Of a stretch of 64,000 bases of DNA, positions 1-64,000 are shown piece by piece. Positions within the stretch are counted from its first letter, which is position 1. The number at the start of each line of letters is the position of its first letter. Under the pieces are notes generated by a model. The model saw nothing but the letters and a program-made list of their open reading frames with translations. It made no database searches and was not told where the DNA came from. This DNA is from a virus (Duplodnaviria; Caudoviricetes). A program made the translations under genes and the position numbers. Where the stretch lies: IMG/VR virus record IMGVR_UViG_3300009868_000002, positions 1-64,000 of that record, one strand, 5' to 3'.

Positions 1-214
1 GGGGGGTATTTTCCATGCTGCTACAACAGGGGGAGGGGCAGTTTCAAAAGAGGTGATTAGGGGAGTGGAAGTATACTCTTTTGCATTAAAAGAGCTGTAG
101 TAAGATAAGAGATAAGCATAACAATATGTACGCATAGAAATATTTAGTACCTGTCGTTATAAGTAATTGAGTGATAATACTAGTACATTCTGTTAATGAA
201 TATATATGATTAGA

Positions 215-280
215 AATTTGTCATTGAGAGTGACAACTTTTGTCACTCCTGGTGCCAACTTTTGTCATTGTGGGTGCCAA
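215..280. repeat. Three tandem 22-bp iteron-like repeats (putative RepL-binding sites / replication origin)
   Basis: aatttgtcattgagagtgacaa (215-236), cttttgtcactcctggtgccaa (237-258), cttttgtcattgtgggtgccaa (259-280); AT-rich tract upstream and RepL-like gene downstream. Confidence 0.75.
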
Positions 281-363
281 ACTGGTTTTGGATGAGGGAA
301 TGAAACAAAAATTAAGGAGAATGTCAAGCATCGGAAGAAAATAATTTATTATTTCTTTAGAGA

Positions 364-394
364 TTGGCAATATTGTAGAAATAGGTTATCTTTG
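364..394 (+). promoter_or_regulatory. Bacteroidota primary-sigma promoter (-33 TTG, -7 TAnnTTTG)
   Basis: TATCTTTG at 387-394 with TTG at 364-366, upstream of the ATG at 417. Confidence 0.6.
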
Positions 395-416
395 TCTGAG
401 ATAATGACAAAACGAT

Positions 417-866
417 ATGGCGAGGCGCCGGTTATATTACGAGAAGACAGAGACTATCACGCGGAAAATCAAGGGGTTCGTGGAAGTAGACATGGAGTAT
501 GCGCAGTACTACAGGGGGTTGGTAAGAGCTAACTCTATGCTCAGTATGCAGTGCAGTTTCAAGTTGTTACCTTTCCTGTTTTTTGAGTTAAACGATTCTA
601 ATGTATTTGCTTTTGATACAGCACTTGTTGATAAATTTAACTCGGTATGCTCTCCTGATAAGCCTTACAAGTTCCGCACTGTACGTGCTGCTATCAAGGA
701 GATGCTGGATGCTGACATTATTCGAAAGATAGGAAACAGCAGGTACTACATTAAGCCTGAGTATTGTTGGATAGGGTCTGGCACAGACAGGCGGGAGATG
801 ATTGTAGCGCAGCAATTAAGCGTTGATGGTTTACTAAATTCCCCCGAAGATGCCCAAGAAGAATGA
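417..866 (+). CDS. repL: RepL-like replication initiator / winged-helix DNA-binding protein
   Basis: Helix RTVRAAIKEMLDADII followed by RYYIKPEYCWIG, resembling the RepL Y-x-(I/V)-N-P-x-x-x-(W/F)-x-G motif; adjacent iterons; RepL genes occur in crAss-like phages. Confidence 0.6.
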   Translation: MARRRLYYEKTETITRKIKGFVEVDMEYAQYYRGLVRANSMLSMQCSFKLLPFLFFELNDSNVFAFDTALVDKFNSVCSPDKPYKFRTVRAAIKEMLDADIIRKIGNSRYYIKPEYCWIGSGTDRREMIVAQQLSVDGLLNSPEDAQEE

Positions 867-1233
867 CAGCCCAAAGATGTTATTACCAGGGACAAAGCTT
901 GGTTTTGGTAAGTATATTGGTTGTGCAGTATCGGAAGTAGCCAGACGCGATGCAGGATATTTAAAGTGGCTGGAAGAGAATACGTCTTACAGAATGTCAT
1001 CTGAGGTGCGGAAGCTTATCAAAAATCCTGATAGAAAAGGAGGGCTTCGTCCTTATGACAAGACGACGGTAATAATGCCAGGGACTATTCTGGGATTTGG
1101 TAAGTATGCGGGGTCTTCTATAGACTCTCTTATTTACAGTGCTCCTGATTATGTGCGGTGGATGTACGATGTAGCGAAGTACAAATTTAGCCAGACACTA
1201 TTAAGGATAATGAAAATGGAGGGTTTAATTTAG
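850..1233 (+). CDS. Protein with two FGKY repeats (DUF3820 / exonuclease X C-terminal-like)
   Basis: Internal duplication: PGTKLGFGKYIG...YLKW and PGTILGFGKYAG...YVRW. Confidence 0.6.
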   Translation: MPKKNDSPKMLLPGTKLGFGKYIGCAVSEVARRDAGYLKWLEENTSYRMSSEVRKLIKNPDRKGGLRPYDKTTVIMPGTILGFGKYAGSSIDSLIYSAPDYVRWMYDVAKYKFSQTLLRIMKMEGLI

Positions 1234-1247
1234 TAATCAGTTGCGAT

Positions 1248-1268
1248 AAGTACCACTTTGTGGTACTT
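1248..1268. promoter_or_regulatory. Perfect 9-bp intergenic inverted repeat (operator or hairpin)
   Basis: aagtaccac-ttt-gtggtactt. Confidence 0.4.
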
Positions 1269-1391
1269 TGCGCAAACAAAAACTATAGGTAATGAAGCAT
1301 CGTCCCAAGCCCCGTCCAGAGTTAGAGAGCTACCTGGTAGCTGTAGTCAATCCACCTAAGCCCAAGCCTAAAGAAACTAAATCCAAGTCTA

Positions 1392-1643
1392 ATGATACTA
1401 GATGACAATTTCTCCCTTACAGCAGAAGAGAATGCCTGGGTGCTCTCCTTCAAGCGCAAGGGAATCAATCCCAAGACTGGCAAAGAGTACACAGCCAGCA
1501 ACAGCACGTACCATAGCACACTATCGCAGGCATTAAGCTGGTATGTTAGCGAAGTCGCCAAGCCGTGCAAGGACGCCAAGGCCATACTCGCCAAGCTCGA
1601 TGAAGTGGAGAAGATTATCAAATCACTTAAACTGACACAATGA
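1392..1643 (+). CDS. Hypothetical phage protein
   Basis: 83-aa ORF with ATGA overlap into the next gene. Confidence 0.65.
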   Translation: MILDDNFSLTAEENAWVLSFKRKGINPKTGKEYTASNSTYHSTLSQALSWYVSEVAKPCKDAKAILAKLDEVEKIIKSLKLTQ

Positions 1644-2077
1644 AAAAGATGTTGTTTGTATTAATGATGCTGCCACTATGGTGCAGCGCACAGAAGCCTG
1701 AGTATCCCATAGACAGTCTCCAAGTTTATAGGGACTCCTTACCGATTAATAAAGAAAGCCAGGAGCCTGTCGATAGCCTTTTCATTAGGCTGTCCGACTT
1801 GATTTACCTGTCAATCGATACTGCGGCGTTTCCGCAAGTAGCCACTTTTCAACTACACGACAGACGTGGGGCGACCATTATAATGCTGGATGATAAAGTG
1901 TATGACAACTGCACGTGTTCTTTAGAATGGGGGCAAACGGTATACTACTGGCCTAATGTGCTGAAAGCGGTTGAGCAGTATAGCAGCACTCCGATAGTCA
2001 CTCATATTGTATGTCCCGACTATTTGTTATTCTTATATCCTTGGGAAGTTAAAAGCATTCACTTTCATAAACAGTAG
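1640..2077 (+). CDS. Secreted protein with signal peptide; paralog of 2786..3118
   Basis: MKKMLFVLMMLPLWCSA|Q; shares VY..C.C......QTV and PW(E/D)V with 2786..3118. Confidence 0.7.
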   Translation: MKKMLFVLMMLPLWCSAQKPEYPIDSLQVYRDSLPINKESQEPVDSLFIRLSDLIYLSIDTAAFPQVATFQLHDRRGATIIMLDDKVYDNCTCSLEWGQTVYYWPNVLKAVEQYSSTPIVTHIVCPDYLLFLYPWEVKSIHFHKQ

Positions 2078-2080
2078 ACT

Positions 2081-2578
2081 ATGGAACCCAACCACCTCGT
2101 CAAGATTAACAATGAAGTGCGCCTGAACCTGCACTACCTGGCACGTACAGCAGAGCTCCTATGGAGGAGATGCACGATTACACCGAAATGGGCACTTGCT
2201 GCCGATGAACTTAGGGATACTTATACGAAGCTGCGGCTGGCTTATCGCTGGCTGGGGCTCTACGATGCTTTTCTGTTAAGCAAGTATGACGACACACAGC
2301 TTTCTGCTGTAGAGGATGATGCCCTACCTGGAGTTAACGACTTTTTTAAAGTCAGCGAATTCATGTTACGGGAGCTGGACGACGTTATGGGTACTATGCG
2401 CAGGGCGCCGGTAGAGGCTTACACCGCTGACGCCAAGGCTATCAATTATGTACAGAGCGCTGGTAATCTGATACAGGAGAGCATATTCCTTATCACGATG
2501 GCGCAGGCAGAAGTGGAGAAAGTGTTGCGCGACGAGGAACTTCCCGACGATGAAGGCGATATTGGAGTTCAATCTTGA
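2081..2578 (+). CDS. Hypothetical helical protein
   Basis: 165-aa ORF in a tightly packed operon. Confidence 0.6.
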   Translation: MEPNHLVKINNEVRLNLHYLARTAELLWRRCTITPKWALAADELRDTYTKLRLAYRWLGLYDAFLLSKYDDTQLSAVEDDALPGVNDFFKVSEFMLRELDDVMGTMRRAPVEAYTADAKAINYVQSAGNLIQESIFLITMAQAEVEKVLRDEELPDDEGDIGVQS

Positions 2579-2789
2579 CGACGTCGAGGACGTTACAGCA
2601 CACTACCGATGTATCAGGGCGCTTGACATGGCTATTTTCCTGTCTGACTTGCTTAACAAGTACAGGGAATTCAGCAAGTACCGGGAAGATATTAGCGAAG
2701 AGCAGTTTAAGGGAATAGAACTTTTCTGGCAGGAGTTGCTGGAGTTACTGCAAGAGCGCGATTTAAGCGTTAATAAACTTATCCAATGA
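2550..2789 (+). CDS. Hypothetical phage protein
   Basis: 79-aa ORF starting MKAILEFNL, overlapping both neighbours. Confidence 0.65.
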   Translation: MKAILEFNLDDVEDVTAHYRCIRALDMAIFLSDLLNKYREFSKYREDISEEQFKGIELFWQELLELLQERDLSVNKLIQ

Positions 2790-3118
2790 AACTGATTTTC
2801 GTCATACTGTTACTGACTTTTGTCACTGCTTCTTACAGCCAGGCGCCACATACTATCGTCGTGGAATACTGGCAGGATGGCACCGTCATAGATACTGCTT
2901 CCAACGTATATCAGCAGTGCCGTTGTCTGATGGCGTTCACGCAGACGGTACAGGTAGACTACAACGCCTACCTGGAGGCAGACAGCACGATTACGTCGAT
3001 ACATCAATGGACAACGTCGAGCCCCTGGATATTCAAGGAAGCACAGTGTCGTGGCCGCTCCGGCAAGTACAACATCATACTAAGTCCATGGGATGTATCG
3101 CTGATATTCTTACGATGA
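2786..3118 (+). CDS. Secreted protein with signal peptide; paralog of 1640..2077
   Basis: MKLIFVILLLTFVTASYS|Q; VYQQCRCLMAFTQTV and SPWDV. Confidence 0.7.
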   Translation: MKLIFVILLLTFVTASYSQAPHTIVVEYWQDGTVIDTASNVYQQCRCLMAFTQTVQVDYNAYLEADSTITSIHQWTTSSPWIFKEAQCRGRSGKYNIILSPWDVSLIFLR

Positions 3119-3145
3119 GTTTTGTTTTATATTAAAGGGTTGATG

Positions 3146-3179
3146 GGGCTGGGTGGAAACTTTCTGCCTGGCCCTTTTT
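3146..3179 (+). terminator. Rho-independent terminator
   Basis: gggctgggtggaa-act-ttctgcctggccc stem (includes G-U pairs) followed by TTTTT. Confidence 0.65.
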
Positions 3180-3197
3180 CGCTGATAGTATTTTACT

Positions 3198-3205
3198 TAC
3201 ATTTG
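3198..3205 (+). promoter_or_regulatory. Bacteroidota -7 promoter element
   Basis: TACATTTG just after the terminator and 4 nt before ATG 3210. Confidence 0.55.
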
Positions 3206-3209
3206 CAAC

Positions 3210-3575
3210 ATGAAGTTAGGTACGATAAACTTAAAGTGTCGCTCACAGGTGGAATTCTGGCATCGCTATTTGACGGTGATGCAGTCATTGCTACCTCGGG
3301 CACAGCAGCTTACCGACATGGAGAAGGAGGTGCTCTCCCTCTCTATCGCTGAAAGCAGCAAGGATGGACGCGATGTGTTCCATCCTACCATCGTCAAAAT
3401 CCTGGCACAGAAGCTGGGATGTACAGAGTACACGATACGGATGCATCGCAAGAATATCCGCAACAAGGGATGGATACACGACAATGTATTAGAGGGGCTT
3501 TCGGCGAAAGTTGCCCAAGCTAGCCCCGAAGAAGTGGAACTTACAATACGTATCAGTCATGGAGGAGCTCTATAG
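3210..3575 (+). CDS. HTH DNA-binding protein
   Basis: LTDMEKEVL...LAQKLGCTEYTIRMHRKNIRNKGWI is HTH-like. Confidence 0.6.
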   Translation: MKLGTINLKCRSQVEFWHRYLTVMQSLLPRAQQLTDMEKEVLSLSIAESSKDGRDVFHPTIVKILAQKLGCTEYTIRMHRKNIRNKGWIHDNVLEGLSAKVAQASPEEVELTIRISHGGAL

Positions 3576-4044
3576 CAATGACTGGGCCGCTGAAGAGGCT
3601 GCAAAGGAGTTAGGGCTGCCACCGGAGCAGGTGAAGCTGGTAGCTTCTCACTTATGGAAGGCGGTGCGTTACTACTTATCGCATCCTCATCTGGTAAGGG
3701 CGGGGATTTACCTGCCGCAGTTTCTACGGATTAGGCCAATGATGCGCAAGATGGAAAGCTTTGTAAAACGCGCCATGTTTGGACAGTCCGAGTTAGCTGC
3801 CGATGACCCTACGGTGCTTTATTTCAAGCAAGTATTAAAGAACAAGTACGATAAATATTCAAAGTATGACACGAAAAGCAAGAGGACACCAGCCGCTGCG
3901 GATGAAAGGAGGCAGAGAGCTGAAAAACATTTCCGTGGAGGACGTGGCTATGTCAAAACAGAAGAAGGGAGTTTCGATTTACTTTCCTGGCGAGAAATCG
4001 TCAACAGAAGCAAGCGGGAAGGACTCCCCCGGGAAATTGAATGA
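3559..4044 (+). CDS. HU/IHF-like DNA-binding protein with basic C-terminal extension
   Basis: AAKELGLPPEQVKLV...GIYLPQFLRI resembles the HU/IHF fold; ATG at 3559 chosen as start. Confidence 0.45.
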   Translation: MEELYSNDWAAEEAAKELGLPPEQVKLVASHLWKAVRYYLSHPHLVRAGIYLPQFLRIRPMMRKMESFVKRAMFGQSELAADDPTVLYFKQVLKNKYDKYSKYDTKSKRTPAAADERRQRAEKHFRGGRGYVKTEEGSFDLLSWREIVNRSKREGLPREIE

Positions 4045-4579
4045 AGGATTCTTCTTACAACAACACAACGATATGGAAAACGACAAACGAAAAGTGTACA
4101 ATGATAGCATTACTACGCTCGATGAGCGCTATACCAGCCTGACGCCCCTGACCAGCTACATTGTCAGACTGTATATCAGGGATGAAGTGCGCACCAAGTC
4201 GGGATTATTTATCCCTGATGCACGTGTCAAGTCGACGTCGCACTCTGGTATGGCAGAGTACAATGCCCGTGACCCCTTTGGATTTACCGGCAAGGCAGTA
4301 ATTGTAGGGGTACCTGCTTTCGAGCAGGAGCTAAAGGCTGGTGACGTCGTACAGATTGTAAAGCCACAGATGATTGCCGACAAGGAAGAAGTGCTGGGGT
4401 ACGTGGAAGCGTATGCACACCCTGACTACCAGCTTCCGATGATTCCCGCTGACCCCAGCGACCCTGATTTTGGCTATGCCTTGGTGCCGCGTACCTACAT
4501 CAAAGTGTTGATTAGCAAGGCAGGAGTAAAAGTACCCGATTACTTATACGTAAAAAACAGTACCGATGAAGTGGAGTGA
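3866..4579 (+). CDS. GroES-like co-chaperonin domain protein
   Basis: EVRTKSGLFIPD (mobile-loop-like), GKAVIVGV, LKAGDVV; start position uncertain. Confidence 0.55.
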   Translation: MTRKARGHQPLRMKGGRELKNISVEDVAMSKQKKGVSIYFPGEKSSTEASGKDSPGKLNEGFFLQQHNDMENDKRKVYNDSITTLDERYTSLTPLTSYIVRLYIRDEVRTKSGLFIPDARVKSTSHSGMAEYNARDPFGFTGKAVIVGVPAFEQELKAGDVVQIVKPQMIADKEEVLGYVEAYAHPDYQLPMIPADPSDPDFGYALVPRTYIKVLISKAGVKVPDYLYVKNSTDEVE

Positions 4580-5174
4580 TATTATATATATCGCCTTGAT
4601 TGCAGGGCTGGCGGTATTTGCTTTTCGCAGCTGCAAAACCAGGCAGTGCCCTGAATTGCTTTGTCCCGATGTCGACAGTCTTGTTGCACTGGTAGACAGT
4701 ATTGGCAAGCTACCTACAGATACCGTCTATATAGACAGGATAGTAAGTAAGACGGTAGTGAAGACTGTCGTAAAGGTAGACACGCTCTCTTTGGAGCCTC
4801 CGATACGCTCGTATGTTACCGTCAACGACACTTCAAGTCGTGCCTATACGGTGGATACTATCGTCGTGCAGGGGGAATTGCTGGAGCATCGTCAGTCTAT
4901 TACCTTCACCGAGGAGCAGCTGGTAGTCTATCAGCCCGTGCCGGAGCTGGTATATGTACATGACACTATAGCAATCGCCAAGCAAGTCTTTACGCCTATC
5001 CCCGAGAAGTGGAGCATCAGTGCAGGAGCACAGGGGGGATACATTTTTGATAAGCCCTATATCGCTCCAGCATTGGAAGTGGAGATTAGCAAGTGGAATT
5101 TCTCTGTCGCCAAACCTATCAATAATGCAACTAGCTTCACTGTTCAGGCAAGCTATCGCCTCTTTGCGAGATGA
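4566..5174 (+). CDS. Membrane-anchored periplasmic protein (spanin-like candidate)
   Basis: N-terminal TM IIYIALIAGLAVFAF, several DT(V/L/I) motifs, beta-rich C-terminus ending YRLFAR. Confidence 0.5.
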   Translation: MKWSDIIYIALIAGLAVFAFRSCKTRQCPELLCPDVDSLVALVDSIGKLPTDTVYIDRIVSKTVVKTVVKVDTLSLEPPIRSYVTVNDTSSRAYTVDTIVVQGELLEHRQSITFTEEQLVVYQPVPELVYVHDTIAIAKQVFTPIPEKWSISAGAQGGYIFDKPYIAPALEVEISKWNFSVAKPINNATSFTVQASYRLFAR

Positions 5175-5382
5175 GGGCCCCAAGGCGGGGTGGTATTACA
5201 TTAAGGGGCACTTCTTATGGTGGCTGCATAAAGACGCTATTACTACTTTCGAGGAGCGCCGCCATAAGTGTCCTTCCTGCTACAACAATGGAGCCTGCCT
5301 GCACTGCGGATGCCCCTTTGGGCCTCTAGCACTATCGAAAAAACCATGCCATGAGCCAGAAACTACTAACCCGACAGATTGA
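5125..5382 (+). CDS. Small Cys-rich (Zn-binding) protein
   Basis: CPSC...CLHCGC...KPC; ATG at 5125 chosen as start. Confidence 0.55.
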   Translation: MQLASLFRQAIASLRDEGPKAGWYYIKGHFLWWLHKDAITTFEERRHKCPSCYNNGACLHCGCPFGPLALSKKPCHEPETTNPTD

Positions 5383-5644
5383 TTTAGGCAGCGTTGAGCA
5401 GCGCTCGACGACGATGCGTGCCATAAAGCTGGATAAGCCTGTATTCAAAATCACGTCGTCGTGTGGCTGTACTACTACGAAAACCAAGGACGGGCAGCTG
5501 CTAATAACGTACAATGCCCCCGAGTTTCCTGCCTATCTACGTGTAAAGGGAGATACTGAAATGCTGATAAGCAAGCAGATAACGATACTGTATAAGGATA
5601 TGACGAAAGAGATTGTCCATCTGAACGCTAAAGTGCTGCTATGA
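5351..5644 (+). CDS. DUF1573-like small Ig-fold protein
   Basis: IDLGSV...TSSCGCTT...ITYN...KQITI pattern. Confidence 0.55.
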   Translation: MSQKLLTRQIDLGSVEQRSTTMRAIKLDKPVFKITSSCGCTTTKTKDGQLLITYNAPEFPAYLRVKGDTEMLISKQITILYKDMTKEIVHLNAKVLL

Positions 5645-5964
5645 AGTTTATAAGTCTGCCCGTGATTTACACGAAGCTGAATAAGCCTCCCTCCGATGCA
5701 AAGGAAGAGTCGTATCGTGCCCAGCTCAAGGAGCTGAACATCCCTGTCGATGAGGATGTCCAGCGTATTGAAGTGCCTGGAATGATGCATATCGATACTG
5801 ACTCGCTGGTAAACGTCGTCATTACACCGTGCATCGATAGCAAGGGGCATATCTTAAAGAGGAGATGCTATATGGATTATGGCAGCTTGGACGACGATGT
5901 ACGCATCTTCCTTGAAGTGCAGCTTTCCGAGCAAGAATTGATACAACTGCTTAGCGATGTATAG
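5641..5964 (+). CDS. Hypothetical protein
   Basis: 107-aa ORF overlapping both neighbours. Confidence 0.6.
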   Translation: MKFISLPVIYTKLNKPPSDAKEESYRAQLKELNIPVDEDVQRIEVPGMMHIDTDSLVNVVITPCIDSKGHILKRRCYMDYGSLDDDVRIFLEVQLSEQELIQLLSDV

Positions 5965-6577
5965 GTTGGTAAAGACAGGAACGTTCAATATTAACGAGGA
6001 CTTCTGGAAGCTCAACCCGCAGCTGATGCTTATCAATCCTTTTCGCAAGCTATACCTGCGTGATAAAGAGCTGTCCGCCAAGCAGATGTGGGCGATATGG
6101 CTCTACGCCGACCCCAGCTACGAGAATAAGGTATACAGGATGGCTGAAGCCGACAAGCTGGACGCCATACGTCACTACTGGCCCGACTTCGACCCTGACG
6201 ATGGATTGGTAAAGGAGTGTATCGAGCAGTATGACACACACTGTCTCACTCCTGCAGCAAGGGCGTTTAAGGAAGAAGAGGCTAGCTTGGTAAAGCGTGC
6301 CGAATTCATCAAGAGCAGTCCCTATACTTTCGACGATATCGCCAAGGACAGCAAGGGAGCGATAGTATATGTCGCTGGAAAGCCGTTGACGCTGAAAGGT
6401 ACCGCCAAGGACTTGGACGCCATGCGTGCCAACACGCTGAAGATTTACGAGCAATACGCCAAGGTACGCAAGCTGTTTGAAGAAGAGCAGGGAGAGGTAC
6501 GGATACGGGGAGGACGCAAGGAAAGCTTAAGGGAGAGAGGAGGACTATTGGAATTAAACGATACCGAACAAGAATAA
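5957..6577 (+). CDS. Conserved crAss-like protein upstream of terminase (terminase small subunit candidate)
   Basis: Position; helical; C-terminal EEEQGEVRIRGG motif. Confidence 0.5.
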   Translation: MYRLVKTGTFNINEDFWKLNPQLMLINPFRKLYLRDKELSAKQMWAIWLYADPSYENKVYRMAEADKLDAIRHYWPDFDPDDGLVKECIEQYDTHCLTPAARAFKEEEASLVKRAEFIKSSPYTFDDIAKDSKGAIVYVAGKPLTLKGTAKDLDAMRANTLKIYEQYAKVRKLFEEEQGEVRIRGGRKESLRERGGLLELNDTEQE

Positions 6578-6586
6578 TAAGCGATT

Positions 6587-6889
6587 ATGAAAAAGAAATA
6601 TCTTATAAATACTGTACACAATCCTACTGATGAAGACTTTGACCTGCTTTATGGAGGGGTATTTCTTGAGATGAAAACGAGTTATCACGTACATACCAGA
6701 GTGCCCGCTGGAGTAGACATCTTTGAGAATAAGGGAAACTTTGTAGGCGATTTGCCTGAAGGTACAGAGCCTGTAGCCGAGGAGGATAGGTACATCCTCA
6801 GTATATTTGCATTTGACCTACCCTATTCTGTTGTTAGAGTATGTGATAAGTCAGACTTGCGAAGAGAATGTCTTACTATACATCCATGA
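6587..6889 (+). CDS. Hypothetical protein
   Basis: 100-aa ORF with A-rich initiation region. Confidence 0.55.
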   Translation: MKKKYLINTVHNPTDEDFDLLYGGVFLEMKTSYHVHTRVPAGVDIFENKGNFVGDLPEGTEPVAEEDRYILSIFAFDLPYSVVRVCDKSDLRRECLTIHP

Positions 6890-6890
6890 G

Positions 6891-9278
6891 ATGCATCTGA
6901 TTGAAGGTAAGCCAGTATTTACAGATTATATCCGCCTGGATAACAGGGCACAGTGTCTTACCACTGTGCCTTTGTTGCATCCAGACTCTCCACAGTACGC
7001 CATCTTCTGGAGTCGTGAGACGCGTAAGTGCATCGAAGGTATATGGCCCCGGATGTTTGGGCAGTACCGCTATATGCCGGGAAATCTGTACTACTATGGC
7101 AACTATACACTACTGCAGATTACCGAGAAGAATAAGGTGACGAAGTACGAGCGCCCCAACCTCGACGACTTGGAATGGGAGTTTGCGCTGATGAGCTTGG
7201 AAGCTAAGGGATTTAGCGGCTTTGAGCTAGACGATGAATATACTAGCCTCGACTTGGTAAAGGAGTACTTGGAAGCAGGCGTTACAGAGGCACCACAGTA
7301 TCTGATTGACAGGTATCCCGAAGCGCTTACCCCCGAGGGAAAGCTGAAGAAGTACCGAGCACCGCGTGAGGCTATCAGGATGCTATATGATGCTCCGATG
7401 GGTAGGCCCTACTATCACAATCCTACCCGTAACGTAATGGTGCTGGGTTCGCGTGGTGGAGGAAAATCGTATTTCACAGTACTTGCTGAGGTGGAATACG
7501 CTATTATCTTTGATGGCGCCAAGCACTACGACAGGCAGTTTCTCGAAGACTTGCTGACGGTGGAGACGTGTGTAGGCTCTACCGTCAAAGACAAATCCGC
7601 CGAGATGCTCAGCAAGCTGACAGCTAGCATAGCATCGAAAGCTGACCCCGTCATCGGCAGGCAGTTTGGCGTCTGGGAAGAAGAGGATGATACAGGGGCA
7701 AAAGTAGTTACGCCGTGTCCCTTCTATCGAAGCTTCAAGGGCAACCTCAACTGCCCCAATAAAACCAATCCTTTCAGGTATAAGTACGATACCGAGCAGT
7801 CGGGGCACTGGACGGAGAAAGGTACGGGAAGCAGGGTGCTGCACGTCAACTACTCATCGAAAAAGGGCGATGGAGCACAGGCTGCTGCCGGGGGGCGCTA
7901 CGCTGTATCTATCGTCGAAGAGTGCGGCCTTGCCGATAACCTGAAAGATATACATGTATCTAATGCTTCTGTTGTAGCCCGTGAAGGCATACGCTTTGGC
8001 GTAGAGTGGTACATTGGTACCTCTGGAAACATCCAGTATATACAGGCCGCCAAGGAGATGTTCCTCAACCCGCAGGATTACGATATTCTGGCGATAGACA
8101 ATGAACACAGCAAGGAAGGCAAGGACGGCAAGATAGGATTCTTCCTGCCCTTCTATCTTACGCTGCGACAGTTTAAGGATAATGACGGCAATACGGACTT
8201 TACGGCGGCGTGCAAGTACGTCGATAAGCTGCGTGAGGAGAAGAAGAAGTCCAAAAACCCCAAGACGATACAAGGGGAGAGGATGAACCGTCCCTGCTTC
8301 ATTCAGGAGATGTGGGTAACAGGAGATAGCAGCTTGTTACCCTACGATGAGCTGAGCTTAAGAGAGAGGGAGCTGATGGAGTTTGAGCGCTATCGCTATA
8401 CGGGTACCGCCATTACGTTGACATGGGATAGTACTTCACCCAATGGAGTCAATTATACGGTTAACCATGAAGGGGAGCCGTATTTTGATTACCCTATCAA
8501 CTTCGAGAAGCGAAAAGACCCCCGTGGATGCATCATGATGTATGAGTCTCCACAGTATGTCAACAACACTATACCAAACGATATGTATTCCTTCATAGGC
8601 CACGACCCTTATGTGGAAGAGAGCTTTGAAGGGGGTGGCTCTGTAGGTGCTACCTACATACTAATGAATCCCAAATACATACCGATGGGATTTAGCGGTA
8701 ATACTATCGTCGCCAGCTATATCGATAAGCCTATGAATGGGCTGCGCGAATACTATGAGAATCAGGAGAAGCTGCTGGCATTCTATGGCAACCCGCAACA
8801 GGGCTTATGGTTTGAGAAAAACAGGGGACAGGATTGCAGGGCTTACTATGTTGCCAAAAATAAAGTATCTTTGTTGGCACAGACGCCACAGCATGCCCAA
8901 GGTACCCGTATATTTGAACAGAACATACAGTCGTATGGATACATGGTAGGCAACAGGGTGGTGAAGGCACAGCTGGCTATCATGATACGGGACTGGCTGC
9001 TGGAGGAGACAGAGCTGAAAGATGGCGTGAAGAAGAACGTATTCCGCATTCCCGACATCTATCTGATACGGCAGATGATGAATTACAACCTGGATGACAA
9101 CTTCGACGCCGTGGACGGGTTTAGAGGGTGTATAGTAGGTTTAAGAAACAATCAGGTTCAGGTGGAGGCAGTAGCAAACAAGAAGCACGATGACCAGGTT
9201 TTGCGACGCCTGTTAACGAATCCCAAAATATTCAGGCAGAATGTTAACCGATTTCCTAAAGTTGCAAATACCCGATAG
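6891..9278 (+). CDS. terL: Terminase large subunit
   Basis: Walker A GSRGGGKS, Walker B IVEE, coupling motif IGTS, nuclease residues GHDPY and NFDAVD; in-frame ATG at 6891. Confidence 0.95.
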   Translation: MHLIEGKPVFTDYIRLDNRAQCLTTVPLLHPDSPQYAIFWSRETRKCIEGIWPRMFGQYRYMPGNLYYYGNYTLLQITEKNKVTKYERPNLDDLEWEFALMSLEAKGFSGFELDDEYTSLDLVKEYLEAGVTEAPQYLIDRYPEALTPEGKLKKYRAPREAIRMLYDAPMGRPYYHNPTRNVMVLGSRGGGKSYFTVLAEVEYAIIFDGAKHYDRQFLEDLLTVETCVGSTVKDKSAEMLSKLTASIASKADPVIGRQFGVWEEEDDTGAKVVTPCPFYRSFKGNLNCPNKTNPFRYKYDTEQSGHWTEKGTGSRVLHVNYSSKKGDGAQAAAGGRYAVSIVEECGLADNLKDIHVSNASVVAREGIRFGVEWYIGTSGNIQYIQAAKEMFLNPQDYDILAIDNEHSKEGKDGKIGFFLPFYLTLRQFKDNDGNTDFTAACKYVDKLREEKKKSKNPKTIQGERMNRPCFIQEMWVTGDSSLLPYDELSLRERELMEFERYRYTGTAITLTWDSTSPNGVNYTVNHEGEPYFDYPINFEKRKDPRGCIMMYESPQYVNNTIPNDMYSFIGHDPYVEESFEGGGSVGATYILMNPKYIPMGFSGNTIVASYIDKPMNGLREYYENQEKLLAFYGNPQQGLWFEKNRGQDCRAYYVAKNKVSLLAQTPQHAQGTRIFEQNIQSYGYMVGNRVVKAQLAIMIRDWLLEETELKDGVKKNVFRIPDIYLIRQMMNYNLDDNFDAVDGFRGCIVGLRNNQVQVEAVANKKHDDQVLRRLLTNPKIFRQNVNRFPKVANTR

Positions 9279-11769
9279 CGAAAAAACGCTGGAGTGGTAT
9301 AAATATCAATGTGACAGGATTATTCCTGTGCAGAGCGTGCTCACCGTCACCGACTTCGAGGAGATGAAGAAGCTCTACGAATTCAAGAATAACGACTTGA
9401 CGCTATTCCGTGACGAGATAGACTACTACTGTGGCAGCTTGGCGGAGTTTGGCGCCAGCGAAGAGGACTTGATTCCCTACAATCCTATACCGCAGAAGCT
9501 GGAAATCCTCAAAGGGGAGATGCTGGCCAGGGGCAATACCCTGAAGATTATCCTCCTTACAGCAAAAGCCATACAGAATAAGAATGAGCAGCTCTACAAC
9601 CTGATTAAGCAGTCGGTGGAGCAGGAGCTGCAGATAGTAATAGAGCAGCAAAAGCAGCAGCTGGAAGGTAAATCCCCCGAAGAGATTGAGCAGTATGTGC
9701 AGGAGCTGCGTACCATGCGTACCCCTGAAGACTTAAATATTAAAGACTTTTTGTCGGAAAGTGAGATACTGTACAACAAATTGTTGGATTTTACCTACGC
9801 CGACCAGGATATATTAAGCAAAAAGTTAGAGTGCATCGATGATGCTGCAACAGTAGACAGATTCTTTGTCTATCCGGGGTGGAAACATGGCAGGCCCTAT
9901 ATACAGATGCTCAATCCCCTGCATGTAGGCTTCGACAAAAATCCCAACACTCCCTTTATTCAGCATGGCGACTACGTATGGTACCGCGACGAGATAACGG
10001 TAGCGGATGCACTGCAGGAATATGCCAACAGGCTGAGTGAAGCGGACATCGATAAGCTAGCACAGTTTGCCACCACCGTCAACGCCATTGATGCACGTCA
10101 TGCCAGCCAGCCCGTCTTTGACTACACTCAATACTACAGCTTGCTGGAGTACTTCGGTGAGCGCCTGAAGCGTGGCGTAGGTACCCACCAGGGTCGTGCC
10201 GTTACGCGGATGAACGTCTTTCAGACGCTATGGCGCGTACACCTGGAATTCAAGGCATTTCGTGAGGTGGTATTTCTTACCATCAAAGACGACTATAATG
10301 AAACCATCACGCTGGACGTCAAGGCCAATGTAATCCCCAAGGAAGCCAGCCTGGTGAAGTACACTAATCGCTGGGGCGAGCAGAGTGAGAAATATGTATG
10401 GGCCGCTGAAGACGGTACCAACATGGAAGCTGAAGTGATGTGGATACCGCGTCGCTATGAAGTCACCCGCCTGGGCAACGATATCTATGTAGACTTCCGC
10501 GAGGTACCCTTCCAGCCTGATTACGGAGATAATCCTTTCTCGCGCTTTGAGCTAAGCTATAAGGGAGGCATCATCAACTCCCGCAACGCCAAGTCTGTAT
10601 CTCTGGTACAGCGTGCGCTGCCTTATGCTTTTCAGTATATGGCCGCTAAGCGCCTGCAGGACAGGGAAATGGCGAAGTATGTAGGACAGGAGCGTGCCGT
10701 CGATGTGGACCAAATCCCCGACGAGTTAGCGCTGGACCATGAGAATGACCCTGCCGTCGACCAGGATAGGGCACTAAGAAACGACGTCATAGCACGAAAG
10801 ACAGGGACACGGTATTACTCCGGTAGCCGCAGTGCTAATGGACTGCCTGTACCGCCGACACGCTCTGCGGGAGTGACATATAACGTCGTCGATACCTCGC
10901 CGCAGCTGCTAAATCTGCAGCAGCTATGCGGGTTGCTCAACGTAGAGGTGGGCATGGCGATGGGCATACCGCCACAGCGTGAAGCGATGACGCTCCCCAA
11001 CACCAACGTCTCCGACAACCGGCAGGCATTGGTGCAGGCAAGTCTTAGCACGCAGTCTGTATTCTTCTTTGTCGACAAGGTATGGGCCCATGTGCTCAAC
11101 GAGCATCTTTTGAATCTGAAGACTTACCTGCAGAATCTGTTCGCTACCAACCCCAAGCTTACCAACCACCAGTTTGAGTACATTCTGCCCAACGGTACTA
11201 AGGAGTTGCTGCAAGTGACGCCTAATCAGGTGGAGCAACTGGAAGACATAGGGTTGTATATCTTCAACTCCGGCAAGGACAAGATGTATTTCGATATCAT
11301 GCTCGCCAACTTGCAGCCCATAGCACAAAATGCAGGGCAGGGCGCTGCATCGCTCTCTGCGATACTGAAGGGATTGGTAAGCACTAACTCTGTAGAGGAA
11401 GTGCACAAGCTCATCAGCATCGAAGAGCAGCGGCAGCATGAGCGTATGCTACAGCAACAGCAGCAACAGAACGAAGCACAGCAGCAGCTAGTGAAGCTAC
11501 AGCAGGATATGGCCAAGTTCCAATCCAATCTGGAGCTGAGCGTCGAGATGGCGAAGCTGGAAGAGCAGCGTAATACACGGCTGCAGGCCGCCGAGATAGA
11601 ATCTACTCGATTCAAGCAACAACAGGACGTCAACAGCAATGAGATTGCAGACTCGCTCGAACAGCAACGGGAGCAGCAACAATGGGAGAGCGCCGAAAAG
11701 GAAAAGGACAGGCAGCTACAACTGCAGCTCGCCAAAGAAAAACAAGGTGTTGTAAAAGCTAATAAATAA
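9241..11769 (+). CDS. Portal protein
   Basis: 842 aa directly after terL; YNPIPQK, GIPPQRE, Gln-rich coiled-coil C-terminus; crAss-like gene order. Confidence 0.9.
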   Translation: MLTDFLKLQIPDSEKTLEWYKYQCDRIIPVQSVLTVTDFEEMKKLYEFKNNDLTLFRDEIDYYCGSLAEFGASEEDLIPYNPIPQKLEILKGEMLARGNTLKIILLTAKAIQNKNEQLYNLIKQSVEQELQIVIEQQKQQLEGKSPEEIEQYVQELRTMRTPEDLNIKDFLSESEILYNKLLDFTYADQDILSKKLECIDDAATVDRFFVYPGWKHGRPYIQMLNPLHVGFDKNPNTPFIQHGDYVWYRDEITVADALQEYANRLSEADIDKLAQFATTVNAIDARHASQPVFDYTQYYSLLEYFGERLKRGVGTHQGRAVTRMNVFQTLWRVHLEFKAFREVVFLTIKDDYNETITLDVKANVIPKEASLVKYTNRWGEQSEKYVWAAEDGTNMEAEVMWIPRRYEVTRLGNDIYVDFREVPFQPDYGDNPFSRFELSYKGGIINSRNAKSVSLVQRALPYAFQYMAAKRLQDREMAKYVGQERAVDVDQIPDELALDHENDPAVDQDRALRNDVIARKTGTRYYSGSRSANGLPVPPTRSAGVTYNVVDTSPQLLNLQQLCGLLNVEVGMAMGIPPQREAMTLPNTNVSDNRQALVQASLSTQSVFFFVDKVWAHVLNEHLLNLKTYLQNLFATNPKLTNHQFEYILPNGTKELLQVTPNQVEQLEDIGLYIFNSGKDKMYFDIMLANLQPIAQNAGQGAASLSAILKGLVSTNSVEEVHKLISIEEQRQHERMLQQQQQQNEAQQQLVKLQQDMAKFQSNLELSVEMAKLEEQRNTRLQAAEIESTRFKQQQDVNSNEIADSLEQQREQQQWESAEKEKDRQLQLQLAKEKQGVVKANK

Positions 11770-11772
11770 ATA

Positions 11773-11780
11773 TACCTTTG
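11773..11780 (+). promoter_or_regulatory. Bacteroidota -7 promoter-like element
   Basis: TACCTTTG in an AT-rich gap, 2 nt before ATG 11783. Confidence 0.4.
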
Positions 11781-11782
11781 CC

Positions 11783-12835
11783 ATGACTGAAGGAAAATCA
11801 CTATTTGAGGACTTGATTGCCGCCGATGAGCCGCAACTTATCCTACCCGATGACGAGGATGCACCGCCTACTGAGGAGCCAAAAGATGCTCCCAGCGACG
11901 ACGAACGGGGAAATAACCCTCCTGCAACAGAAGAAGAAAGCTCTGAAACGAGTGAGGAAGAAACAGAAGAAACCGACGATAGAGCAGTAGCGCTATACAA
12001 CTTCCTCAAAGAGCAGGAGCTTATCGAAGGAGATACTGAATTCTCCGGTAAGCCGTCTGACTTGGTTGACATCCTTGAATCCCTGCCTGACGCTATGTTC
12101 ATGCGTGCCGTAGACTCTGTACATCCCGATGCACAGCAGCTGCTCTCCTATGCTTTTGAGCTGGGAGATAAGGCGTCGTTTGAAGCGCTACAGAAGTTTT
12201 TCGCTAACTACTACGAAGCTCCTGTGGCGCTGGAAACGGATGACGACGCCGAGGCGTACTTGAAGAATGTACTGAAAAGCAACAAGCTTTTCAATACACA
12301 GGACAAAATCGATAAGTACCTGGATGGGCTTATCGAAAAGGGAGAGCTGCTTACCACGGCACAGAGCATCGAAGAGGAGAGACGTGCCTCCCGTGAAGCT
12401 GCCGCCAAGCAGGCTACCGAACAGGCTGCTGCGACACGCAAGCAAGCGGAAGCGGATGCGGTAAAGTTCTACCAGACGCTCTACGATGAAGTGCAGCAGC
12501 AACCGTGGGCTGACACACGCAAGAATGCGGTGCTCGACAACCTGGTGCCACAGAAAGTGAACGAAATGAATCAGCTTATCATGCAGTCGCCAAAAGCAAT
12601 GATACAGCTCGCCGACATATATTCGCGCTTTAACCCTAAAACTAAAGAGTTTGACTTGTCAGACCTGGAGCTGAAAGCCAGCGGCAAGAAAGCGGAAGAG
12701 CGCAAGGAGAAACTTGCCAAGGATAGGGCAGGCTCTATCCTGTCAGGAATTACAGCAAAAGAAAAGCCTACGAAAGGGGCCGCACAAAGCTTCTGGGGAC
12801 ATCTGCAAAAGATAGAGGAAGAACCCATTAGCTAA
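11783..12835 (+). CDS. Acidic scaffold-like head assembly protein
   Basis: Very acidic disordered N-terminus plus coiled coil; lies between portal and major capsid protein. Confidence 0.65.
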   Translation: MTEGKSLFEDLIAADEPQLILPDDEDAPPTEEPKDAPSDDERGNNPPATEEESSETSEEETEETDDRAVALYNFLKEQELIEGDTEFSGKPSDLVDILESLPDAMFMRAVDSVHPDAQQLLSYAFELGDKASFEALQKFFANYYEAPVALETDDDAEAYLKNVLKSNKLFNTQDKIDKYLDGLIEKGELLTTAQSIEEERRASREAAAKQATEQAAATRKQAEADAVKFYQTLYDEVQQQPWADTRKNAVLDNLVPQKVNEMNQLIMQSPKAMIQLADIYSRFNPKTKEFDLSDLELKASGKKAEERKEKLAKDRAGSILSGITAKEKPTKGAAQSFWGHLQKIEEEPIS

Positions 12836-12873
12836 TAGTTTTTTATCACATTTCTTAATAAAATCGAGTAACA

Positions 12874-14469
12874 ATGCTAAGACGCAGATCAGCTCTTGAA
12901 AAAGTTGCTCGGAAGGATTGGGGAGGCAGCTATCTGGATAGCTTTACCCATGCGGAGCTCTTTCGCAGCTACGGGCCTACGTACTTTGGTATGATTGATG
13001 CCCAGCTTTTCTCTTCCGAGATTGACGGTAACATCATCAACAAGCCGTGGGTATGGCTGACGATGGCACAGGGTAATGTAATGAGTACAGAACCTGGCCA
13101 TACAGACTACTGCTGGCGCTTGAAGGAAGATGTCATCGCCGACGCACGTATCACCAAGGTTGACCCCAACCTGCCTACCTACCCCGGCAAGGGCAACCTG
13201 GAGTTTAAAATTTACCTGGACAGGGGATGGTTCCATGCTCCTGTACTGCTGAAAACCGACAGCCACGATGCACCACTGCTTCGCATCATCGGCCACCCTG
13301 TGCAAGTTTCTGCTACCGAATGGGAGTATGTTGTTGCACTGCAGGATGGCGACCCTACCAGCTGGCTGAACACCGACTACATCCAAATCGGGCGCAGGAT
13401 TATCGACGGAGGCACCAGCACTGCCGATGAGCTCAACATCGAATACGGCGGAGACTACTTCGCTAACGTATTTGAGCTGCAAAGCCAGATTGGCTACGTT
13501 GGCCGCAAAGTGGAAGTCACCGACAAATTTATCCGCCTGGAAATGGCCGCTAAGAGCAAGAACATGCCCTATAGCATCTCGGGTGGTGGTGGAACGTTTA
13601 CTGATGGTGCCGCTATCGGCGTAGGATACATCTACCAGCCGGGGCTGAAGGACAAGACTTCCAGCAAGGAAATCAAGCAAGGTAGCTTCATCACGATGGC
13701 GGAAGCACGCCTGGCTGAACGCCTGAATGAAGACAAAAACTTCATGATGGAGTTTGGACGTACGGAAGTTACCGTCAACCCGCAAACGGGACGCCCTATT
13801 AAGGTTGCTCCGGGGTGGCGCCAAATCCGCAAGGATGGGCACTACTATCCCCACAATGGTAGCCTTACGCTGTACGATATCTATGAGCGCCTGCAAGGTA
13901 TCTTCGTAACGCGCTATGGCGTTGGTGAACCTATCGTGCTGCTGCGCACCGGCAAGGGCGGATTGGAGCTCTTCTCCCGCATGGTAAACACGGAAGCAGG
14001 ACTGAACCCCTTCGTGCTGATGGACAGCTACTTTATCCAGCGCACCAACTCGGAAATCACGGGCAACGCCCTGAAGTATGGCGCACAATACACGGAAGTG
14101 CTGATGCCTAACGGTATTACGCTGAAGGTAATGTATGACCCCACCAAGGACAATCCGCGTTACTATCCCGAGAAAGTGCCCGGCACCAGCTACAGCTATG
14201 AAAGCTACACTTTCGACGTCATGGACCTCGGTGCAACAGATGCTGCTCCCGCCAACGCACGTACCAAGTCGAATATCTCGATGGTGTACGAAGAAGCTTA
14301 TGAGGAGTACTTCATGGTATCGAACGTCTACGACATCTATTCCGGCGCCAAGAAGGGCGGTGAGAATGTCGCCATGCTCGACAAGCAGGCAGGTATCTAC
14401 CGTGGTAGCTCCTGCGCACTGGCAGTATGGGATACTTCCCGCATCCTTTCGATGCCGTACATCGTGTAA
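12874..14469 (+). CDS. Major capsid protein (crAss-like)
   Basis: 531 aa, strong high-expression codon bias, TGRPIKVAPGWRQ and TGKGG motifs, position after scaffold. Confidence 0.9.
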   Translation: MLRRRSALEKVARKDWGGSYLDSFTHAELFRSYGPTYFGMIDAQLFSSEIDGNIINKPWVWLTMAQGNVMSTEPGHTDYCWRLKEDVIADARITKVDPNLPTYPGKGNLEFKIYLDRGWFHAPVLLKTDSHDAPLLRIIGHPVQVSATEWEYVVALQDGDPTSWLNTDYIQIGRRIIDGGTSTADELNIEYGGDYFANVFELQSQIGYVGRKVEVTDKFIRLEMAAKSKNMPYSISGGGGTFTDGAAIGVGYIYQPGLKDKTSSKEIKQGSFITMAEARLAERLNEDKNFMMEFGRTEVTVNPQTGRPIKVAPGWRQIRKDGHYYPHNGSLTLYDIYERLQGIFVTRYGVGEPIVLLRTGKGGLELFSRMVNTEAGLNPFVLMDSYFIQRTNSEITGNALKYGAQYTEVLMPNGITLKVMYDPTKDNPRYYPEKVPGTSYSYESYTFDVMDLGATDAAPANARTKSNISMVYEEAYEEYFMVSNVYDIYSGAKKGGENVAMLDKQAGIYRGSSCALAVWDTSRILSMPYIV

Positions 14470-14502
14470 GACAAGAAAAGTCAAAACTAAAATAATGTTT
14501 CT

Positions 14503-15681
14503 ATGACAAAGATTATCGTAATGCCAGTTGCCAGGGAGTCGGTGCAGCGCCGCCACCTGTCGCCCGTGAAAGTGTTCGACCCTATAAAGCGCCAGATGGT
14601 AGATACAGGGCACCTTTCGGGGAAGACAAAAGCAAATGGCGCCGTGGAGCGCCTTCCTTTTACGGCGGACCGCGAAAAGCGCCGCTTCAAGACGGGACTG
14701 GAAGAATTAATAGACAATCCATATAAAGATATGGATTGGTTGGAGCTAAAGGCTAGCAAGGCATTGCCCGATAAGTGGGATGCCTTGCTTCCCAAGCTCG
14801 TCGAAATGCCGAAGATTTCGCGCCAGCAGTACTATGAAATCCTCGATGGCGTCGTGCCGGACTTCTATAGCCCCGCGATGCACATGGATAGCTTACGCCC
14901 GGAGACGCTATTTGCCAATAGCGACCCCAAGCGGGAGCGCACCTTCATCGAGCGATTTGAAATTACGCTGTACGATGGTGCCAACACGTTCCACTCCGAT
15001 ACCAGTAGGGGAAGATTCGCTATACAGCTGCTAAAGAATTGCAGCTTGGTAGCCCCCAACAGGGATATTGCCAATAGCAACTACCACCATTGGTATATTG
15101 CCGAAGAGAATGAAGAGGAGCTGGACAGGGTAAAAGACGACGACTTGGAAAACCAGGCTATCTTTGAATTGGCAAGCATGCAGGCAAACTTCCCCGAGTA
15201 CAGGCTCTACCAGCTGGCAGGGCAGCTCACTACACATGAGCGCACCGTACTGATTAAGGGAGATGTAAGCCACATGCTCGTAAAGGACCAGCTTAACCGC
15301 TACATCAAAGGCAAATCTCCTAGCAAAAAGGAGAACATCGCCAAGTTCATGGACGCGGTCGCCAACTTTAAAGGCAACGTCCTGAAGTTTGAAGTAGACT
15401 ACCTGGTAGCACAAGGTATTGCTACATCGCTGCTCTACCATGAGGGGGGATTGCTGCACTGGCGCGGAAAGGCCGACAGCCCGCAAATCTTCAAGTGGAA
15501 GAGCGAGGATGCCTTTAAGGCGTTCCTCTTCGATGAAGCGCAGAAGTACGACGTCAACCATGTGGAATCTTCGTACTACGGCATTTATTTGGAAGAAGCG
15601 AGAGTGCGCGGTATACGTATCGACAAGATGGGCGCTACCGAGCAGACTATCGCTAAAGCGCGTAAAGCAAAAAGTGAATGA
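14503..15681 (+). CDS. Conserved crAss-like protein downstream of the major capsid protein
   Basis: 392 aa; FKTGL and WYIAEENEE; gene order. Confidence 0.65.
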   Translation: MTKIIVMPVARESVQRRHLSPVKVFDPIKRQMVDTGHLSGKTKANGAVERLPFTADREKRRFKTGLEELIDNPYKDMDWLELKASKALPDKWDALLPKLVEMPKISRQQYYEILDGVVPDFYSPAMHMDSLRPETLFANSDPKRERTFIERFEITLYDGANTFHSDTSRGRFAIQLLKNCSLVAPNRDIANSNYHHWYIAEENEEELDRVKDDDLENQAIFELASMQANFPEYRLYQLAGQLTTHERTVLIKGDVSHMLVKDQLNRYIKGKSPSKKENIAKFMDAVANFKGNVLKFEVDYLVAQGIATSLLYHEGGLLHWRGKADSPQIFKWKSEDAFKAFLFDEAQKYDVNHVESSYYGIYLEEARVRGIRIDKMGATEQTIAKARKAKSE

Positions 15682-16439
15682 GCATACAAAAGTTGCATTG
15701 GCTTATCAAAGAGCGCTATAATAAGCTCGACAGCAATCACTACAGGGACTTGACACCCATGGAGATTGACCAGGCCGCTGACGATGCCACCTTCCAGCTG
15801 ATGGAATTTGTCTTCGACAACGAAAAGCAGCCTGCTTTCGACATGATTGCCAACCTGGTAGTGACGGCTAGCGAGCAGCCTGCTCTTACTCCCAAGGCTA
15901 CGACTACTGATGCCGTAGGTATTGTCTATGAGTTTGACTTGTCGAACTTGCTCTACCCCTACTACCACTACAAGCGTGCGTTCGCTGTGACGGACTGTGG
16001 GCTGGTAAAAGTAGAGTTGGTAGGACATGGCAGACTTAGTGACGTGCTTAACGACCAATTCAGTAAGCCTAGCAAGAAGTGGAAGCGCTTGGTAGGTACT
16101 ATTGCAAAGAATTCTACAGAGAATGACTATTCTCTGTACATCTATTCAGAGACGGGATTTGCGATTGAGTCGCTGTCTTTGGAGTACGTGCGCTTGCCGC
16201 GTAAGGTATTTTTTGGTGGGTATGACTCTATTGAGTATTTGGAGTGCTTGAGTAATGGCGGTACTGCCAGCACTTGCTCCCAGTACTATAATAGTGCTAC
16301 TGCTCCCCAGGATAGTGAAATCGACGAAACATACCATACGTTGCTGGCGGATTTTGCAGTACGAGAGTTGTCGCGTATCCTTAAAGATGGAGCGTCATTC
16401 CAGCTGCAAACGGAAAAAGTCAGTCATTCAATCACTTAA
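15678..16439 (+). CDS. Tail ring / head-tail adaptor protein
   Basis: NKLDSN...EID, YVRLPRK, EIDETYHTLLADFAV; gene order. Confidence 0.65.
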   Translation: MSIQKLHWLIKERYNKLDSNHYRDLTPMEIDQAADDATFQLMEFVFDNEKQPAFDMIANLVVTASEQPALTPKATTTDAVGIVYEFDLSNLLYPYYHYKRAFAVTDCGLVKVELVGHGRLSDVLNDQFSKPSKKWKRLVGTIAKNSTENDYSLYIYSETGFAIESLSLEYVRLPRKVFFGGYDSIEYLECLSNGGTASTCSQYYNSATAPQDSEIDETYHTLLADFAVRELSRILKDGASFQLQTEKVSHSIT

Positions 16440-16450
16440 ATTAACTAACA

Positions 16451-17836
16451 ATGATTACTAACAAAGACCAGACCGCTGCCATGGAGGTTTTCCTCATTGG
16501 TACAGCGGATAGCGCTTTGCCGGTGTCGGGTGCCAACGTTGGCGCCAACAATGCCCTGGCTATCGCCGATGGGCAGCTTGCCGTCATTAGCGCTGACCAT
16601 AATGGTACTGTTGCTTTCGGCAACTTCCTTGCCACCGGTGACGACATCGATGCCGCCAACACCATTCGCGTCATCCAGGGTACGCCCTACTCCTCGCAGC
16701 TCAACCTCGTAAATCCGTTTAACGTCACTCACAAAAAGTACGTTGAGACGGGTAACATCAAGGCGACGAGCGTCCGGGGTGTTTCCACTTTCCTGCCGTC
16801 GTGGCCGTCCCACGCCATCCAGTACATTAACGCCGTTAGTGGGCAAGACGATGAAACCCGCTATACGATGAACGTCGAGCTGGAAGGTACTCGTACGGAC
16901 CTCGCTTATGGCATGAACCGTGACGTGACACGCGCTGTCTACGACTTGCCTGCATCGGGCTCTGTAAGCTTGCTGCTTCAGAACCTCGCTATGCAGCTGA
17001 ACCGCTCCAGCAAGATTATCGGACAAGCCAGTCCTACGCACTTTGCCGGTAACAAGCCCTTCGTGGTGCTTGGCGTCGACACTGCTGCTGGCTCCGGTAC
17101 CGTCATTGGTACTTTGGTTGTCGGTGATGTCGTGGACATCGCTACCTATGTGCTTCCTGATGGAAGCACGGAGACGTTCTCTATTACGATGACGGTGCCT
17201 CTGATTCAAGCATTGCACGAAGCTATCGGCAACGTCGCTGCTCTGAGCACGGATACTATCGTCGTGATGACGGCTGCCGCTACCAACGATGTTACCGGGT
17301 TGCTCGTTATCGGGCTGGATGAGGACTTGAACCTCGCCTTCGATAACATCAAAGAGGTGAAAACCCGCGTACGTACGGGCATTGGCGGAACGCTTACCTA
17401 CACGATTACCGAGGCATCTACTGCCTTTGAAGGGCGCAACTTGTACCGCCAGGACTACCTGAAGTATTTCGACAAGGCCGACTTGCAGATTTTCAACATG
17501 CAAAACCAGCCTATCTACGGCGAATACTTCATCCTGGTGCCCAACTACTTCGACGCTACAGTTGATGGTTATACGGTGACGATTATCGACTACTACGATA
17601 ACAACCAAACCATTAACGGACAGGGCGAACATCCCAAGCGTGCCTATATTCTGCTTCCTGCTGCATCAACGACGGCAGCAGTAGATGCAGATACCGGGTA
17701 CACCTGGGCGACTACCAGTGCTACGGCGGTTGCCAGCCTCAATGCCACCCTGGGCGCATGGCTGAGTGATGCCGACGACACTTACAACAACATCACGTAC
17801 AGGGGTAGCGCAACGAAGGCTGCTCCTTTTGTGTAA
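16451..17836 (+). CDS. Abundant structural protein (auxiliary capsid / decoration candidate)
   Basis: 461 aa, T/A/G-rich, capsid-like codon bias, followed by a hairpin. Confidence 0.6.
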   Translation: MITNKDQTAAMEVFLIGTADSALPVSGANVGANNALAIADGQLAVISADHNGTVAFGNFLATGDDIDAANTIRVIQGTPYSSQLNLVNPFNVTHKKYVETGNIKATSVRGVSTFLPSWPSHAIQYINAVSGQDDETRYTMNVELEGTRTDLAYGMNRDVTRAVYDLPASGSVSLLLQNLAMQLNRSSKIIGQASPTHFAGNKPFVVLGVDTAAGSGTVIGTLVVGDVVDIATYVLPDGSTETFSITMTVPLIQALHEAIGNVAALSTDTIVVMTAAATNDVTGLLVIGLDEDLNLAFDNIKEVKTRVRTGIGGTLTYTITEASTAFEGRNLYRQDYLKYFDKADLQIFNMQNQPIYGEYFILVPNYFDATVDGYTVTIIDYYDNNQTINGQGEHPKRAYILLPAASTTAAVDADTGYTWATTSATAVASLNATLGAWLSDADDTYNNITYRGSATKAAPFV

Positions 17837-17841
17837 AGGAA

Positions 17842-17875
17842 CAGGGGGGTACCACCATAGCGGTGGTGCCCCCTG
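17842..17875 (+). terminator. GC-rich stem-loop (terminator or attenuator)
   Basis: caggggggtaccacc-atagc-ggtggtgccccctg; weak U-tract. Confidence 0.55.
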
Positions 17876-17913
17876 ATTCTAATGTCATTGAAAGCATAGA
17901 AATAAGTACTCCT

Positions 17914-18300
17914 ATGGACAATTTGTGGAAATGGTTTGCCGAGCAATGGGCGACTTTAATAACACAACATTTTGAGGGGTTTATGATTCTGGGTACATCG
18001 CTGCTGGGTAGTTTAATAGGACTCCGCCGAGAAGAAAAAGTGGGGTTTTGGCTTGGTTGCTTAGTTGTAGTAACAAGCGCAACGACGTCGATACTCATTG
18101 CTCTTTTGCTGGCACACTATTTTGGGCTCCCCGATGTAGCAGTGTACGCTCTATGCTACTTCCTGGGTACCGTGGGTAATAGGCTAACGCTGAGTTTTAT
18201 CAAGCTGGTAAGTCTCTTTTTAGCGAATCCCCTCGGTACCCTGAAGTATATTGTCAAGGTATTGGCAGAAGTAAGTAAAATCAAAAAAGGTGGCGAATAG
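17914..18300 (+). CDS. Holin-like membrane protein
   Basis: About three TM segments and a basic C-terminus; ATG at 17914. Confidence 0.6.
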   Translation: MDNLWKWFAEQWATLITQHFEGFMILGTSLLGSLIGLRREEKVGFWLGCLVVVTSATTSILIALLLAHYFGLPDVAVYALCYFLGTVGNRLTLSFIKLVSLFLANPLGTLKYIVKVLAEVSKIKKGGE

Positions 18301-18847
18301 ACTTCCAAGAGCATTTATAAAAACCAACGTACCCTTCTCCAAGGCATCGGCTAATGATAATGTGCTGGCTAATAACCCAGGGCATTATCGTCGTGATATA
18401 CTGCTGGCTACTATTGGGGAGCTGGTATATATCTATGAAGATAACAGCGTGCAAATCGCTGCTACCAACCTTGGAGTGACGGCGGCACGTGAGGAGGGCA
18501 GGGTGACGATTACGGTACCCCGTGACGTTTACTTGTTTGCTGTACGTGTAGCAGGTACTACTGCAGACGTCGACGATGATATGAATATGCGGGTGCAGTT
18601 TAACTACACTTATTCGGGCCCTGATAACGCCTATCTGGAAGGTATGGAACCTGTAGGGCTAACAGTATGGGACTATAGTCTTATTAACAATGCCAGCGAG
18701 ACACAGAGTGAAACGTACTTTGCCGCTAAAGTCGAGAAGATATGGAACTGCACTATCGCCGATACAGGCGTAGATAGCGTAATAATCTTGGAGGTAAAGG
18801 TTGAGGATATGAATTACGACAACTGGAAAATAAACGTAGGCTTCTAA
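18290..18847 (+). CDS. Hypothetical beta-rich (structural?) protein
   Basis: 185-aa ORF overlapping both neighbours. Confidence 0.55.
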   Translation: MANRLPRAFIKTNVPFSKASANDNVLANNPGHYRRDILLATIGELVYIYEDNSVQIAATNLGVTAAREEGRVTITVPRDVYLFAVRVAGTTADVDDDMNMRVQFNYTYSGPDNAYLEGMEPVGLTVWDYSLINNASETQSETYFAAKVEKIWNCTIADTGVDSVIILEVKVEDMNYDNWKINVGF

Positions 18848-21800
18848 TGAAACGACTTATCATGTTCATATTGGTACTGCTGCCCTTCTTACTTCCTGCA
18901 CAGGAAGCTATCGAGATATTTGGCGGCAGGTTTACTACAACGGCGAGTACTTCCCTGGGAGGCAGCTCCATTCAAGTTTCGGGGGTATTCAAGCACTCCC
19001 GCAATACGTGGAAGGCCGATAGCATACAGGTGGGAGACTGGCTTATTGACTGTGACTGCAACAGTTTCGTTGTAGCATCAATTACCAGCACGCTGGATAA
19101 TAGCATCATTATGACAGTGACGGCGCAGAATGCCGGTGTCACTAAAGTAAAAGCATGCACGGGAGGTATTATACGTCCCTTCGATGACTATATACGATTC
19201 CCCAATGACTTGCCGACACCTATTATCGACTGTATCCTCAACTATAACTATAACGTCGTTCCTGCTCCATTCGAGAGCATTTACGTGTCCAATGATACGA
19301 TGTACTTCATCAATACTGAAGGAGACACGGTATCTGTGTTTAATGAAATTAATATAAGCAACCTGTCAGATGTAGATACTACAGGGATAGAGGCGGGAGA
19401 CATCTTGCAATGGAATGGCACCACGTGGATAGTGGTAAATGCACCGACGTATATCAGCAGTGACAGTATGGCGACACAGCTGGTGTATGCACCAGCACAC
19501 GGCTTGACAGATAGCATTGCATACTATGGATATATTCCTGTAAAGTCTGACTTTACCAGGGCTAATGCTACTAGCGTAGATAGCGCTTTTATCGCATACG
19601 CTATTGATGCCCCACATGTAGACAGCCTGCTACTGATGTTTTCAGGATTCCTGAATTATGTAGTATGGCATGGCAAGGAAATAAACGTGCAGTACTACTT
19701 GCAGGATGATGGGACGGAAGATACTACGCCAGGAACGGTGAGCATCCCTACAGCAATAGCCAGTGACTCGCTAACGCTGCTGCTTCGGGAGGTAGGTAGT
19801 GATATCGCCGGAAGGCTGCGTAGGGTGGCGGTGCCTTCGCCTATGATTACAGCGTTTGGCGGCGACCCCAGGATACCTACAGATAGCGTCATGCAAGCTG
19901 CTATTGAAGGGGTTTACTTACCGGCAGGGATAGCACAGCCAGGGACGATATTTACGTTAAGCTATTCCGGGCAAACCGATAACCCCACTTACATAGAAAC
20001 TTCCCCCAATTCTAATCCACTAACACCAAGTCATGCATGGCTATGGGATGGTGCTTATGCCACCCGCATTACCACTATTGCGACATCGGTGGATTTACAG
20101 GATAGCCTCTTTGGTGGCTTGGGGATTGTACCTCTTATTCCTATTGACGACATCGCCGTGAGTTTGCCGCCTACCGATGAAGAAGTTGCTGTATGGCTGG
20201 ATACCAACTACACGGTAAATAATGTCAGGCTAACAAATGGCACTAATCTTTACTACATAGGCGCTGGTACACGCCAAAGTCCTGACTATATCTGGCAGGT
20301 TGTCGACGATGTAAGCTGGAGTGGTGCTGATACACAATGGGAGAGGATAATCAAGCGTATTCAGTCACCGGGGGTAGCTACAGACACCAGTGGATATAAT
20401 AGGAACTTTTACGTAGCCACTGATTCGTTGTATATAGGAGATGATAATGATACGCTATCTGTTGCGCTATCATTGATAGACGTGGATTTGGCTGCTAACG
20501 GCCTCACGATGTCGGGGGATAGTGTTATTCTTGGTGGCACTTTAAATAAGACTACGTCCTTAGCAACGCTTGGCTATCAGTTAGGCTTATCAGGTGCCCG
20601 TACCACGAATAATCCTGTGTTCTCTGTCACTAATACTGGCTCTGGAGAGGCTGTTTATGCAAGCTCTTCTACAGGTATTGCTGTAAATTCTATAGGTGTA
20701 TATGGTGTAAAAGGGAATGGAAGCGGCTATGGGCTATGGGGAGTATCATCTGGTGGTACTGCAGGATATTTTACCAGCACTTCTGGATATGGGATAGTGG
20801 CAAGCTCTTCGTCGGGACCAGGGGTAGACATACAAACTACTACAGGATTACCTCTTGGCGTATCTCAGCAGCCTGCTACCACTAATACGGTGGCTACGCT
20901 AGTGTATTTGAACAGAAACACCTCCGGGACAGGAGCTCCAGGTATAGGAGGAAGTATCAAGTACTTCAATATGCTGAGGACATTAGGCAGAGAGTCGGCA
21001 AGTCTTGAGGCTGTAATTACCGACAGCACCTATGCTACCTATTCATCCCGGTTCGGGATACATACGGCATATAACGGGACGGTGTCCAGGAAGTTTAATA
21101 TTGCCGGAACTGGCCAGCTCACCCTCGACGGTTACGCCGCCAATGCCCTGAACAACCCCGACTCCGTTCTCTACGTTACGGGCGTGGATGCGACGGGGGA
21201 TATGTACACGATAAGCGTGGATAGCCTAGCCGGCGGTGGCACGGTAAATAATAATTATTACTCCATAACAAAATCCCAAGCCGACAGCCTTGTGACCGGT
21301 AGCCTCGTGCAGCCGGGTGCTGTTTACCGCATTAGCGATTGCAGCCCTGACCATTACGGGGGAACGGACTTATTTTTGATGGGTACGACCGTCGACGCTT
21401 TCTCGCAGGACGGGGCCGGGGTATTCTACACTCCGAAGTACGACCAGGCAAAAACCGGGTTTGGTATCTGGCAGGAGGATAGCACCTATATCGCAGGAGA
21501 TACCGTCTTTTGGGGTGGTTATGCGTGGATTAATCAGACAGGTGATGTAGGGAGCGCTGACGATATATTGAATCTCGGAGCAACTGACTGGACCGCAATA
21601 CCGTTCGATTCGATAACCTATAATGTATGGCTTGACGAGGTTAGTTACGATTACGCTAACGACTGGATTTCACGCCGTTACAACGCACAGGCGGGTATTG
21701 AGGTAAGTATGCCCTATGGATTGGATTTCTTGTGGAATGGCGCCGAAGGATGGTTCCCGTCTATTTCTGTAATGCAATGGGGTAATGGAAGTACCGGAAA

Positions 21801-23262
21801 TTTAGTAGGGGTATTTTCCCAAAAAATAACGGATTCGTATAACGAGAATATCAATTTTCGGGGGTCGTATCAGTTCAACCTCATCTTCGATAATGGGTCG
21901 TATCAGTCCTACTTCACCTTTAATAATGGGTCGGGTCAGTCCAACCTCACCTTCGATAATGGGTCGTATCAGTCCAACCTCACCTTCGATAATGAGTCGT
22001 ATCAGACCCAGCTCACCTTCGATAATGGGTCGTATCAGTCCTACTTCACCTTTAATAATGGGTCGGGTCAGTCCGACCTCACCTTTGATAATGGGTCGGG
22101 TCAGACCTACTTCACCTTCAATAACGGTGCGGGTCAGTTCAACCTCACCTTCGATAATAGTGCGGGTCAGTCCAACCTCACTGCAACAACAGATGGGATG
22201 CAAAGTACCCTACATTATATTTCCTATCAGAGCGACCGCACCGGCGACACACTGGCCGTGACAGAGGAAGGTATTTATATTAATGCCAATGCGACAGTAC
22301 AATACCCAAATATTACAGAGGATAATGCCCCTGAATATGTCGCGGTATTTGATGCCGATTTAGGACTGCACTATATCGCGCCGGATAGCCTGGCCGGGGG
22401 CGGCGCTGCGGACGGGAACGGGATGTTCGACGCGGCAAACGAAGGGGATACGATTAGGGTTTCCGAGGCACTGGTTGAGTCCACCACCTTTAGGATACAG
22501 CACGAGGGGTATTTTCGGATTAGGAGCAATGGCGGGAATGCAAGTTTTTCCGCCGAAATGGGCGGATACGATAATCAAATAGCCGGATTTTCGGCGCTCG
22601 TAGATAGCACGGTATCCGCCGAGTCGTCTATGTCGGCCTATGGAAAAAATAACGGGAATTTTTCAGCAATCCGCGTTGATACAATTTCTACAAGAATTAA
22701 CGGAAACGGTGTCAGCGCATACAGTTATCACTTTCCTATTCACCAACCGGCAGTATCCCCCGGCGATACATCGGTAATGGTGTTTTTGCACGATAGCACG
22801 TCTGTTTTTATTGACAAGGCGCTTTTTGGCGGCGGCGCAGACACCGACGATCAAACCCTTTCCACTTCCCGCGACACGGTGACAATCAGCGACGGCAACT
22901 CCGTGCGAACGCCGGGCAACGGATTCCTGCGCGATTCGGTCACGGGCGCAACACTGACGGTGGACCTGAAGTACTACAATAACGCGGTGGTGGTCCTGAA
23001 AATGGAGAGCGCAACGTCTGTGACGCTGACCATCAACAACCCCTGGGGGAACACGGCAGTCGACGCGACCTACCCCACTTTCGAGGGACAGACCGGGGTG
23101 TACACTTTCCATTTCTTAGGTACGTCGGGAACGGATAACGTCACATGGCCCGCCACCTTCCTTGACATGGGAGGGACGGCACTGGGAACAGACGCGATAA
23201 CGGCAGGGACGTGTTATACCTGTTATTACGACCCCGTAGGGGCAAAATATTACTGCAAATGA
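18847..23262 (+). CDS. Large mosaic tail-fibre/adhesin-like protein with N-terminal signal peptide
   Basis: MKRLIMFILVLLPFLLPA|Q; fibre motif ISNLSDVD...GDILQWNGTTW; G/S/T-rich beta-repeats; C-terminal VTWPATF module. Confidence 0.75.
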   Translation: MKRLIMFILVLLPFLLPAQEAIEIFGGRFTTTASTSLGGSSIQVSGVFKHSRNTWKADSIQVGDWLIDCDCNSFVVASITSTLDNSIIMTVTAQNAGVTKVKACTGGIIRPFDDYIRFPNDLPTPIIDCILNYNYNVVPAPFESIYVSNDTMYFINTEGDTVSVFNEINISNLSDVDTTGIEAGDILQWNGTTWIVVNAPTYISSDSMATQLVYAPAHGLTDSIAYYGYIPVKSDFTRANATSVDSAFIAYAIDAPHVDSLLLMFSGFLNYVVWHGKEINVQYYLQDDGTEDTTPGTVSIPTAIASDSLTLLLREVGSDIAGRLRRVAVPSPMITAFGGDPRIPTDSVMQAAIEGVYLPAGIAQPGTIFTLSYSGQTDNPTYIETSPNSNPLTPSHAWLWDGAYATRITTIATSVDLQDSLFGGLGIVPLIPIDDIAVSLPPTDEEVAVWLDTNYTVNNVRLTNGTNLYYIGAGTRQSPDYIWQVVDDVSWSGADTQWERIIKRIQSPGVATDTSGYNRNFYVATDSLYIGDDNDTLSVALSLIDVDLAANGLTMSGDSVILGGTLNKTTSLATLGYQLGLSGARTTNNPVFSVTNTGSGEAVYASSSTGIAVNSIGVYGVKGNGSGYGLWGVSSGGTAGYFTSTSGYGIVASSSSGPGVDIQTTTGLPLGVSQQPATTNTVATLVYLNRNTSGTGAPGIGGSIKYFNMLRTLGRESASLEAVITDSTYATYSSRFGIHTAYNGTVSRKFNIAGTGQLTLDGYAANALNNPDSVLYVTGVDATGDMYTISVDSLAGGGTVNNNYYSITKSQADSLVTGSLVQPGAVYRISDCSPDHYGGTDLFLMGTTVDAFSQDGAGVFYTPKYDQAKTGFGIWQEDSTYIAGDTVFWGGYAWINQTGDVGSADDILNLGATDWTAIPFDSITYNVWLDEVSYDYANDWISRRYNAQAGIEVSMPYGLDFLWNGAEGWFPSISVMQWGNGSTGNLVGVFSQKITDSYNENINFRGSYQFNLIFDNGSYQSYFTFNNGSGQSNLTFDNGSYQSNLTFDNESYQTQLTFDNGSYQSYFTFNNGSGQSDLTFDNGSGQTYFTFNNGAGQFNLTFDNSAGQSNLTATTDGMQSTLHYISYQSDRTGDTLAVTEEGIYINANATVQYPNITEDNAPEYVAVFDADLGLHYIAPDSLAGGGAADGNGMFDAANEGDTIRVSEALVESTTFRIQHEGYFRIRSNGGNASFSAEMGGYDNQIAGFSALVDSTVSAESSMSAYGKNNGNFSAIRVDTISTRINGNGVSAYSYHFPIHQPAVSPGDTSVMVFLHDSTSVFIDKALFGGGADTDDQTLSTSRDTVTISDGNSVRTPGNGFLRDSVTGATLTVDLKYYNNAVVVLKMESATSVTLTINNPWGNTAVDATYPTFEGQTGVYTFHFLGTSGTDNVTWPATFLDMGGTALGTDAITAGTCYTCYYDPVGAKYYCK
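21862..22182 (+). repeat. Coding tandem repeat, 33-bp unit, nine full copies plus one partial
   Basis: Units such as gggtcgtatcagtccaacctcaccttcgataat (GSYQSNLTFDN). Confidence 0.9.
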
Positions 23263-24041
23263 TGAAACGGGCAGCAATTATATTATCTCTCATCCTGGGG
23301 CATCTGTGGCCCTCACAGGCGCAAGTTTCGATGCTGGTCGGGCCGGATAGCCTTAGTTACATCACCTCGCCCCTCGATTTAGGAGACAGCCTTTCATTTT
23401 GGCTGCTTGGAGAATATACTGAAGAAGGAAGCGGCGACCCGGCAGAAAATAATGATAGAGTTTCTTCGTGGCTTGATCAGTCAGGGAATAGCAATCATTT
23501 TACACAAGCTACTGCGGACTTAAAACCTACTTATTTAACGAATCAAATTAATGGCTACCCGGTAGTTTACTTTCAATATGCCAGAAGACTAACAAATATA
23601 TCTCTTAGTCCAAGCATTTACACCGGATGTATTTTTATGGTAGTATATCTAAATCAAGACACCACGACAAACAGAGATTTTATTGAGCGTGGCAATAGAC
23701 CTAGAATAGCGACAAATTCCTCGGAACAGGTATTTTATTTCTCTACGTCGGGAACCAGGACGGCTTCGGGATATGGCAGTATTAACGGAAAATGGGTTCT
23801 TATCGAGGGATGGAACGAAACTTCCACTACAATGGATATAAATATTGATGGGAGTAACTATGTAAATGACGGGGGTAAAACAGCTACAGAATATTGGAAT
23901 ACCACGTCATCAAATATTGAGATTGGGGACGATAATTCATCTACTTTTTATTGCGCCGAGGTGATTGGAGTGTGTTCCCCGTCCTCTGCTCAAGTCCAAG
24001 CCATTCGCAATTACCTCAACAAAAAATACGACTTGTATTAA
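23259..24041 (+). CDS. Secreted LamG/ConA-like jelly-roll protein
   Basis: Signal peptide ...WPSQA|Q; VSSWLDQSGNSNH.TQ, INGYPVVYF, IRNYLNKKY. Confidence 0.7.
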   Translation: MMKRAAIILSLILGHLWPSQAQVSMLVGPDSLSYITSPLDLGDSLSFWLLGEYTEEGSGDPAENNDRVSSWLDQSGNSNHFTQATADLKPTYLTNQINGYPVVYFQYARRLTNISLSPSIYTGCIFMVVYLNQDTTTNRDFIERGNRPRIATNSSEQVFYFSTSGTRTASGYGSINGKWVLIEGWNETSTTMDINIDGSNYVNDGGKTATEYWNTTSSNIEIGDDNSSTFYCAEVIGVCSPSSAQVQAIRNYLNKKYDLY

Positions 24042-24051
24042 ATAATTCGAT

Positions 24052-24750
24052 ATGAAAAAAATAACTGTAAAAAAAATCCAATCAGGTAACGGTTATATTG
24101 CAAGTGCCGACGGACTTGGTGCTGTAAAGTATGGCGACACAAAGAAAGAAGCTAAAAGCAAATTTAAAGTCTTCCTAAAAAAAATAGGATTCCTTTTCCT
24201 CATCCTGCCTGCAATCGTTCAGGGGCAAAACTACCTTTTCGAGATTACCCCGACGGCGGGGGAATTTCGGGTATTAATCACCGATGACACGCGGGAGGCA
24301 TACCCCAGGGACATTACTGACTTCGGGCTGGTGGACACGGCAACCCTGCAACTGCTCGCACACCAACGAATCGAACAGGCGAAGAGCAGGCAGTCCAGTT
24401 TGTTGGCGCAATCCTTCCTTGCCGCCCTGAACGCGGAGCAAACCGCATCAGGGGTTGGGGCGGTGGTGCCGATAGATTATGCGGCCTTCGCTGCGGCGCA
24501 ATGGGCAACGGCTTACGACGGGAATTACCAATACCAAGTACGGGGAACGGCAACCAATTTCGGGGTGTACATCGACGGTGCGGAGCTGCGCAGAACGTCG
24601 AACAACAACCTCCTGGCAACGATTACCCCGCAAAGCGCGAATTGGTTCACCGCAACGAATGGCGGTGTTCCGGTGCAACTGTATCAGGCTGGCAATATTT
24701 GGGTGGGACGAAACGCGAATAACCAAATAGTAACGCTTAAGCGATTATAG
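24052..24750 (+). CDS. Protein with HicB-like N-terminal segment, internal signal/TM segment and passenger domain
   Basis: GYIASADGLGAVKYGDTKKEAK then KKIGFLFLILPAIVQG|Q. Confidence 0.55.
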   Translation: MKKITVKKIQSGNGYIASADGLGAVKYGDTKKEAKSKFKVFLKKIGFLFLILPAIVQGQNYLFEITPTAGEFRVLITDDTREAYPRDITDFGLVDTATLQLLAHQRIEQAKSRQSSLLAQSFLAALNAEQTASGVGAVVPIDYAAFAAAQWATAYDGNYQYQVRGTATNFGVYIDGAELRRTSNNNLLATITPQSANWFTATNGGVPVQLYQAGNIWVGRNANNQIVTLKRL

Positions 24751-24751
24751 T

Positions 24752-26131
24752 ATGCCTGAAAGGCCAACACCATATACGCAGCACGTTAAGGTAAATGTCG
24801 CTAACCAGACGGAGCCTGTAGAAGTGCTCGTTACTGGGCAGCCAGTAGCTATATCGGTGGAACAGCCTGTATCAGTAGAAGTAGGCCAGCCTGTTGCCGT
24901 TACTATTACGGAGCCGCTTTCTATAACAGAAAGTGCTCCTGTACTTTCAGATATCAACTTTGATGCTTTTGGCAGGCTACGAGTATCTAATCCGACATCA
25001 TTATTCGATGCACAGCTTACTTACAATCTCTCTCCGCTGCTCTATGAAGCTATAACTGCAGAATCTGGGGCAGCAGTAGCACACGATGCTACTAATCGTA
25101 TGGCGCTGATGACACTGGCAAGTGCTCCTAATGGCGGCAAAGCATATATGCAGACATACGAATACTTTCGGTACCAGCCAGGGAAAGGTAATCTGTGCTT
25201 TATTACCTTCAACATGAAGGGAGGTGTAGCTAACGTACAGAAGTTTGCAGGGTATAGTGATGGCGCTAATGGTATAGAATTCCTGATGAATGGCACTACT
25301 CCTTCTATAAGGATACTATCCGATACAGGAGTAGGTGATGTTGTTGTAGCACAGGAAAGTTGGAATCTGGATACTATGGATGGCAATGGGCCCAGTGGTA
25401 TCCTGCTGGACTTTACCAAAACACAGATACTTGCCTTAGACTTTCAAGCTCTCTATGTAGGAAGGGTAAGGATAGGATTTGATGTCAGCGGTATGCTATA
25501 TTACGTGCATGAATTCAATCACGCCAACGATGAAATAGCGCCCTACATTCAAAGTGCCAACCTACCGATACGCTGTGGCATGACGTGCACAGATACAGCA
25601 AGTACGACGATGAACTTCATCTGCTGCTCTGTTATTAGTGAGGGAGGGCAGGAAGATAACCTGGGATTTCTGTTTTCAGCAGAAGGCACTGCAACAGCAG
25701 GAAATGGCGCTGATACCCATATCTTATCCATTCAGCCTAAGACGACGTTCAATAGCATTACCAACCGTATCAAGATGGTATTGGAGAGTGTCGACATCAT
25801 CGTTACAGGAAACAGCCCCGTACTATGGAAGCTGTGCCTGGGGCAGGCGCTGACGTCTATTAGTCTAACGGATGTCAATGCCACTTACTCCGGCATGCAG
25901 ACAGTGGCGGGAACGCTGTCGAGCACTCCCGCTATCATTGTAGCGCAGGGATACGTAGGAGCCACTGCAACAACAAAGCAGGCTATCAGCAAGCCTACAG
26001 CGGTAAAATATCCAATCACTCTCGATGCCGCCGGTGCAGCAAGGGATTTGGGAAGGATTACAGTGCTGGTGCAGGGAATTGGAGGGAACTCGGCGACGCG
26101 CTGTGTGCTAAACTGGAAAGAAATACGTTAA
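24752..26131 (+). CDS. Virion structural protein (fibre/spike, lectin-like)
   Basis: N-terminal QPV repeats, DAFGRLRVS motif, FRYQPGK, C-terminal LNWKE. Confidence 0.65.
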   Translation: MPERPTPYTQHVKVNVANQTEPVEVLVTGQPVAISVEQPVSVEVGQPVAVTITEPLSITESAPVLSDINFDAFGRLRVSNPTSLFDAQLTYNLSPLLYEAITAESGAAVAHDATNRMALMTLASAPNGGKAYMQTYEYFRYQPGKGNLCFITFNMKGGVANVQKFAGYSDGANGIEFLMNGTTPSIRILSDTGVGDVVVAQESWNLDTMDGNGPSGILLDFTKTQILALDFQALYVGRVRIGFDVSGMLYYVHEFNHANDEIAPYIQSANLPIRCGMTCTDTASTTMNFICCSVISEGGQEDNLGFLFSAEGTATAGNGADTHILSIQPKTTFNSITNRIKMVLESVDIIVTGNSPVLWKLCLGQALTSISLTDVNATYSGMQTVAGTLSSTPAIIVAQGYVGATATTKQAISKPTAVKYPITLDAAGAARDLGRITVLVQGIGGNSATRCVLNWKEIR

Positions 26132-26147
26132 CTAAACTATAGATACA

Positions 26148-26252
26148 ATGATACTGCAAATCTTGTTTTATGCCTTATGTGGAGCATTAGTTATTACCGC
26201 CATCGTCGTCTTTACGACTAAGGGATGGCCTGAAGAGCAAACACGTAAATAA
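26148..26252 (+). CDS. Small single-TM peptide (34 aa)
   Basis: MILQILFYALCGALVITAIVVFTTKGWPEEQTRK; stop overlaps next ATG; below the ORF track cut-off. Confidence 0.5.
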   Translation: MILQILFYALCGALVITAIVVFTTKGWPEEQTRK

Positions 26253-26800
26253 TGAAGCTCATTTGTTACAAGGGAATGCACGACTTCTATATCAGTGGGA
26301 TACTACCGCAGGTACCCCGCTTCTGGAAGTCCAAAAAGCTACTCATCTGGGAGGTGGTATTTACTAATGCAAGTAGATATACCCTCTTGGGAGAAGAGTG
26401 GCGCGACTGGAATAAAGGAGGGGGACAGACGTTTCACTTCTTTAACCACTTTATCGACTCTGCGATGTGGGCATGGCGCTATAATCCATATACAGGATTA
26501 TGGGATTATGGTGCCTATTGCCATGTAGATAACCAGGTAGTGAAGGGTACCGCTAAGACAAAGGATGCCGACAAGGAAATACTGCTTAGTGTGCCAACGA
26601 AGGTGAAGACTATAATCTACCTGGATACAGACTTTGACGCCAAGAAATACCACTTTACTTTCGATGGCCCTGGTAAAGTAGCGCAGTGCAGCATAAACTT
26701 TACGCATGAAAACAGGTGTGCTAAGGAAATAACCGCTAACTTTGGGGGAGACAACCGCGCCCCTAGCAAGATTATCGTAGACATTAAACCAACCTACTAA
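26252..26800 (+). CDS. Hypothetical beta-rich protein
   Basis: 182-aa ORF; DWNK, WAWRY, NFGGDN.AP. Confidence 0.6.
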   Translation: MKLICYKGMHDFYISGILPQVPRFWKSKKLLIWEVVFTNASRYTLLGEEWRDWNKGGGQTFHFFNHFIDSAMWAWRYNPYTGLWDYGAYCHVDNQVVKGTAKTKDADKEILLSVPTKVKTIIYLDTDFDAKKYHFTFDGPGKVAQCSINFTHENRCAKEITANFGGDNRAPSKIIVDIKPTY

Positions 26801-27285
26801 TGAAAAGGCTTCAATCGCTTAACTTCTCGGCTAGCGTAGCAACGATTTTGCTTATGGCCGTAAAGCTTATCTTCGACTTCTTCAATGTCCAGGGTGTAGA
26901 TACTACGCTGGACCCACAGCAGGTAGCCGATGGCATCCTCTCCAAAAACTGGGAGTTTATCAGCCAAGTCGCTATCCCTGGTGTATGGGTGATGATTCTA
27001 AAGCTCGTCACCAACATCAAGAACGGTACCTTTAGCTGGAGTGCTTTGTGGTCGTCACCTAACTTTCTGACGGCAGCTATTACGCTGGTTATCGTTATCC
27101 TCAACGGTGTAGGCTTCGCTATCGCCGAAACGGCGGCACCGGAAATCGCCGAAGCTATCGCATCGGGGAGCTTTGCCAGCATCATCGTCGCCATCCTGAT
27201 TAACATCGCCAACCCACTGTGGCACTTTATTCAGGACTGGCTCGCCAAGATTAAGGAAAACAAAGCTAAAACCGTAAACGGATGA
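26800..27285 (+). CDS. Four-TM membrane protein with internal duplication (holin-like)
   Basis: LQSLNFSASVATILL and LWSSPNFLTAAITLVI halves. Confidence 0.6.
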   Translation: MKRLQSLNFSASVATILLMAVKLIFDFFNVQGVDTTLDPQQVADGILSKNWEFISQVAIPGVWVMILKLVTNIKNGTFSWSALWSSPNFLTAAITLVIVILNGVGFAIAETAAPEIAEAIASGSFASIIVAILINIANPLWHFIQDWLAKIKENKAKTVNG

Positions 27286-27758
27286 CACTTACTCCTTCAG
27301 CATGTGACTACATGATTATAGCATCCGATGTATTGGATGACTATATAACCACTCCTGCTGACTATACCAGCGTAACGGTAAGCGGTACCTTTAATCAGGG
27401 TACCGCTTTCAGCTATGAATTGGGTACGCTGGATACTACAGGAGAGGTGCGCACGTATTCGGGGGAGGAGAGAATCTACCCCGAGTTTTATGAGCTGGCT
27501 ACATTTGCCAATGGCGTATACAGCGTTACTATCGTAGCGGTAAAAGAAGATGATACTACCGTTACGGAGCAGGGCTGTGTCTTCATGGACTGCGACGTTA
27601 AGTGCGATGTGGAGACTATCGAGCAGATGGTACTGCATTATGCACTTACCAATGCCAATGGATGTACGTGCGATTGCGCCAAGATGTATACGGTATATGA
27701 AGCGCTATTAAGTAAGATTTCAACGGGAACAAGCAATGAGTCAGATTGCGGATGCTAA
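27282..27758 (+). CDS. Cys-rich structural protein
   Basis: NGVYSV, CVFMDCDVKC, CTCDC, C-terminal DCGC. Confidence 0.55.
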   Translation: MTLTPSACDYMIIASDVLDDYITTPADYTSVTVSGTFNQGTAFSYELGTLDTTGEVRTYSGEERIYPEFYELATFANGVYSVTIVAVKEDDTTVTEQGCVFMDCDVKCDVETIEQMVLHYALTNANGCTCDCAKMYTVYEALLSKISTGTSNESDCGC

Positions 27759-28026
27759 CTGTGTAATATTGGAGCTTGCCTATCTGGAGGCACTGGATAT
27801 ACTTTATGCTATGAAGTGTAACAGCACTGAAGATTTACGCAAGCTGGTGCTGTGGCACTATCGTGATGCAGGAGACTGTGCAACTATCGATGAAGAGTGC
27901 TGCATCGCCAACATACTACATAAATACAGCTATACCGCTGAAGACTGTAGTTCGACGGCAAATTGCGTTTCCAACATAACGATTGAACCCGACTATTGTG
28001 GCGACATAACTATAGAGATGCTATGA
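27736..28026 (+). CDS. Small Cys-rich protein
   Basis: 96 aa with 8 Cys. Confidence 0.55.
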   Translation: MSQIADANCVILELAYLEALDILYAMKCNSTEDLRKLVLWHYRDAGDCATIDEECCIANILHKYSYTAEDCSSTANCVSNITIEPDYCGDITIEML

Positions 28027-30161
28027 TAACTGTCAGAAAGACTTTCAACATACAGGTGGAGAATACTCCATTTACTTTTACGCTAACACCTGGCTCGGAG
28101 TGCATTACGGTAGCTACCGTATCGGAGTCAGCTACACAGGTGGTAGTCGACGTAACTTTTCTTAATGAAGAGTGCGCCGCCAATGCATCCTTTACGGCTA
28201 CTGTCGTTGACAACGAGGGATGTATCCTTACTACGGCAGTAGATATACCATCACCCTGTGATACTTTTACCGTCACGGATATTAGCGTAGACAGCAATCT
28301 TACTTTTTCGGTGACAGCCTCTGGTGGTGTGGCACCCTATACATATCAATGGCAGGTTGATACGCTGGTATTCAATGTTAATGAAACTACTGGTGCTAGC
28401 CTGCCTATCAAGGAGCTGCTAAGTACGCCATCAAGTACCGTCGTGTACGTTACGGTAGCGGATAGCGCCGGATGTGAGACTACCAAAGAGCTCAACTATA
28501 GTTTCTGCAAGCCCACGATAGATGATGTTACGGTGAGCATGATTGCCAAATACGCTGATGGCGCCAGTCCTTCGGCGTGCCCTGGAGCATGCTCTATAGG
28601 TACACAGACACTGGTACGTACGACGTCGCCTTGTGCTGCCGCCGTTGACTATAGTAGTACCGTCTTCAATATCGATGACCCCAACATTTGCATTTCTGTC
28701 AGTGATGAAGGCATCGTTACGGTATACTCTAAATACACGGAAGCAGATACATTAAGCTTTACATATTACGTTATCGATGCCAACGGCTTACAGTCGGACC
28801 CTGCTACCATAACGGTAAACATTCCTGACTGTGAAGTAGCGGCATTACCCAAGTATGTGTCTGTTGCAGGGGAGATACAGCGTGTTTCTGCCAGCGCACA
28901 GACGGGCGATGTACTTACTTTCGATGTCGTCGGCAGGGCAGTAAGCAGCTCTGACTTGGATTGGGATACTTTCGAGTTTCTCAATACTCCCAGTATGGGT
29001 ACGGTAGCGCTGGCAGTACCTGGTGTTATCGAATATACCATTACAGCGGCGATGCCGGGGACGGGTGCTGACCCCATCATTTGGCATATCGCCAATGACG
29101 AAGGTGCCGATAGCGGCTCTGTTGCCGACGTCGTCGTCTACGATTTGCTTCCTGCACCCGTTACTGTTACGGACCACGTATGTGTAGAATGTGATGTACA
29201 ATCTGCTGACACTGATATTCTTGCTAACGATACAGGGGATATAGACCCCTCTACGGTACAGTTTCTGAGCATCGACCCTGACATACAGATTACGGGAAGC
29301 AATGGAGTGTACAAGTTTAAGTCAGGATACAGCGCCAGTCTCGCTAATACTATTACCTATACGGTAGACAACCACGATGGTGTCACCAGCAACGTAGGTG
29401 GAGTAGTAGTGCACAGCGTATGTGCCGGAGTGCTTAGCCAGTCAGTCATTGATGCTACCTGCACCAGGGAGTTTTACATAGGGGATTACCTGACGAGCCA
29501 CAGCTCATTTCTCTATGCCATTACAGAGCCGGATGGAGCTAACCCGGATAGCTATACAGGGCAAGGCGGCGTCATCGATACTTCCTTCCCCTGTACCTAT
29601 GGATGTTTCGACTTTACATCCATCAGCGGTGGAGATTATGTATTTGAAATAGAGGCTACTAACTCGGTGCCCTGTGTCAATACACAGACTATCTCCTTTA
29701 CGGTACATATCGAAGATGTTCCTGCTCCCGGCAATGATGACTGTAGCGGTGCATACAATATGCCGTATAGCAATAATATGTATCTTAGCGGCAGCAACAT
29801 CGACCAGTGCCCGCGCATTGCAGCGCCTACAGATTCCGGTGCTGGTACTCCGGCAACCTGGGTGACGCCAATGGCAGGAGACTTGTGGTATACTTTCACA
29901 GTAAATGATGCCACAAACTTGACACCCTACATCTACGTCGTAGGAAGTACGATGGCTAATCCGCAAATAGCGCTATATGATGGTAGTTGTGGAAGTCTCA
30001 ACCTGCTGGCTGATGACGCTGTTGTAGGCACTACCGTGCAGTTGGACGGCACTGACTATACGACGCTGGTTGATGCTACCCAATACTGGATTAGGGTAAG
30101 CTGCCCCGAGGGCGATGAAGGAGCCTTCCGGGTGATAGTATCGAAAACTGCGATAGTATGA
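28023..30161 (+). CDS. Ig-like / cadherin-like repeat protein (capsid or fibre decoration, adhesin)
   Basis: ASGGVAPYTYQW, VTVADSAGC, ILANDTG, ITYTVDN, PGNDDC...DLWYTF...YWIRV; ATG at 28023. Confidence 0.7.
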   Translation: MITVRKTFNIQVENTPFTFTLTPGSECITVATVSESATQVVVDVTFLNEECAANASFTATVVDNEGCILTTAVDIPSPCDTFTVTDISVDSNLTFSVTASGGVAPYTYQWQVDTLVFNVNETTGASLPIKELLSTPSSTVVYVTVADSAGCETTKELNYSFCKPTIDDVTVSMIAKYADGASPSACPGACSIGTQTLVRTTSPCAAAVDYSSTVFNIDDPNICISVSDEGIVTVYSKYTEADTLSFTYYVIDANGLQSDPATITVNIPDCEVAALPKYVSVAGEIQRVSASAQTGDVLTFDVVGRAVSSSDLDWDTFEFLNTPSMGTVALAVPGVIEYTITAAMPGTGADPIIWHIANDEGADSGSVADVVVYDLLPAPVTVTDHVCVECDVQSADTDILANDTGDIDPSTVQFLSIDPDIQITGSNGVYKFKSGYSASLANTITYTVDNHDGVTSNVGGVVVHSVCAGVLSQSVIDATCTREFYIGDYLTSHSSFLYAITEPDGANPDSYTGQGGVIDTSFPCTYGCFDFTSISGGDYVFEIEATNSVPCVNTQTISFTVHIEDVPAPGNDDCSGAYNMPYSNNMYLSGSNIDQCPRIAAPTDSGAGTPATWVTPMAGDLWYTFTVNDATNLTPYIYVVGSTMANPQIALYDGSCGSLNLLADDAVVGTTVQLDGTDYTTLVDATQYWIRVSCPEGDEGAFRVIVSKTAIV

Positions 30162-30943
30162 CATTATATGAAACGTTTTCTCTGCTTCATGAAAAGTTTA
30201 GAAATATCAGATTCGAGCCCCAGCAGCATATCTATACGGACTTATGCACCGGCAAGCATCTGGTAAGTACGACAACCGCAATAGAGCGGTTCAAGAAGCC
30301 GTTTGACAAAGAGTTTTGGCTACGTGAGAAAGCAGCGGAAGCTGGCATCACCGTAGCGGAGTTGGAAGAGCAGTGGCGACGCAAGAAGGTGCGCGGACAG
30401 ATGATAGGGATACGATACCACGACTATATGGAGCGCACCTTCAAGCACATGGCACAGCAGCAGAAGCCCATCCCTGCCGTCGAGAACTACTTGCTGGAAT
30501 ATAATGATGTACCCCTATTGACGGAGTACATCATCGGCAATGAAGTCTTGGGTGGCATGGTAGACCACGTTGCGCTAAGGGGTGATAGCCTGGTGCTGAA
30601 AGACTGGAAGAGCAACAAGAAGTTTTACACCAACTCGCGCTACAGGTTGATAAAGGGATTGGAGCATCTTCCTGCCAGTGAGTTCAACGTCTATGCACTA
30701 CAAACCAGCATCTACCGATATATGCTGGAGCCCCTGCCTATCGAGAGACAGGAGTGCGTATGGTTCTTTCCACCGCGTAAGGAATTCTTGTCGGACAGCG
30801 CCTGGAATGATAAAGGGTATATCGTATTTGTTATGCCCTACTTAAGGGATGAAGCAAAGCATATCATAGAAACGGTAAGAAATGACGATAGCGCAACATA
30901 TTTCGGCGATACGCAACCTGATGAATCGCTTCTCGGAGACTGA
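30158..30943 (+). CDS. PD-(D/E)xK nuclease
   Basis: GMVDHV, LKDWKS, YALQTSIY. Confidence 0.8.
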   Translation: MTLYETFSLLHEKFRNIRFEPQQHIYTDLCTGKHLVSTTTAIERFKKPFDKEFWLREKAAEAGITVAELEEQWRRKKVRGQMIGIRYHDYMERTFKHMAQQQKPIPAVENYLLEYNDVPLLTEYIIGNEVLGGMVDHVALRGDSLVLKDWKSNKKFYTNSRYRLIKGLEHLPASEFNVYALQTSIYRYMLEPLPIERQECVWFFPPRKEFLSDSAWNDKGYIVFVMPYLRDEAKHIIETVRNDDSATYFGDTQPDESLLGD

Positions 30944-31553
30944 AACACCTTTCTCCGATGAGGCCCTATACCACTATTTCAATGCCGCTGCTTTAAGGCT
31001 GGTAAAGCAGAAGATGGAGAGAAACTTCAAAACCAGCGATTGGAACACCAAGCTATTCTGCATCAGCTTGGTAGCTGATACTATCCATAATTGTGAATGC
31101 CTGCCCAGCTGCACGGTGCTCAAAAGCACTACCGCCATTCCTCGTCCGCTAACTAGCCGTAACAGGGACTTGCTGAAGGTACACACGCTGGACCATCGGG
31201 ATATAGCCTACATGAATCCCAGCACTGCCTATACTTATCAGTACGATGAAGTCAGGGAGAACAGGCTCAGCTACAGCATCATCGATGACCATATCGTATT
31301 GTGGAATGCCGACACCACCAATCTGGTGCCGCGTGCTATTTTGGTAAGTGGCTACTTCGAAGATATCAGCCAGTGGAGTGGCATTGAAGCTTGTGATGAT
31401 AACGGTGAAGGCACGGGAGAAGTATGCTTCGATATCTTCACTTCCGACTATCCCCTGGATAACGACTTGGTAGACCCTGCCTATAGAATGGTACTGGAGA
31501 TATTGCGCGTACCTATTTCGATACCTGACGACAGAGTAAATGAGCAGAGGTAA
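30882..31553 (+). CDS. Tail ring protein (crAss-like)
   Basis: C...LKS...IP and C.D...DYP.D motifs; gene order. Confidence 0.6.
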   Translation: MTIAQHISAIRNLMNRFSETETPFSDEALYHYFNAAALRLVKQKMERNFKTSDWNTKLFCISLVADTIHNCECLPSCTVLKSTTAIPRPLTSRNRDLLKVHTLDHRDIAYMNPSTAYTYQYDEVRENRLSYSIIDDHIVLWNADTTNLVPRAILVSGYFEDISQWSGIEACDDNGEGTGEVCFDIFTSDYPLDNDLVDPAYRMVLEILRVPISIPDDRVNEQR

Positions 31554-32118
31554 ATATAGCAAACCTATCGAAGAGCGTGCCGCTGAAAAGGGGCGCTTTA
31601 ACTATGGCAACTACATCACGCTGGATGCCCTGTATCGTCAATATCCCCATCGCAGGCGTGTCCCGGGAGCAGGCATCACAGCGCCCCCCTATATCAAAGA
31701 TAAGGATGTCAGCACCCATGAATATGCTTTGGACTTCAGGGAGTGGAAGGTAGTCGTGAAGTGCTATTTTAAGTATTTGCTCCGTTATTTAATTAAGGGC
31801 TACACTTATAAAATTCCTTGGGGCTGTGGTTTACTAACGCTGGTAAAAGTACGGCGTGCCCGGCGTGACCAGGCGCTAAATCAAAAGCGCTATAAGGAGA
31901 CTGGCCAGAAGGGATACATAAAGGGATACGACTACAACCTGGATGGTTATAGCCTGTTGCTAAACTGGAACAGGAGCCTGAAGACGGGAGCACAGTTTCC
32001 CTTTAAGTCGTATTATAAGGTAGAGATTATAGAGAATGTCTTCAGAGGCATCGTAAAAGCTATGCGGCTAGACAGGAGTATGTTATACAGATTACAAAAC
32101 GCAAAGGGCGATGAATAA
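31540..32118 (+). CDS. IHF/HU-like basic protein
   Basis: IKGYTYKIPWGCGLLTLVK; crAss-like tail modules carry IHF-like genes. Confidence 0.55.
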   Translation: MSRGKYSKPIEERAAEKGRFNYGNYITLDALYRQYPHRRRVPGAGITAPPYIKDKDVSTHEYALDFREWKVVVKCYFKYLLRYLIKGYTYKIPWGCGLLTLVKVRRARRDQALNQKRYKETGQKGYIKGYDYNLDGYSLLLNWNRSLKTGAQFPFKSYYKVEIIENVFRGIVKAMRLDRSMLYRLQNAKGDE

Positions 32119-32875
32119 ATATGTGCCGTTAGATGCAGTGCTAAACTATGTTCCTGAAGTGGTAAAGCAGGATGTCGATACCGTACAGATGCTGTCATGG
32201 GCTAACCAGGCGTATAGGGATTTCAACCTACCCAGCCAGCTGGAATTGAAGGTAGTGCTGATAGACGTAGTGAGTCATAAAGCCAAGCTGCCCAGTGATG
32301 TAAGGCTGATTGTCGACGTGCTATATTCACAGGTACAGAATGACGGCACCGTCACGGCACTGCAGGACTTTGGAGAATATAGAGTGATAGTATACCAGGA
32401 GATATTTTTTGGTAGCACCTACTACCTTAATGGTAAACCCCTGAAGTACAAGGGGCAGAACAGGGCTGCGTTAATCGACGAGAGCCTCTACTGTCGTACT
32501 TGCGAGATAGGATTTACGCTGGATAAGACGATGACGTGCATGACAATAGACTTGGCGGATGGAGAGGTGACGCTGGTATACTATGCCAGCGTGAAGGACG
32601 AGAATGGAAACGTCATCGTCCCCGATGACCCTGCCCTAATGGAAGGTTTAAGCTGGCATATCCAGAGCAGGTACTGGCTGAATAAGAGCTACACCCATGA
32701 AGAGATGGCGTACAAGTTTCACACCGACGCCATGGTAAAGGCAAAGACGATGCTGGACAAATTCAGGGGCAAGGAGATACTCCGTGCTATAGAGCCTGAC
32801 AGGCATAAGAATTTCGTCTTCAGACGCAACAGATACTCCTACGAATTTTCGCGCAACACAGGACATCGCACATGA
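32111..32875 (+). CDS. Tail tubular / ring protein
   Basis: KAKLPSD, YYASVKDENGNVIVPD; precedes the muzzle gene. Confidence 0.65.
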   Translation: MNKYVPLDAVLNYVPEVVKQDVDTVQMLSWANQAYRDFNLPSQLELKVVLIDVVSHKAKLPSDVRLIVDVLYSQVQNDGTVTALQDFGEYRVIVYQEIFFGSTYYLNGKPLKYKGQNRAALIDESLYCRTCEIGFTLDKTMTCMTIDLADGEVTLVYYASVKDENGNVIVPDDPALMEGLSWHIQSRYWLNKSYTHEEMAYKFHTDAMVKAKTMLDKFRGKEILRAIEPDRHKNFVFRRNRYSYEFSRNTGHRT

Positions 32876-35800
32876 GTGATAACAGCACATACCTTCCTAT
32901 TCTGGGATTAAGTAAAGACACCGATGTATCGGCACAACCGGAGAATACATTAACCTTTGCACTTAACGTAGTGCATGATAGTGTCGATGGCAGCCAGGGT
33001 AGTGTCGTTAATGAAAACAGTAACAGGCTATGTGTGGAGCTGGATGGTGATATCTGTGGCGTCATTCCGATGAATACTACTTACCAGGTGATATTCACCG
33101 ATGCAGGGTGTATCTATAAAGTAGACTTGCAACAGTGTACCGCCGAGTTGCTGGTAAAGATTGCAGACTTTGGCTTTAGTACACAGTATCCTATAACCGG
33201 GGAGTATAGGGTGGTACGAGGTTGTGAAGATGTCATTTACTGGCGTGATAGCCTGAATCAAGACAGATGGTGTAACCTTACCACCCTTTCCTCGTATCCT
33301 GACAGGTTCACCACTATCAATGATTTTGCCCTCAACCCCAACGTAGGCTATCCCGACATCGCTGTAGAGGTGCTCACCAGTGGGGGTAATCTGGAATGGG
33401 GTAGCTACAGCTTCATTGGCGAGATGCTGGATGACGGCTTCAATGTGGTATTGCGTACGCTCCCTACAGAGCCTGTGCAGATAGGGCCTGGGCTAAACCT
33501 GGATAATGCTACAGCAGAAGAGGGAGCACTGCCAAATTCCAACAAGTCCATAAAGCTGACATTTACCAACCTGGATACAGACTTTCGCTACTTGCGCATT
33601 GCGGTATTGCGCAGTGCTACAGGTGACGGCATAACGACAGATGCGCACTACGTAGGCGAGATTATCCCCTATGCATCCATCAAGCAAAGCTTTATCTACA
33701 GGGGATTTAATACAAGCAATGGAGATACGCTAATCGATAAGAATAGTGTGCTGGTGCCTTTTACGATATACGATACCAGCAGGGTAATGGAGCAGGTGCA
33801 GGGAAGGCTGGTGAGAGCCAACCTCACCGAGCAGCAAATAGACTATTCTTCTTTTCAGCGTGCTGCCAGCAAGATATGTACGCGCTATGTGGTGAGCTAC
33901 GATAAGCATAGAAGCGAGCAGGGTGATGAGGTAAAGGCATACGGAATAGTATATGTCTTCCGTAACGGCACTATCAGTCCTGTCTGCCATATTCCGGGCA
34001 GGGCAAAGCTGCCTCATGATGCAACGGTAATTACTACTACGCTGATTGGGACACCCAGTCAGGAAGGTACTTCCACGGAGTCCCTGACAGTAGCAATAGT
34101 GCTTACACGCAGTGGCACCGATTATACGTTGTTCTATCAGTTTAGCCAGGATATCGCTACGGGCACCGTATTGCTGGAGACGGCGACAAGCCAGGATATG
34201 GTTAATGTAGGTACTTCGGCGACGATAGTGCTAAGTACGGATGATGAAGATGACTTCGTAGAGCTGTCGTTTGATGTGGTGACAGTAGACGGAATGCACT
34301 ATACCAGTCATGACTGGCTTTCCCTTCCTTTTGATGATGAGCGTACGCTAAATGCACAGGGCGTAGCAGGTACCGAAGTGGAATACTGGCAGCTGTACAA
34401 TACGGCGGTGAAGGACGCTACTCCCATGGCGGGATATATCTCCAGTGGTGAGATGGGCTATTATGAAGTAGCGGCGACGTACAGCAATCCACCCAACTTC
34501 TGTGGTATAGATTACTGGGGTGCCGACTGTAATGGCAACTTGCTGGCAGGGACGCCGATACGGCATCACCGCATTCCATGCCGTACGATAGAGCCTCTGA
34601 CGGAAGGAGACAGGCCCCGATATATAGGAGTGTACTTCAGCAATATCGAATATCCCCATGCCGATATCGTAGGGCATTATTTCGTCACCTCGTTGCGTGA
34701 TGAGACGACGGCGACAGTTATCGCCAGTGGATATATGGTACCTTATAACTATGAAGAGAATAATGGCAACGATATTCAGGAAGGCAGGTATATTCACTAT
34801 CTGCCCAATGCCAATGATAACGGCGTACAGATAAACTCGCTGGAGCAGAACCTTATCACCAATGAGTTTCTTTTTGACGGCAAGGTAGTACAGGGAGATT
34901 TCGTAAAGGTTAATGGATTTTATCAGTCCAGCCATACCCAAAACCGCAAGGAGCACGATGATGCCTACAAGAAGATATTCCTGAAGTCGCTGCCTTACAG
35001 CAACCTGGAGCTCTATGGTAAGCATCACCTGACGACGACGTTCAGCCCCCAGGAGGAGTTTATAGGTATTGAGAAGTCGATATTGCTACCCAGCAAGTCT
35101 ATCATCGACGAGGTGCCTAACAGAAGTCACACTTCAGACTTCAACATACTGACGCTTAGCACGCTGCCTGGTGTATTCAGCACCACCCGTGCCAATCTGA
35201 ATTATGTATACATCAAGTCGGGAGTGCCTGTGCTGAATAACTTGGCGGCGATACGATACAGGCCCTTAACTGTGGAGCTGGGCAGTGAAGACGATAGTGA
35301 GGGTTACTTCAGTGGCGATGTATTTATCTCCCGGCTGGATATAACCAATATATCGTCGGTAAGCATAGGAAGCACTATCTCGAATGTCGACTACGTAAAG
35401 TTTGCTATACCTTTTGTTGGTCCAGCCTTAGCGCTATTTGACTTGCTCAATGACAGCGATGTCGATGTACACTTGGAATATGAGTTGATACAGAAGCTAT
35501 GGATAGAGTCGGTGCATGACTTGAATTACAGGCACCAGGGGCTGGACTGCAACAGATATTACGACGAAGAAACGGGGCAGAGCATCGACGACTTCATCAT
35601 TACCAAAGTTGCTGAAGTAGCAGACCCCGATGAAGAGAAGAGGAGGATGCGGCTGCGCTCCAGCTTCTGCATAGAATGGTATGGATATAATGATGACTTG
35701 TCGAAGCTTAACGATTCGCGTACCTTCATTTCTCTCCCTTACAGCTACAACTTCTGTTCCAGCTGCCTGAATAGCTATCCCAATAGATTAATATGGAGTG

Positions 35801-37137
35801 AGCGCAGCTTTGAAGAAGACTTGTCGGACAACTACAGAGTCTTCAAGGCAAACAACTATTTCGATAATGCTCCCCACCGTGGAAGCATTCAGGGATTGAC
35901 GTACAAGCAAAATTACTTGTTGCTCCGCACGGAAGAGAGCAGCTTTGTATTGCAGCCCAACCCGCAGCAGCTGCAGGCTGACGGTACCAACATCTATATA
36001 GGCACGGGGGATTTCCTGTCTATTCCACCTTATGAGATGGCGAGCACCGACTTAGGGTATGGAGGGCAGCAGGGCACGCTGGCCAGTGCTAATACACCAC
36101 ACGGACTGGTATGGGTGGATACGCTACGAGGTAAAGTTTTTTCTCACGCAGACAGCTTTGAGGAAACAAGTAGATACAAGTTATATCACTGGTTTGAGCA
36201 GAACCTTAAATCTTTCCTTATCAAGGACTTCCATGCTGCCGGATTTACGCTTAACTTTGACCAGGTCAGAGTCGCGTATGACAGCAAGTTTGAGCGCACG
36301 ATAATCCACAAGACGGATTACAAATTTACACAAAAGCTGCTGGACCAGATAGCGTTAGGAAATGTGGTACAATCCGGTGACAAGCTACAGTTGAAAAAGA
36401 GCCTACATGGGCAGCCTGCTGGCATCATTGAGTACACAGACTCTGACTACTTTGAAAATAAGAGCTTTACCATATCGTATAGCCATCGCACGAAGACATG
36501 GATAAGCTGGCATAGCTACCAGCCTCATTTTATGCTGACGGCAGCGAATACTTTTGGCAGCATCATCGCCAATCAGCTATGGCTACACGACGACTACTAC
36601 AGCTTCGGCAAGTTCTTTGGCATACAGTACGATAGCGTTATAGAGTTTGTTGACAGAAACTTCATCACGCAAAATCCTCATGCTATACACTACTACAGCC
36701 AGGCACAGCAGTATGTTGATGGGCAGTGGGTAGATGCTAACGGCATCACCTACACGGATGTGTTGGTATATAACCGTAACCAGTCAACGGGAAAGGCAAG
36801 TTTGGTATGCAACCCTGCAACAACGTTGGGGTGGAGCAATAGCAGTAAGCCCGTGATGATGAGGGACAAGAATTACAAGATAGCGCAGCTGCGGGACTTG
36901 GCGACAGGCGCCCCCGTGAATACATCGCAGTGGAGTGCTATCAGCAGCTACTTCAGCGATGGACAGGGATACATCGATTTGGTGCCCAATGCTGCAGCGA
37001 TAGATGTGAATAAGGCAATGCATGAGTTGAATGAGCTAAGGGATAAGTACGCTGTGGTGAGGTTATTCTTCAGTCATGGCGACTATAAGCTGGTAACATA
37101 TCTGATACATATTGATAACTTTCAATCTGTTAGGTAA
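32872..37137 (+). CDS. Tail stabilization / muzzle protein
   Basis: 1421 aa; GLSKD, IRHHRIP, GDVFI, YPNRLIWS, SFTISYS...WISWHSY.P. Confidence 0.8.
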   Translation: MSDNSTYLPILGLSKDTDVSAQPENTLTFALNVVHDSVDGSQGSVVNENSNRLCVELDGDICGVIPMNTTYQVIFTDAGCIYKVDLQQCTAELLVKIADFGFSTQYPITGEYRVVRGCEDVIYWRDSLNQDRWCNLTTLSSYPDRFTTINDFALNPNVGYPDIAVEVLTSGGNLEWGSYSFIGEMLDDGFNVVLRTLPTEPVQIGPGLNLDNATAEEGALPNSNKSIKLTFTNLDTDFRYLRIAVLRSATGDGITTDAHYVGEIIPYASIKQSFIYRGFNTSNGDTLIDKNSVLVPFTIYDTSRVMEQVQGRLVRANLTEQQIDYSSFQRAASKICTRYVVSYDKHRSEQGDEVKAYGIVYVFRNGTISPVCHIPGRAKLPHDATVITTTLIGTPSQEGTSTESLTVAIVLTRSGTDYTLFYQFSQDIATGTVLLETATSQDMVNVGTSATIVLSTDDEDDFVELSFDVVTVDGMHYTSHDWLSLPFDDERTLNAQGVAGTEVEYWQLYNTAVKDATPMAGYISSGEMGYYEVAATYSNPPNFCGIDYWGADCNGNLLAGTPIRHHRIPCRTIEPLTEGDRPRYIGVYFSNIEYPHADIVGHYFVTSLRDETTATVIASGYMVPYNYEENNGNDIQEGRYIHYLPNANDNGVQINSLEQNLITNEFLFDGKVVQGDFVKVNGFYQSSHTQNRKEHDDAYKKIFLKSLPYSNLELYGKHHLTTTFSPQEEFIGIEKSILLPSKSIIDEVPNRSHTSDFNILTLSTLPGVFSTTRANLNYVYIKSGVPVLNNLAAIRYRPLTVELGSEDDSEGYFSGDVFISRLDITNISSVSIGSTISNVDYVKFAIPFVGPALALFDLLNDSDVDVHLEYELIQKLWIESVHDLNYRHQGLDCNRYYDEETGQSIDDFIITKVAEVADPDEEKRRMRLRSSFCIEWYGYNDDLSKLNDSRTFISLPYSYNFCSSCLNSYPNRLIWSERSFEEDLSDNYRVFKANNYFDNAPHRGSIQGLTYKQNYLLLRTEESSFVLQPNPQQLQADGTNIYIGTGDFLSIPPYEMASTDLGYGGQQGTLASANTPHGLVWVDTLRGKVFSHADSFEETSRYKLYHWFEQNLKSFLIKDFHAAGFTLNFDQVRVAYDSKFERTIIHKTDYKFTQKLLDQIALGNVVQSGDKLQLKKSLHGQPAGIIEYTDSDYFENKSFTISYSHRTKTWISWHSYQPHFMLTAANTFGSIIANQLWLHDDYYSFGKFFGIQYDSVIEFVDRNFITQNPHAIHYYSQAQQYVDGQWVDANGITYTDVLVYNRNQSTGKASLVCNPATTLGWSNSSKPVMMRDKNYKIAQLRDLATGAPVNTSQWSAISSYFSDGQGYIDLVPNAAAIDVNKAMHELNELRDKYAVVRLFFSHGDYKLVTYLIHIDNFQSVR

Positions 37138-37307
37138 TGGCAACGAAGAGCAAAAAGAGGTGGATACAGTCCGCCGTAAAGGGCATGCGCAAAGACAAAC
37201 CGTGCACGGGTAAAAAATTCGGTGGCCCTAGCTGCCCTCCAGGGAGTAAGCGTTATAATTTGGCAAAAACCTTCAAAGCAATGGGTAAGCGCCGGAAGAA
37301 CAAGTAA
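37137..37307 (+). CDS. Small very basic protein (56 aa)
   Basis: MATKSKKRWIQSAVKGMRKDKPCTGKKFGGPSCPPGSKRYNLAKTFKAMGKRRKNK fills the gap; below the ORF track cut-off. Confidence 0.65.
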   Translation: MATKSKKRWIQSAVKGMRKDKPCTGKKFGGPSCPPGSKRYNLAKTFKAMGKRRKNK

Positions 37308-37309
37308 TT

Positions 37310-37759
37310 ATGAAAAGCAAACTTATGCGTAAATGCTGCAAGGGAGGATACCTGCAGCAGGGAGGCCCTCTGGAGGCTAAATACACTCAAGTAGGCAGTG
37401 CAGCAGGTTCCGTCCTGGGTACTGCCTTAACTGCTTTAGGGGTGCCGGGGCTTGGTGGTATCTTTTCAGCGTTAGGCTCTGTGATAGGCAAGAAGATTGG
37501 TGAGCCGAAAGACTTGCAGAATCGGCTCAACGAGTTGACGGTAAATAAAAATCCCTATGGCTTCGCACTGGGTGGTGCTCTCTCCGGCATGGAAGATGCC
37601 GCCGTCTATAAAGGGAGACTTCATAACAAGGGAGGCATTATGGTAAACGCTAAGGGAGTGCCTTCCAATAAGCCTGATGCAGAAGTCGAAGGAGGAGAAG
37701 TAAAAGTAACGCTTGGTGGGAAGGAATATATTTTCAGTAATAGATTAATTATAAAATGA
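37310..37759 (+). CDS. Virion cargo protein, N-terminal part (probably split)
   Basis: Gly-rich TM segment, H..GG, AEVEGGEV...YIFSNRL. Confidence 0.65.
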   Translation: MKSKLMRKCCKGGYLQQGGPLEAKYTQVGSAAGSVLGTALTALGVPGLGGIFSALGSVIGKKIGEPKDLQNRLNELTVNKNPYGFALGGALSGMEDAAVYKGRLHNKGGIMVNAKGVPSNKPDAEVEGGEVKVTLGGKEYIFSNRLIIK

Positions 37760-38703
37760 AAACACCTTATAGCTATATAGAGAAAAAAGACTTAATTTAT
37801 GGATGTTACGGATATATTTATATGACTATAAATACTGCTAATGGAATGTCATATATAGGAGCGAGGACGAACGCTTTTGCTGCTTGTGATAAAAGTTACT
37901 TGGGAGGTTCCCCACTTTTAAAGAAAGATGTTAAATTATATGGAAGGGATAGCTTTAAAAAGTATATCATTACTGAAGGGTTTTATACTCCTGCTTTCTT
38001 AGGTGAATTAGAAAAGCACTATGTAAGATTATACAACGCTGATAAGGATGTTAATTTTTATAATCAGTCAGCAGGAGGAGATTTAGATATGATTGCTTTT
38101 CGATACAGAGCATATGAAATTACTAGAAAGCCTGTTTTTGTTTTTAGCAAAGATGGTATTCTATTAAAGAAATATGATTCTATAGCAGAGTGTGCTAAGG
38201 GCTTGAAACTTTCAACAAGAACGATAGGAATAAAAGCAGCAGCTAGTAAGTGGCTTAATTCGCTTAAGTGTTATATATCTTTAAAGGAGAATTTCGACAC
38301 AGCTAAAGCATCTCCACCTAAATATACAATCTACGATATTGATAATAATAAAGTAGAAGCTTTCCATACGCAAACAGAGTGCGCAGTTTTTTTAAACTGC
38401 ACTCTTCCTCAAATATCAGAGTCTATTTATCATAATAGGTGGCTCCGTAGGAAGTATCAGGTCAGACACTTTGATGAGTCTATAGTAGGACTTCCTGGAT
38501 ACACAAGAGCAGTTAAAGTAACTAAAAACGACGAAGTTATACAGTTTAAACGCGTTAAGGATGCAGCTCTATTTTTTGCTGAGAAATTTGGGTTTAAAGG
38601 CAACGTGACTCCATTAATTATTAACAGAATTAAATGTAGTCGCTTGTTACGCGGTTATAAAATAGAATACAATGAAGAAAGGAACAGTTGTGGACAAATA
38701 TAA
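37756..38703 (+). mobile_element. Free-standing GIY-YIG homing endonuclease gene with NUMOD1-type repeats
   Basis: GYIYMTINTANGMSYIG, YLGG, FYN, KPVFVFSKDGILLKKYDSIAECAK; visibly more AT-rich than flanks. Confidence 0.85.
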
Positions 38704-40051
38704 AAACTTATCATTTGCCGCTGCCGCTAAGAAAATAAGTGATAAGTATCCTGAAAGAGATACTTCAGGCATCGCCGAGCGCAGCTTTATGGCGGAGATG
38801 AATGAGCTCATGCGCCATCAGGAGATGCTGAAGCTGAAGGAGAATGCCGGTAAGGCTATCCAGAAATACCGTCAGCCTGTAGAAGCTTCAGCCTACGCCA
38901 AGAAGGCATACGGCGACTGGCTAGATACGGAGCCTTATGATTGGGAGCTTCCTAATCCTTGGACGGGAGTAGACATGGCGATGAATCCTGTAGTGCCTGT
39001 ACTTCCACTAGCCAGCAAGCTAAAGCCTTTGACGGGAAGCGCTGTTACCAGCCTTCCTACTTATCCTAATGATAACACGGGAATTAATACAGACTTTTCT
39101 GATGTAGGGCTCAACAAGTCTGCACCGCTGCCAGAAATAAAATACCCTACCGATAATACAGGTATTCCTGCAGGATGGGAAAATGTAAATGCTACAGGGC
39201 CAAATATTGCTACCTACAAACCGGGAGAGCCTATCATTAAGGAGCCTGCTGCAGGGGCCGGTAAAGTATCCAAGTTTGAAGACTGGCTAAAGAATAACGT
39301 CTACTCTCCCCTCACTGTCGGCAAGGGAGTGGAAGCACTTGGCAAGCTCGCCATGCTGGCAACAGGATATGATAAAGCAGTACCCCAGTATAACCCCTAC
39401 GAAAGTAAGATTCGCCAGCTGATGGAAACCAGGGGCGTAGATTTAACACAAGCCAAGCAGGATATACTATCCAGCGAGAACGCCGCCATACAGGGGCTTA
39501 ATGATGTACGTAGTACCAATGTCAGGACTGCACTGGCACAGAATATACGAAACAGGAGTGCTGATGCACTGGCGCGTACTAGCATGCAGCAACAGCAGCT
39601 AAAGTCACAGCAGCAAATGGAATATGCCAATACGCTGGACGTGATGGGTCGCCAGCGGGTACAAGCGGAGAATTACGCCGAGCAGCTAACGCAGCAAAGT
39701 AAAGCTGGATACCAGATGGGACTACAAAACATTCTGGAAAGCGTAGGCGGTACAGGACAGAAGCTTACCGACTATAGGGCCAACATCGCACAGCAGCGCC
39801 TGATTAACTCGGTATTGCAAACAGCTGACTTCAAATTAGGCGACCCCAAGGGACTTATCGAGAAAGCTATTCGGGGACAGGAAGTGGATATCAACGATGC
39901 TATACGAATCAATCAGGATATAGCCAGTGGCACTATTACCCCCGAAGAGGGATATAAGCAGCTGGAAGAGCTGACGGCGGCACACCGACAGCGTACAGGT
40001 GCTTTGACGACGCAGGCTTACGGGGGTTGGCTAAAGAAAATGACTAAGTAA
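38672..40051 (+). CDS. Virion cargo protein, C-terminal part
   Basis: Begins ...SFAAAAKKISDKY; Gln-rich coiled coil; no Cys. Confidence 0.65.
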   Translation: MKKGTVVDKYKNLSFAAAAKKISDKYPERDTSGIAERSFMAEMNELMRHQEMLKLKENAGKAIQKYRQPVEASAYAKKAYGDWLDTEPYDWELPNPWTGVDMAMNPVVPVLPLASKLKPLTGSAVTSLPTYPNDNTGINTDFSDVGLNKSAPLPEIKYPTDNTGIPAGWENVNATGPNIATYKPGEPIIKEPAAGAGKVSKFEDWLKNNVYSPLTVGKGVEALGKLAMLATGYDKAVPQYNPYESKIRQLMETRGVDLTQAKQDILSSENAAIQGLNDVRSTNVRTALAQNIRNRSADALARTSMQQQQLKSQQQMEYANTLDVMGRQRVQAENYAEQLTQQSKAGYQMGLQNILESVGGTGQKLTDYRANIAQQRLINSVLQTADFKLGDPKGLIEKAIRGQEVDINDAIRINQDIASGTITPEEGYKQLEELTAAHRQRTGALTTQAYGGWLKKMTK

Positions 40052-42825
40052 TGGCATTAGCACGAGGAACAATCATAAAGCCGGTAGAGATAAACCTCCC
40101 GGTATTGCAGGCCCCCACAGAGCTTATGTATCAGGCCATGATAGGGATGCAATCGGAGAAGGATATGTATAGTGCTCTAGCGTCCACTACCCCTAAAGCA
40201 CGTACCGTTGATGAGCCTTGGCGTCAGGAGTATACCAAGTACGTGCAGGACTTGAGCGATAGTGTAGCACAGGCTTTTGCCAGTGGCAATACGGAGTACG
40301 CCATGAAGTCGCTGCGCAAAGCTAAGACGAATGTACAGGAGTTGTGGAAACCTGGGGGATTGGCTTATGCGTTGGAAGAAGGCGCTATCGCTGAAGCCAC
40401 TGAAATAGCGCGTATCAAGGAAGCACACGAGAAAGACCCTACAGGTGCTGGTAATATGATGTTTGCGCTAAAGCGCTTTAGGCAGGGACAGCAGCCACTA
40501 AACTATGATTACGAAACAGGGCAGTACAATAGAGTAGGACAAGCAGACTTATATAGGCATGTAGTTATCCCTGCTGAATTGCAGGAGCTGGCAAAAGCTA
40601 CAGTACCCGACTTAACAGAACAGGATTTTGTTACAGGGGCATGGATAGAGAAAATTAAGACAAAAAATGTACCGCCGGAGAGGCTGGCAGGACTATTCGA
40701 TGCTTTTATTGCACGCCCCGATGTACGTAGTCAGCTGGAAGTAGATTACTTTTCTTCTACCGGCATCGATTTAGCAGACTATGACTTCAAGGGTATGGAC
40801 TTATCGACTCCTGAAGGTGCCAAGAAATTCGAGTTTGTAGCTATCACTAAAAATGCGCTGGATAAGAATTATAAAACTACTAAAGATGTATATACTGCGA
40901 TGTCGGATACCGACAAGCAGAAATATCTTAAGGAGTTAGGATACTATAAGGGAAAGATTGACGGTGCGTTTGGAAAACTCAGTAAGGAAGCTGAAGAAGC
41001 TTACCTTACGCAGCTGGAAAAGAGCTATACGAATAATGTTACCTCCCTCTTGGAAAATCCCAGAAGGTATCTTATTGAAGATGTTGCTGCAGCAGGGCAC
41101 CGCCAGATGTTCTTTAACTTATTTGGCAAGGAGTACAGCCATACGCTGAAGGAAAATCCCTACTACTTGGAGAATCTGCGATTTTCCCATCGCAAGGCAT
41201 TGCAAAAGAACTGGTACGATTTAAAGCAGCAATATGTTTTGCCACAAACAGATACTACTACTGTTGCTCCTGGTCCTGCCATAGACTTCGATACTACACT
41301 GCAAAACATGATTGATACTGCTACTGGCAGGGAGAAAGCTGCTAATAATATGCTCGGCAATATCATGAAGCAGCCTGATGTCGTAGCAGTATTAGGCACT
41401 AAAGGACTGGGGAAAGAAGACGTTATCAAGCTTACAGAGCTTTGGGAGAAAGCACAAGGTATGGCAAATCCCAAGCAATATTTCAATAGCCAGGCTTATG
41501 GAATTATTCCTGTAGGTGCCAATCTGGAGAAGATGTACGACTTCATAGGTACCAAAGGAGGAGAACTTGGTAGTATCGTTAACGATATGGAGTCTGCTGC
41601 TATTGAACGTAGTAGGCTACAAAAAGTAGAGTCTGAAATAGTCATAGAAACAGGAGCATTAAATGATAGTTATAGTCAGTTAAAAGACAAGTTACCGGAA
41701 GGAACTACTATACAGCAGTTTGCTGATATGGTACAGCGTGCATCAAAGATGACGGTAGATGAAATACGCGCTAATCGAGAACTTGCTATATTCGCCTCAA
41801 AGAAATCATCGCATCCTGAAGCTATAGAATGGGAGAATGAAGCTACACAGCTTTGGAGAAAAACTAAAAAAGAAGTAACAAAAACAATCAAGCAGACAGG
41901 CAAAGTACCTCAAGCCTTGACTTCTTTAGTACTGCATGCTACCAGTCCTAAAGACCCTATAGCTATAGCTAATAAGCAAATGTCCGGGATGCTGAATGCC
42001 AATAAGCATGTCTTTGTTGATGCTGCCACGGGAGTCACTGGAGAGCTTACTGCTATAGGAGACAGTAAGGCTGTTAACGTAGATGCTATTGATATGAGCA
42101 AGGCTACTGCCGCCATGACTACTATTGCCGGTAAGCCTGTAATTCAAATCACTACTCCTGCAAATAGCAAGGGAGATAGCAAAGTATATCAAGTAGAAGT
42201 TCCTTCGCAGAATAGCAACATGCGGGATATTGCTCTTGGAGCAATACGCCAGAAAGTAGCTATGGCACTGAATAACGGAGATACCAAAATGCTGCTGCAC
42301 TATTCCAGCATCCTTAGTCAGGTAGGACTTACTGATACTGATATGGGGTATAGGGCTATAGAGGTTAACAACCGTATAGCGATAGACCCTGATGAAGCTC
42401 CCGTTACTACTGCCAGTGGAGGAAAGCTGTCATCTGCCTATACTCCTGTCAAGTCCGTATCTATGCAAGACAGAGTAGGAAACGAATACACTTATAACAT
42501 TATCACCTGGGGCAACGATAATGGCAAGCGTTGGGGCATTACATTTGGCAATACGCTGCTGGGCCCAGTGCAAATAGCCGATACAGAAGCAGGTCTAGGC
42601 GTAACGTTTGATAATACCAGAAGTGTCTCCGATTCTGGCTATACCAGGTATGAAGATGTGCTTACAGCATTGGAAGCAGTAAACCAGGGCATGAACCTTC
42701 CTGTAGAAGAAGAATTGAAAAAAGCTGCTGCTGGCGCTGCAATGCAAACGGGAGAATCCGAATCAGTAGAAATGAATATTCCTGCCTACATGTTTCAGGA
42801 CATGGGAATAGGAGAAGAAGAATAA
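40051..42825 (+). CDS. Virion cargo / ejection protein with peptidoglycan-binding-like motif
   Basis: 924 aa, no Cys; LKELGYYKGKIDGAFGKLSKEA. Confidence 0.65.
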   Translation: MALARGTIIKPVEINLPVLQAPTELMYQAMIGMQSEKDMYSALASTTPKARTVDEPWRQEYTKYVQDLSDSVAQAFASGNTEYAMKSLRKAKTNVQELWKPGGLAYALEEGAIAEATEIARIKEAHEKDPTGAGNMMFALKRFRQGQQPLNYDYETGQYNRVGQADLYRHVVIPAELQELAKATVPDLTEQDFVTGAWIEKIKTKNVPPERLAGLFDAFIARPDVRSQLEVDYFSSTGIDLADYDFKGMDLSTPEGAKKFEFVAITKNALDKNYKTTKDVYTAMSDTDKQKYLKELGYYKGKIDGAFGKLSKEAEEAYLTQLEKSYTNNVTSLLENPRRYLIEDVAAAGHRQMFFNLFGKEYSHTLKENPYYLENLRFSHRKALQKNWYDLKQQYVLPQTDTTTVAPGPAIDFDTTLQNMIDTATGREKAANNMLGNIMKQPDVVAVLGTKGLGKEDVIKLTELWEKAQGMANPKQYFNSQAYGIIPVGANLEKMYDFIGTKGGELGSIVNDMESAAIERSRLQKVESEIVIETGALNDSYSQLKDKLPEGTTIQQFADMVQRASKMTVDEIRANRELAIFASKKSSHPEAIEWENEATQLWRKTKKEVTKTIKQTGKVPQALTSLVLHATSPKDPIAIANKQMSGMLNANKHVFVDAATGVTGELTAIGDSKAVNVDAIDMSKATAAMTTIAGKPVIQITTPANSKGDSKVYQVEVPSQNSNMRDIALGAIRQKVAMALNNGDTKMLLHYSSILSQVGLTDTDMGYRAIEVNNRIAIDPDEAPVTTASGGKLSSAYTPVKSVSMQDRVGNEYTYNIITWGNDNGKRWGITFGNTLLGPVQIADTEAGLGVTFDNTRSVSDSGYTRYEDVLTALEAVNQGMNLPVEEELKKAAAGAAMQTGESESVEMNIPAYMFQDMGIGEEE

Positions 42826-42826
42826 T

Positions 42827-45800
42827 ATGGCTAAAGTAACCAGACCAATCGCTAATCTCAATCCTATTACAGGACAGCCTATACTTCCCCCTGCTGATGC
42901 AGGATATAAGTTTGGACAAGTGCAGGCAGGAGGAGGCTTTGCACCTTGGAGTGATATAGACTTATCGGAGTTCAGGCGGCTGGTTCCTATTCCAGTACTC
43001 ACTGGAGATGAAGCTGTTGACTACGCACGGCTAACTGAAGAGAGGGCGCAAAATCAGTCTACCTTTGAGCAATATCGCAATGGCGTAATAAAGTGGGCTG
43101 GTAAGACGGCAACAGCACTCATTGGTGGCTTAGCGACTGTCCCTTATACTATCGGTGTAGCAGGACTGCAGCTTGCCGACATCGCTATCCCCGGCAACGT
43201 GGTAAAGTGGAGCGACATCTATAACAACGCTTTTCAGCGCTCTTTGGATAGTGCTAACCAGTGGATGGACAAAAACCTGCCTAACTACTATACCAAGGCA
43301 CAGCAGGAGATGGGACTGGGTAGGCAGATGCTTACTGCCAACTTCTGGGCTAACGATTTCCTCGGTGGCATGTCATTCATGACGGGTGCTATCTTGAGTG
43401 AGATTACGGCATCCTATCTTACAGCACTTACCTTTGGTGCTGCTGCTCCTGCGCAGATGATGATAACGCAGGGTATCCTGGCACGTACCGCCAAGCTAAT
43501 GAAGATGCTGCAGCGTACTGCTCCCATCGACGACGTCATCAAGGGATATGCAGCACTTGGTAAGTCGGGAGCAGCATTTCAGAATATACAAGGACTGCGC
43601 AGCATCATTACGGGTGCCGGATATGAAGCGGGCGTCGAAGCACGCCACTTTATCGATGAAGCAGAACGTGATATGATTAGCAGCTTTGTCGACGCTGAAG
43701 GCAGGGAGCCTACAGCAGAAGAGCATGCTTCGATGATGGATAGGATAACCAGGCAGGCTAATGGCGTCTTCGCTACCAACCTGGGACTGGTAGGTGCCTC
43801 TAATGCCGCGATTTTTACCAAGACATTTGCTCCCCTACGCAACATGATTGGCAAGGCGCTGCGTATGGGCCCTGCTCCTATAGCGGGTGGCGTGCTCTCT
43901 CCCTTCGTCAAGGAAGGAGAGAAGCTGGCAGCACGGGAGATAGGGAATTGGGAGAAAGCATTGGTATCTGCCTATAAGCTCGCCAAGAAGCCCTTCATCG
44001 AAGGTGTATGGGAAGAAGGTTTGCAGGGCGTAACAAGCTCGGCAGCAGTGGATTACGTCATGAAGAAGTACAGCCATGATGGTGGTGATGCTACTTACTC
44101 TATGGCAGAAGCTATTACCAAGGGATTTGAGCAGGCTTACGGCACCAAGGAAGGACAAAAGGAAGTGCTCATTGGTGCTATCATGGGGTTGATAGGCAGT
44201 CCTATTACCCGATTTGAAGGCAGCTCCATCAAAGATGTAGTAAACTACCTACGTCAGGGCGATGCCAACAAAGCATTCGCTGAACGCTATAATAACGTAC
44301 AGACGCTACCGACGATACAAGCAGCCGTGAAGTCTACCATTCGTGGCCATGAGCTGAATCAGGAAATGGATTACGCCATTGACAGGGATGACTTCTTCAA
44401 AGCCAAGAACGCTGAAGATGATGGTATCTTTAACCTGCTGCAGATGCGCTACGATTCAGGCTATCTCGACCAGGTTGTTGACGACTTCGACGACGCTGTA
44501 AGAGATTACTTGGCCAATAGCGAAGAAGACGGCTACAAGAAGATGGCGGCAGACTTTGGCTTCGACCCCAGCACGTCGGTAACGGAGATGAAGGATAGGC
44601 TCAAAGAGGTGAGGGCAGGGCTGGAGATGAAGGTAGAGGCTTTCCGCAAAGCCAAGCAGAACGCCAAGGATGCTCTTATCCGCCCTGATGCCGACTTGGA
44701 AGAAGGGCTGACATATACGCTATATAACATCGGCAGAAAGAGCGAAAGGGAAAAAGAGGTAGCCAGTGAGATACAGCGCATAGTAGGTGATGTCGATACC
44801 AGAGAGTTGGAAGATATACGTAACTCCAACTTGTCGATATTGTTCTCCCGTAACTGGAAGAAGACGTTTGAGAGTGAGCGTGGCAATCTTCTCGACGAGA
44901 TGGATACTATGGAGAAGGACTTGGCAGAAGCACGCCAGAATTACGATAAAGCGCAAAAGAAGTTTGAAGATAAGATAAAGAGACTAGGAAAGCGGCGTAC
45001 TCCCAAGACAGCAAAGGAGATAGAAGATATCAACAAGCTGCCAGAAGAGCAGCGTGAGCTATTGCGCTATCAGGAAACAGGTTATACACAGGAGCTGCTG
45101 GATATCGAGTCTTCTATTACTAAGCTAGAAGATAATATCGAGAAGCAGCGTAAGAAAATCGCCGCCAAAGTAGCTAAGGAATACCAGGACCGCAACAATA
45201 CGTCTATTCCCTACGACATGGATTCTGTGGAATTTGAGAATCTCGTCGACAGGGCACTAGCGCTGCGTAAGAAGCTGGAAGTACACTACAAAAGCAATCC
45301 TGTAAATAAGAAGAAGCTAAAGCTCCTATTCGACGACTTGCATAGGCTTTCTGCTTATCGTCAGCGCCAGATTATGGAATATAACATGCTGGTTAGCCAG
45401 CCAGGTGCCGAAAACTTTCTGGAGAACGTCGCTGAGTTACGCTCTCTTATCGAGCAGGAGATTAATAGTGGTGCAGAAGCACAGCTAAAGAGAGCCGATA
45501 AGCTGTTTGCTAACAAGGCACGCGTCAAGAAGCTTATCGCCAGATACTATAGCGACGTAAGCCCTGAAACCAAAGATGCGCTGCTGGAGACATTCAAAAG
45601 CTATGTCCCTACCGCCGATGAGATGGCGGTGGAAGCAGCAACAAGACAAGGCCCTGATGCACTCAATGCCCTCATCGAAGGTGCTACGAAGGTATCGGCA
45701 GGGCATCAGTATGTAAGCAACCTATTTCGTACGATGCCCCAGTGGATGCGTGCTGGTAACGCCGCCATGCAGGCAGAGAAGCAGGCAGCAGAGCAAGCAG

Positions 45801-48800
45801 TCCAGCAACAGCAGGAAGAACCTAAAGAAGAAGGTGGCATTCCTGTGCCTCCTGGCAGCTTTAAGAAGCAAGAAGGTGCAGCACCTATATCCCCGTCGAC
45901 GACTACCGAAGGGGCAGTGAAACCGCCTGCAGGATTTACAGCACCAGGAGCTGCCAAGTCTTTTGTTGCAGAAGTAACAGAAGGGGAAAAGCCGCCAGAG
46001 GGATTTACCGCTGCTCCACCTACTGCTCCCCCTGCTGGATTTACAGCACCTACAGCGACGCCGCCACCTAAAGGATTTACAGCAGGAGAGCCAGAGACTA
46101 AGGGAGGTAGGCAAGTAGCGGTAACTAACCCCAATGAGCTGCTATGGATATGGAATGACTATCCCGAAGCACGCAATCAGGAATTATGGGAAGAATCTTT
46201 CGATGAAGCTACAGGCAGAGGTATACGCGAGTACCCCGATGCCACCAAGAAGGCGATGCGGGCATATACCGCCAAGCCAAAGGCATCGAATCTACAGCTA
46301 CGTATCGAAGAGTGGAATCCTGCTGCAGAGAATCTGGAGCCCGAAGTACGCATTACCGACGATGTGGTGATGATGCGTACTTATCTGCGTGGTGGCAAGC
46401 ATTGGAGAGCACGTCTCTTTGTGCGGGAAGATGCTAACGATGAATGGCATGAGGTGGGCAGCTTGCTCAACCCCAAGCGCTATGTCAATAACGATGGAGT
46501 GCCTTTCGACTTGACGGACCCCGAGCAGCGCTCCACCCTTAATCCTGCCTTTAAAGAAGGCGAGCAGGGTGAGAAGCTTTCTACGATGTATGAGAAGCTG
46601 ACGAAGGAAGAATCGCTATGGAGCTGGATAGACAGCCAGATTGATAAAGGAGGCGCCACTGTTACGGGGACTCCCTTGCAGGTGGTATTTGGCAAGTCCG
46701 ATGTGCACGTGAAGATGTTTAACTTCAGCATCAACCACGGTGGTACCGTGATGCGCTGGCAGGAAAAGCACGGTGGACAGTCTATTGAAGAGAAGTTTCC
46801 CCCCGATATCTATGGACGTGAAGTTACCATCAAGGGTAAGAAAACCAAGGCGATAATCTATATCGACAAGAAGACGAATACCGCTACCGGAGAGACTAAA
46901 TTTAACTACACTTTCCTGCATTACGACGAGGACGGCAACAGGATGTATAGCGAACCAACGCCGGAGCAGTCACAGGAAATCTACGCTGAAGATAAGGCAT
47001 TACGAGAGAATAAGCAGAATAAGGCTTACCGTGTGCAGGATAAGATTATACTGTTTGAATACGATGGCCACAAAGAATGGAGTGGTGTCATGAATCCTCC
47101 TGTTGATGCAGAGGCTGTTAAAGCTGTAGATGCAGAGTTGGAGCGCATCTTCACCAAAGATGAAGAGGGACTATACCCCCATCAGCGGGAAGAGGAATTC
47201 GAGGAAGGCAAGGGACGACAGGTAGCGCTGCTTCCCAAGGATGAAGACAGGTATATTTCGGTGCTGGCGTATGATAATGCCAGTGGTAAGGGCAACCTGC
47301 TCAAGGGCATACATATCAGCCTACAGATGTGGGTGAATAAGCTCAAGAATGCCGATGCTTCCAAGCTGCTGGGAGGTCCTACTTCCTACTTCAACGTAGA
47401 GTTAGGCATCGAGATGAATGATACCTGGGTGAACTTCATCGTCAGCCGTACAGAAGACGGTGTTTTCTACATGGAGCCCAAGGATAGCAGGGGCGTAAAG
47501 TATCGTACCTACATCGGCCCTAACATAACGATGGAAGGCATCCTCAATGCGCTCCATACAGAAGAGTATATGAAGAGTGCTCCTACCAAGTCGAAGATTG
47601 CCAACTACCTGGAAGGCAAAGCAAAAGCTTGGGGAGTACCTGGATTTTACATCAAAGGCACTGGATACAGACAGGGCAACCAGCAAGGCAGGTCAGTCGC
47701 AGCATTCGATGCACTAGCGCTGATGTCTCCCAATCCTTCTGCTTTTCTGGATATGGACTTGAAAGAAGAAGAGGAGATAGGTGCTGTGCAGGAATTTCTG
47801 GAAGGACAGGAGCAGAAAGAAGCTGAGGAAGAAAAGAAAGAAGAGGTACCTGCAAAAACAGAAGCTCCTGCAACAAAAGGATTTACAGTAAACCTGCAAT
47901 CTACCCGTGGCGAGGATGATGATGTTCCCTTCAAGATTGTCCCTAACGTTTCCGACAAGGAGCTTACTACCTTCGATGAGGCTAAAGCTAATATACAGTC
48001 TATCCTCAATATCGACGTCAAGGATATAGATACCGTCGTCGGCAACATCGCTAACAAGGGCATCACGGTAGGCGCCTTTATGTCGAACGTCGTCTACCTA
48101 TCCAAGAAAGCATTACCCAAAGGTACAGAGTGGCATGAAGCTTTTCACGTCGTCTTCCGTACCTTCCTTAGCAACTCACAGATTAGCCACTACCTGGGAT
48201 TGGCAAGAGAGCGCTATACGCTGCCCAGCAAGGAAGCATTAGAGAAATTCAGGGAGCAGGCTGCCAACCGTAAAGACTTGACGGCTAAGCAGCTGGAAGA
48301 CTTGTGGCTGGAGGAGAAGATGGCCGATGACTTTGCAGACTTTCAGGCACACCCTGCCAGCTATACCAGGACGAAGAAACACAATAATGCTTTCGTCAGG
48401 CTATGGAATGAGCTGCTGAAATGGTTAGGGCTCTATAGCGAGCATGCCGACGAGATTGAAGCGCTCTTTAGCGACATCAGCATTGGCAAGTTCCGTACGG
48501 CTACTCCCGTGTATAACATCTTCAGGCTCCGCAAAGAGGCGGCATGGCTCAACTATCCTACTATCGAGATAGCGGAGAACGATATCCTTCCTGTCTTCGA
48601 CGCCAAGACGGTTAGTAGCGACGTACACATGCTTGCTGCATTGGTGTACAGGCAGCTGACAGCACAGGGCATTGACGGATTTAATAAGTACCACATCTCT
48701 GCCATTCTGGATACCATGCGCGACAGGTTCAACCCCGAGCGCTGGGATAAGAGGCTTGGTGGTGCTGTCGATGTAGCAGAGGCAGACAGGAATGCACTAT

Positions 48801-51316
48801 ATCAGAGGCTGATAGGTATACATAACGCCATCAGCCATCCGGGGCAGACGATATTTGCGCTGGATAACAATGGAGGCTTTGGCGCCATCAACTTTGAAGG
48901 CAACAGCCCTGAAAGCATAGCGGCTTATGATAAGCGCTGGCAGAAGACATACGATGCCAACCTGGAAGAGATATTGAAAGACATCAAGCTGATGAGTGTC
49001 ATCTATCAGCAGGATGAAGTGCTGGCAGAGGATGCCAACCAGGCTGACTATGAAGAGAGTGAAGAAGATTCTCTCCCCGGCAATGAAAAGAAGGGAGACA
49101 GATATGGGGGATTATCCTCTACATCAAAAGCTTTCAGGCAGTACATCCTTACCACCTATGGAGAGATGGACTACTTCGAGCTGGGCATAGGTGAAGATAT
49201 ACTCAAAGCTGACGCCAACAAGGAGTTGTTTCTATTCCCTGCCAACCCTGGTATACTGTATAACGGTATCTTGGCGGCACTGCGCGATACTCCTATTCAG
49301 GAAGTGATGTCCCGCTTTGTGGTATGGAGCAGGGACAACAAGAATAGTAGGCTGCTGGCAGAGCGTCTGTTTAGCGACATCAAGGCAGAGCTCAAGCAGA
49401 ATGGGATTGCTGTAAGGGACATCGAAGACTATCTGGCAAATGTCGCCAACGTAGCAACGCTAATACGCAATAGCAATACATTCAACCTCTTCATCAACAA
49501 CTTCACCAAGCATAGCAGGGAGTACCTGGACTTGATACTTGACCCCACGAAGACACATACCCTCATCAGTCCTATGCACGCTAACCAGCAGGATAGCGAC
49601 GCCATGCAGGTAAACAGGTGGCGTGCCAAGATGGCGAGGGCCTATGAGAAAGCACCGGCAGGTACTCCTTTCTTTGGGCAGAACAACGTATTGCACGGTG
49701 TGCTGCAGGACATCCAAGCCAAGTTTGAATTCTTTAGCGGCAAGAATGTCGACAAGACGGTGAGGGAGATAAAGGCGTTATTTGACAGCATCGGTATAGA
49801 GGTGGCACCGGGGTATATACGCTATAGCCTGTATCGCAATAAAGCCAACGAGTTTGAAGCTTTGGACCCCAACGATGAAACGGCAGATAGCGACTTCATC
49901 AAGTTTGGCAGGACGTATGATAGTATCAACGAGCCTACCATCGCTGAAGAGCTGGGGGGATTGACAGAAGTGGCGCGTGGCGGTACCGTGCAGGTGGTAG
50001 GGGATTTCTTCACCAGCGAAAAGGGAGCGCTTAGCAGGCTGATGAAGCTGGCACGTACCAATACGCTGTTCGACGAGACGCTCTTCCGTACCAGCATACA
50101 AAACTCCAATGGCGAGAGGGTATTTCCTATATCGTCGCCGTCATTTGTCTCTACGATGTCGCTGCTGCTGCGTGACAGGAGAAGGAGAGCTTTCGTTGAC
50201 GCTATGCGGGTGCTGGCAGCGAATCCTACTAAAGCTAACGACAAGAAAGCATACCAGGCATTTACCGATAGCATGGGAAGTGAATTAGGATTGGAGCCCT
50301 ACTTTGCACGGCGCTACTTCGACAACATTAAGAATAACCCGCTGCTGCTGGGGCTGACGAATGACGGCAGCTATGATAACCGCATCAGCGAAGTATTCCT
50401 TAACTACTTCATCGACTATAACTTGTTTGGTGTAAGGCTGGACTTCTTGGAAGAAGTCGAAGAGACGGGTGAGGTAGTCAGGGAGACATGGAAGCAGGGA
50501 TATAGGGAGGGCGCCGACTACTCCGACTTGGATGCTTTCAGTAAGCTTGTCGCCAAGATGTCGTTTTATATTGATAGCACAGGTACTATTAACAGGGCTG
50601 CTTCGGAAGCTATCGAAAGCAAGAAGGAAGTGCTAGTGCCTTTCCGCGTCGTCGTTCCGGCGGTGTTGGAAGCCAAAAAGACGGCTAATGCTTTTGCTGT
50701 GCCAGTGCTTAAGTACACCAGAACCGATAAGGAGAAAGGCTTGGTGCTATCAGATATAGGCAAGAAAGTATTTAAAGCACACCTACAGCGGGAAGTGGAT
50801 AATCTCAACAAGACAAAAGCGGAGATTGCCGCCATCATCAAGGGCGACAAGATAGAGAATATCGTCGAGAAGTACCACTACATTCCTTATAACGATAGCA
50901 AGTATACGTATCAGGACGGCACTTTCTACGAGATTGTGCCAAAGTTTATACGCGATGAATATGGTGCTCCCGTCATGGACAGCATGCAAGTTACCGTCGT
51001 CACGGATAGCAAATTGATTGAAGATTTGCAGAAGGAACTTCCCAAGCTACGGGGGCTGCGCTTATTCGATATGCGCATACTTCCTAATGCCGACGAGATA
51101 GAAAAGGCAGGCGTCATACCGAAAGACATCGACGACGTAATAGACAGCCACATGCAGTCGGAATTTCATAAATTTGTACAGCTATTGCGTGTCAAGCACC
51201 GTGCTGTTGTTTCCGACTTGCACGGAAAGAAGGGACAGGAGCTATTAGCGATACTAAACCAGCAGCAGGCATTCAAAGATGCCTGGGCTAAAATAAGCAG
51301 ATTACCATGCAAATGA
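42827..51316 (+). CDS. Giant cargo protein with TM segments, coiled coil, zincin-like domain and probable N-terminal part of the virion RNA polymerase
   Basis: 2829 aa; N-terminal hydrophobic helices; WHEAFH (HExxH at 48134-48148) plus LEEKMADDF; precedes the catalytic RNAP gene. Confidence 0.75.
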   Translation: MAKVTRPIANLNPITGQPILPPADAGYKFGQVQAGGGFAPWSDIDLSEFRRLVPIPVLTGDEAVDYARLTEERAQNQSTFEQYRNGVIKWAGKTATALIGGLATVPYTIGVAGLQLADIAIPGNVVKWSDIYNNAFQRSLDSANQWMDKNLPNYYTKAQQEMGLGRQMLTANFWANDFLGGMSFMTGAILSEITASYLTALTFGAAAPAQMMITQGILARTAKLMKMLQRTAPIDDVIKGYAALGKSGAAFQNIQGLRSIITGAGYEAGVEARHFIDEAERDMISSFVDAEGREPTAEEHASMMDRITRQANGVFATNLGLVGASNAAIFTKTFAPLRNMIGKALRMGPAPIAGGVLSPFVKEGEKLAAREIGNWEKALVSAYKLAKKPFIEGVWEEGLQGVTSSAAVDYVMKKYSHDGGDATYSMAEAITKGFEQAYGTKEGQKEVLIGAIMGLIGSPITRFEGSSIKDVVNYLRQGDANKAFAERYNNVQTLPTIQAAVKSTIRGHELNQEMDYAIDRDDFFKAKNAEDDGIFNLLQMRYDSGYLDQVVDDFDDAVRDYLANSEEDGYKKMAADFGFDPSTSVTEMKDRLKEVRAGLEMKVEAFRKAKQNAKDALIRPDADLEEGLTYTLYNIGRKSEREKEVASEIQRIVGDVDTRELEDIRNSNLSILFSRNWKKTFESERGNLLDEMDTMEKDLAEARQNYDKAQKKFEDKIKRLGKRRTPKTAKEIEDINKLPEEQRELLRYQETGYTQELLDIESSITKLEDNIEKQRKKIAAKVAKEYQDRNNTSIPYDMDSVEFENLVDRALALRKKLEVHYKSNPVNKKKLKLLFDDLHRLSAYRQRQIMEYNMLVSQPGAENFLENVAELRSLIEQEINSGAEAQLKRADKLFANKARVKKLIARYYSDVSPETKDALLETFKSYVPTADEMAVEAATRQGPDALNALIEGATKVSAGHQYVSNLFRTMPQWMRAGNAAMQAEKQAAEQAVQQQQEEPKEEGGIPVPPGSFKKQEGAAPISPSTTTEGAVKPPAGFTAPGAAKSFVAEVTEGEKPPEGFTAAPPTAPPAGFTAPTATPPPKGFTAGEPETKGGRQVAVTNPNELLWIWNDYPEARNQELWEESFDEATGRGIREYPDATKKAMRAYTAKPKASNLQLRIEEWNPAAENLEPEVRITDDVVMMRTYLRGGKHWRARLFVREDANDEWHEVGSLLNPKRYVNNDGVPFDLTDPEQRSTLNPAFKEGEQGEKLSTMYEKLTKEESLWSWIDSQIDKGGATVTGTPLQVVFGKSDVHVKMFNFSINHGGTVMRWQEKHGGQSIEEKFPPDIYGREVTIKGKKTKAIIYIDKKTNTATGETKFNYTFLHYDEDGNRMYSEPTPEQSQEIYAEDKALRENKQNKAYRVQDKIILFEYDGHKEWSGVMNPPVDAEAVKAVDAELERIFTKDEEGLYPHQREEEFEEGKGRQVALLPKDEDRYISVLAYDNASGKGNLLKGIHISLQMWVNKLKNADASKLLGGPTSYFNVELGIEMNDTWVNFIVSRTEDGVFYMEPKDSRGVKYRTYIGPNITMEGILNALHTEEYMKSAPTKSKIANYLEGKAKAWGVPGFYIKGTGYRQGNQQGRSVAAFDALALMSPNPSAFLDMDLKEEEEIGAVQEFLEGQEQKEAEEEKKEEVPAKTEAPATKGFTVNLQSTRGEDDDVPFKIVPNVSDKELTTFDEAKANIQSILNIDVKDIDTVVGNIANKGITVGAFMSNVVYLSKKALPKGTEWHEAFHVVFRTFLSNSQISHYLGLARERYTLPSKEALEKFREQAANRKDLTAKQLEDLWLEEKMADDFADFQAHPASYTRTKKHNNAFVRLWNELLKWLGLYSEHADEIEALFSDISIGKFRTATPVYNIFRLRKEAAWLNYPTIEIAENDILPVFDAKTVSSDVHMLAALVYRQLTAQGIDGFNKYHISAILDTMRDRFNPERWDKRLGGAVDVAEADRNALYQRLIGIHNAISHPGQTIFALDNNGGFGAINFEGNSPESIAAYDKRWQKTYDANLEEILKDIKLMSVIYQQDEVLAEDANQADYEESEEDSLPGNEKKGDRYGGLSSTSKAFRQYILTTYGEMDYFELGIGEDILKADANKELFLFPANPGILYNGILAALRDTPIQEVMSRFVVWSRDNKNSRLLAERLFSDIKAELKQNGIAVRDIEDYLANVANVATLIRNSNTFNLFINNFTKHSREYLDLILDPTKTHTLISPMHANQQDSDAMQVNRWRAKMARAYEKAPAGTPFFGQNNVLHGVLQDIQAKFEFFSGKNVDKTVREIKALFDSIGIEVAPGYIRYSLYRNKANEFEALDPNDETADSDFIKFGRTYDSINEPTIAEELGGLTEVARGGTVQVVGDFFTSEKGALSRLMKLARTNTLFDETLFRTSIQNSNGERVFPISSPSFVSTMSLLLRDRRRRAFVDAMRVLAANPTKANDKKAYQAFTDSMGSELGLEPYFARRYFDNIKNNPLLLGLTNDGSYDNRISEVFLNYFIDYNLFGVRLDFLEEVEETGEVVRETWKQGYREGADYSDLDAFSKLVAKMSFYIDSTGTINRAASEAIESKKEVLVPFRVVVPAVLEAKKTANAFAVPVLKYTRTDKEKGLVLSDIGKKVFKAHLQREVDNLNKTKAEIAAIIKGDKIENIVEKYHYIPYNDSKYTYQDGTFYEIVPKFIRDEYGAPVMDSMQVTVVTDSKLIEDLQKELPKLRGLRLFDMRILPNADEIEKAGVIPKDIDDVIDSHMQSEFHKFVQLLRVKHRAVVSDLHGKKGQELLAILNQQQAFKDAWAKISRLPCK

Positions 51317-51804
51317 TTTCCAACGAGATGATAGCCTTGCTGAATTACCGCATTCAGCAGGAAGAGTTAAGCAGCCGCCTCTATTGGGCGATGAGCCAGT
51401 GGCTTGACAAGGTAGGCTACATAGGTGCTGCCAAGCTATGGGCCAAGTACAGCAAGGAAGAAACAGAGCATGCGCATTGGGCGTATGAATTCCTGCAGGA
51501 CTTGGATATTCTTCCACTGACGCCTGCCCTGGAAGAGCCTCCGCAGTTGTTTGAGGGGCTCTCTGGTGTCATCGAAGCGACGGTGCTACATGAAGAAGAG
51601 GTGACGAGACAGTGTGAGGAGCTGGCACGTGCAGCGATGGCGGAAGGAAGCTTCCTGGTATACACGCTGGCACATAAATACGTTGCCGAGCAGAGAGAAG
51701 AGTTAAAAAAATCTTACCTGCTGAAGGACAGGCTGGAAGAGTTTGGCAATGACTCTGTTAACATGAGGCTCTTCGATAAGGAATTAGGCGAGATGGCCGG
51801 ATAA
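51307..51804 (+). CDS. ftnA: Non-heme ferritin
   Basis: LN..I..E..SS..Y.AM..W, EETEHA, HEEEVT, EQREE ferroxidase-centre pattern; 165 aa. Confidence 0.9.
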   Translation: MQMISNEMIALLNYRIQQEELSSRLYWAMSQWLDKVGYIGAAKLWAKYSKEETEHAHWAYEFLQDLDILPLTPALEEPPQLFEGLSGVIEATVLHEEEVTRQCEELARAAMAEGSFLVYTLAHKYVAEQREELKKSYLLKDRLEEFGNDSVNMRLFDKELGEMAG

Positions 51805-51813
51805 AAATATGCT

Positions 51814-54800
51814 ATGGCTTGTACTTTCAAATATAATTCTCCCCTTGGCAAGGAAGTGAGCTTCACTGCTGACACCCGTGAGGAGTTGCGTAACCAGCTT
51901 GTCCGCTATATCATGCTCAATGAAGCGGAAGTATATGGAGAGCTGAAAAATAACATCCTTCCCTATAAGGCAGGCAGTGAAACCAACTTCGTCGATGCCG
52001 ATAACGACATTAGCAAGGAAGCGCTTTTTAGCTTTTTCGCCAACGACTTCCTCTCATCGATGTCGCTGATGAACCTGCTGTATGGCGATGCACGGATGAT
52101 GCATGAAGACTTCAAGGATGCTACCAAGCGTAATGGCAACCTGATATCTGCTGGTAGCCAGACGGGTGTAGGTATGACGACGGTAGCTGTCATTGCCGAC
52201 AAGAAGATAGATTTGGCGGAGAGAAATAGCCTGATAAAAACCAACAATACAAAGACGAAGTACGAGCCACAGGATGGCCAGAGCTACACCAGCGTACACT
52301 GGTATATGGATAAGTATTTGCCTAGCCTTGCACGCTATAGCAAACCCGTAAAGGATGCCTTCATGAAGATTCGTGCAGGCATTCCACTGACTAGTAAAGA
52401 AACCAGCCTGTTGAAAGTACAGCATGCCAGCTTCATCGACAGGAAGATGGTAGGCAAGTCTCTCTTCCAGCTGCTGAAGACTTCCACGCACCTGCAAACC
52501 AGGGAGAAAACCAGCTACATAGACTACCAGGGAAGGAATAAGGAAGAAGTACATAAAAAGCTGCTTGGACTATGGAGGCAGTATGATAATGCTGCCAACG
52601 AAATCGAGCAGCGCAAAGTCCTGAAGGAGATACATAGTTACTACAAGCCCCAACGCCATCGCCAGTACCACCACCAGATGCTCAACGACATGGAGATGCG
52701 CTCTACGCATTGGGTGGCTATGGGTACTGCATCAAAGACGGTATCTACCGATGTAGGCAGGTACAATGAAGCAGAAGGTTTCTTCGAGCTGACGCCACAC
52801 CTGATGCCAGACACGGGTATTCTGGAGCAGGTAAAGACGGACAACCTGAAGAGCGAAATCATTCACGGCACACAGCTGCAGGGCTTGGTATGGAGTGAGC
52901 AGGCTGGTGATGAGCAGAAAGTAGAAACCCCTTCAGGGATAAAGACTACCGTCGGTGAGCTGCGTAAAGTATATGCACAGCTGCTTGCCGAGCGTACTAT
53001 CAGGGGCTTGAATGCCAAGCGCAGTGAGCTCTTTACGGAAGAGGGAGAAGTAAACTACGAATTGATACACTCCCGCATCATTAGCGGTATGCAGTCCAGC
53101 TCTCCTGATACACAGTTATTGGAGCTGTTATCATTAGACGATAAGGGCAAGCCCAAGTACAACTGGAACCTTCCCGTGCTGCACAAGAAGCTGCAGAACT
53201 TGCTGCTCAACTACTTAAGCAAAGATTCCCTCAAGCACGTCGTCGAAGGGCAGAAGTACACATTGGTATCGGCGGTAGGACATGAGGTGCTGTTCGATAA
53301 GAAGACGGGAAGGGTAGTACCTACGTCGGAGTACCTGCGCAATCCCAGCAAGTATGAAGGTGATGCTTATGGCACCAGGGACTTGCAGTTTGGCAGGCTG
53401 GAGAATGGAGTGTACTATAGTGAGGCCATCGTGCCGCAGCGGGTGCTTGACAAGTTTGGCATCAAGGTAGGACAGGAGATTGCCGTCAATGGCAGGATGC
53501 TTGCACAGATGGGGGTACGTATCCCTACACAGGATAAGCATTCCATGGTAGTGCTGAAGATTGTCGACTCGCTACCGGAGCTGTATGAGAATAGCGTCAT
53601 ACTACCTTACGAGGTAGTATTCCTGTCGGGTGCTGACTTCGACATTGACAGCTTATTTGCCAGGAACTTCTATAGCTATAAAATTGATAAGAAGGCATAC
53701 TTCTTTGGGCAGTATCATACTGCAGAGAATCCTGTAGAGCAGGCATATAAGGAATGGCAGCATAGCAAGGAAGTAGAGAGGCTCTATAGCAAAGAAATCG
53801 CTGAATGGGAAGATAGCGATAACCACCTACAAGATTTACTGCAACGGTTAGCACGTTTCCAAGTAGCCGGAGAAGTGGCTGTTAGCGTGGAGGGTGAAGA
53901 CTATAAAGGGCTTACTAAGGTACTCGATGAATTGTATGAAGACGGATTGAAGGAAGCAATCGCAGAGCAGCGTAGCAAAATACGTGAGGTAGTTTCTTCG
54001 CAGAAGATGTCTTTGAAGGAGTTTAGCAAGCAGCATGGCAAGCAGATACTGGTCAACGTAGCAGCTTATGAAAAAGGGAGCTTAAGCAAGGTTAAGGCTA
54101 TCACTAATGAAGAGCTTAACAACTTGCTACTGGAAGCAGAGATAGGGATGTCGTTTAATGAAGGTAATGCCGCTAACGCTACTACGAAGGCATCGCTGGA
54201 AGCATTTGAGAAAGCAGGAGAGCTATTCAAGCAATGGGGCATACTCACTGCCGATGAAGTGACGGGGCTGTATAATGCCATGGATAAGTTGCTAGCACAG
54301 CAGTCCAACGATACGGGCAAGAAGAATATCGGCCCTGGTGCACTGCACAACATTATGTTTCAGCTACTGGCAGAGCGCAAGACGCAACTTATAAAAGAGG
54401 TACGCACAAAGGCAGCAGCGAATCACGCAATGAAGTATGCCATGCCTGCAGCAGACAACCTTACTGGAGCAGCTACTACTACATTAGAGTTGGCTGAGCA
54501 GGGACTTCGTACAGCAACAACAAGAAGCTTTCCTTTAGGTAAAATAGGTGATATTATTACTTTTGAAGGAAGGCCGACAAAGTATATTATTACAGGAATC
54601 GAAACCTTAACAAAAGAAAATACGTCTAATCCAGAGTGGATAAAGCAGTGGAGCCAAAAAGAGCAATGGACAGAAAAGCACTTTAAGGAAATTCTGGGAG
54701 GGAAAACAGTACACATAGGGAGTGTTCAAACATCATTTAGGATAGCTACAGAAGAAGAACTGCTACAAAGGAGTGACGAGGCTTACTTTGGCAAATACAC

Positions 54801-57462
54801 AGAGTATGGCAGCTTCACCAACAGCAAACGTGAGCGTATCAATGACTTGATTTCTACTGTCATCTCTGGTATGACGGATAACGCCAAGCACCTATTTGCT
54901 GCACGCTTTGAGCTTACCTTTGAGCAGGTAGGCCCCTTCATGCACATGATAAGCATGGGGATGCCGTTCACTGAAGCACTGTTACTAGTACGACAGCCTA
55001 TCCTGACTATCTACCAGGATATTCTGGAAGACAAGAAGAGGCTAGTGAAGAAGCGCGGCGTACTGGAGAAGGAGACTATCCAGGGTATCAAGCTGGATAA
55101 GATAGCGCAGGAAGCGGCACGCAGGCTTTATGAGAACCTGTTTGGTGACAAGATAGAAATCAGAGAACCAGGCGAAGAAGAAGGTGTTGAAGAAGAAGCA
55201 ACTGCTATCGGATTTGATGAAGCTCTTGTCAAGCCACAGCCTTTTGAAGTAGGGGAAGATAGCCTGATGAAGATGGCGATACAGTACCAGAGTGGTGCTG
55301 TTCCTAATCCTGAAGAGTACTTCGCCAAGCAGGTATACCTGCTTAATGACTACAAACGTATCGTCGATGATAGCAAGTCACTGATGGCCTTCTCGCAAGT
55401 GCTGCAGCTAATCAAAGGATTCAAGACGACGTTTGCAGAGTCCCGCATGGTAACGCAAGCATTGGAGAATCTAGGGCTGGAGCCTCACTTTGCCAAGCTG
55501 AAGGAAGAAGACGCCAAGAAAGTAAAGGATGAAGTAAGCATCATGACGCTAAAGGACGGTACGTTAGTGGCTACCTTTGTCGATAAGTCTACTCCCGGCA
55601 GTCCTGCAATGAAGTTTTCGCTACGCCCTACCGCTAAGCTGGCAGAGTCCCCTGAAGACTTTACCGCTATATCTGAAGGGATACGCGACGTCCTCACTAC
55701 CAACGAAACTGTCTTTGCCCGTATTGCTACAGACCAGATACTACACCGTGATAGCGCACAGATAGTGATTCGTGAAACAGATACCTATACAGACTTGGTG
55801 AAGGAAGTTAATAGCGCTGTAAACCAATTCTACCTGCTCAACAAGGAAGGCATGGAGAAGGTAGAGACAGCGTTGATTACTTTCCTCAATATGCGTGCTT
55901 TTGCTCATTTAAATAAGCAAGCAAAGATAGGGATTAGCGATAAGGATAATGCCCTGCGCCTTATGGCGATGTTTAAGCTGATGCCCAATAACGATAGCGT
56001 ATTGCGCTATATCTTCGACAGGCTGCGCACTATAAAGGAGTTTAAGGCAAACAAGTTTCTCAACTTCATCCGCATGGATGACGTCGAGATAACGGGTAAG
56101 TTCAACCCCTTAGCCAACCTGGTGATGGGTAAGATTGTCGGAGATACACGCAGTGAATATACGCCCGAATACAGGCAGGACGTCGCTAATGACTTGATAG
56201 CACTGGGCAGAGCAGGACAGAAATATGGAAACTTATTTGAAGACGAGAATGCGCTAAACGACTTGCCGGAAGCAATACGGCAGCTGACACCACGGCAGCT
56301 CGCCAAGCTAGCCTACGACATGGCGATACACTATAGTATGCTGGTTGATAATATGCAGTATCGCAATAACGGCATCGCCAAGCTTATTAACCCTGTAGCG
56401 TGGAAGCCTGTAGCGGAAGCGCTAAGTGCTGTACAGCATGTGTTCAACAACAAGCCGGAGCCTTTTGTCTATCGCGGTACAGAGATGAAGCTGCGCAGCT
56501 TTGAAGACTTGTTTGGTTTATCCCGGGATGAGCTCATCGTAGAGTTTATGACGCTGTATTCCCGCAATGTCGCCAACTCCGCTGAAGTACGCTACATCAA
56601 TGCACCCAAGATGAAGGTGGTGGTGAATAAAGCTGCTGATGGAGAGGTAGTAACTTTCAGTGGGCAGCCTTCGATTTCTACGCTGAAGGTTAACCTCAAC
56701 AGGATTAAGGAAGGGCAGTGGGGTGATACTATTAGTAGGCTAGCTACTTTTGGTTTTGAACCTCGCGGTGAAGGGCTACTCCGCATACCACAGGTAGTAA
56801 AGGTAGGTGCCAAGAGAAGCCCTACACGCTTGATGCATCTGAAGAAGCTGTGGTGGCATGAGGGAGGGGAGGATGGCAAGACGTATGTATATGAAAGAGA
56901 GCCTTATCCTGGCGTCGCCGAAGGAGATGTGACGCTGCACCAAGTGGTACGATATGAATATCGCCGTGCTACAGAAAAGGAAAAAGGAGGTAGGATAGAA
57001 TCTACCAAGCAAGTGGTAAGAAACTTTCCACTGGTAGGCAGGGGTGCTGAATACGAATTGAGTGAATGGATAATTCCCAAGGGAGTGGTAGGGCTAGCGC
57101 TGCCTCTGTACTTGGCAGAGTACACTGCTGCCTATGTACGGCAGCTTACCAAGAGTCCACAGAGAGGTGCCAAGAAAGAAGAAAAAGAAGAAAAAGAAGG
57201 TGTACCACGAGGGTTTACTGCTGCTGCAGTGACAGCACGGGATTTCTACAATGCCTTAGCTAAAGAATATGGAGTAGCAGATGTTGACGGCATGGAGTAC
57301 TTCACTAATCCTGAAGTCGCTAAGCGGGTAGAAGGATACGAAAAAGAGTATGGCAGGAAATTCAAAGTAGTAGCTAAAGAGATTAATAACAAGACGTATT
57401 ACCGCGTCGACATGGTTATTCCCAGCATCGACAAAGTAACTAAAAGATTAGAATGTGGCTAG
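51814..57462 (+). CDS. Virion RNA polymerase catalytic subunit (two-barrel, crAss-like)
   Basis: D..KR, DGQSY, KTS, RIPTQDKHSM, GADFDID (53629-53649), TDNAK. Confidence 0.92.
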   Translation: MACTFKYNSPLGKEVSFTADTREELRNQLVRYIMLNEAEVYGELKNNILPYKAGSETNFVDADNDISKEALFSFFANDFLSSMSLMNLLYGDARMMHEDFKDATKRNGNLISAGSQTGVGMTTVAVIADKKIDLAERNSLIKTNNTKTKYEPQDGQSYTSVHWYMDKYLPSLARYSKPVKDAFMKIRAGIPLTSKETSLLKVQHASFIDRKMVGKSLFQLLKTSTHLQTREKTSYIDYQGRNKEEVHKKLLGLWRQYDNAANEIEQRKVLKEIHSYYKPQRHRQYHHQMLNDMEMRSTHWVAMGTASKTVSTDVGRYNEAEGFFELTPHLMPDTGILEQVKTDNLKSEIIHGTQLQGLVWSEQAGDEQKVETPSGIKTTVGELRKVYAQLLAERTIRGLNAKRSELFTEEGEVNYELIHSRIISGMQSSSPDTQLLELLSLDDKGKPKYNWNLPVLHKKLQNLLLNYLSKDSLKHVVEGQKYTLVSAVGHEVLFDKKTGRVVPTSEYLRNPSKYEGDAYGTRDLQFGRLENGVYYSEAIVPQRVLDKFGIKVGQEIAVNGRMLAQMGVRIPTQDKHSMVVLKIVDSLPELYENSVILPYEVVFLSGADFDIDSLFARNFYSYKIDKKAYFFGQYHTAENPVEQAYKEWQHSKEVERLYSKEIAEWEDSDNHLQDLLQRLARFQVAGEVAVSVEGEDYKGLTKVLDELYEDGLKEAIAEQRSKIREVVSSQKMSLKEFSKQHGKQILVNVAAYEKGSLSKVKAITNEELNNLLLEAEIGMSFNEGNAANATTKASLEAFEKAGELFKQWGILTADEVTGLYNAMDKLLAQQSNDTGKKNIGPGALHNIMFQLLAERKTQLIKEVRTKAAANHAMKYAMPAADNLTGAATTTLELAEQGLRTATTRSFPLGKIGDIITFEGRPTKYIITGIETLTKENTSNPEWIKQWSQKEQWTEKHFKEILGGKTVHIGSVQTSFRIATEEELLQRSDEAYFGKYTEYGSFTNSKRERINDLISTVISGMTDNAKHLFAARFELTFEQVGPFMHMISMGMPFTEALLLVRQPILTIYQDILEDKKRLVKKRGVLEKETIQGIKLDKIAQEAARRLYENLFGDKIEIREPGEEEGVEEEATAIGFDEALVKPQPFEVGEDSLMKMAIQYQSGAVPNPEEYFAKQVYLLNDYKRIVDDSKSLMAFSQVLQLIKGFKTTFAESRMVTQALENLGLEPHFAKLKEEDAKKVKDEVSIMTLKDGTLVATFVDKSTPGSPAMKFSLRPTAKLAESPEDFTAISEGIRDVLTTNETVFARIATDQILHRDSAQIVIRETDTYTDLVKEVNSAVNQFYLLNKEGMEKVETALITFLNMRAFAHLNKQAKIGISDKDNALRLMAMFKLMPNNDSVLRYIFDRLRTIKEFKANKFLNFIRMDDVEITGKFNPLANLVMGKIVGDTRSEYTPEYRQDVANDLIALGRAGQKYGNLFEDENALNDLPEAIRQLTPRQLAKLAYDMAIHYSMLVDNMQYRNNGIAKLINPVAWKPVAEALSAVQHVFNNKPEPFVYRGTEMKLRSFEDLFGLSRDELIVEFMTLYSRNVANSAEVRYINAPKMKVVVNKAADGEVVTFSGQPSISTLKVNLNRIKEGQWGDTISRLATFGFEPRGEGLLRIPQVVKVGAKRSPTRLMHLKKLWWHEGGEDGKTYVYEREPYPGVAEGDVTLHQVVRYEYRRATEKEKGGRIESTKQVVRNFPLVGRGAEYELSEWIIPKGVVGLALPLYLAEYTAAYVRQLTKSPQRGAKKEEKEEKEGVPRGFTAAAVTARDFYNALAKEYGVADVDGMEYFTNPEVAKRVEGYEKEYGRKFKVVAKEINNKTYYRVDMVIPSIDKVTKRLECG

Positions 57463-60400
57463 TTGCACCATAACACGGAATCAGCACGATGAAATCGTCA
57501 GCGTAAAAGCTGCTAACGGTAACGACAGTAAGCTCTTCGCCGACATACTGGCACACGAGAAAGTCCAGGGCGATAAGGAATTGGCTGTACAGATATATAA
57601 AAGTATCTATACCGAAGAGTTTGAGAAAGCTACCAGGGAGACTATCGCCAAGGAGAAGGTGACTACCGCCGAAACAAAGGATGCCAACGCTGAATATAAG
57701 CTGGACTGGCTGGAGAAGCACGCCCTCTTCTTTGTCCCCAAGAGTGCTGAATTGCGTCATGGCGTATACCAGTCGCAGATGGAAGGCAAGACGAAAGATG
57801 CCAAGGATGCCGCTGAGAGGCTGCTACTGATGAATGACGCCGTCACCAAGCCTGTAAATAAGAACGACAAGTATATCGTCGAAGGTAAGGAGCTAAACCG
57901 TGTTACCGAAGAGCTGAAGAAGGATGAATTCTTTGGCTATCGCGGCATCGACGAAGAAGAAACAGAAGAAGATATACTGCGTCAGGCATGGGGTAATACC
58001 GTCGATAAGATTCTCAATGCCGTTGTTGCAGGGGAGGATGTTACGCTGGATAAAGACGACAAAATCACACAGGAAGTATTCGACTACCTGAAGAAGTACT
58101 TCTCTGACTTGATAGCTAAATACCCTGGGCATATCTTTCTTTCGCAGATGTCGCTATTCAATGTCAGCAAAAACATAGCGGGTACCGCTGACGTCGTGAT
58201 GATAAACCCTGAAGGCGAATTGCGCTTTATAGACTTGAAGACAAGTCTGTATCCATTCACGGAAGGCTATAAGACGGATGCAGGATTTGATGCACATTAT
58301 AACAAAAGAGTTACCCATAAGGAAGGCGACAAGAAAGTAGTCACCGCCAGCCGCAAGGACAGGCACTCGGCACAGGTAGGTACCTATGCCGCTATGGCGG
58401 AAGCTATGGGATTCAAGCTTGCCGAGAAGCCTATACTAATCCTTCCCTTTCAGATTACAAAGGTAGATGGCGACAAGATAGCGAGAGTGAAGCATGATAC
58501 CTATGGTGAGGATGACTTCATTGAGGGGGAGTACTTCCAGACGATACAGGCACGCTATAACAAGGATACCAGGCTGGAAGGTGCTACTCATGCTATCACT
58601 CGTGCGCTGAAGATACTAAAGGAACACGCTATGCTGGCTAGGCAGCGTGGTAAGCCATCGGGACGTATCGAAGCAATCATCAAGGAGATTGACGAAAGCG
58701 TCGATGCAGAGGCAGCGATAAAGTTTATCGACAATGCCTATACTACCTTTGTAGCTAACATCGCCAAGCAATACAACAAGGAAGTCGACACACTAAAAAA
58801 AGCTACTCCCGAGCAGTATGGCGATGCAATCGTCACCTTCCTCAACTTTCTGGATGACACCAGAAAGATGATGGACATCTACCATGGTAAAGACTCTATC
58901 CTAAAGAGTATCAATAAGCTATATCGCAACATCAAGGATATAGACCCCGGCTACAGACCCGAAGCAGGCTCACCGCTGGATAAGATAGAGACTACCATTC
59001 GCGTCATCGACGACTTACGTACCGATATCGACGACATCCTTCCCGGCATTATGGCGCGGATACTGGCCAAGCAGGTACACTTGGGAAGCATTGAAGCAAT
59101 GAAAGCCAAGGAGCAGCATCTGATAAAGAAAGTCAATGCTTCGCCTAAAGACTCCCGCAATCGTGTCAAGCATGAGAGAGAGCTTGCCGAGCATAGAGAG
59201 AAATTCCATATCTCCGAGAGTGGCGACCCCGACATGATTGCGAAGATTGAGCAGGAGATAAAGCAGGGAGGGTATAAGGATATAGGCGCTATGGACAGGT
59301 GGTTTAGCCCTGCTGTAAGCATGGATAACAGCTTTCTGGCGACGTTTGTGCTGACGCTAAAGGAAGCTTTCGAGAAAGCCAAGGCACTGGCACGGGACTT
59401 TATGTACCAGGCACATGAAGCTTTTGAGGAATATGCCAAAGTGGCTGGTGCTAGCAGGGATAACCCTAACCAGTTTAATGCTGGCCTCTTCAAGAAGCGC
59501 AACATGTTTCTGGATAAGGATACTACTAAAGAAGTGCTAAGCTTTGTAGCCCCCCTAGACTATGGCCGCTTTGAAGCCGAGCGCACTAAGATGTTCAAGG
59601 AAGCGGAGAAGATTAAGGACAGGAATGCGAAGAATAAGTTTGTCGCCGACTGGTACGCCGCTAATACGCAGCTACGCCCTCTGGAGCACGTCGAAGGAGT
59701 GACGACGTATAACGGCGTCAAGCTGCTGGATTCTGTCAGGGATGTTGCTGCACGCATGAAAAAGAATTGGGGTGAGGACTTGACAAATAAGTATATTTCG
59801 GAGCACGTCACCTTTACCAACGGTAAGATGACGTCGGCAGACTGGACATCGGGGATGCTGATACCCAGCATAAGTAAGTACGCCGATAGCGACTTTGCTG
59901 CACTGCGCACTAATGCCGCCAAGTTTAAGTTCTACCTGTTCCTGATGAATAGCTACCTGCGCTCACAGTCGCGGCTACCGGCACGCAAGAGTGAGTCACA
60001 TCGATTTCTGGTGCCCTTCGTGAAGAAGTCGGGAGGAGACAGACTGCGCGAAGGTAAATTCTGGGATGCTTTCAAGAATAGGTTCTGGGATGAGGCTATG
60101 CTGCGCATCGATGAAGACTATCAGACGGAGGGGCTGGAAGATACCAAAACCATTCCTATCCTCTTCTATAACGATGGACATACCATGGATGCTGCCGATG
60201 TGAGCACCGACTTGATGGCAAGCATCCTGAAATTCGAGATTGCCAGCTTACGCTATGAGCAGCAAAGCAGGCATAGCAGCCTTGCCGACAACTTGCTGCT
60301 TAGCGTTAAGCAAACGGAGCCTGCTGCAACAGACAGCGCTGGCTGGCGTATCTTAAGTAAGGCGGCGAAGGCAGTAGGCATTACCGAAGGGATGGAGAAA

Positions 60401-61825
60401 TACGTGAAGAAACACGGCAGCAATCAGGTTGCCGCCATGCTGGAAGCATTTATCGACGTTACCATCTATGGGCAGCGCCGCAAAGACCCCACCTTTAAGA
60501 TAGGCAGCCGAGTGGTGGACTTGGGTAAGGTTGCTGACAGCATCATTAGCTTTAGTAGCAAAACGCAGATTGCCGCCGACTGGACGCTGGCATTAGCCAA
60601 CTCCTTGCAGGCACGGGTAAACCAACAAATAGAAGCAGCAGCACGTCAGTATTATAATGGCAGAGACTGGATAAAGGCAGAAGTGGAATACGATAAGCAC
60701 CTGGGGGCAATGGTTGGCGACAGACTTAATCCCGTCACCAAGTCACTCATGGGGCAGCTGATAGACTTATATGAGCCTATCCAGGGCACCTTCACCGATG
60801 AGTTTGGACATCGACTAAGCAAGAGCAAGTTTAAGGCACGGATGAATAGCAGCTTGCTATACTTCGGCATGAAGTCGGGGGAGCATCATGCACAGGTAAA
60901 GAGCATGATAGCGATGATGCTAAGCAAGCAGGTGATGCAGAATGGTAAGCCTATTCCGCTATATGAAGCTTATGAGCGCGATGCGTCGGGAAAATTAAAG
61001 CTTAGGGAGGGTGTTGAAATGACGGAGCTGGTGGATAGGGCATTACAGAATAGGCTCCATGCCGTCAACAAGCGGCTGCATGGTGTATACAATAGCTTTG
61101 ATGGAGTAGAGATAGAGCGGCACTGGTATGGCAGGCTGCTAATCATGTACAAGAAGTGGCTGGCACCGGGACTAAAGAGAAGGTGGAAAGCAGAAGGCTT
61201 TGACTATGAACTAGGAGACTTCACCGAAGGGATGTATTCTACCTTCTTCAAGAAGCTCTTTGGTGAGTTTGGCGAATTCGCCAAGTACGTCACCGGCAAG
61301 GAGCATACCTTTTCGCCGATGGAGATAGCGAATATACGCAGGACGCTGTATGAATTTAGCGTTATCGCTATCACAGGGACGCTGGCTATCATCCTGTCGG
61401 CACTGGGCAGTGGCGCCGATACCGATAAGAAGTGGAAGTACCAATGGCCGCTGTATTTCCTGATGAGGTTGAATGCCGAGATATCGATATATGGAGGCTT
61501 GGGCGACCCTAGCAGCTTATTCCTTCCCAACTTACGGGAAGTGATTAGCCCCTATAGGAGCATTCCTGTGATGACGGTATTGCAGAAAGTTACTAACTTA
61601 TATTCTTCGGCATCGGGGGATGTCATTAATCTGATGCTTGGACAGGATATAAATAGATACCAAAATAATACAGGCATTTTTGACGCTGGCACCAGTAAGA
61701 CATGGGCTAATGCCGTCAAGGTGTGGGGTATTTCCGGCAAGTCGATGGATTCTGACTTGGCGTTAGACATACTACTACTACAGAAAGGTAGCAATGTTGC
61801 TGTAGTAGGTAAGACGAGAGAGTAA
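57455..61825 (+). CDS. Giant cargo protein with PD-(D/E)xK nuclease domain
   Basis: GTG start; IAGTADVV...IDLKTS...HSAQVGTY; helical C-terminus with hydrophobic segment. Confidence 0.75.
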   Translation: MASCTITRNQHDEIVSVKAANGNDSKLFADILAHEKVQGDKELAVQIYKSIYTEEFEKATRETIAKEKVTTAETKDANAEYKLDWLEKHALFFVPKSAELRHGVYQSQMEGKTKDAKDAAERLLLMNDAVTKPVNKNDKYIVEGKELNRVTEELKKDEFFGYRGIDEEETEEDILRQAWGNTVDKILNAVVAGEDVTLDKDDKITQEVFDYLKKYFSDLIAKYPGHIFLSQMSLFNVSKNIAGTADVVMINPEGELRFIDLKTSLYPFTEGYKTDAGFDAHYNKRVTHKEGDKKVVTASRKDRHSAQVGTYAAMAEAMGFKLAEKPILILPFQITKVDGDKIARVKHDTYGEDDFIEGEYFQTIQARYNKDTRLEGATHAITRALKILKEHAMLARQRGKPSGRIEAIIKEIDESVDAEAAIKFIDNAYTTFVANIAKQYNKEVDTLKKATPEQYGDAIVTFLNFLDDTRKMMDIYHGKDSILKSINKLYRNIKDIDPGYRPEAGSPLDKIETTIRVIDDLRTDIDDILPGIMARILAKQVHLGSIEAMKAKEQHLIKKVNASPKDSRNRVKHERELAEHREKFHISESGDPDMIAKIEQEIKQGGYKDIGAMDRWFSPAVSMDNSFLATFVLTLKEAFEKAKALARDFMYQAHEAFEEYAKVAGASRDNPNQFNAGLFKKRNMFLDKDTTKEVLSFVAPLDYGRFEAERTKMFKEAEKIKDRNAKNKFVADWYAANTQLRPLEHVEGVTTYNGVKLLDSVRDVAARMKKNWGEDLTNKYISEHVTFTNGKMTSADWTSGMLIPSISKYADSDFAALRTNAAKFKFYLFLMNSYLRSQSRLPARKSESHRFLVPFVKKSGGDRLREGKFWDAFKNRFWDEAMLRIDEDYQTEGLEDTKTIPILFYNDGHTMDAADVSTDLMASILKFEIASLRYEQQSRHSSLADNLLLSVKQTEPAATDSAGWRILSKAAKAVGITEGMEKYVKKHGSNQVAAMLEAFIDVTIYGQRRKDPTFKIGSRVVDLGKVADSIISFSSKTQIAADWTLALANSLQARVNQQIEAAARQYYNGRDWIKAEVEYDKHLGAMVGDRLNPVTKSLMGQLIDLYEPIQGTFTDEFGHRLSKSKFKARMNSSLLYFGMKSGEHHAQVKSMIAMMLSKQVMQNGKPIPLYEAYERDASGKLKLREGVEMTELVDRALQNRLHAVNKRLHGVYNSFDGVEIERHWYGRLLIMYKKWLAPGLKRRWKAEGFDYELGDFTEGMYSTFFKKLFGEFGEFAKYVTGKEHTFSPMEIANIRRTLYEFSVIAITGTLAIILSALGSGADTDKKWKYQWPLYFLMRLNAEISIYGGLGDPSSLFLPNLREVISPYRSIPVMTVLQKVTNLYSSASGDVINLMLGQDINRYQNNTGIFDAGTSKTWANAVKVWGISGKSMDSDLALDILLLQKGSNVAVVGKTRE

Positions 61826-61914
61826 TTTAGTAACTAAATTTATTCCCATGACGACAGAGCAACAGCCGGGAGGCTGCATTCGCTTAATCCACTCTTTAGA
61901 AGAAATTAAAGCTT

Positions 61915-61942
61915 AGGTAGGGTAGGTTTCCCTACCCCACCT
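61915..61942. terminator. Hairpin between convergent modules
   Basis: gggtagg-tttc-cctaccc core at the strand switch. Confidence 0.45.
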
Positions 61943-62000
61943 GCCTATCTGCAATTAAAGGTGAAGATTAGTTAAAAAGGTTAACAAATAAAACTTCATC

Positions 62001-62402
62001 TTACTCTTTATTAGCGTTTAAAAAATACTGGTTATAGCATTCCTCCAGTTTCTTCCAGATTCCATCGGAGCCTTCTTTTACTAGTATGTCGAACACTTCC
62101 TGTGCAGCAAGGGTAGAGCCGTCATAGTAGCAGGGCCTGCCATCGAAGTGCCTACAGCTTTTGCTGCGCCATTGTCCTTCATAGCGAGGAGAGATAGAGT
62201 GATAGCCCACATCAGCAGGAAAGGGCTTGTCTAAGGCCGCTGTATTTTCAGGTAGATACCATCCTGTGAATAGCACAAACTCTACTACTCCTAATTCTCC
62301 CTGCACCGACATGATTATCTCGGCGCAGTGAATACCATAGTTTTTATTAGGGTCGCTATCCCTTTTATCCCATGCTGGTGTTATTACTATCTTATGCTCC
62401 AT
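62001..62402 (-). CDS. Hypothetical phage protein
   Basis: 133 aa; DVGYHS, CYYDGS. Confidence 0.65.
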   Translation of the reverse strand: MEHKIVITPAWDKRDSDPNKNYGIHCAEIIMSVQGELGVVEFVLFTGWYLPENTAALDKPFPADVGYHSISPRYEGQWRSKSCRHFDGRPCYYDGSTLAAQEVFDILVKEGSDGIWKKLEECYNQYFLNANKE

Positions 62403-62788
62403 TATTGGAAAGTAACCATACCATAAATCTCTCTAACATAAGCGTCCTTCTTGATAGTTCCGCTGCGCTTCATCTGATAGAGTCGTGATTTTGCTTCTTC
62501 CAGAGTATCATAGAATTCCCATTTCCTATAGTAAGCGTATCTTCCATTGCCTATCGGCATGGCGACATACTTACGTCCGGCATTGATGAGTCGGGAGTAG
62601 ACGGCTTCACAGATGCCATACATGCACACAGGGACGGTATTTTCTTCGATGTCGGTACCGGGGCTGCCTTTGCCGCCTAATACGGTGTTGTAGGAATCGG
62701 GTACATCATCGGGACACAGCAAGCAGGGATACTGCGCTATGGCGATGTTGGAGAGCAGCAATGCCACTATAACAATGAGTTGTTTCAT
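62402..62788 (-). CDS. Secreted protein with SPOR-like C-terminus
   Basis: MKQLIVIVALLLSNIAIA|Q; FYDTLEEAKSRLYQMKRSG..KDAYV. Confidence 0.6.
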   Translation of the reverse strand: MKQLIVIVALLLSNIAIAQYPCLLCPDDVPDSYNTVLGGKGSPGTDIEENTVPVCMYGICEAVYSRLINAGRKYVAMPIGNGRYAYYRKWEFYDTLEEAKSRLYQMKRSGTIKKDAYVREIYGMVTFQ

Positions 62789-62893
62789 TTTAGAACATTT
62801 TACTAATTAAAAGAAGAAGCTCCACACGGTACCATCGAAATAACTTCCACTAAAATTATTCCTTTATGCTGGTGGAGCTTCTGTTAGTTAAAG

Positions 62894-63163
62894 CTAGTTT
62901 GCACGTTCGTCACTAGGTGGAGTGCTCCTAAAAATAGCATCGAGTACAGCACCGATAAGCCTGAAAGGTAAGCCGAAGAGCATCATGAATCCACCGGGAT
63001 TACCTGTAGCACTACGAGCACCAGCGAGGGTGTTCTTGGGCGTTGGGCGAGCACGGTATTTGCGTGTTTTCGCCGTCTCGTGAGTGGCATACTTGTCACC
63101 GTATACCTTGCCTGCTGCACGACGCAGCTTGCGAGCTTGTCTGATAGATTTCTTTTTGTCCAT
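62894..63163 (-). CDS. Small basic protein with hydrophobic C-terminal segment
   Basis: 89 aa, K/R-rich; FMMLFGLPFRLIGAVL. Confidence 0.55.
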   Translation of the reverse strand: MDKKKSIRQARKLRRAAGKVYGDKYATHETAKTRKYRARPTPKNTLAGARSATGNPGGFMMLFGLPFRLIGAVLDAIFRSTPPSDERAN

Positions 63164-63286
63164 CGTACTTATTTTAGTGAGTTAAAAAATGCTTTCTCAA
63201 AGTATGCTCTCACTAAAAAGAGGAAGCCCTGCACGTGAAAATCCCATGAAGAAATATACTGAAAACCATGTGGCAGGGCTCCTGTG

Positions 63287-63520
63287 TTACTTGCGTAGCT
63301 GTAGCCAGCTTTTTATCTTAGTAGGTATATCCTTACGCTTGCATCGTATCTCGTCAGGCAGACACTCCGTAAGTGGGCTGCACTGATTCTTTATGCGGTA
63401 GATTTCAATACACTGCTTCAGTGGATTGTATTTGCCTATCGTACCCATGCCCTTGACGGTAATCTCGGGGGCAATAGCGTCTCCCAGAAAAGAAACCTCA
63501 ACGTCATTTCTGTCCATCAC
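63287..63520 (-). CDS. Hypothetical protein
   Basis: 77-aa ORF in the minus-strand block. Confidence 0.5.
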   Translation of the reverse strand: MMDRNDVEVSFLGDAIAPEITVKGMGTIGKYNPLKQCIEIYRIKNQCSPLTECLPDEIRCKRKDIPTKIKSWLQLRK

Positions 63521-63762
63521 TAAGCAAGTTTAGCACTAGCCAGTACTTCTTACGATTTTCTATAATGCCGGGAGGATGTATCTTGCCAAAGAGGCGACGC
63601 CAGAACGACTTTCTTATTTTTGCTATCATCGAAGTAAGTTTTAGTGGAATTCAGATTCTGACTGCCAGCTATCTCCCTGACAGTTACGTATGTTGTTATA
63701 GCGTGTAGTGCTCTTGGGAGAGAGCCAGCAGAAAAGTTTTGCAATGATGTATTTAAGCAGCT

Positions 63763-63966
63763 TCATGACTTGTCAATTAAGGTGTAGTCGATATAGATAT
63801 ATGCAGTACCTTCATAGTGCTTTAGAAAAGCATCTTTCAGGACTTTCGCCTGATAACGCAAAAGAGGAGAAGTCTTCTGGCTAGGCCCTTCTTTCATTTG
63901 CAGGCGTGCCCTCCAATAGGGATAGCCTAAGAACATAGCTTTAAACCAATGTTTGATAAATTTCAT
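63763..63966 (-). CDS. Hypothetical protein
   Basis: 67-aa ATG-initiated ORF in the minus-strand block. Confidence 0.5.
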   Translation of the reverse strand: MKFIKHWFKAMFLGYPYWRARLQMKEGPSQKTSPLLRYQAKVLKDAFLKHYEGTAYIYIDYTLIDKS

Positions 63967-64000
63967 CGCCCGATAAGTTTATAGTCGATACGTATTGTTG

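Follow-up and report, generated by a model that had tools for sequence, protein, structure and literature searches.

A crAss-like phage gene for a fibre-like protein with a Sec leader and an excess of Bacteroidota O-glycosylation sequons

The window, a stretch of 64,000 nucleotides of phage DNA from an activated-sludge sample, is a Crassvirales genome. Among the sequencing runs searched, no RNA data set was listed as containing it, and the single DNA data set that was listed probably represents the source sample. Among its virion genes lies an open reading frame for P0001, a fibre-like protein that very probably leaves the cytoplasm and is glycosylated outside it, unlike the known making of tailed-phage fibres, since it joins a host secretion signal to 3.5 times the chance number of D[ST][AILVMT], the sequon of general O-glycosylation in Bacteroidota. 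Tailed-phage assembly is held to be entirely cytoplasmic, and known virion glycosylation is carried out by phage-encoded cytoplasmic enzymes (mycobacteriophages, chloroviruses). We found no description of exported or glycosylated Bacteroidota phage fibres in the literature. If the reading is correct, phages of Bacteroidota, among them relatives of the gut's most abundant viruses, draw on the secretion and glycosylation systems of the host to make the proteins by which they recognize it, and cytoplasmic expression in E. coli cannot faithfully serve the study of such receptor-binding proteins. The features of the gene are as follows.

18847..23262, + strand: whole gene, P0001, predicted exported, sequon-rich, fibre-like glycan-binding protein of 1471 aa (sequence, counts)
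18847..18900, + strand: predicted Sec/SPase I signal peptide, aa 1-18 (sequence anatomy, conservation)
18901..19341, + strand: mature N-terminal domain, aa 19-165, common to nine relatives
19360..19428, + strand: NLSDVD...LQWNGTTW motif, aa 172-194 (sequence)
19399..20391, + strand: conserved family core, aa about 185-515 (alignment, AF2 model)
19453-19815, + strand: putative beta-tulip domain, aa about 203-323, first part of the core (structure comparison)
20464..21216, + strand: Gly/Ser/Thr-rich stretch, aa 540-790 (low-confidence model)
21247..21813, + strand: domain aa 801-989, common to hundreds of fibre-like proteins, mostly leaderless (model with pLDDT > 90)
21427-21621, + strand: CBM5/12-like module, aa about 861-925, within the preceding domain (structure comparison)
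21856..22182, + strand: about 9-10 tandem 11-residue repeats, consensus about NLTFDNGSYQS, aa about 1004-1112 (sequence)
22765..23262, + strand: C-terminal domain with VTWPATF, aa about 1307-1471, common to P0005, P0113 and P0152

Secretion signal and sequons of the fibre-like protein

The N-terminus of P0001 reads MKRLIMFILVLLPFLLPA, followed by QEA. The ATG of the gene uses the A of the TAA stop of the upstream reading frame, and this TAATG overlap fixes the start; Met6, the sole other early Met, also precedes the hydrophobic stretch. The start lies upstream of the hydrophobic segment from which the earlier note had argued for export, and this segment is conserved in all relatives having the core or the N-terminal domain in common with P0001. 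We called the leader from its anatomy (a basic n-region, an h-region of 7-15 residues and a small residue at -1) together with its conservation. P0001 fits this anatomy with the n-region MKR, 13 hydrophobic residues and PA, and the predicted cut falls after Ala18, leaving Gln19 at +1. Gln19 is invariant in 43/43 aligned sequences, and [AGSTC]Q occurs at positions 13-32 in all 63 leader-bearing relatives. The leader is retained in 42/42 core-sharing proteins and in every protein sharing the N-terminal domain, irrespective of the downstream sequence, and with Gln at +1 it precedes at least five unrelated types of N-terminal domain. Gln at +1 of the SPase I site is the Q-rule of Bacteroidota (PMC5837995, PMC10653852). 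No other hydrophobic segment of P0001 exceeds the 19-residue Kyte-Doolittle threshold, and a lipobox Cys (SPase II lipoprotein) is absent, the first Cys being residue 69. Neither P0001 nor its 42 relatives matched a Por_Secre_tail or type B model of the T9SS C-terminal domain, models that could miss divergent domains.

P0001 contains exactly 30 sequons among 36 D[ST] dipeptides, the very numbers that had been estimated by hand. Composition shuffles of the protein gave 8.6 +/- 2.7 sequons, and none of 5000 reached 30 (z about 7.8), so that the count far exceeds the shuffled expectation. The third position is hydrophobic in 30/36 D[ST] (background 0.396, binomial p = 9e-8), and Ser or Thr follows Asp in 36/108 cases (background 0.202, p = 1e-3). 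When the first residue of X[ST][AILVMT] was varied, Asp alone was enriched (z 7.4), with the other 19 residues lying between -1.5 and 0.7. When the middle residue of D-x-[AILVMT] was varied, Ser (z 7.8) and Thr (z 2.9) stood out. The excess therefore requires Asp at position 1, Ser or Thr at position 2 and a hydrophobic residue at position 3. In the latter scan, Trp also scored z 3.2, on 3 occurrences.

The ratio of Ser to Thr in the sequons is 20:10, and L, V, T and I are the most frequent third residues, in agreement with the measured site preference of the Bacteroidota system (PMC12871550). Motif sites in non-cytoplasmic Bacteroidota proteins are almost completely occupied, engineered motifs are used, and the system functions between species (PMC12871550). 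Along the family alignment the sequon at aa 259 is present in 43/43 sequences and that at aa 346 in 35/43, while 28/43 core columns are used by just 1-3 sequences, revealing a turnover of sites. The 11-residue repeat block has no sequons because its Asp is followed by Asn. The D/S/T-rich neighbours, already described as sequon-poor, contain 3 (16451..17836), 3 (27996..30161) and 2 (24752..26131) sequons, none above chance.

Dependence of the sequon excess on a leader

The comparison with homologous fibre-like proteins lacking a leader, suggested as a check in the earlier note, separated the two groups clearly. The ratio of observed to expected sequons was 2.36 in 63 leader-bearing relatives and 1.06, with no enrichment, in 87 leaderless ones (Mann-Whitney p = 3e-18). 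Within the common domain aa 801-989, where 41 leaderless relatives were included, the densities were 1.73 and 0.64 sequons per 100 aa, respectively (p = 0.001).

The same partition holds within the phage. Its 12 leader or membrane reading frames carry 48 sequons among 60 D-S/T (12.5 expected), as compared to 95 among 229 (77.6 expected) in the 119 remaining ones; the sequon share differs with Fisher p = 9e-8, and with p = 2e-3 when P0001 is left out. The beta-rich leaderless proteins of the phage show no sequon excess. In this phage and in four cultured Bacteroidota phages, the enrichment is confined to membrane or exported proteins, and the sole enriched protein in each of phi14:2, crAss001 and MaF61 is a membrane protein near the lysis genes. 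The fibre proteins of these phages behave like the leaderless relatives: phi14:2 gp097, an MS-verified fibre encoded in the fibre slot, lacks a leader and has sequons at 3/16 D-S/T; the crAss001 virion fibre proteins gp22-26, among which gp22 has been located by cryo-EM (PMC10172136), have neither a leader nor an excess; and the same is true of Flavobacterium phage MaF61 ORF172.

P0001 resembles the substrates of Bacteroidota O-glycosylation in its Sec leader, Asp-first sequon, preference for Ser over Thr and L/V/T/I in third position, as well as in the enrichment of the motif in non-cytoplasmic proteins only (PMC12871550, PMC8729774, PMC8550257). It differs from these known substrates, which are host proteins, in being encoded by a virus, within a module of particle genes, and in carrying 30 sites; the review of the system makes no mention of phages (PMC12871550). 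P0001 likewise resembles the Q-rule substrates in the leader followed by Gln at +1 (PMC5837995, PMC10653852, PMC10367356). Among these substrates are proteins of Porphyromonas gingivalis prophages, according to whose description Bacteroidota phages can exploit the host secretion rule; they come from genes without an assigned function and were interpreted as modifying the envelope of the host, with glycosylation unmentioned (PMC10367356), whereas P0001 is a 1471-aa mosaic fibre-like protein from a crAss-like virion operon.

Taken together, these data strongly support Sec export and host O-glycosylation of P0001, which we regard as highly probable from the sequence evidence. In this respect the earlier interpretation, that the protein is routed to the periplasm and glycosylated by the host, stands well; its further step onto the virion is more tentative and is discussed below. 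Even if P0001 were absent from the particle, the leader-dependent sequon excess would provide a simple signature by which, in any Bacteroidota phage, cytoplasmic proteins can be told from those exposed to the envelope.

Domain architecture and genomic setting

P0001 is a mosaic, which includes a putative beta-tulip like those of decoration proteins, a CBM5/12-like module and the 11-residue repeats. The mature N-terminal domain begins with Q-x(3-4)-FGGRF and is common to P0005, P0019, P0038, P0042, P0070, P0086, P0113, P0125 and P0030; the family has several N-terminal types that can replace one another, and this FGGRF type is one of them. A structure search with the domain gave weak beta-barrel matches (Z about 4-4.7). 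Its four Cys (69, 71, 104 and 129) are kept in most relatives, two of them invariantly, and this pattern suggests, at most, disulfide formation. The fibre motifs reported before are present at aa 172 (NLSDVD), aa 187 (LQWNGTTW) and aa 1432 (VTWPATF).

The family core was modelled by AF2 with pLDDT > 90 over aa about 208-508. In VIA-align, its beta-tulip-like part matched with Z 8.2-5.3 over about 100-114 residues, values within the range that the program calls common and with no sequence match; the top 10 rows were all decoration proteins. The domain superposes on the decoration proteins of Adjutor, Patience, HFTV1, BB1, Pam3 and XM1 (Z 8.2-5.9, rmsd 2.9-4.4 A, 96-114 residues), and the Atlas lead was Phage_cement_2 (score 0.85). 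Unlike decoration or cement proteins, the putative beta-tulip of P0001 is one domain within a 1471-aa, predicted exported protein. The stretch aa 540-790 is possibly beta-helical, given Z about 4 to the beta-helices of tailspikes and pectate lyases, in a model that is unreliable there (pLDDT < 50).

The sharers of the domain aa 801-989 appear to be of phage origin, judging from their N-termini and from one cultured phage, Flavobacterium phage MaF61, whose ORF172 shares aa 743-1065 of P0001. The CBM5/12-like module within this domain matched the chitin-binding modules of chitinases and deacetylases in structure (Z 4.4-5.5, rmsd 1.7-2.6 A, 43-53 residues, 16-28% identity), with no Pfam match even at E = 5. 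The C-terminal domain has three Cys at its extreme end, and a query with the C-terminal 372 aa recovered one additional relative and no more. Enzyme tips occur among the relatives of P0001, namely SASA esterase, BNR and arabinofuranosidase.

Searches for known families gave little. Pfam, PHROGs and NCBIfam assigned the whole protein to no family, Pfam with five fragments at E up to 5 yielded nothing usable, and the Pfam scan found no Peptidase_S74. MaF61 ORF172 (aa 743-1065) was the only tblastn match among 50,697 phage records. A profile of 43 relatives did not match PDB sequences, Foldseek against the PDB returned nothing at E <= 0.001 with either model, and BFVD matches to predicted fibre-like proteins were partial (TM about 0.2). 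When the structural proteins of crAss001 and phi14:2 were compared with this phage by phmmer, matches were limited to terminase, portal, ring 1 and phi14:2 gp084, with no fibre among them. We therefore call P0001 fibre-like from its gene position, its mosaic build and its shared domains.

Within the virion module, the gene is flanked on one side by the capsid, ring 3, ring 4 and auxiliary genes and on the other by those for ring 2, ring 1 and the muzzle. This slot, between capsid/ring genes and tail ring/muzzle genes, matches that of phi14:2 gp097, while the crAss001 gene order differs. Four related crAss-like contigs, L003, L005, L009 and L010, also have a family gene in this slot, and in L002 the family gene is located between capsid and muzzle genes; two further types of phage encode family members in their structural regions. 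P0001 shares with phi14:2 gp097 and crAss001 gp22-26 (PMC10172136) a large, beta-rich build with glycan-binding or enzyme tips; those proteins, unlike P0001, have no leader and no sequon excess, and show no detectable similarity to it. The neighbouring genes are the following.

17863..18300, + strand: holin-like membrane protein, immediately before the cassette, kept in L003 (sequence, conservation)
18290..18847, + strand: 185-aa protein without a leader, upstream of the fibre gene and translationally coupled to it (TAATG overlap, conservation)
23259..24041, + strand: predicted exported 260-aa protein, downstream, with a leader ending in SQA before Q and sequons at 3/3 D-S/T
24052..24750, + strand: 232-aa protein with an internal hydrophobic segment at aa about 40-58, then G before Q (sequence)

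The 185-aa protein is conserved at the head of the cassette in L003, L009 and L010. Its co-variation with the FGGRF-type N-terminus was considered and ruled out, as the L003 homologue precedes another N-terminal type. The 260-aa protein matched a PHROG annotated 'virion structural protein', and its L009 homologue contains Laminin_G_3. The 232-aa protein is either membrane-anchored or has a mis-set start before a third leader. Leaderless fibre candidates are encoded elsewhere in the same phage, at 24752..26131 and 27996..30161.

Proposed route and alternative roles

The putative host phylum was assigned from the Crassvirales host range and the Q-rule, and we infer the presence of the glycosylation system in the same manner. 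In the proposed route, the Sec system would export the P0001 precursor, and signal peptidase I would cleave it after Ala18, exposing Gln19, which would cyclise to pyroglutamate as in Bacteroidota. In the periplasm, the host general O-glycosylation system would place the glycan of the species on many of the 30 sequons, and disulfides may then arise from the four N-terminal-domain Cys and those at the C-terminus. Once the holin opens the inner membrane, the glycosylated fibre and the adjacent, putatively exported lectin-like protein would meet the particle built in the cytoplasm and might dock via the conserved mature N-terminus or the decoration-protein-like beta-tulip, so that the released virion would bear an appendage coated with host glycans.

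That P0001 is such a late, carbohydrate-binding host-recognition protein, maturing outside the cytoplasm and added to the particle at lysis, is a plausible reading which we hold at somewhat below even chances. Its generalization to two-compartment virions of Bacteroidota phages, with heads and tails made in the cytoplasm and exported, pyroglutamate-capped, disulfide-bonded, O-glycan-coated fibres joined after holin opening, is more tentative still. If P0001 were on the particle, the virions would carry host-type glycans, bearing on their stability, protease resistance and mucus or floc binding, as well as on their recognition by grazers or immune systems.

The link to the virion is favoured by the fibre slot, the mosaic build of receptor-binding-protein type, the enzyme tips of the relatives and the likeness of the putative beta-tulip to capsid decoration proteins. 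In addition, gp085-087 of Cellulophaga phage phi18:3 (NC_021794) have Sec leaders ending in S or A before Q, adjoin the lysis genes and are annotated as structural from virion MS/MS, an annotation of the record, which is silent on the leaders. These proteins belong to a podovirus of another family and, unlike P0001, are sequon-poor (3/15 D-S/T, about 9.9 expected); they are non-homologous, with no match to the P0001 family. Moreover, MS of purified phage can include co-purifying envelope proteins. Against the link, P0001 has no sequence match to any verified fibre, and the particle need not depend on it because leaderless fibre candidates exist. To our knowledge, no mechanism exists for a periplasmic protein to join a tailed-phage particle.

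Folding after Sec export itself has a precedent in the MAT fibres of Bdellovibrio bacteriovorus, which show that such fibres can fold on this route (PMC10769870). They share with P0001 a leader, a conserved beta-rich N-terminal domain, a long mosaic and variable glycan-binding tips, a likeness of architecture only, for they are proteins of a cellular predator, many end in an S74 chaperone domain, for which P0001 gave no Pfam match, and no O-glycosylation sequons figure in their account.

A serious alternative, which we think quite possible with the balance against it, is that P0001 is exported and glycosylated yet stays off the particle and acts free, together with its exported neighbours. One possible site of action is the periplasm in the late phase of infection, where these proteins might, for instance, bind or modify nascent receptors, be they surface polysaccharide or glycoprotein, sparing the progeny from loss on debris and blocking superinfection. 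Alternatively, they might work once the cell has lysed, as a soluble adhesin or depolymerase that is stable, shielded by glycans and able to prepare the cells nearby. The evidence for export and glycosylation is identical under both readings. The free-acting role is also consistent with the holin-like gene directly upstream (crAss001 and phi14:2 interleave lysis and fibre genes), with the leaderless fibre candidates of the same module, with the carbohydrate-active enzyme domains of relatives and with the lack of a known assembly route from the periplasm; non-particle Q-rule Sec substrates have been proposed for the P. gingivalis prophages (PMC10367356). On the other hand, the gene is translationally coupled within the virion operon of an apparently lytic phage and takes up 4% of the genome, its N-terminal anchor/C-terminal tip mosaicism is typical of particle-borne receptor-binding proteins, and phi18:3 offers a case in which proteins with a leader were recovered from virion preparations.

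It is improbable that P0001 is an adhesin or receptor decoy on the outer membrane or vesicles of the infected cell, altering its binding to surfaces or phages. The predicted export, the sequons and the modelled carbohydrate-binding modules would suit this role, and the MAT fibres show that a Gram-negative cell can display leader-bearing, phage-fibre-like trimers with a conserved N-terminal domain on its surface (PMC10769870), but P0001 would have no known route to the outer membrane because it lacks a lipobox Cys and, like its 42 relatives, a recognizable T9SS C-terminal domain.

Already disfavoured, and very unlikely, is an ordinary cytoplasmic fibre with a non-functional signal and a sequon excess that is a structural habit of beta-rich folds: all characterised tailed-phage fibres do fold in the cytoplasm and the invariant sequon at aa 259 could be structural, but the excess is missing from the 87 leaderless relatives, 41 of them compared within one domain, and from the beta-rich leaderless proteins of the same phage, it recurs in small, unrelated proteins with a leader or a membrane segment, both here and in four other phages, and at least five unrelated N-terminal domain types are preceded by the conserved leader and its Gln at +1.

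Sequon content and the leader

The fibre-like protein encoded at 18847..23262 (+ strand; 1471 aa) contains 30 D[ST][AILVMT] tripeptides, the sequon of the Bacteroidota O-glycosylation system, among 36 D[ST] dipeptides, exactly matching the hand count of about 30 among about 36 in the earlier note. Residue shuffles of the protein gave 8.6 ± 2.7 sequons, and none of 5000 reached 30, confirming the observation as far beyond chance. Asp is followed by Ser/Thr in 36 of 108 cases, as compared to a frequency of 0.202 by composition (p = 1e-3), and the third residue after D-S/T is hydrophobic in 30 of 36 (0.396 expected, p = 9e-8). The excess was lost when position 1 was swapped from Asp to any of the 19 other residues. 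With Asp fixed, position 2 gave z 7.8 for Ser and 2.9 for Thr, with Trp (3.2, n = 3) as the one further residue to exceed z 2. The sequons have Ser and Thr in a ratio of 20:10, with L (9), V (7), T (6) and I (5) as third residues; measured Bacteroidota glycosylation sites show the same preference for Ser over Thr and the same third-residue preferences (2025 review, PMC12871550). The three neighbours previously named as sequon-poor have 3, 3 and 2 sequons, numbers expected by chance.

As read from the sequence, the protein opens with a basic stretch, which is followed by 13 hydrophobic residues, Pro-Ala and then Gln. When the rest of the protein was scanned for hydrophobicity, no other segment was sufficient for a membrane helix, and a lipobox was not found in the protein. 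All 42 proteins with the conserved core bear the leader, except for P0006, a relative whose record starts within it, as do all proteins with the target's N-terminal domain. In the family alignment, position +1 is always Gln. Bacteroidota substrates of signal peptidase I obey a Q-rule, by which Gln comes directly after a small residue at the cleavage site (PMC5837995, PMC10653852), and such a leader points to a Bacteroidota host. Since mature N-termini of at least five unrelated types come after it, the leader is kept as a separate unit. A C-terminal domain of the type IX secretion system (T9SS) was not found in any of the 43 proteins of the family searched.

Sequon excess and export

Sequon excess goes with export in four independent comparisons. 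In this phage, 48 of the 60 D-S/T in the 12 ORFs that carry a leader or an N-terminal membrane segment are sequons (12.5 expected), as compared to 95 of 229 (77.6 expected) in the remaining 119 ORFs (Fisher p = 9e-8; p = 2e-3 with the target omitted). An exhaustive homologue search with aa 1-980 of the target returned 929 relatives, the best 150 of which were compared. Among these, the 63 leader-bearing proteins, all with a small residue and Gln at the expected site, contain 756 sequons where 320 are expected (2.36-fold; median z 3.4), whereas the 87 leaderless ones contain 264 where 248 are expected (1.06-fold; median z 0.1; Mann-Whitney p = 3e-18). The comparison with homologous fibres lacking a signal peptide, proposed previously as a check, thus revealed no excess in the leaderless proteins. 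Even within the domain at aa 801-989, common to both groups, the density was 1.73 sequons per 100 aa with a leader and 0.64 without (p = 0.001), so that the excess is not a matter of fold alone.

Four cultured Bacteroidota phages (phi14:2, crAss001, MaF61 and phi18:3) sort their sequons in the same way. The fibre gp097 of phi14:2, verified by MS/MS and encoded in the same gene slot as the target, is leaderless with 3/16 sequons, while the membrane protein gp087 (contig L001, 19230-19808) has 4/5. The crAss001 fibres gp22-26 are leaderless without sequon excess, while its membrane lysis protein gp27 (L004, 25093-25695) has 4/4. Similarly, MaF61 ORF172, which has the target's mid domain, is leaderless without excess, and the membrane protein ORF169 (L008, 9972-10697) has 4/5; phi18:3 gp094 (L011, 10901-11182) has 3/3.

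In these four phages, the sequon-enriched proteins are the membrane-anchored ones beside the lysis genes, and their lysis-cassette proteins may be host-glycosylated. Several further ORFs of the window were noted for their sequons:

1640-2077: small leader protein (CSA|Q); 4/4 D-S/T are sequons, z 5.7
2786-3118: small leader protein (YS|Q); 2/2 D-S/T are sequons
4566-5174: protein with an N-terminal anchor and a Cys-rich juxtamembrane stretch, possibly spanin-like; 6/7 sequons, z 6.1
30158-30943: leaderless PD-(D/E)XK-like protein; 3/4 sequons, z 3.4, small numbers and probably chance
62402-62788 (- strand): small leader protein (IA|Q); 1/2 D-S/T is a sequon

Protein architecture and gene neighbourhood

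The mature protein is composed of the following parts:

aa 19-165: N-terminal domain with a Q-x(3-4)-FGGRF start, keeping four Cys and a sequon at aa 58; common to nine other proteins
aa 172-194: NLSDVD...LQWNGTTW motif
aa 185-515: family core, modelled with pLDDT > 90
aa 540-790: Gly/Ser/Thr-rich stretch, poorly modelled
aa 801-989: confident domain, common to hundreds of mostly leaderless fibre-like proteins
aa 1004-1112: 11-residue repeat block (nine to ten copies) with Asp then Asn
aa 1307-1471: tip domain, common to three proteins

The first 120 residues of the core superpose on phage capsid decoration proteins, which account for all ten best matches (Z 8.2 to 5.3), and the Atlas lead for this segment was also to capsid decoration proteins; no structural match was found for the remainder of the core. 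In the predicted structure, the domain at aa 801-989 includes a CBM5/12-like module (Z 4.4-5.5, rmsd ~2 Å). The repeat block has no sequon because Asn follows Asp there. In relatives, the distal parts are swapped for SASA esterase, BNR or arabinofuranosidase domains.

The phage genome, part of which is the window, is a single contig of 103,555 bp, classed from its sequence as a distant member of the Crassvirales. Its major capsid protein (12874..14469) has a hit to Pfam Crass_capsid (2e-31), the terminase and portal match their crAss001 and phi14:2 counterparts, and two genes match Pfam crAss ring models:

30882..31553: tail ring 2
32111..32875: tail ring 1

The single sequencing run with the target gene is an activated-sludge metagenome, which is probably the source sample. 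The gene is preceded by those for the capsid, ring 3/4 and the auxiliary capsid proteins, and followed by a hub-like pair rich in Cys (27282..28026), an Ig-repeat protein, ring 2, ring 1 and a muzzle-sized gene. Relatives occupy the identical slot in four crAss-like contigs (L003, L005, L009 and L010); in a fifth, L002, the homologue lies between the capsid and muzzle genes, and others are found in structural regions of two further phage types (L006 and L007).

The Cys-rich pair consists of two small proteins (27282-27758 and 27736-28026) with 9 and 8 Cys, conserved beside the Ig-repeat protein in L003, L005, L009 and L010. In size and order, the pair is reminiscent of the two disulfide-linked tail-hub proteins of crAss001, a likeness without sequence match. 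The 459-aa protein at 24752-26131 is a virion structural protein (PHROG 1645, 8e-71), whose closest cultured relatives are not Bacteroidota phages but T4-like cyanophages and Puniceispirillum phage HMO-2011 (~34% identity).

The target belongs to a small gene cassette. Its ATG overlaps the stop of the upstream ORF by one base (TAATG); this translationally coupled member is a 185-aa leaderless protein, with homologues at the identical place in L003, L009 and L010. The 3' part of the cassette encodes one to three leader-bearing proteins. In the window, the target is directly followed by a 260-aa lectin-like protein predicted to be exported, whose L009 homologue has Laminin_G_3, and then by a 232-aa protein (24052-24750) with an internal hydrophobic segment before G|Q. 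The annotated start of the latter places 40 hydrophilic residues ahead of the leader-like segment (ending VQG|Q): either it is a type II membrane-anchored protein, or the real start lies further in. A holin-like membrane protein is encoded 5' of the cassette in the window and in L003. In L002, a family-2 glycosyltransferase gene (15304-16137) lies two genes 3' of the exported fibre cassette.

Probable export and glycosylation, and possible fate

The Bacteroidota system reaches almost full glycosylation of motif sites in proteins outside the cytoplasm, also uses engineered motifs and acts on foreign proteins (PMC12871550). Given this, the target, with its 30 sequons, should if exported be heavily glycosylated. 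Export and glycosylation by the host, as the earlier note had proposed, are very probable and well supported by sequence statistics, namely the shuffles, the leader dependence and the cultured-phage comparison.

As for its fate, the target could plausibly become a particle appendage, although we hold this only tentatively. The gene slot in the virion module, translational coupling in the virion operon, mosaicism like that of receptor-binding proteins and the decoration-like beta-tulip speak for incorporation. In phi18:3, moreover, MS/MS of virions is the basis for annotating three proteins (gp085-087; L011, 2892-8584) as structural, and all three have Sec leaders with S|Q or A|Q at the end. 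However, these are unrelated to the target and sequon-poor, with 3 sequons among 15 D-S/T against ~9.9 expected, a depletion opposite to the target family, and envelope contaminants can turn up in MS of purified phage. In addition, no path from periplasm to particle is known, and leaderless fibre candidates are present in the same phage. A free role, periplasmic or after lysis, is nearly as plausible as the particle appendage. Display on the cell surface is improbable, and an ordinary cytoplasmic fibre, the reading that dispenses with export, is hardly credible.

No paper that we found describes Bacteroidota phage fibres that are exported or glycosylated by the host. A study of P. gingivalis prophages noted Q-rule proteins, encoded by genes without known function, and made no mention of glycosylation (PMC10367356); the Bacteroidota O-glycosylation review does not mention phages (PMC12871550), nor does the crAss001 structural atlas mention signal peptides or glycosylation (PMC10172136). 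What is new here is a predicted phage-encoded substrate of the host glycosylation system, fibre in form, the kinds themselves being known; were the target indeed to reach the particle, this would be a new way to build a tailed phage. The MAT fibres of Bdellovibrio, which are phage-like and have a leader ahead of a conserved N-terminal domain, show that a Gram-negative cell can make such fibres through Sec (PMC10769870), but they are cellular proteins, and their likeness to the target is one of architecture.

What the first reader, a model, noticed from the sequence alone, without database searches (positions are those of the whole stretch)
42827..61825. Three giant ejected proteins carry cysteines only at their adjoining ends: a head-to-tail disulfide-linked cargo chain?
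Seen (manual scan of the translations): the 2829-aa protein has one Cys, at its penultimate residue (...SRLPCK*). The 1882-aa RNAP has two, at residue 3 (MACTF) and penultimate (...KRLECG*). The 1456-aa nuclease cargo has one, at residue 4 (MASCTI). That is four Cys in 6,167 residues, exactly at the two junctions in gene order, and both C-termini share RLxCx*. The upstream 459-aa and 924-aa cargo proteins have none. Established: crAss-like cargo proteins are thought to be ejected unfolded through the tail, and ejected proteins such as the N4 virion RNAP avoid Cys. Inference: C-terminal to N-terminal disulfides, formed after lysis in an oxidising environment, join the proteins into one thread in the order membrane anchor, RNAP, nuclease. 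The thread would be ejected in order and released by cytoplasmic reductants. Caveat: both C-terminal Cys codons overlap a possible downstream start codon (A-TGC at 51307, TGT-G at 57454), but that cannot explain the N-terminal Cys.
Basis: partly seen in the sequence, partly recalled or inferred. Interest (0 to 1): 0.93.

Follow-up and report, generated by a model that had tools for sequence, protein, structure and literature searches.

The report
Terminal cysteine clasps chain crAss cargo
Three giant proteins of this crAss-like phage, one of them its particle-borne RNA polymerase, have no cysteine except one at each end that faces the next protein; relatives keep this rule wherever the genes are split and lack it where they are fused, which suggests disulfide bonds tie the proteins end to end.

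Summary
A (2829 aa) has Cys only at residue 2828. B (1882 aa, DFDID RNA polymerase) has Cys at 3 and 1881. C (1456 aa) has Cys only at 4. One correction: a ferritin gene sits between A and B.

The pattern is not chance (P about 1e-10) and not a gene-overlap artefact. In crAss001 and DAC15, the A gene lies on the opposite strand and still follows the rule.

In 67 non-redundant relatives, 74 of 78 junctions carry both cysteines. Internal Cys is 0.0185%, against 1.1% in control proteins. The outer ends of the chain lack Cys. Where A and B are fused (about 4500 aa), only the C-terminal Cys remains. At least six different split positions each carry their own pair. The small 140-380 aa proteins between the giants have a Cys at both ends.

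There is a solved precedent. In cyanopodophage A4, gp27 Cys1715 and gp26 Cys5 form a disulfide inside the virion (PMC12002296). These proteins are not detectably related to the crAss ones.

The most likely reading is head-to-tail disulfide clasps. The bond itself, and ejection as one thread, remain untested for crassviruses. I found no paper that states this rule for crassviruses. This scan has already noted the rule in at least 33 other crAss-like genomes.

The parts
42827..51316 (+). Protein A, 2829 aa, first link of the chain. It is the homologue of crAss001 gp47 and phi14:2 g067 and of the N-terminal part of fused A+B proteins. Its only Cys is at 2828.
   Evidence: phrog_32390; BLAST to gp47, g067, and residues 67-2768 of fused L009_5158.
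51308..51310 (+). TGC codon of A Cys2828, two residues before the stop.
51313..51804 (+). Ferritin-like gene (163 aa from ATG 51313, or 165 aa from ATG 51307) inserted at the A|B junction. It has one internal Cys and no terminal Cys, so it is not a chain member.
   Evidence: L001 has the same gene at the same place. L010 has a 38%-identical ferritin at its B|C junction.
51814..57462 (+). Protein B, 1882 aa, the virion RNA polymerase catalytic protein and middle link. Cys at 3 and 1881 only.
   Evidence: A profile of its DFDxD region hits PDB 6vr4_A (phi14:2 RNA polymerase) at 6.5e-114.
51820..51822 (+). TGT codon of B Cys3.
53635..53649 (+). DFDID catalytic motif of B (residues 608-612).
57454..57456 (+). 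TGT codon of B Cys1881, one residue before the stop.
57455..61825 (+). Protein C, 1456 aa, GTG start, last link. It is the homologue of crAss001 gp49 and phi14:2 g065 ('RNAP-associated'). Its only Cys is at 4.
57464..57466 (+). TGC codon of C Cys4.
58172..58249 (+). PD-(D/E)XK-like motif in C (NIAGTADVVMINPEGELRFIDLKTSL, residues 240-265).
   Evidence: conserved in relatives; Atlas neighbours carry PF12705. There is no Pfam hit.
38672..42825 (+). Two upstream Cys-free proteins (459 aa and 924 aa), candidate cargo proteins outside the chain.
   Evidence: One search gives a weak crAss_CARG1 hit of 24.4 bits, below the 27-bit cut-off.

Best explanation
A, B (the virion RNA polymerase) and C are pieces of one giant, otherwise cysteine-free ejection polyprotein. 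Most relatives encode it as two chains, and a few as three or four.

At each place where the coding sequence is split, the upstream piece keeps one Cys within 0-4 residues of its C-terminus (up to 8 in crAss001 gp50). The downstream piece keeps one Cys at position 3-5.

Inference: in the virion these two thiols form an inter-chain disulfide. A, B and C would then be covalently concatenated head to tail into one chain of about 6170 residues. This would restore the continuity of the unsplit protein: fixed 1:1:1 stoichiometry, fixed order, and passage through the tail as one unit. Host cytoplasmic reductants would separate the pieces after delivery.

Shown here: the pattern, its conservation, its polarity, and its tracking of split points.

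Inferred: the disulfide chemistry (by analogy with the solved A4 gp27-gp26 bond), when it forms, and the role in ejection.
For: 1. Window: four Cys in 6167 residues, all at junction-facing ends. P is about 9e-11.

2. GenBank-annotated genomes obey the rule.
- crAss001: gp47 has Cys2339 of 2341. gp50 has Cys5 and Cys2404 of 2412. gp49 has Cys5.
- phi14:2: g067's last residue is Cys. g066 has Cys3 and Cys2179 of 2180. g065 has Cys3.
- DAC15, cr3_1, cr271_1 and p-crAssphage also conform.
- The Leptolyngbya phage Lbo-JY46 conforms too.
- In crAss001 and DAC15, the A gene is on the opposite strand.

3. Eighty IMG/VR loci collapse to 67 non-redundant lineages. Of 78 junctions, 74 have both Cys. Two of the four misses are start-codon miscalls.

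4. Polarity. Of 35 complete first N-termini, only 2 have a Cys. Of 55 complete last C-termini, only 1 does. Two of these three have a cut or small partner ORF with the matching Cys.

5. Internal Cys is 73 in 393,746 residues (0.0185%), against 1.1% in 76 control ORFs. Controls have a Cys at positions 2-8 in 2.6% of cases and in the last 5 residues in 7.9%.

6. Fused forms lack the junction Cys. Most A+B fusions (about 4500 aa) have exactly one Cys, at the C-end. B+C fusions have no Cys in the junction zone.

7. There are at least six split positions relative to the DFDxD motif: about -2700, -1400, -608 (this window), +386, about +1100 and +1785. Each has its own pair. The window's split and L026's split map to contiguous, Cys-free sequence in fused homologues.

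8. Nine small intervening proteins of 142-384 aa have a Cys at each end, and eight of them have no other Cys.

9. The Cys is the only invariant column in otherwise 10-20% identical termini.

10. Precedent. The A4 cryo-EM structure shows a disulfide between gp27 Cys1715 and gp26 Cys5 (PMC12002296). These are the only Cys of two consecutive ejection genes. The rule is conserved in Pf-WMP3, Pf-WMP4 and TR020.

11. crAss001 virions do hold disulfides elsewhere, in the tail and portal vertex (PMC10172136).
Against: - No direct evidence exists for a bond in any crassvirus. The cargo is not resolved in the crAss001 maps (PMC10172136).
- Counting alone does not exclude other pairings, such as B cyclised with A joined to C, or homodimers.
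- No thiol oxidase, thioredoxin or glutaredoxin was found in this 103.5-kb record. Oxidation would have to be spontaneous or done by the host.
- Gut crassviruses live in low-oxygen habitats.
- Residual exceptions are L054 (a small protein with no C-end Cys) and L083 (first Cys at 20).
- The crAss proteins show no detectable homology to A4 gp26 or gp27, so the precedent is an analogy.
- N-terminal positions in the IMG/VR loci rest on a naive first-ATG rule.
Confidence: 0.7

Rival explanations
1. The bond is the same, but its job differs. The Cys pair is a static clasp that locks a folded, multi-copy internal assembly in the capsid (a pre-ejectosome, as in phage A4). It does not make an unfolded linear thread for sequential ejection.
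For: In the only solved case, the C-terminal helix of gp27 sits in a cleft of folded gp26, and the disulfide stabilises a pentameric ring (PMC12002296). The crAss001 cargo proteins are predicted to be folded and alpha-helical (PMC10172136).
Against: No ordered cargo assembly was seen in crAss001 capsids (PMC10172136). The sequences flanking the Cys are hypervariable, with only the Cys invariant. That fits flexible tails better than a conserved docking interface. The pair reappears at many arbitrary split positions.
Confidence: 0.3
2. The terminal thiols do something other than pair head to tail. They might bridge a metal, attach each protein to another virion component (portal or capsid), form homodimers, or cyclise B and the small links.
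For: Sequence alone does not identify the partner. Two-Cys proteins (B and the 142-384 aa links) could in principle cyclise. A ferritin gene lies at junctions in three lineages, which could hint at metal chemistry.
Against: C-terminal and N-terminal Cys are strictly matched at facing ends. They are absent at the outer ends and lost on fusion. All of this is expected for heterotypic pairing and is not expected for anchoring or homodimers. No conserved His, Asp or Cys co-ligands lie near the Cys. A4 shows heterotypic pairing of a C-terminal with an N-terminal Cys.
Confidence: 0.1
3. The pattern is trivial. It is either chance or a nucleotide-level constraint from overlapping start and stop codons and translational coupling at gene junctions.
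For: In the window, the A Cys codon (TGC, 51308-51310) overlaps ATG 51307. The B Cys codon (TGT, 57454-57456) overlaps the GTG start of C.
Against: P is about 9e-11 in the window. N-terminal Cys cannot be explained by overlaps. The rule holds when partner genes are on opposite strands (crAss001, DAC15). It also holds when they are separated by 7 to 1700 nt or by other genes. It is conserved at 10-20% identity. Frameshift-type artefactual splits (L055, L014) lack proper pairs.
Confidence: 0.01

Closest known systems
Cyanopodophage A4 (A-4L) ejection proteins gp27 and gp26, with the disulfide Cys1715-Cys5 seen in the virion pre-ejectosome (PMC12002296; PDB 9k3a, in which chain A is gp26)
   Same: Two consecutive giant ejection genes. 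The upstream protein's only Cys lies 2 residues from its C-end, and the downstream protein's only Cys is at position 5. The pattern is conserved across Saffermanviridae. The bond is experimentally visible.
   Different: No detectable sequence relationship to the crAss proteins (BLAST; hhalign probability 0.14%). There is one junction only and no RNA polymerase. The paper reports one bond and does not state a rule that tracks gene splits.
RNA-polymerase cargo block of Crassvirales: crAss001 gp47/gp50/gp49 (PMC10172136) and phi14:2 g067/g066/g065 (bioRxiv 10.1101/2020.03.07.982082; PDB 6VR4)
   Same: The proteins are homologous: the DFDxD RNA polymerase in the middle, with gp47-like and gp49-like partners. 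The terminal-Cys pattern is the same.
   Different: In the window, the A|B split lies 608 residues before the DFDxD motif, against about 1360-1480 in the cultured phages. A ferritin gene is inserted there. Neither paper mentions the cysteines.
N4-like (Schitoviridae) virion RNA polymerase and ejection proteins (DEV gp71-73; PMC11445570, PMC13434306)
   Same: A giant ejected RNA polymerase with strong Cys suppression. DEV gp71 homologues have 0.00075% Cys against 0.865% for the proteome. The protein is thought to pass the tail unfolded or as beads on a string.
   Different: It is one continuous chain of about 3500 aa with no terminal Cys. The RNA polymerase fold is unrelated. The crAss system would reach the same continuity by stitching separate chains together.

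Membership tests
Crassvirales virion RNA-polymerase cargo block | Catalytic protein with the DFDxD two-barrel RNA polymerase motif, homologous to phi14:2 gp66. | tested here: met
   DFDID at residue 608 of B. A profile of the region hits 6vr4_A at 6.5e-114. tblastn hits crAss001 gp50.
Crassvirales virion RNA-polymerase cargo block | gp47-like and gp49-like giant partner proteins. | tested here: met
   A against gp47 gives 2e-24, and against g067 1e-8. C against gp49 gives 3e-40, and against g065 1e-19.
Crassvirales virion RNA-polymerase cargo block | The proteins are packaged in the virion and ejected. | not testable with these tools
   Shown by mass spectrometry only for crAss001 and phi14:2 (PMC10172136; 10.1101/2020.03.07.982082).
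Terminal-Cys clasp of ejection proteins (A4 gp27-gp26 type) | The upstream protein has a Cys within about 5 residues of its C-end. The downstream protein has a Cys at position 3-5. The proteins are otherwise (nearly) Cys-free. | tested here: met
   for the window. for relatives.
Terminal-Cys clasp of ejection proteins (A4 gp27-gp26 type) | A disulfide bond is present in the virion. | not testable with these tools
   Seen only in A4 (PMC12002296). No crassvirus data were found.
Terminal-Cys clasp of ejection proteins (A4 gp27-gp26 type) | Sequence homology to A4 gp26 or gp27. | tested here: not met
   No BLAST hit at E<=0.01. hhalign probability is 0.14%. The resemblance is functional, not one of family membership.
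Cys-suppressed phage ejection proteins (N4/DEV type) | Cys frequency far below the proteome average. | tested here: met
   Internal Cys is 0.0185% against 1.1% in controls.
PD-(D/E)XK nuclease (for protein C) | A profile match to a PD-(D/E)XK family with the D...(D/E)xK motif. | tested here: inconclusive
   The motif GTAD...IDLK is present and conserved. Atlas neighbours carry PF12705 in about half of their members, at score 0.93. There is no Pfam hit at E<=1.
Ferritin (the intervening gene) | A Pfam Ferritin domain above the cut-off. | tested here: met
   PF00210 at 69.8 bits, against a cut-off of 24.5.

The most novel reading that the evidence does not exclude
Crassvirus particles carry their RNA-polymerase module as one disulfide-stitched heteropolymer of about 6000-9000 residues. 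Because a single Cys pair restores continuity, evolution can cut this giant ejection protein almost anywhere, for example by insertion of ferritin or homing-endonuclease genes. The stitched chain is threaded through the tail as one molecule. The host's reducing cytoplasm then cuts it apart, which acts as a redox switch that releases and perhaps activates the polymerase only once it is inside the cell. The same trick arose independently in cyanopodophages.
Probability: 0.3. Interest if true: 0.9.

Novelty: new variant of a known kind. Interest (0 to 1): 0.82.

Why it matters
Crassvirales include the most abundant phages of the human gut. How their very large cargo, including the RNA polymerase that starts infection, is packed, kept in stoichiometry and pushed through a narrow tail is an open question (PMC10172136, PMC13434306).

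A conserved end-to-end tether would give that question a concrete molecular handle that can be tested on a gel. It would link the three separate crAss proteins to the single-chain N4 polymerase. It would also explain how such genes tolerate repeated splitting and gene insertions. Finally, it predicts that crassvirus infectivity is sensitive to reductants.

Tried and rejected
- Complex prediction on the last 220 aa of B and the first 220 aa of C, using alignments A2 and A3, gave no verdict (score 0.01). This is neither support nor evidence against.
I therefore have no model of the N-terminus of C and ran no fold search.
- The search for related loci with B as a single query found nothing. The alignment query A1 was needed.
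- phmmer of the C-terminal 930 aa of A, of B, of C and of the Lbo-JY46 1552-aa protein against the PDB gave no meaningful hit.
- Pfam on A and C cut into pieces gave nothing above noise.
- No thioredoxin, glutaredoxin or Erv1/Alr was found in the phage record. The Erv1 control rang nowhere, so that search is uninformative.
- The supplement held for PMC10172136 is only a reporting summary, with no peptide tables.
- I considered a split intein and rejected it: only 0-4 residues lie beyond the Cys, which is no room for an intein.
- I considered CaaX prenylation or a lipobox and rejected both: the Cys offset varies, there is no signal peptide, and the pairing logic argues against them.
- I considered neutral tolerance of Cys at chain ends and rejected it: presence at inner ends is near 100% and absence at outer ends is near total.
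Full report
WHAT IS IN THE WINDOW

The window is part of a 103.5-kb IMG/VR virus record. It carries a + strand block of giant genes:
- A: 42827-51316, 2829 aa.
- A 163/165-aa ferritin gene: 51313 or 51307 to 51804 (Pfam Ferritin 3e-19).
- B: 51814-57462, 1882 aa.
- C: 57455-61825, 1456 aa, GTG start.

A has one Cys, at 2828. B has two, at 3 and 1881. C has one, at 4. The 459-aa and 924-aa proteins upstream have none. The one correction is that A and B are separated by the ferritin gene.

IDENTITY OF THE PROTEINS

- B carries DFDID at residue 608. A profile of that region hits the phi14:2 virion RNA polymerase structure 6vr4_A at 6.5e-114.
- A is homologous to crAss001 gp47 and phi14:2 g067.
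- C is homologous to crAss001 gp49 and phi14:2 g065.

In crAss001 these proteins were found in the virion by mass spectrometry (PMC10172136).

A has no transmembrane-like hydrophobic stretch, so the label 'membrane anchor' is unsupported. C has a conserved PD-(D/E)XK-like motif at residues 240-265, and its Atlas neighbours carry PF12705. No Pfam hit was found, so 'nuclease' remains a lead.

CHANCE AND TRIVIAL CAUSES

Other ORFs of the window have 0.95% Cys. Given one, two and one Cys in the three proteins, the chance that each lies in a junction-facing 5-residue zone is about 9e-11.

Both C-terminal Cys codons overlap a possible start codon. This cannot explain the pattern, for four reasons:
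- The N-terminal Cys are not in overlaps.
- In crAss001 and DAC15, the A gene lies on the strand opposite to B and C and still ends ...LRCNS* or ...KECLE*.
- In many relatives the partner genes are 7-1700 nt apart.
- In alignments of the last or first 220 residues from 14 lineages (10-20% identity), the Cys is the only invariant column. The same holds for 64 C proteins.

THE COMPARATIVE TEST

Close relatives from metagenomes (L001-L003) repeat the pattern.

Genomes with GenBank-annotated starts also repeat it:
- crAss001.
- phi14:2 and p-crAssphage.
- DAC15, cr3_1 and cr271_1.
- The cyanophage Lbo-JY46.

I then fetched 80 IMG/VR loci with a profile of the RNA polymerase motif region. I called ORFs mechanically: stop to stop, with the first ATG as start.

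The 80 loci collapse to 67 non-redundant lineages. Counting only ORFs of at least 600 aa, 64 of 70 junctions had the last Cys 0-4 residues from the C-end and the next protein's first Cys at position 3-8. Including the small intervening proteins, 74 of 78 junctions had both.

The misses are as follows:
- L082 and L084: an inner ATG gives MSC or MDC.
- L083: the first Cys is at 20.
- L054: the small protein has no C-end Cys.
- L055 and L014 are frameshifted assemblies whose siblings conform. They act as negative controls.

Internal Cys is 73 in 393,746 residues (0.0185%). In 76 control ORFs it is 1.1%. Controls have a Cys at positions 2-8 in 2.6% of cases and in the last five residues in 7.9%.

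POLARITY

Of 35 complete N-termini of the first protein, two have a Cys. Of 55 complete C-termini of the last protein, one has a Cys. In L048 and L007 a cut neighbouring ORF supplies the matching Cys (...NSCFK* and MSSC...). So cysteines occur only at ends that face another link.

SPLITS AND FUSIONS

Most environmental relatives encode A and B as one protein of about 4500 aa, with exactly one Cys at the C-end. Their C protein has exactly one Cys, at 3-4. Gut lineages fuse B and C instead, and no Cys lies near the fusion zone.

Relative to the DFDxD motif, splits occur at these positions:
- About -2700 (L062, L063, L048).
- About -1400 (crAss001, phi14:2, p-crAssphage).
- -608 (this window and L001).
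- +386 (L026).
- About +1100 (the common B|C junction).
- +1785 (L034).

Every one of these has its own Cys pair. The window's A end and B start map to contiguous residues (about 2644-2693) of the fused protein of L007, which has no Cys there. L026's split maps to residues 4077-4082 of the fused L038 protein. The pair therefore arises with the split.

SMALL LINKS AND NON-MEMBERS

The apparent gaps between giant genes in ten relatives hold small ORFs. Nine of these, 142-384 aa long, have a Cys at position 3-5 and another 1-2 residues from the end. Eight of the nine have no other Cys.

By contrast, some junction genes have only internal Cys and are not links. These are the ferritin genes (window, L001, L010) and the GIY-YIG endonucleases (L001, L012).

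THE PRECEDENT

A full-text search turned up the cryo-EM structure of cyanopodophage A4. [quoted passage not shown]

In the A-4L genome, gp27 (1717 aa) and gp26 (1114 aa) are consecutive genes, and each has only that one Cys. Pf-WMP3, Pf-WMP4 and TR020 keep the pattern. PDB 9k3a_A is gp26.

These proteins are not detectably related to the crAss proteins. The precedent shows the chemistry is real in a virion, but it is an analogy and not a family relationship.

MECHANISM

Shown by this analysis:
- The Cys are under strong selection.
- They occur in matched pairs, one near a C-terminus and one near the facing N-terminus.
- They appear with splits and vanish with fusions.

Inferred:
- They form inter-chain disulfides that concatenate A-B-C.
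- This restores the continuity of a giant ejection protein, comparable to the single-chain, Cys-free N4 polymerase (PMC11445570, PMC13434306).
- Reduction in the cytoplasm then releases the parts.

crAss001 virions do contain disulfides in the tail and portal vertex (PMC10172136), so oxidised Cys in crassvirus particles are plausible. This phage record encodes no thioredoxin or glutaredoxin.

NOVELTY AND EARLIER NOTES

Neither the crAss001 atlas nor the phi14:2 polymerase preprint mentions these cysteines. Three further full-text searches found no paper stating the rule for crassviruses.

This scan has already noted the same rule in at least 33 other crAss-like genomes. It also noted an A4-type disulfide in a T7-like phage.

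LIMITS

- N-terminal positions in the IMG/VR loci depend on a naive start rule.
- The 80 loci are the ones closest to the window, so they are mostly environmental. Gut families are covered by six annotated genomes plus L082-L086.
- The small links were recognised after the fact.
- The complex prediction gave no verdict.

Noticed in passing
window 51307-51804; L001 1901-2392; L010 14150-14638: Ferritin genes (37-58% identical to each other) sit exactly at chain junctions in three lineages. In the window and L001 the junction is A|B; in L010 it is B|C. This may be a permissive insertion site, or there may be a functional tie to thiol or iron chemistry. I could not tell which.
   Followed up: partly
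L012 11311-12348, L015 11362-11958, L021 13952-14380, L027 7228-7656, L043 7459-7902, L036 8227-8808, L048 12888-13475, L053 13858-14361, L040 14227-15381: Small proteins of 142-384 aa lie between the giant genes, each with one Cys at each end. All but L040 have no other Cys. They look like extra links of the chain. Pfam finds nothing in the seven scanned (L027 and L043 were not scanned).
   Followed up: partly
window 37756-38703; L001 2385-3149; L012 12385-12993: GIY-YIG homing-endonuclease genes lie inside the cargo block. In L001 and L012 they sit at chain junctions, which suggests that mobile-element insertion is one way the giant genes get split.
   Followed up: no
window 54416-54781 (B residues 868-989) and L002 8066-8437: A module of about 120 aa is 64% identical between the window's B and the otherwise 25%-identical B of L002. 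It sits at a quite different position relative to the DFDxD motif, so it looks like a shuffled insert.
   Followed up: no
L002 17-8494; L003 19-5634: The B proteins of relatives carry Pfam Kinase-PolyVal and ART-PolyVal domains. The chain therefore also delivers effector-type 'polyvalent protein' modules.
   Followed up: no
L028-L085, C-termini of the last protein: Many environmental C proteins end in ...[DN]FY[IV]K*. This conserved extreme C-terminus at the free end of the chain is absent in the window's C.
   Followed up: no
L087 2446-4470 (Leptolyngbya phage Lbo-JY46): A 674-aa protein has a single Cys at position 5 (MKKKC) but no upstream neighbour with a C-terminal Cys. Its partner, if any, was not identified.
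   Followed up: no
L083 573-2102: B of L083 starts MAC..., but no giant partner lies upstream. A 509-aa ORF 1.7 kb upstream ends in Cys yet has four other Cys. The partner is unresolved.
   Followed up: no
window 61343-61417 (C residues 1297-1321): This is the only hydrophobic stretch above Kyte-Doolittle 1.6 in the whole A-B-C chain. It lies near the C-terminus of C.
   Followed up: no

Follow-up and report, generated by a model that had tools for sequence, protein, structure and literature searches.

Paired terminal cysteines at the junctions of giant crassvirus cargo proteins point to a probable end-to-end disulfide tether

No phages are more abundant in the human gut than crassviruses. How they load a polymerase cargo of ~0.7 MDa and pass it through tail constrictions of <50 Å is the question raised by the cargo locus in a 64,000-nucleotide stretch of viral DNA (here called the window; positions 1 to 64,000 of IMG/VR record IMGVR_UViG_3300009868_000002). 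In crAss001, the cargo must partly unfold for tail passage, and its order was proposed to be set probably by packing and protein interactions; the cargo itself is unresolved in the map (PMC10172136).

The major capsid ORF of the window (12874 to 14469) matches Pfam Crass_capsid (E 2e-31), as expected of Crassvirales. Three giant ORFs of 2829, 1882, and 1456 aa would make up a chain of 6,167 residues (members 1 to 3; Table 1). The DFDID and RIPTQ motifs of member 2 align with gp66 and gp50, identifying the two-barrel core of the virion RNA polymerase (RNAP), and homologs of gp67 and gp65 flank it (tblastn and domain map). None of the three proteins had a match in PDB sequence searches, and a single-protein scan of IMG/VR found no close relative. 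The PHROG exonuclease match of member 3 was weak (E 0.005), and a single-sequence fold of its aa 1-682 gave no confident model (pLDDT 41). Virion packaging of cargo homologs is known from mass spectrometry, in cultured phages only; the three window proteins, RNAP included, are most likely injected into the host.

Translation of the three ORFs confirmed the first-pass annotation in finding just four cysteines, one per facing end of the chain. The free ends (the N terminus of member 1 and the C terminus of member 3) have none. Nor do the 459-aa and 924-aa cargo ORFs upstream, which show no sign of linkage into the chain; other large virion-region ORFs in the window contain 4 to 22 (e.g., 16 in 1421 aa and 22 in 721 aa). 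Given four cysteines, the probability that each of the four facing ends (10 residues apiece) receives one is ~1.7e-10, a figure computed post hoc, so that conservation among relatives is the real test. The GTG start of member 3 is backed by L067, the closest relative, whose homolog begins with ATG and has an identical N terminus. The annotation had placed both cysteine pairs between adjacent genes, which is true of members 2 and 3; a ferritin-like ORF intervenes between members 1 and 2. Its label of membrane anchor for member 1 is not supported: no stretch of 19 residues in this protein has a hydropathy of >1.5, and member 1 carries a zincin together with part of the RNAP.

Table 1. Features of the cargo block, in window coordinates
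Feature	Position	Strand	Basis
Upstream Cys-free cargo genes, 459 aa (weak crAss_CARG1) and 924 aa	38672..42825	+	Translation, profile match
Chain member 1, 2829 aa	42827..51316	+	tblastn to crAss001 gp47 and phi4:1 gp38, domain map, HHalign
Member 1 parts in order: gp67/gp47-like N-domain, zincin, RNAP N-terminal third, C-terminal docking segment (putative)	42827..51316	+	
Member 1 conserved gp67-like domain, aa about 74-660	43046..44806	+	
Member 1 zincin-type HExxH motif, aa 1770	48134..48148	+	Same motif at aa 2157 of crAss001 gp47
Member 1 aa 2092-2685, homolog of phi14:2 gp66 residues 226-732 (virion RNAP N-terminal part)	49100..50881	+	HHalign
Cys2828, sole Cys of member 1 (junction 1, C side)	51308..51310	+	Translation
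Ferritin-like gene at junction 1, not a chain member	51307 or 51313..51804	+	Pfam Ferritin, E 3e-19; L067
Chain member 2, 1882 aa, catalytic part of virion RNAP, Cys at either end	51814..57462	+	tblastn to crAss001 gp50 and p-crAssphage gp44; alignment A1
Cys3 of member 2 (junction 1, N side)	51820..51822	+	Translation
Member 2 catalytic DFDID motif, aa 608-612	53635..53649	+	Sequence and alignment A1
Cys1881 of member 2 (junction 2, C side)	57454..57456	+	Translation
Chain member 3, 1456 aa, gp65/gp49 homolog, GTG start	57455..61825	+	tblastn to crAss001 gp49 and phi14:2 gp65
Member 3 small N-terminal Cys-bearing domain (beta-hairpin and helices), putative docking domain	57455..57664	+	AF2 pLDDT 82
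Cys4 of member 3 (junction 2, N side)	57464..57466	+	Translation; invariant in alignment A2
Member 3 PD-(D/E)xK-type nuclease motif (D246, D260, K262)	58175..58243	+	Sequence reading

We surveyed 81 crAss-like clusters or lineages (<60% core identity), selected by RNAP motif. A cysteine was present at 69/70, 65/65, 23/24, and 10/10 facing ends, with both misses resembling fusions, and at 0/66 and 0/33 free ends (0/99 together). The 65/65 and 23/24 tallies use a lenient rule for N-side starts, under which the free ends still stand at 0/33; accepting the first ATG only gives 63/65 and 21/24. Intron-split, frameshifted, or truncated cases (L008, L012, L014, L081, L104, L146, L170, L172, L175, and L176) were omitted from some counts. 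The same terminal pattern is found in crAss001, phi14:2, phi4:1, p-crAssphage, and ten further annotated phages, and the pair is retained when the partners lie on opposite strands (crAss001, DAC17, and cr116), when genes are inserted between them, and when RNAP is absent (Lbo-JY46). The facing residues are gp67 C1797 with gp66 C3 and gp66 C2179 with gp65 C3 in phi14:2, and gp47 C2339 with gp50 C5 and gp50 C2404 with gp49 C5 in crAss001. The conservation and pairing predicted for relatives are thus borne out. What the relatives share is only a Cys 0 to 6 residues from the C terminus and a Cys at N-terminal position 3 to 7; the RLxCx ending that had been read as a motif common to members 1 and 2 is not conserved. 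Interior Cys stands at 0.03% in the survey, and gut phages tolerate about 6 times more of it (0.106% versus 0.017%). Gut phages also replicate under anoxia, where a disulfide may not form; both points count against the bond.

The cysteines also follow the points at which the genes are split and vanish where they are fused, as had been anticipated. Four triple fusions of 5634 to 5649 aa (L135, L138, L191, and L212) and one of 5255 aa (L226) contain zero Cys, fusions of gp67 and gp66 (~4,500 aa) typically contain one, and extra chain members carry Cys at either end (L077, L090, L101, L153, and phi4:1 gp37). Among the relatives searched, Cys-bearing N-terminal domains were never found within fusions. 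Several apparent exceptions dissolved on inspection: the split in IAS virus has ambiguous bases at the break and is a single ORF in its relatives L071 and L072; L101 has a GTG start and an additional double-Cys member; a later ATG is the probable true start in L123 and L219; cr60_1 is a fusion of gp67-plus-gp66 size; and L210, at 4632 aa with zero Cys and lacking a large ORF downstream, is probably another fusion, although its gp65 part escaped the HMM. Because our FastTree tree is midpoint-rooted, directions of change on it are inferred ones, and rows of unknown state inflate its change counts. The best explanation is that the gp67-gp66-gp65-type block is a single functional polyprotein that is cut into 1 to 4 or more genes, at sites that vary between lineages.

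Junction 1 of the window illustrates a moved cut. HHalign matched member 1 aa 2092-2685 to phi14:2 gp66 226-732 (probability 98.6, E 6.7e-16). The RNAP N-terminal third therefore lies on member 1 and the junction falls inside the polymerase, a split variant rather than a single gp66-like chain, at a site different from that of phi14:2. The ferritin-like gene in this cut probably starts at 51313, where, as in L067, start and stop codons overlap in ATGA.

How might the facing ends meet? In the C-terminal segment, Cys is the only near-invariant residue, and the N-domains that carry the partner Cys are of several unrelated types among the relatives. For the member 3 domain, 9/9 library matches were N terminal with Cys at 3 to 5, and Foldseek with its model gave no PDB match and only weak crAss-like and phi17:2 matches in BFVD. 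Cofolding of terminal segments, suggested at first pass, favored docking at a junction of the relative L116, whose N-domain type differs from that of the window. The ipSAE was 0.73, against 0.00 for the best of 3 controls; by rough counts from our own alignments, this score mark is reached by 58/80 solved complexes and 2/110 mismatched pairs. At least 95% of contacts agreed between runs, and partner pLDDT was at least 86. In this model of one relative, Cys4 and Cys58 are in contact (expected error, 1.0 Å), a modeled proximity and not a chemistry, within an interface of about 44 contacts that is mostly hydrophobic helix packing. An intein or N-terminal-nucleophile ligation was rejected, as the Cys lies at 3 to 7 after variable residues and the variable C termini lack a conserved His-Asn.

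From the observed terminal-cysteine pattern, its tracking of splits and fusions, and the moved split site, we consider it probable that the facing ends dock and are locked by interchain disulfides, yielding a reversible polyprotein that tethers the cargo for packing and ejection. The upstream piece would end in a short, usually helical, Cys-bearing segment that docks on a small domain at the start of the next piece. The two cysteines would then oxidize in the virion, the disulfide substituting for the peptide bond of fused forms and setting a fixed packing ratio. During ejection, each linked piece would draw the next, unfolded, through the narrow tail and a trans-envelope channel, where noncovalent contacts alone would fail on unfolded cargo; a Cys-free interior would avoid wrong bonds, and the links would open in the reducing cytoplasm. 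The head-to-tail link proposed at first pass is in keeping with the sequence pattern, the cofold of a relative, and a precedent in cyanophage A4 (PMC12002296), shorn of its membrane anchor. For crassviruses, we infer the bond itself, its timing (after lysis, as proposed at first pass), the ordered and coupled ejection, and the cytoplasmic release.

An artifact of gene architecture, with overlapping ATG or GTG starts, or chance in Cys-poor proteins, as the source of the TGY codons, has a negligible probability. Both C-terminal Cys codons of the window do overlap a possible start, a caveat raised at first pass, but such overlap occurs in only ~6 of 83 representative junctions, neither Cys codon of L067 overlaps a called start, and opposite-strand partners and Cys-free free ends are as described above; on this sequence evidence, start-codon overlap is excluded as the cause. 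Noncovalent docking is compatible with the L116 model, as a mostly hydrophobic helix-packing interface could hold without a bond. The cysteines might then be kept for packing, for a zincin cysteine switch, or for mixed disulfides formed transiently with thiol proteins of the host periplasm; in Bacteroidota, both T9SS and gliding make use of attachment by disulfides (PMC12635249). This reading is nonetheless very unlikely, because it leaves unexplained the near-invariant Cys across unrelated N-domain types, the joint gain and loss of both cysteines, and the same design in cyanophages and at zincin-distant junctions.

A bridging metal (Zn or Fe) held by the cysteines, whether with further ligands or, like zinc-hook dimers, with a duplicate of the pair, would work without oxygen and so suit gut phages that keep the terminal Cys. 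The cofold does not specify chemistry, and a ferritin gene lies at a junction in the window phage and three relatives. Those are, however, only 3 of the other loci searched, alignments A2, A3, and A4 contain no second conserved Cys or His at either end, and the map of cyanophage A4 was interpreted as a disulfide (PMC12002296), so we regard a metal as improbable. It is also rather unlikely, if less so, that the same docking and disulfide serve only as a staple inside the virion, fixing the stoichiometry and stability of the packed cargo (a pre-ejectosome) with no pulling or ordering role. The sequence evidence fits this equally and cannot separate an ejection role from a packing role; virion-stabilizing disulfides are common, those formed by tail proteins in crAss001 virions included (PMC10172136), and the A4 authors describe their bond as extra stabilization of a helix-in-cleft contact in a 5:5 ring (PMC12002296). 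Such a bond could sit anywhere on an interface, though; a linear tether better accounts for cysteines that are placed strictly head to tail, give way to a peptide bond where the proteins are fused, and reappear where a new cut is made.

The disulfide tether would explain why cargo genes fuse and split freely. Since the terminal-Cys rule specifies both the residues and the order of partners, the question of cargo loading and passage becomes testable on cultured phages (phi14:2, crAss001, and A4). It also offers annotation rules: a block ORF with Cys at either end is a chain member, and a break in the block without Cys is probably an intron or an assembly error. The rule further suggests a route, which may work, for adding foreign proteins to injected phage cargo. 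A more tentative extension, possible but doubtful, is that a portable docking cassette based on Cys serves crassviruses and, separately, Saffermanviridae in assembling a protein train that is released by reduction. Any protein equipped with the two end modules would then be packed and pulled through the tail according to its place in the chain. The phi14:2 RNAP N-terminal part carries an autoinhibitory cleft-blocking domain (gp66 196-233); in the window phage, reduction of junction 1 could free the RNAP catalytic half from its N-terminal part, making cytoplasm entry the activation signal.

In modular polyketide synthases, docking domains formed by short C- and N-terminal elements order giant proteins and replace a covalent linker; these are noncovalent and cytoplasmic, and we claim no homology to crassvirus ends. 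The ejected proteins T7 gp14-16, N4 gp50-52, and P22 gp7/20/16 cross the periplasm and, like crassvirus cargo, avoid Cys almost entirely, but facing pairs at their termini are lacking (the one Cys among them is at position 2 of T7 gp14). Because these phages eject large Cys-poor proteins without pairs, a tether is not generally needed. The phi14:2 gp67-gp66-gp65 (bioRxiv 10.1101/2020.03.07.982082) and crAss001 gp47-gp50-gp49 (PMC10172136) proteins are homologous to the window chain in identical order, with the DFDxD motif and terminal Cys, and are virion packaged in cultured phages; in the window, unlike phi14:2, the region equivalent to gp66 is itself interrupted by the first cut, which holds a ferritin gene. 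Fusion of cargo genes into one polyprotein in some phages is known, and the gp66 crystal was prepared with DTT/TCEP and lacks the termini. The crAss001 study included reduced and nonreduced samples. Terminal Cys and a link between cargo proteins go unmentioned in both papers, and in the openly accessible (nonsubscription) literature we found no description of such a link for Crassvirales.

The closest parallel is cyanophage A4 (A-4L; Saffermanviridae), whose consecutive giant ejection proteins have a single Cys each. Cryo-EM showed a disulfide inside the capsid between gp27 Cys1715, third from last in a C-terminal helix that docks on gp26, and gp26 Cys5 (PMC12002296). The A4 pattern is conserved in three more Saffermanviridae (Pf-WMP3, Pf-WMP4, and TR020), and its defining trait, a sole or near-sole Cys at one C terminus and then at the next N terminus, is present in the window and its relatives. 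A4 differs in having one junction, two proteins, and no RNAP. Ten profile HMMs detected no homology between crassvirus cargo and A4 gp26/gp27 (best E 0.018), and gp26 finds only Saffermanviridae-like cyanophages. The A4 paper treats the bond as a stabilizing detail and is silent on crAss phages, conservation, and fusion (PMC12002296). The crassvirus junctions point to an end-to-end disulfide tether of a type seen only once so far, in this unrelated cyanophage structure.

Translation placed four cysteines at the adjoining ends of the three large cargo proteins of the window, as the first-pass annotation had proposed: C2828 of 2829 aa in member 1, C3 and C1881 of 1882 aa in member 2, and C4 of 1456 aa in member 3, whose ORF has a GTG start. 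Both upstream cargo ORFs were free of Cys, again as annotated. Given four Cys, the probability of finding one in each facing 10-residue end is ~1.7e-10, a post hoc figure. Members 1 and 2, described earlier as adjoining, do face each other in chain order (junction 1) but are not DNA neighbors, because a ferritin-like gene lies between their genes.

The source virus record (103.6 kb) encodes a crassvirus capsid protein, and tblastn matched members 1, 2, and 3 to crAss001 gp47, gp50, and gp49; phi14:2 gp65 was also matched. The DFDID catalytic motif is at aa 608 in member 2, the virion RNA polymerase (RNAP), versus 1361 in phi14:2 gp66, and the last 1,179 residues of member 1 aligned in a profile search with gp66 residues 226-732 (probability 98.6, E 6.7e-16). 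The RNAP part absent from member 2 is thus found on member 1, which comprises a gp67-like domain, a zincin (HExxH at aa 1770), and the N-terminal third of the RNAP. A search of member 1 for transmembrane-like stretches found none, contrary to its earlier label of membrane anchor; a PD-(D/E)xK-type motif agrees with the nuclease label of member 3. A Pfam search for an ASCH-like insertion within the window RNAP gave no match; the RNAP of P0002, the closest relative, is shorter by 127 aa, and a stretch resembling this segment lies near the C terminus of P0004.

The terminal cysteines are conserved in crAss001 (gp47, C2339 of 2341; gp50, C5 and C2404 of 2412; gp49, C5), phi14:2 (gp67, C1797 of 1797; gp66, C3 and C2179 of 2180; gp65, C3), and phi4:1 (gp38, C1957 of 1957; gp37, C4 and C516 of 517; gp35, C3). 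In p-crAssphage, gp45 has C1956 of 1957, and the fused gp44 has C3 and no C-terminal Cys. The same pattern in 10 more phages bore out the expectation that Cys pairs track gene split points. Where gp67 and gp66 are fused, the N-terminal Cys is absent and the C-terminal Cys is retained (in Fpv1, the sole Cys in 4,401 aa); gp66+gp65 fusions retain the N-terminal Cys and lack the C-terminal one. Triple fusions of 5,634 to 5,649 aa contain no Cys, as anticipated for fused genes. The first chain member is on the opposite strand in crAss001, DAC17, and cr116, so its Cys codon cannot overlap a start codon, and such overlap is excluded as the origin of the Cys in these phages.

We surveyed 160 loci, selected solely by an RNAP motif, together with the named phages; these formed 81 clusters with <60% core identity. 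Among these clusters, in counts that omit some intron-split, frameshifted, or truncated loci, the RNAP gene product had a Cys among its 10 C-terminal residues in 69/70 cases with a separate gp65, and Cys lay close to the N terminus of gp65 (65/65), close to the N terminus of separately encoded RNAPs (23/24), and at the C terminus of separately encoded gp67 proteins (10/10). Both misses look like fusions when inspected. The two free ends, the outer chain termini, had no Cys (0/66 and 0/33), and the interiors had 129 in 425,174 residues. Gut phages retain the terminal Cys, with interior Cys six times commoner than in other loci, a distribution that fits redox logic and does not imply that the putative bond forms in the anoxic gut. 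The annotated RNAP split in IAS virus probably reflects misassembly of the reference sequence, as it adjoins ambiguous bases and is absent from two relatives that are 86 to 87% identical.

Cut sites vary, falling between gp67 and the zincin, between the zincin and the RNAP, inside the RNAP before its catalytic core (window phage, L067, and L153), or after the core (L090). Additional members with Cys at both ends were found in L077, L090, L101, L153, and phi4:1. Leptolyngbya phage Lbo-JY46 has a gp67 homologue (C1552 of 1552) joined to a gp65 homologue (C4), and a search of its cargo block for RNAP gave no match; the phi4:1 block, with gp67 and gp65 homologues, likewise retains the Cys pair with virion RNAP undetected. 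The polymerase looks like one passenger among others. In a FastTree phylogeny of the RNAP core, rooted at the midpoint, fused and split forms alternate repeatedly; one supported clade consists of triple fusions and another of gp66+gp65 fusions. The window phage groups, with support, with phages that are mostly gp67+gp66 fusions where their state is known. This placement suggests that the cut inside the RNAP, together with its Cys pair, is a derived condition, with the direction of change inferred from the midpoint root. In L153, a 1129-aa protein that has a Cys at each end comes directly after a cargo-1-like gene, which means that the gp67 partner of this protein has to lie in another part of the L153 genome.

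Positions of cargo genes, junction insertions, and related features
Sequence	Positions	Feature	Location
Window	37310-40051	Region with 149-aa and endonuclease ORFs	
Window	37756-38703	GIY-YIG/NUMOD1 endonuclease ORF	Between 149-aa ORF and 459-aa cargo-1-like ORF
Window	51307-51804	Ferritin-like gene	Junction 1
Window	54340-54840	Segment searched for ASCH-like insertion	Within RNAP
L067 (closest relative)	1901-2392	Ferritin-like gene	Junction 1
L067	2385-3149	GIY-YIG gene	Between ferritin and RNAP genes
L073	13928-14380	Ferritin-like gene	RNAP-gp65 junction
L153	4860-8249	1129-aa zincin + RNAP-N protein	Directly after cargo-1-like gene
L153	8259-8744	Ferritin-like gene	Junction 1
L012 (IAS virus, NC_049978)	11860-11930	Annotated RNAP gene split	
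L240 (Lbo-JY46)	8543-21449	gp67 and gp65 homologues	

In four related phages, a ferritin-like gene occupies the precise site of a chain junction, and the junctions may be the sole insertion sites. The terminal Cys pair is intact in L067, which also carries a GIY-YIG gene. The 149-aa ORF of the window has two adjacent Cys at positions 9 and 10.

Residues 1 to 110 of member 3 are predicted to form a beta-hairpin and helices (pLDDT 82); all nine library matches to this domain were N-terminal, with Cys at positions 3 to 5. Small N-terminal domains are of several unrelated types, and four N-terminal-domain profiles found no match in fusion interiors. Co-folding, which the first-pass annotation had suggested, was performed on the junction type with the best sampling, from relative L116 (77-row alignments), rather than on the window's own pair. 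The L116 pair scored 0.73, a mark reached by 58/80 solved complexes and 2/110 mismatched pairs, counts that apply only approximately to the custom alignments used here; the highest score among three controls was 0.00. At least 95% of contacts agreed between runs, partner pLDDT was at least 86, and Cys4 and Cys58 were in contact with an expected error of 1.0 Å. The model supports binding for this junction type; the window's pair is a different junction.

A disulfide between facing ends very probably exists. A metal bridge in its place is improbable, and a noncovalent or host-directed role for the Cys slightly more so; an artefact is scarcely credible. Most likely, the facing ends would dock while the virion assembles, and the disulfide would lock them when the virion contacts oxygen, a reversible counterpart of a fused polyprotein. 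Thioredoxin-type reductants would release the link. The putative bond is somewhat likelier than otherwise to act as an ejection tether, and a role as a packing staple is rather unlikely. Purified crAss001 virions have disulfides in the tail, and the same study argues that tail passage requires partial unfolding of the cargo (PMC10172136), a situation in which a covalent link would matter.

Within the limits of the library searched, we found no publication that describes the terminal-Cys pattern in Crassvirales, a chain of several such links, or a rule connecting it to gene fusion. The bond type is already known from one structure: in cyanopodophage A4, gp26 receives the helix at the C terminus of gp27, which a Cys1715-Cys5 disulfide holds in place inside the capsid (PMC12002296). 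These are the sole Cys of the A-4L proteins, and the pair is also present in Pf-WMP3, Pf-WMP4, and TR020. A4 gp26 and its relatives (L239 to L243) are still labeled tail fibers in GenBank, although cryo-EM identified an ejection protein inside the virion (PMC12002296). Searches detected no homology of A4 gp26 or gp27 to crassvirus cargo. The ejected proteins of T7, N4, and P22 avoid Cys as crassvirus cargo does, but they lack the pairs.
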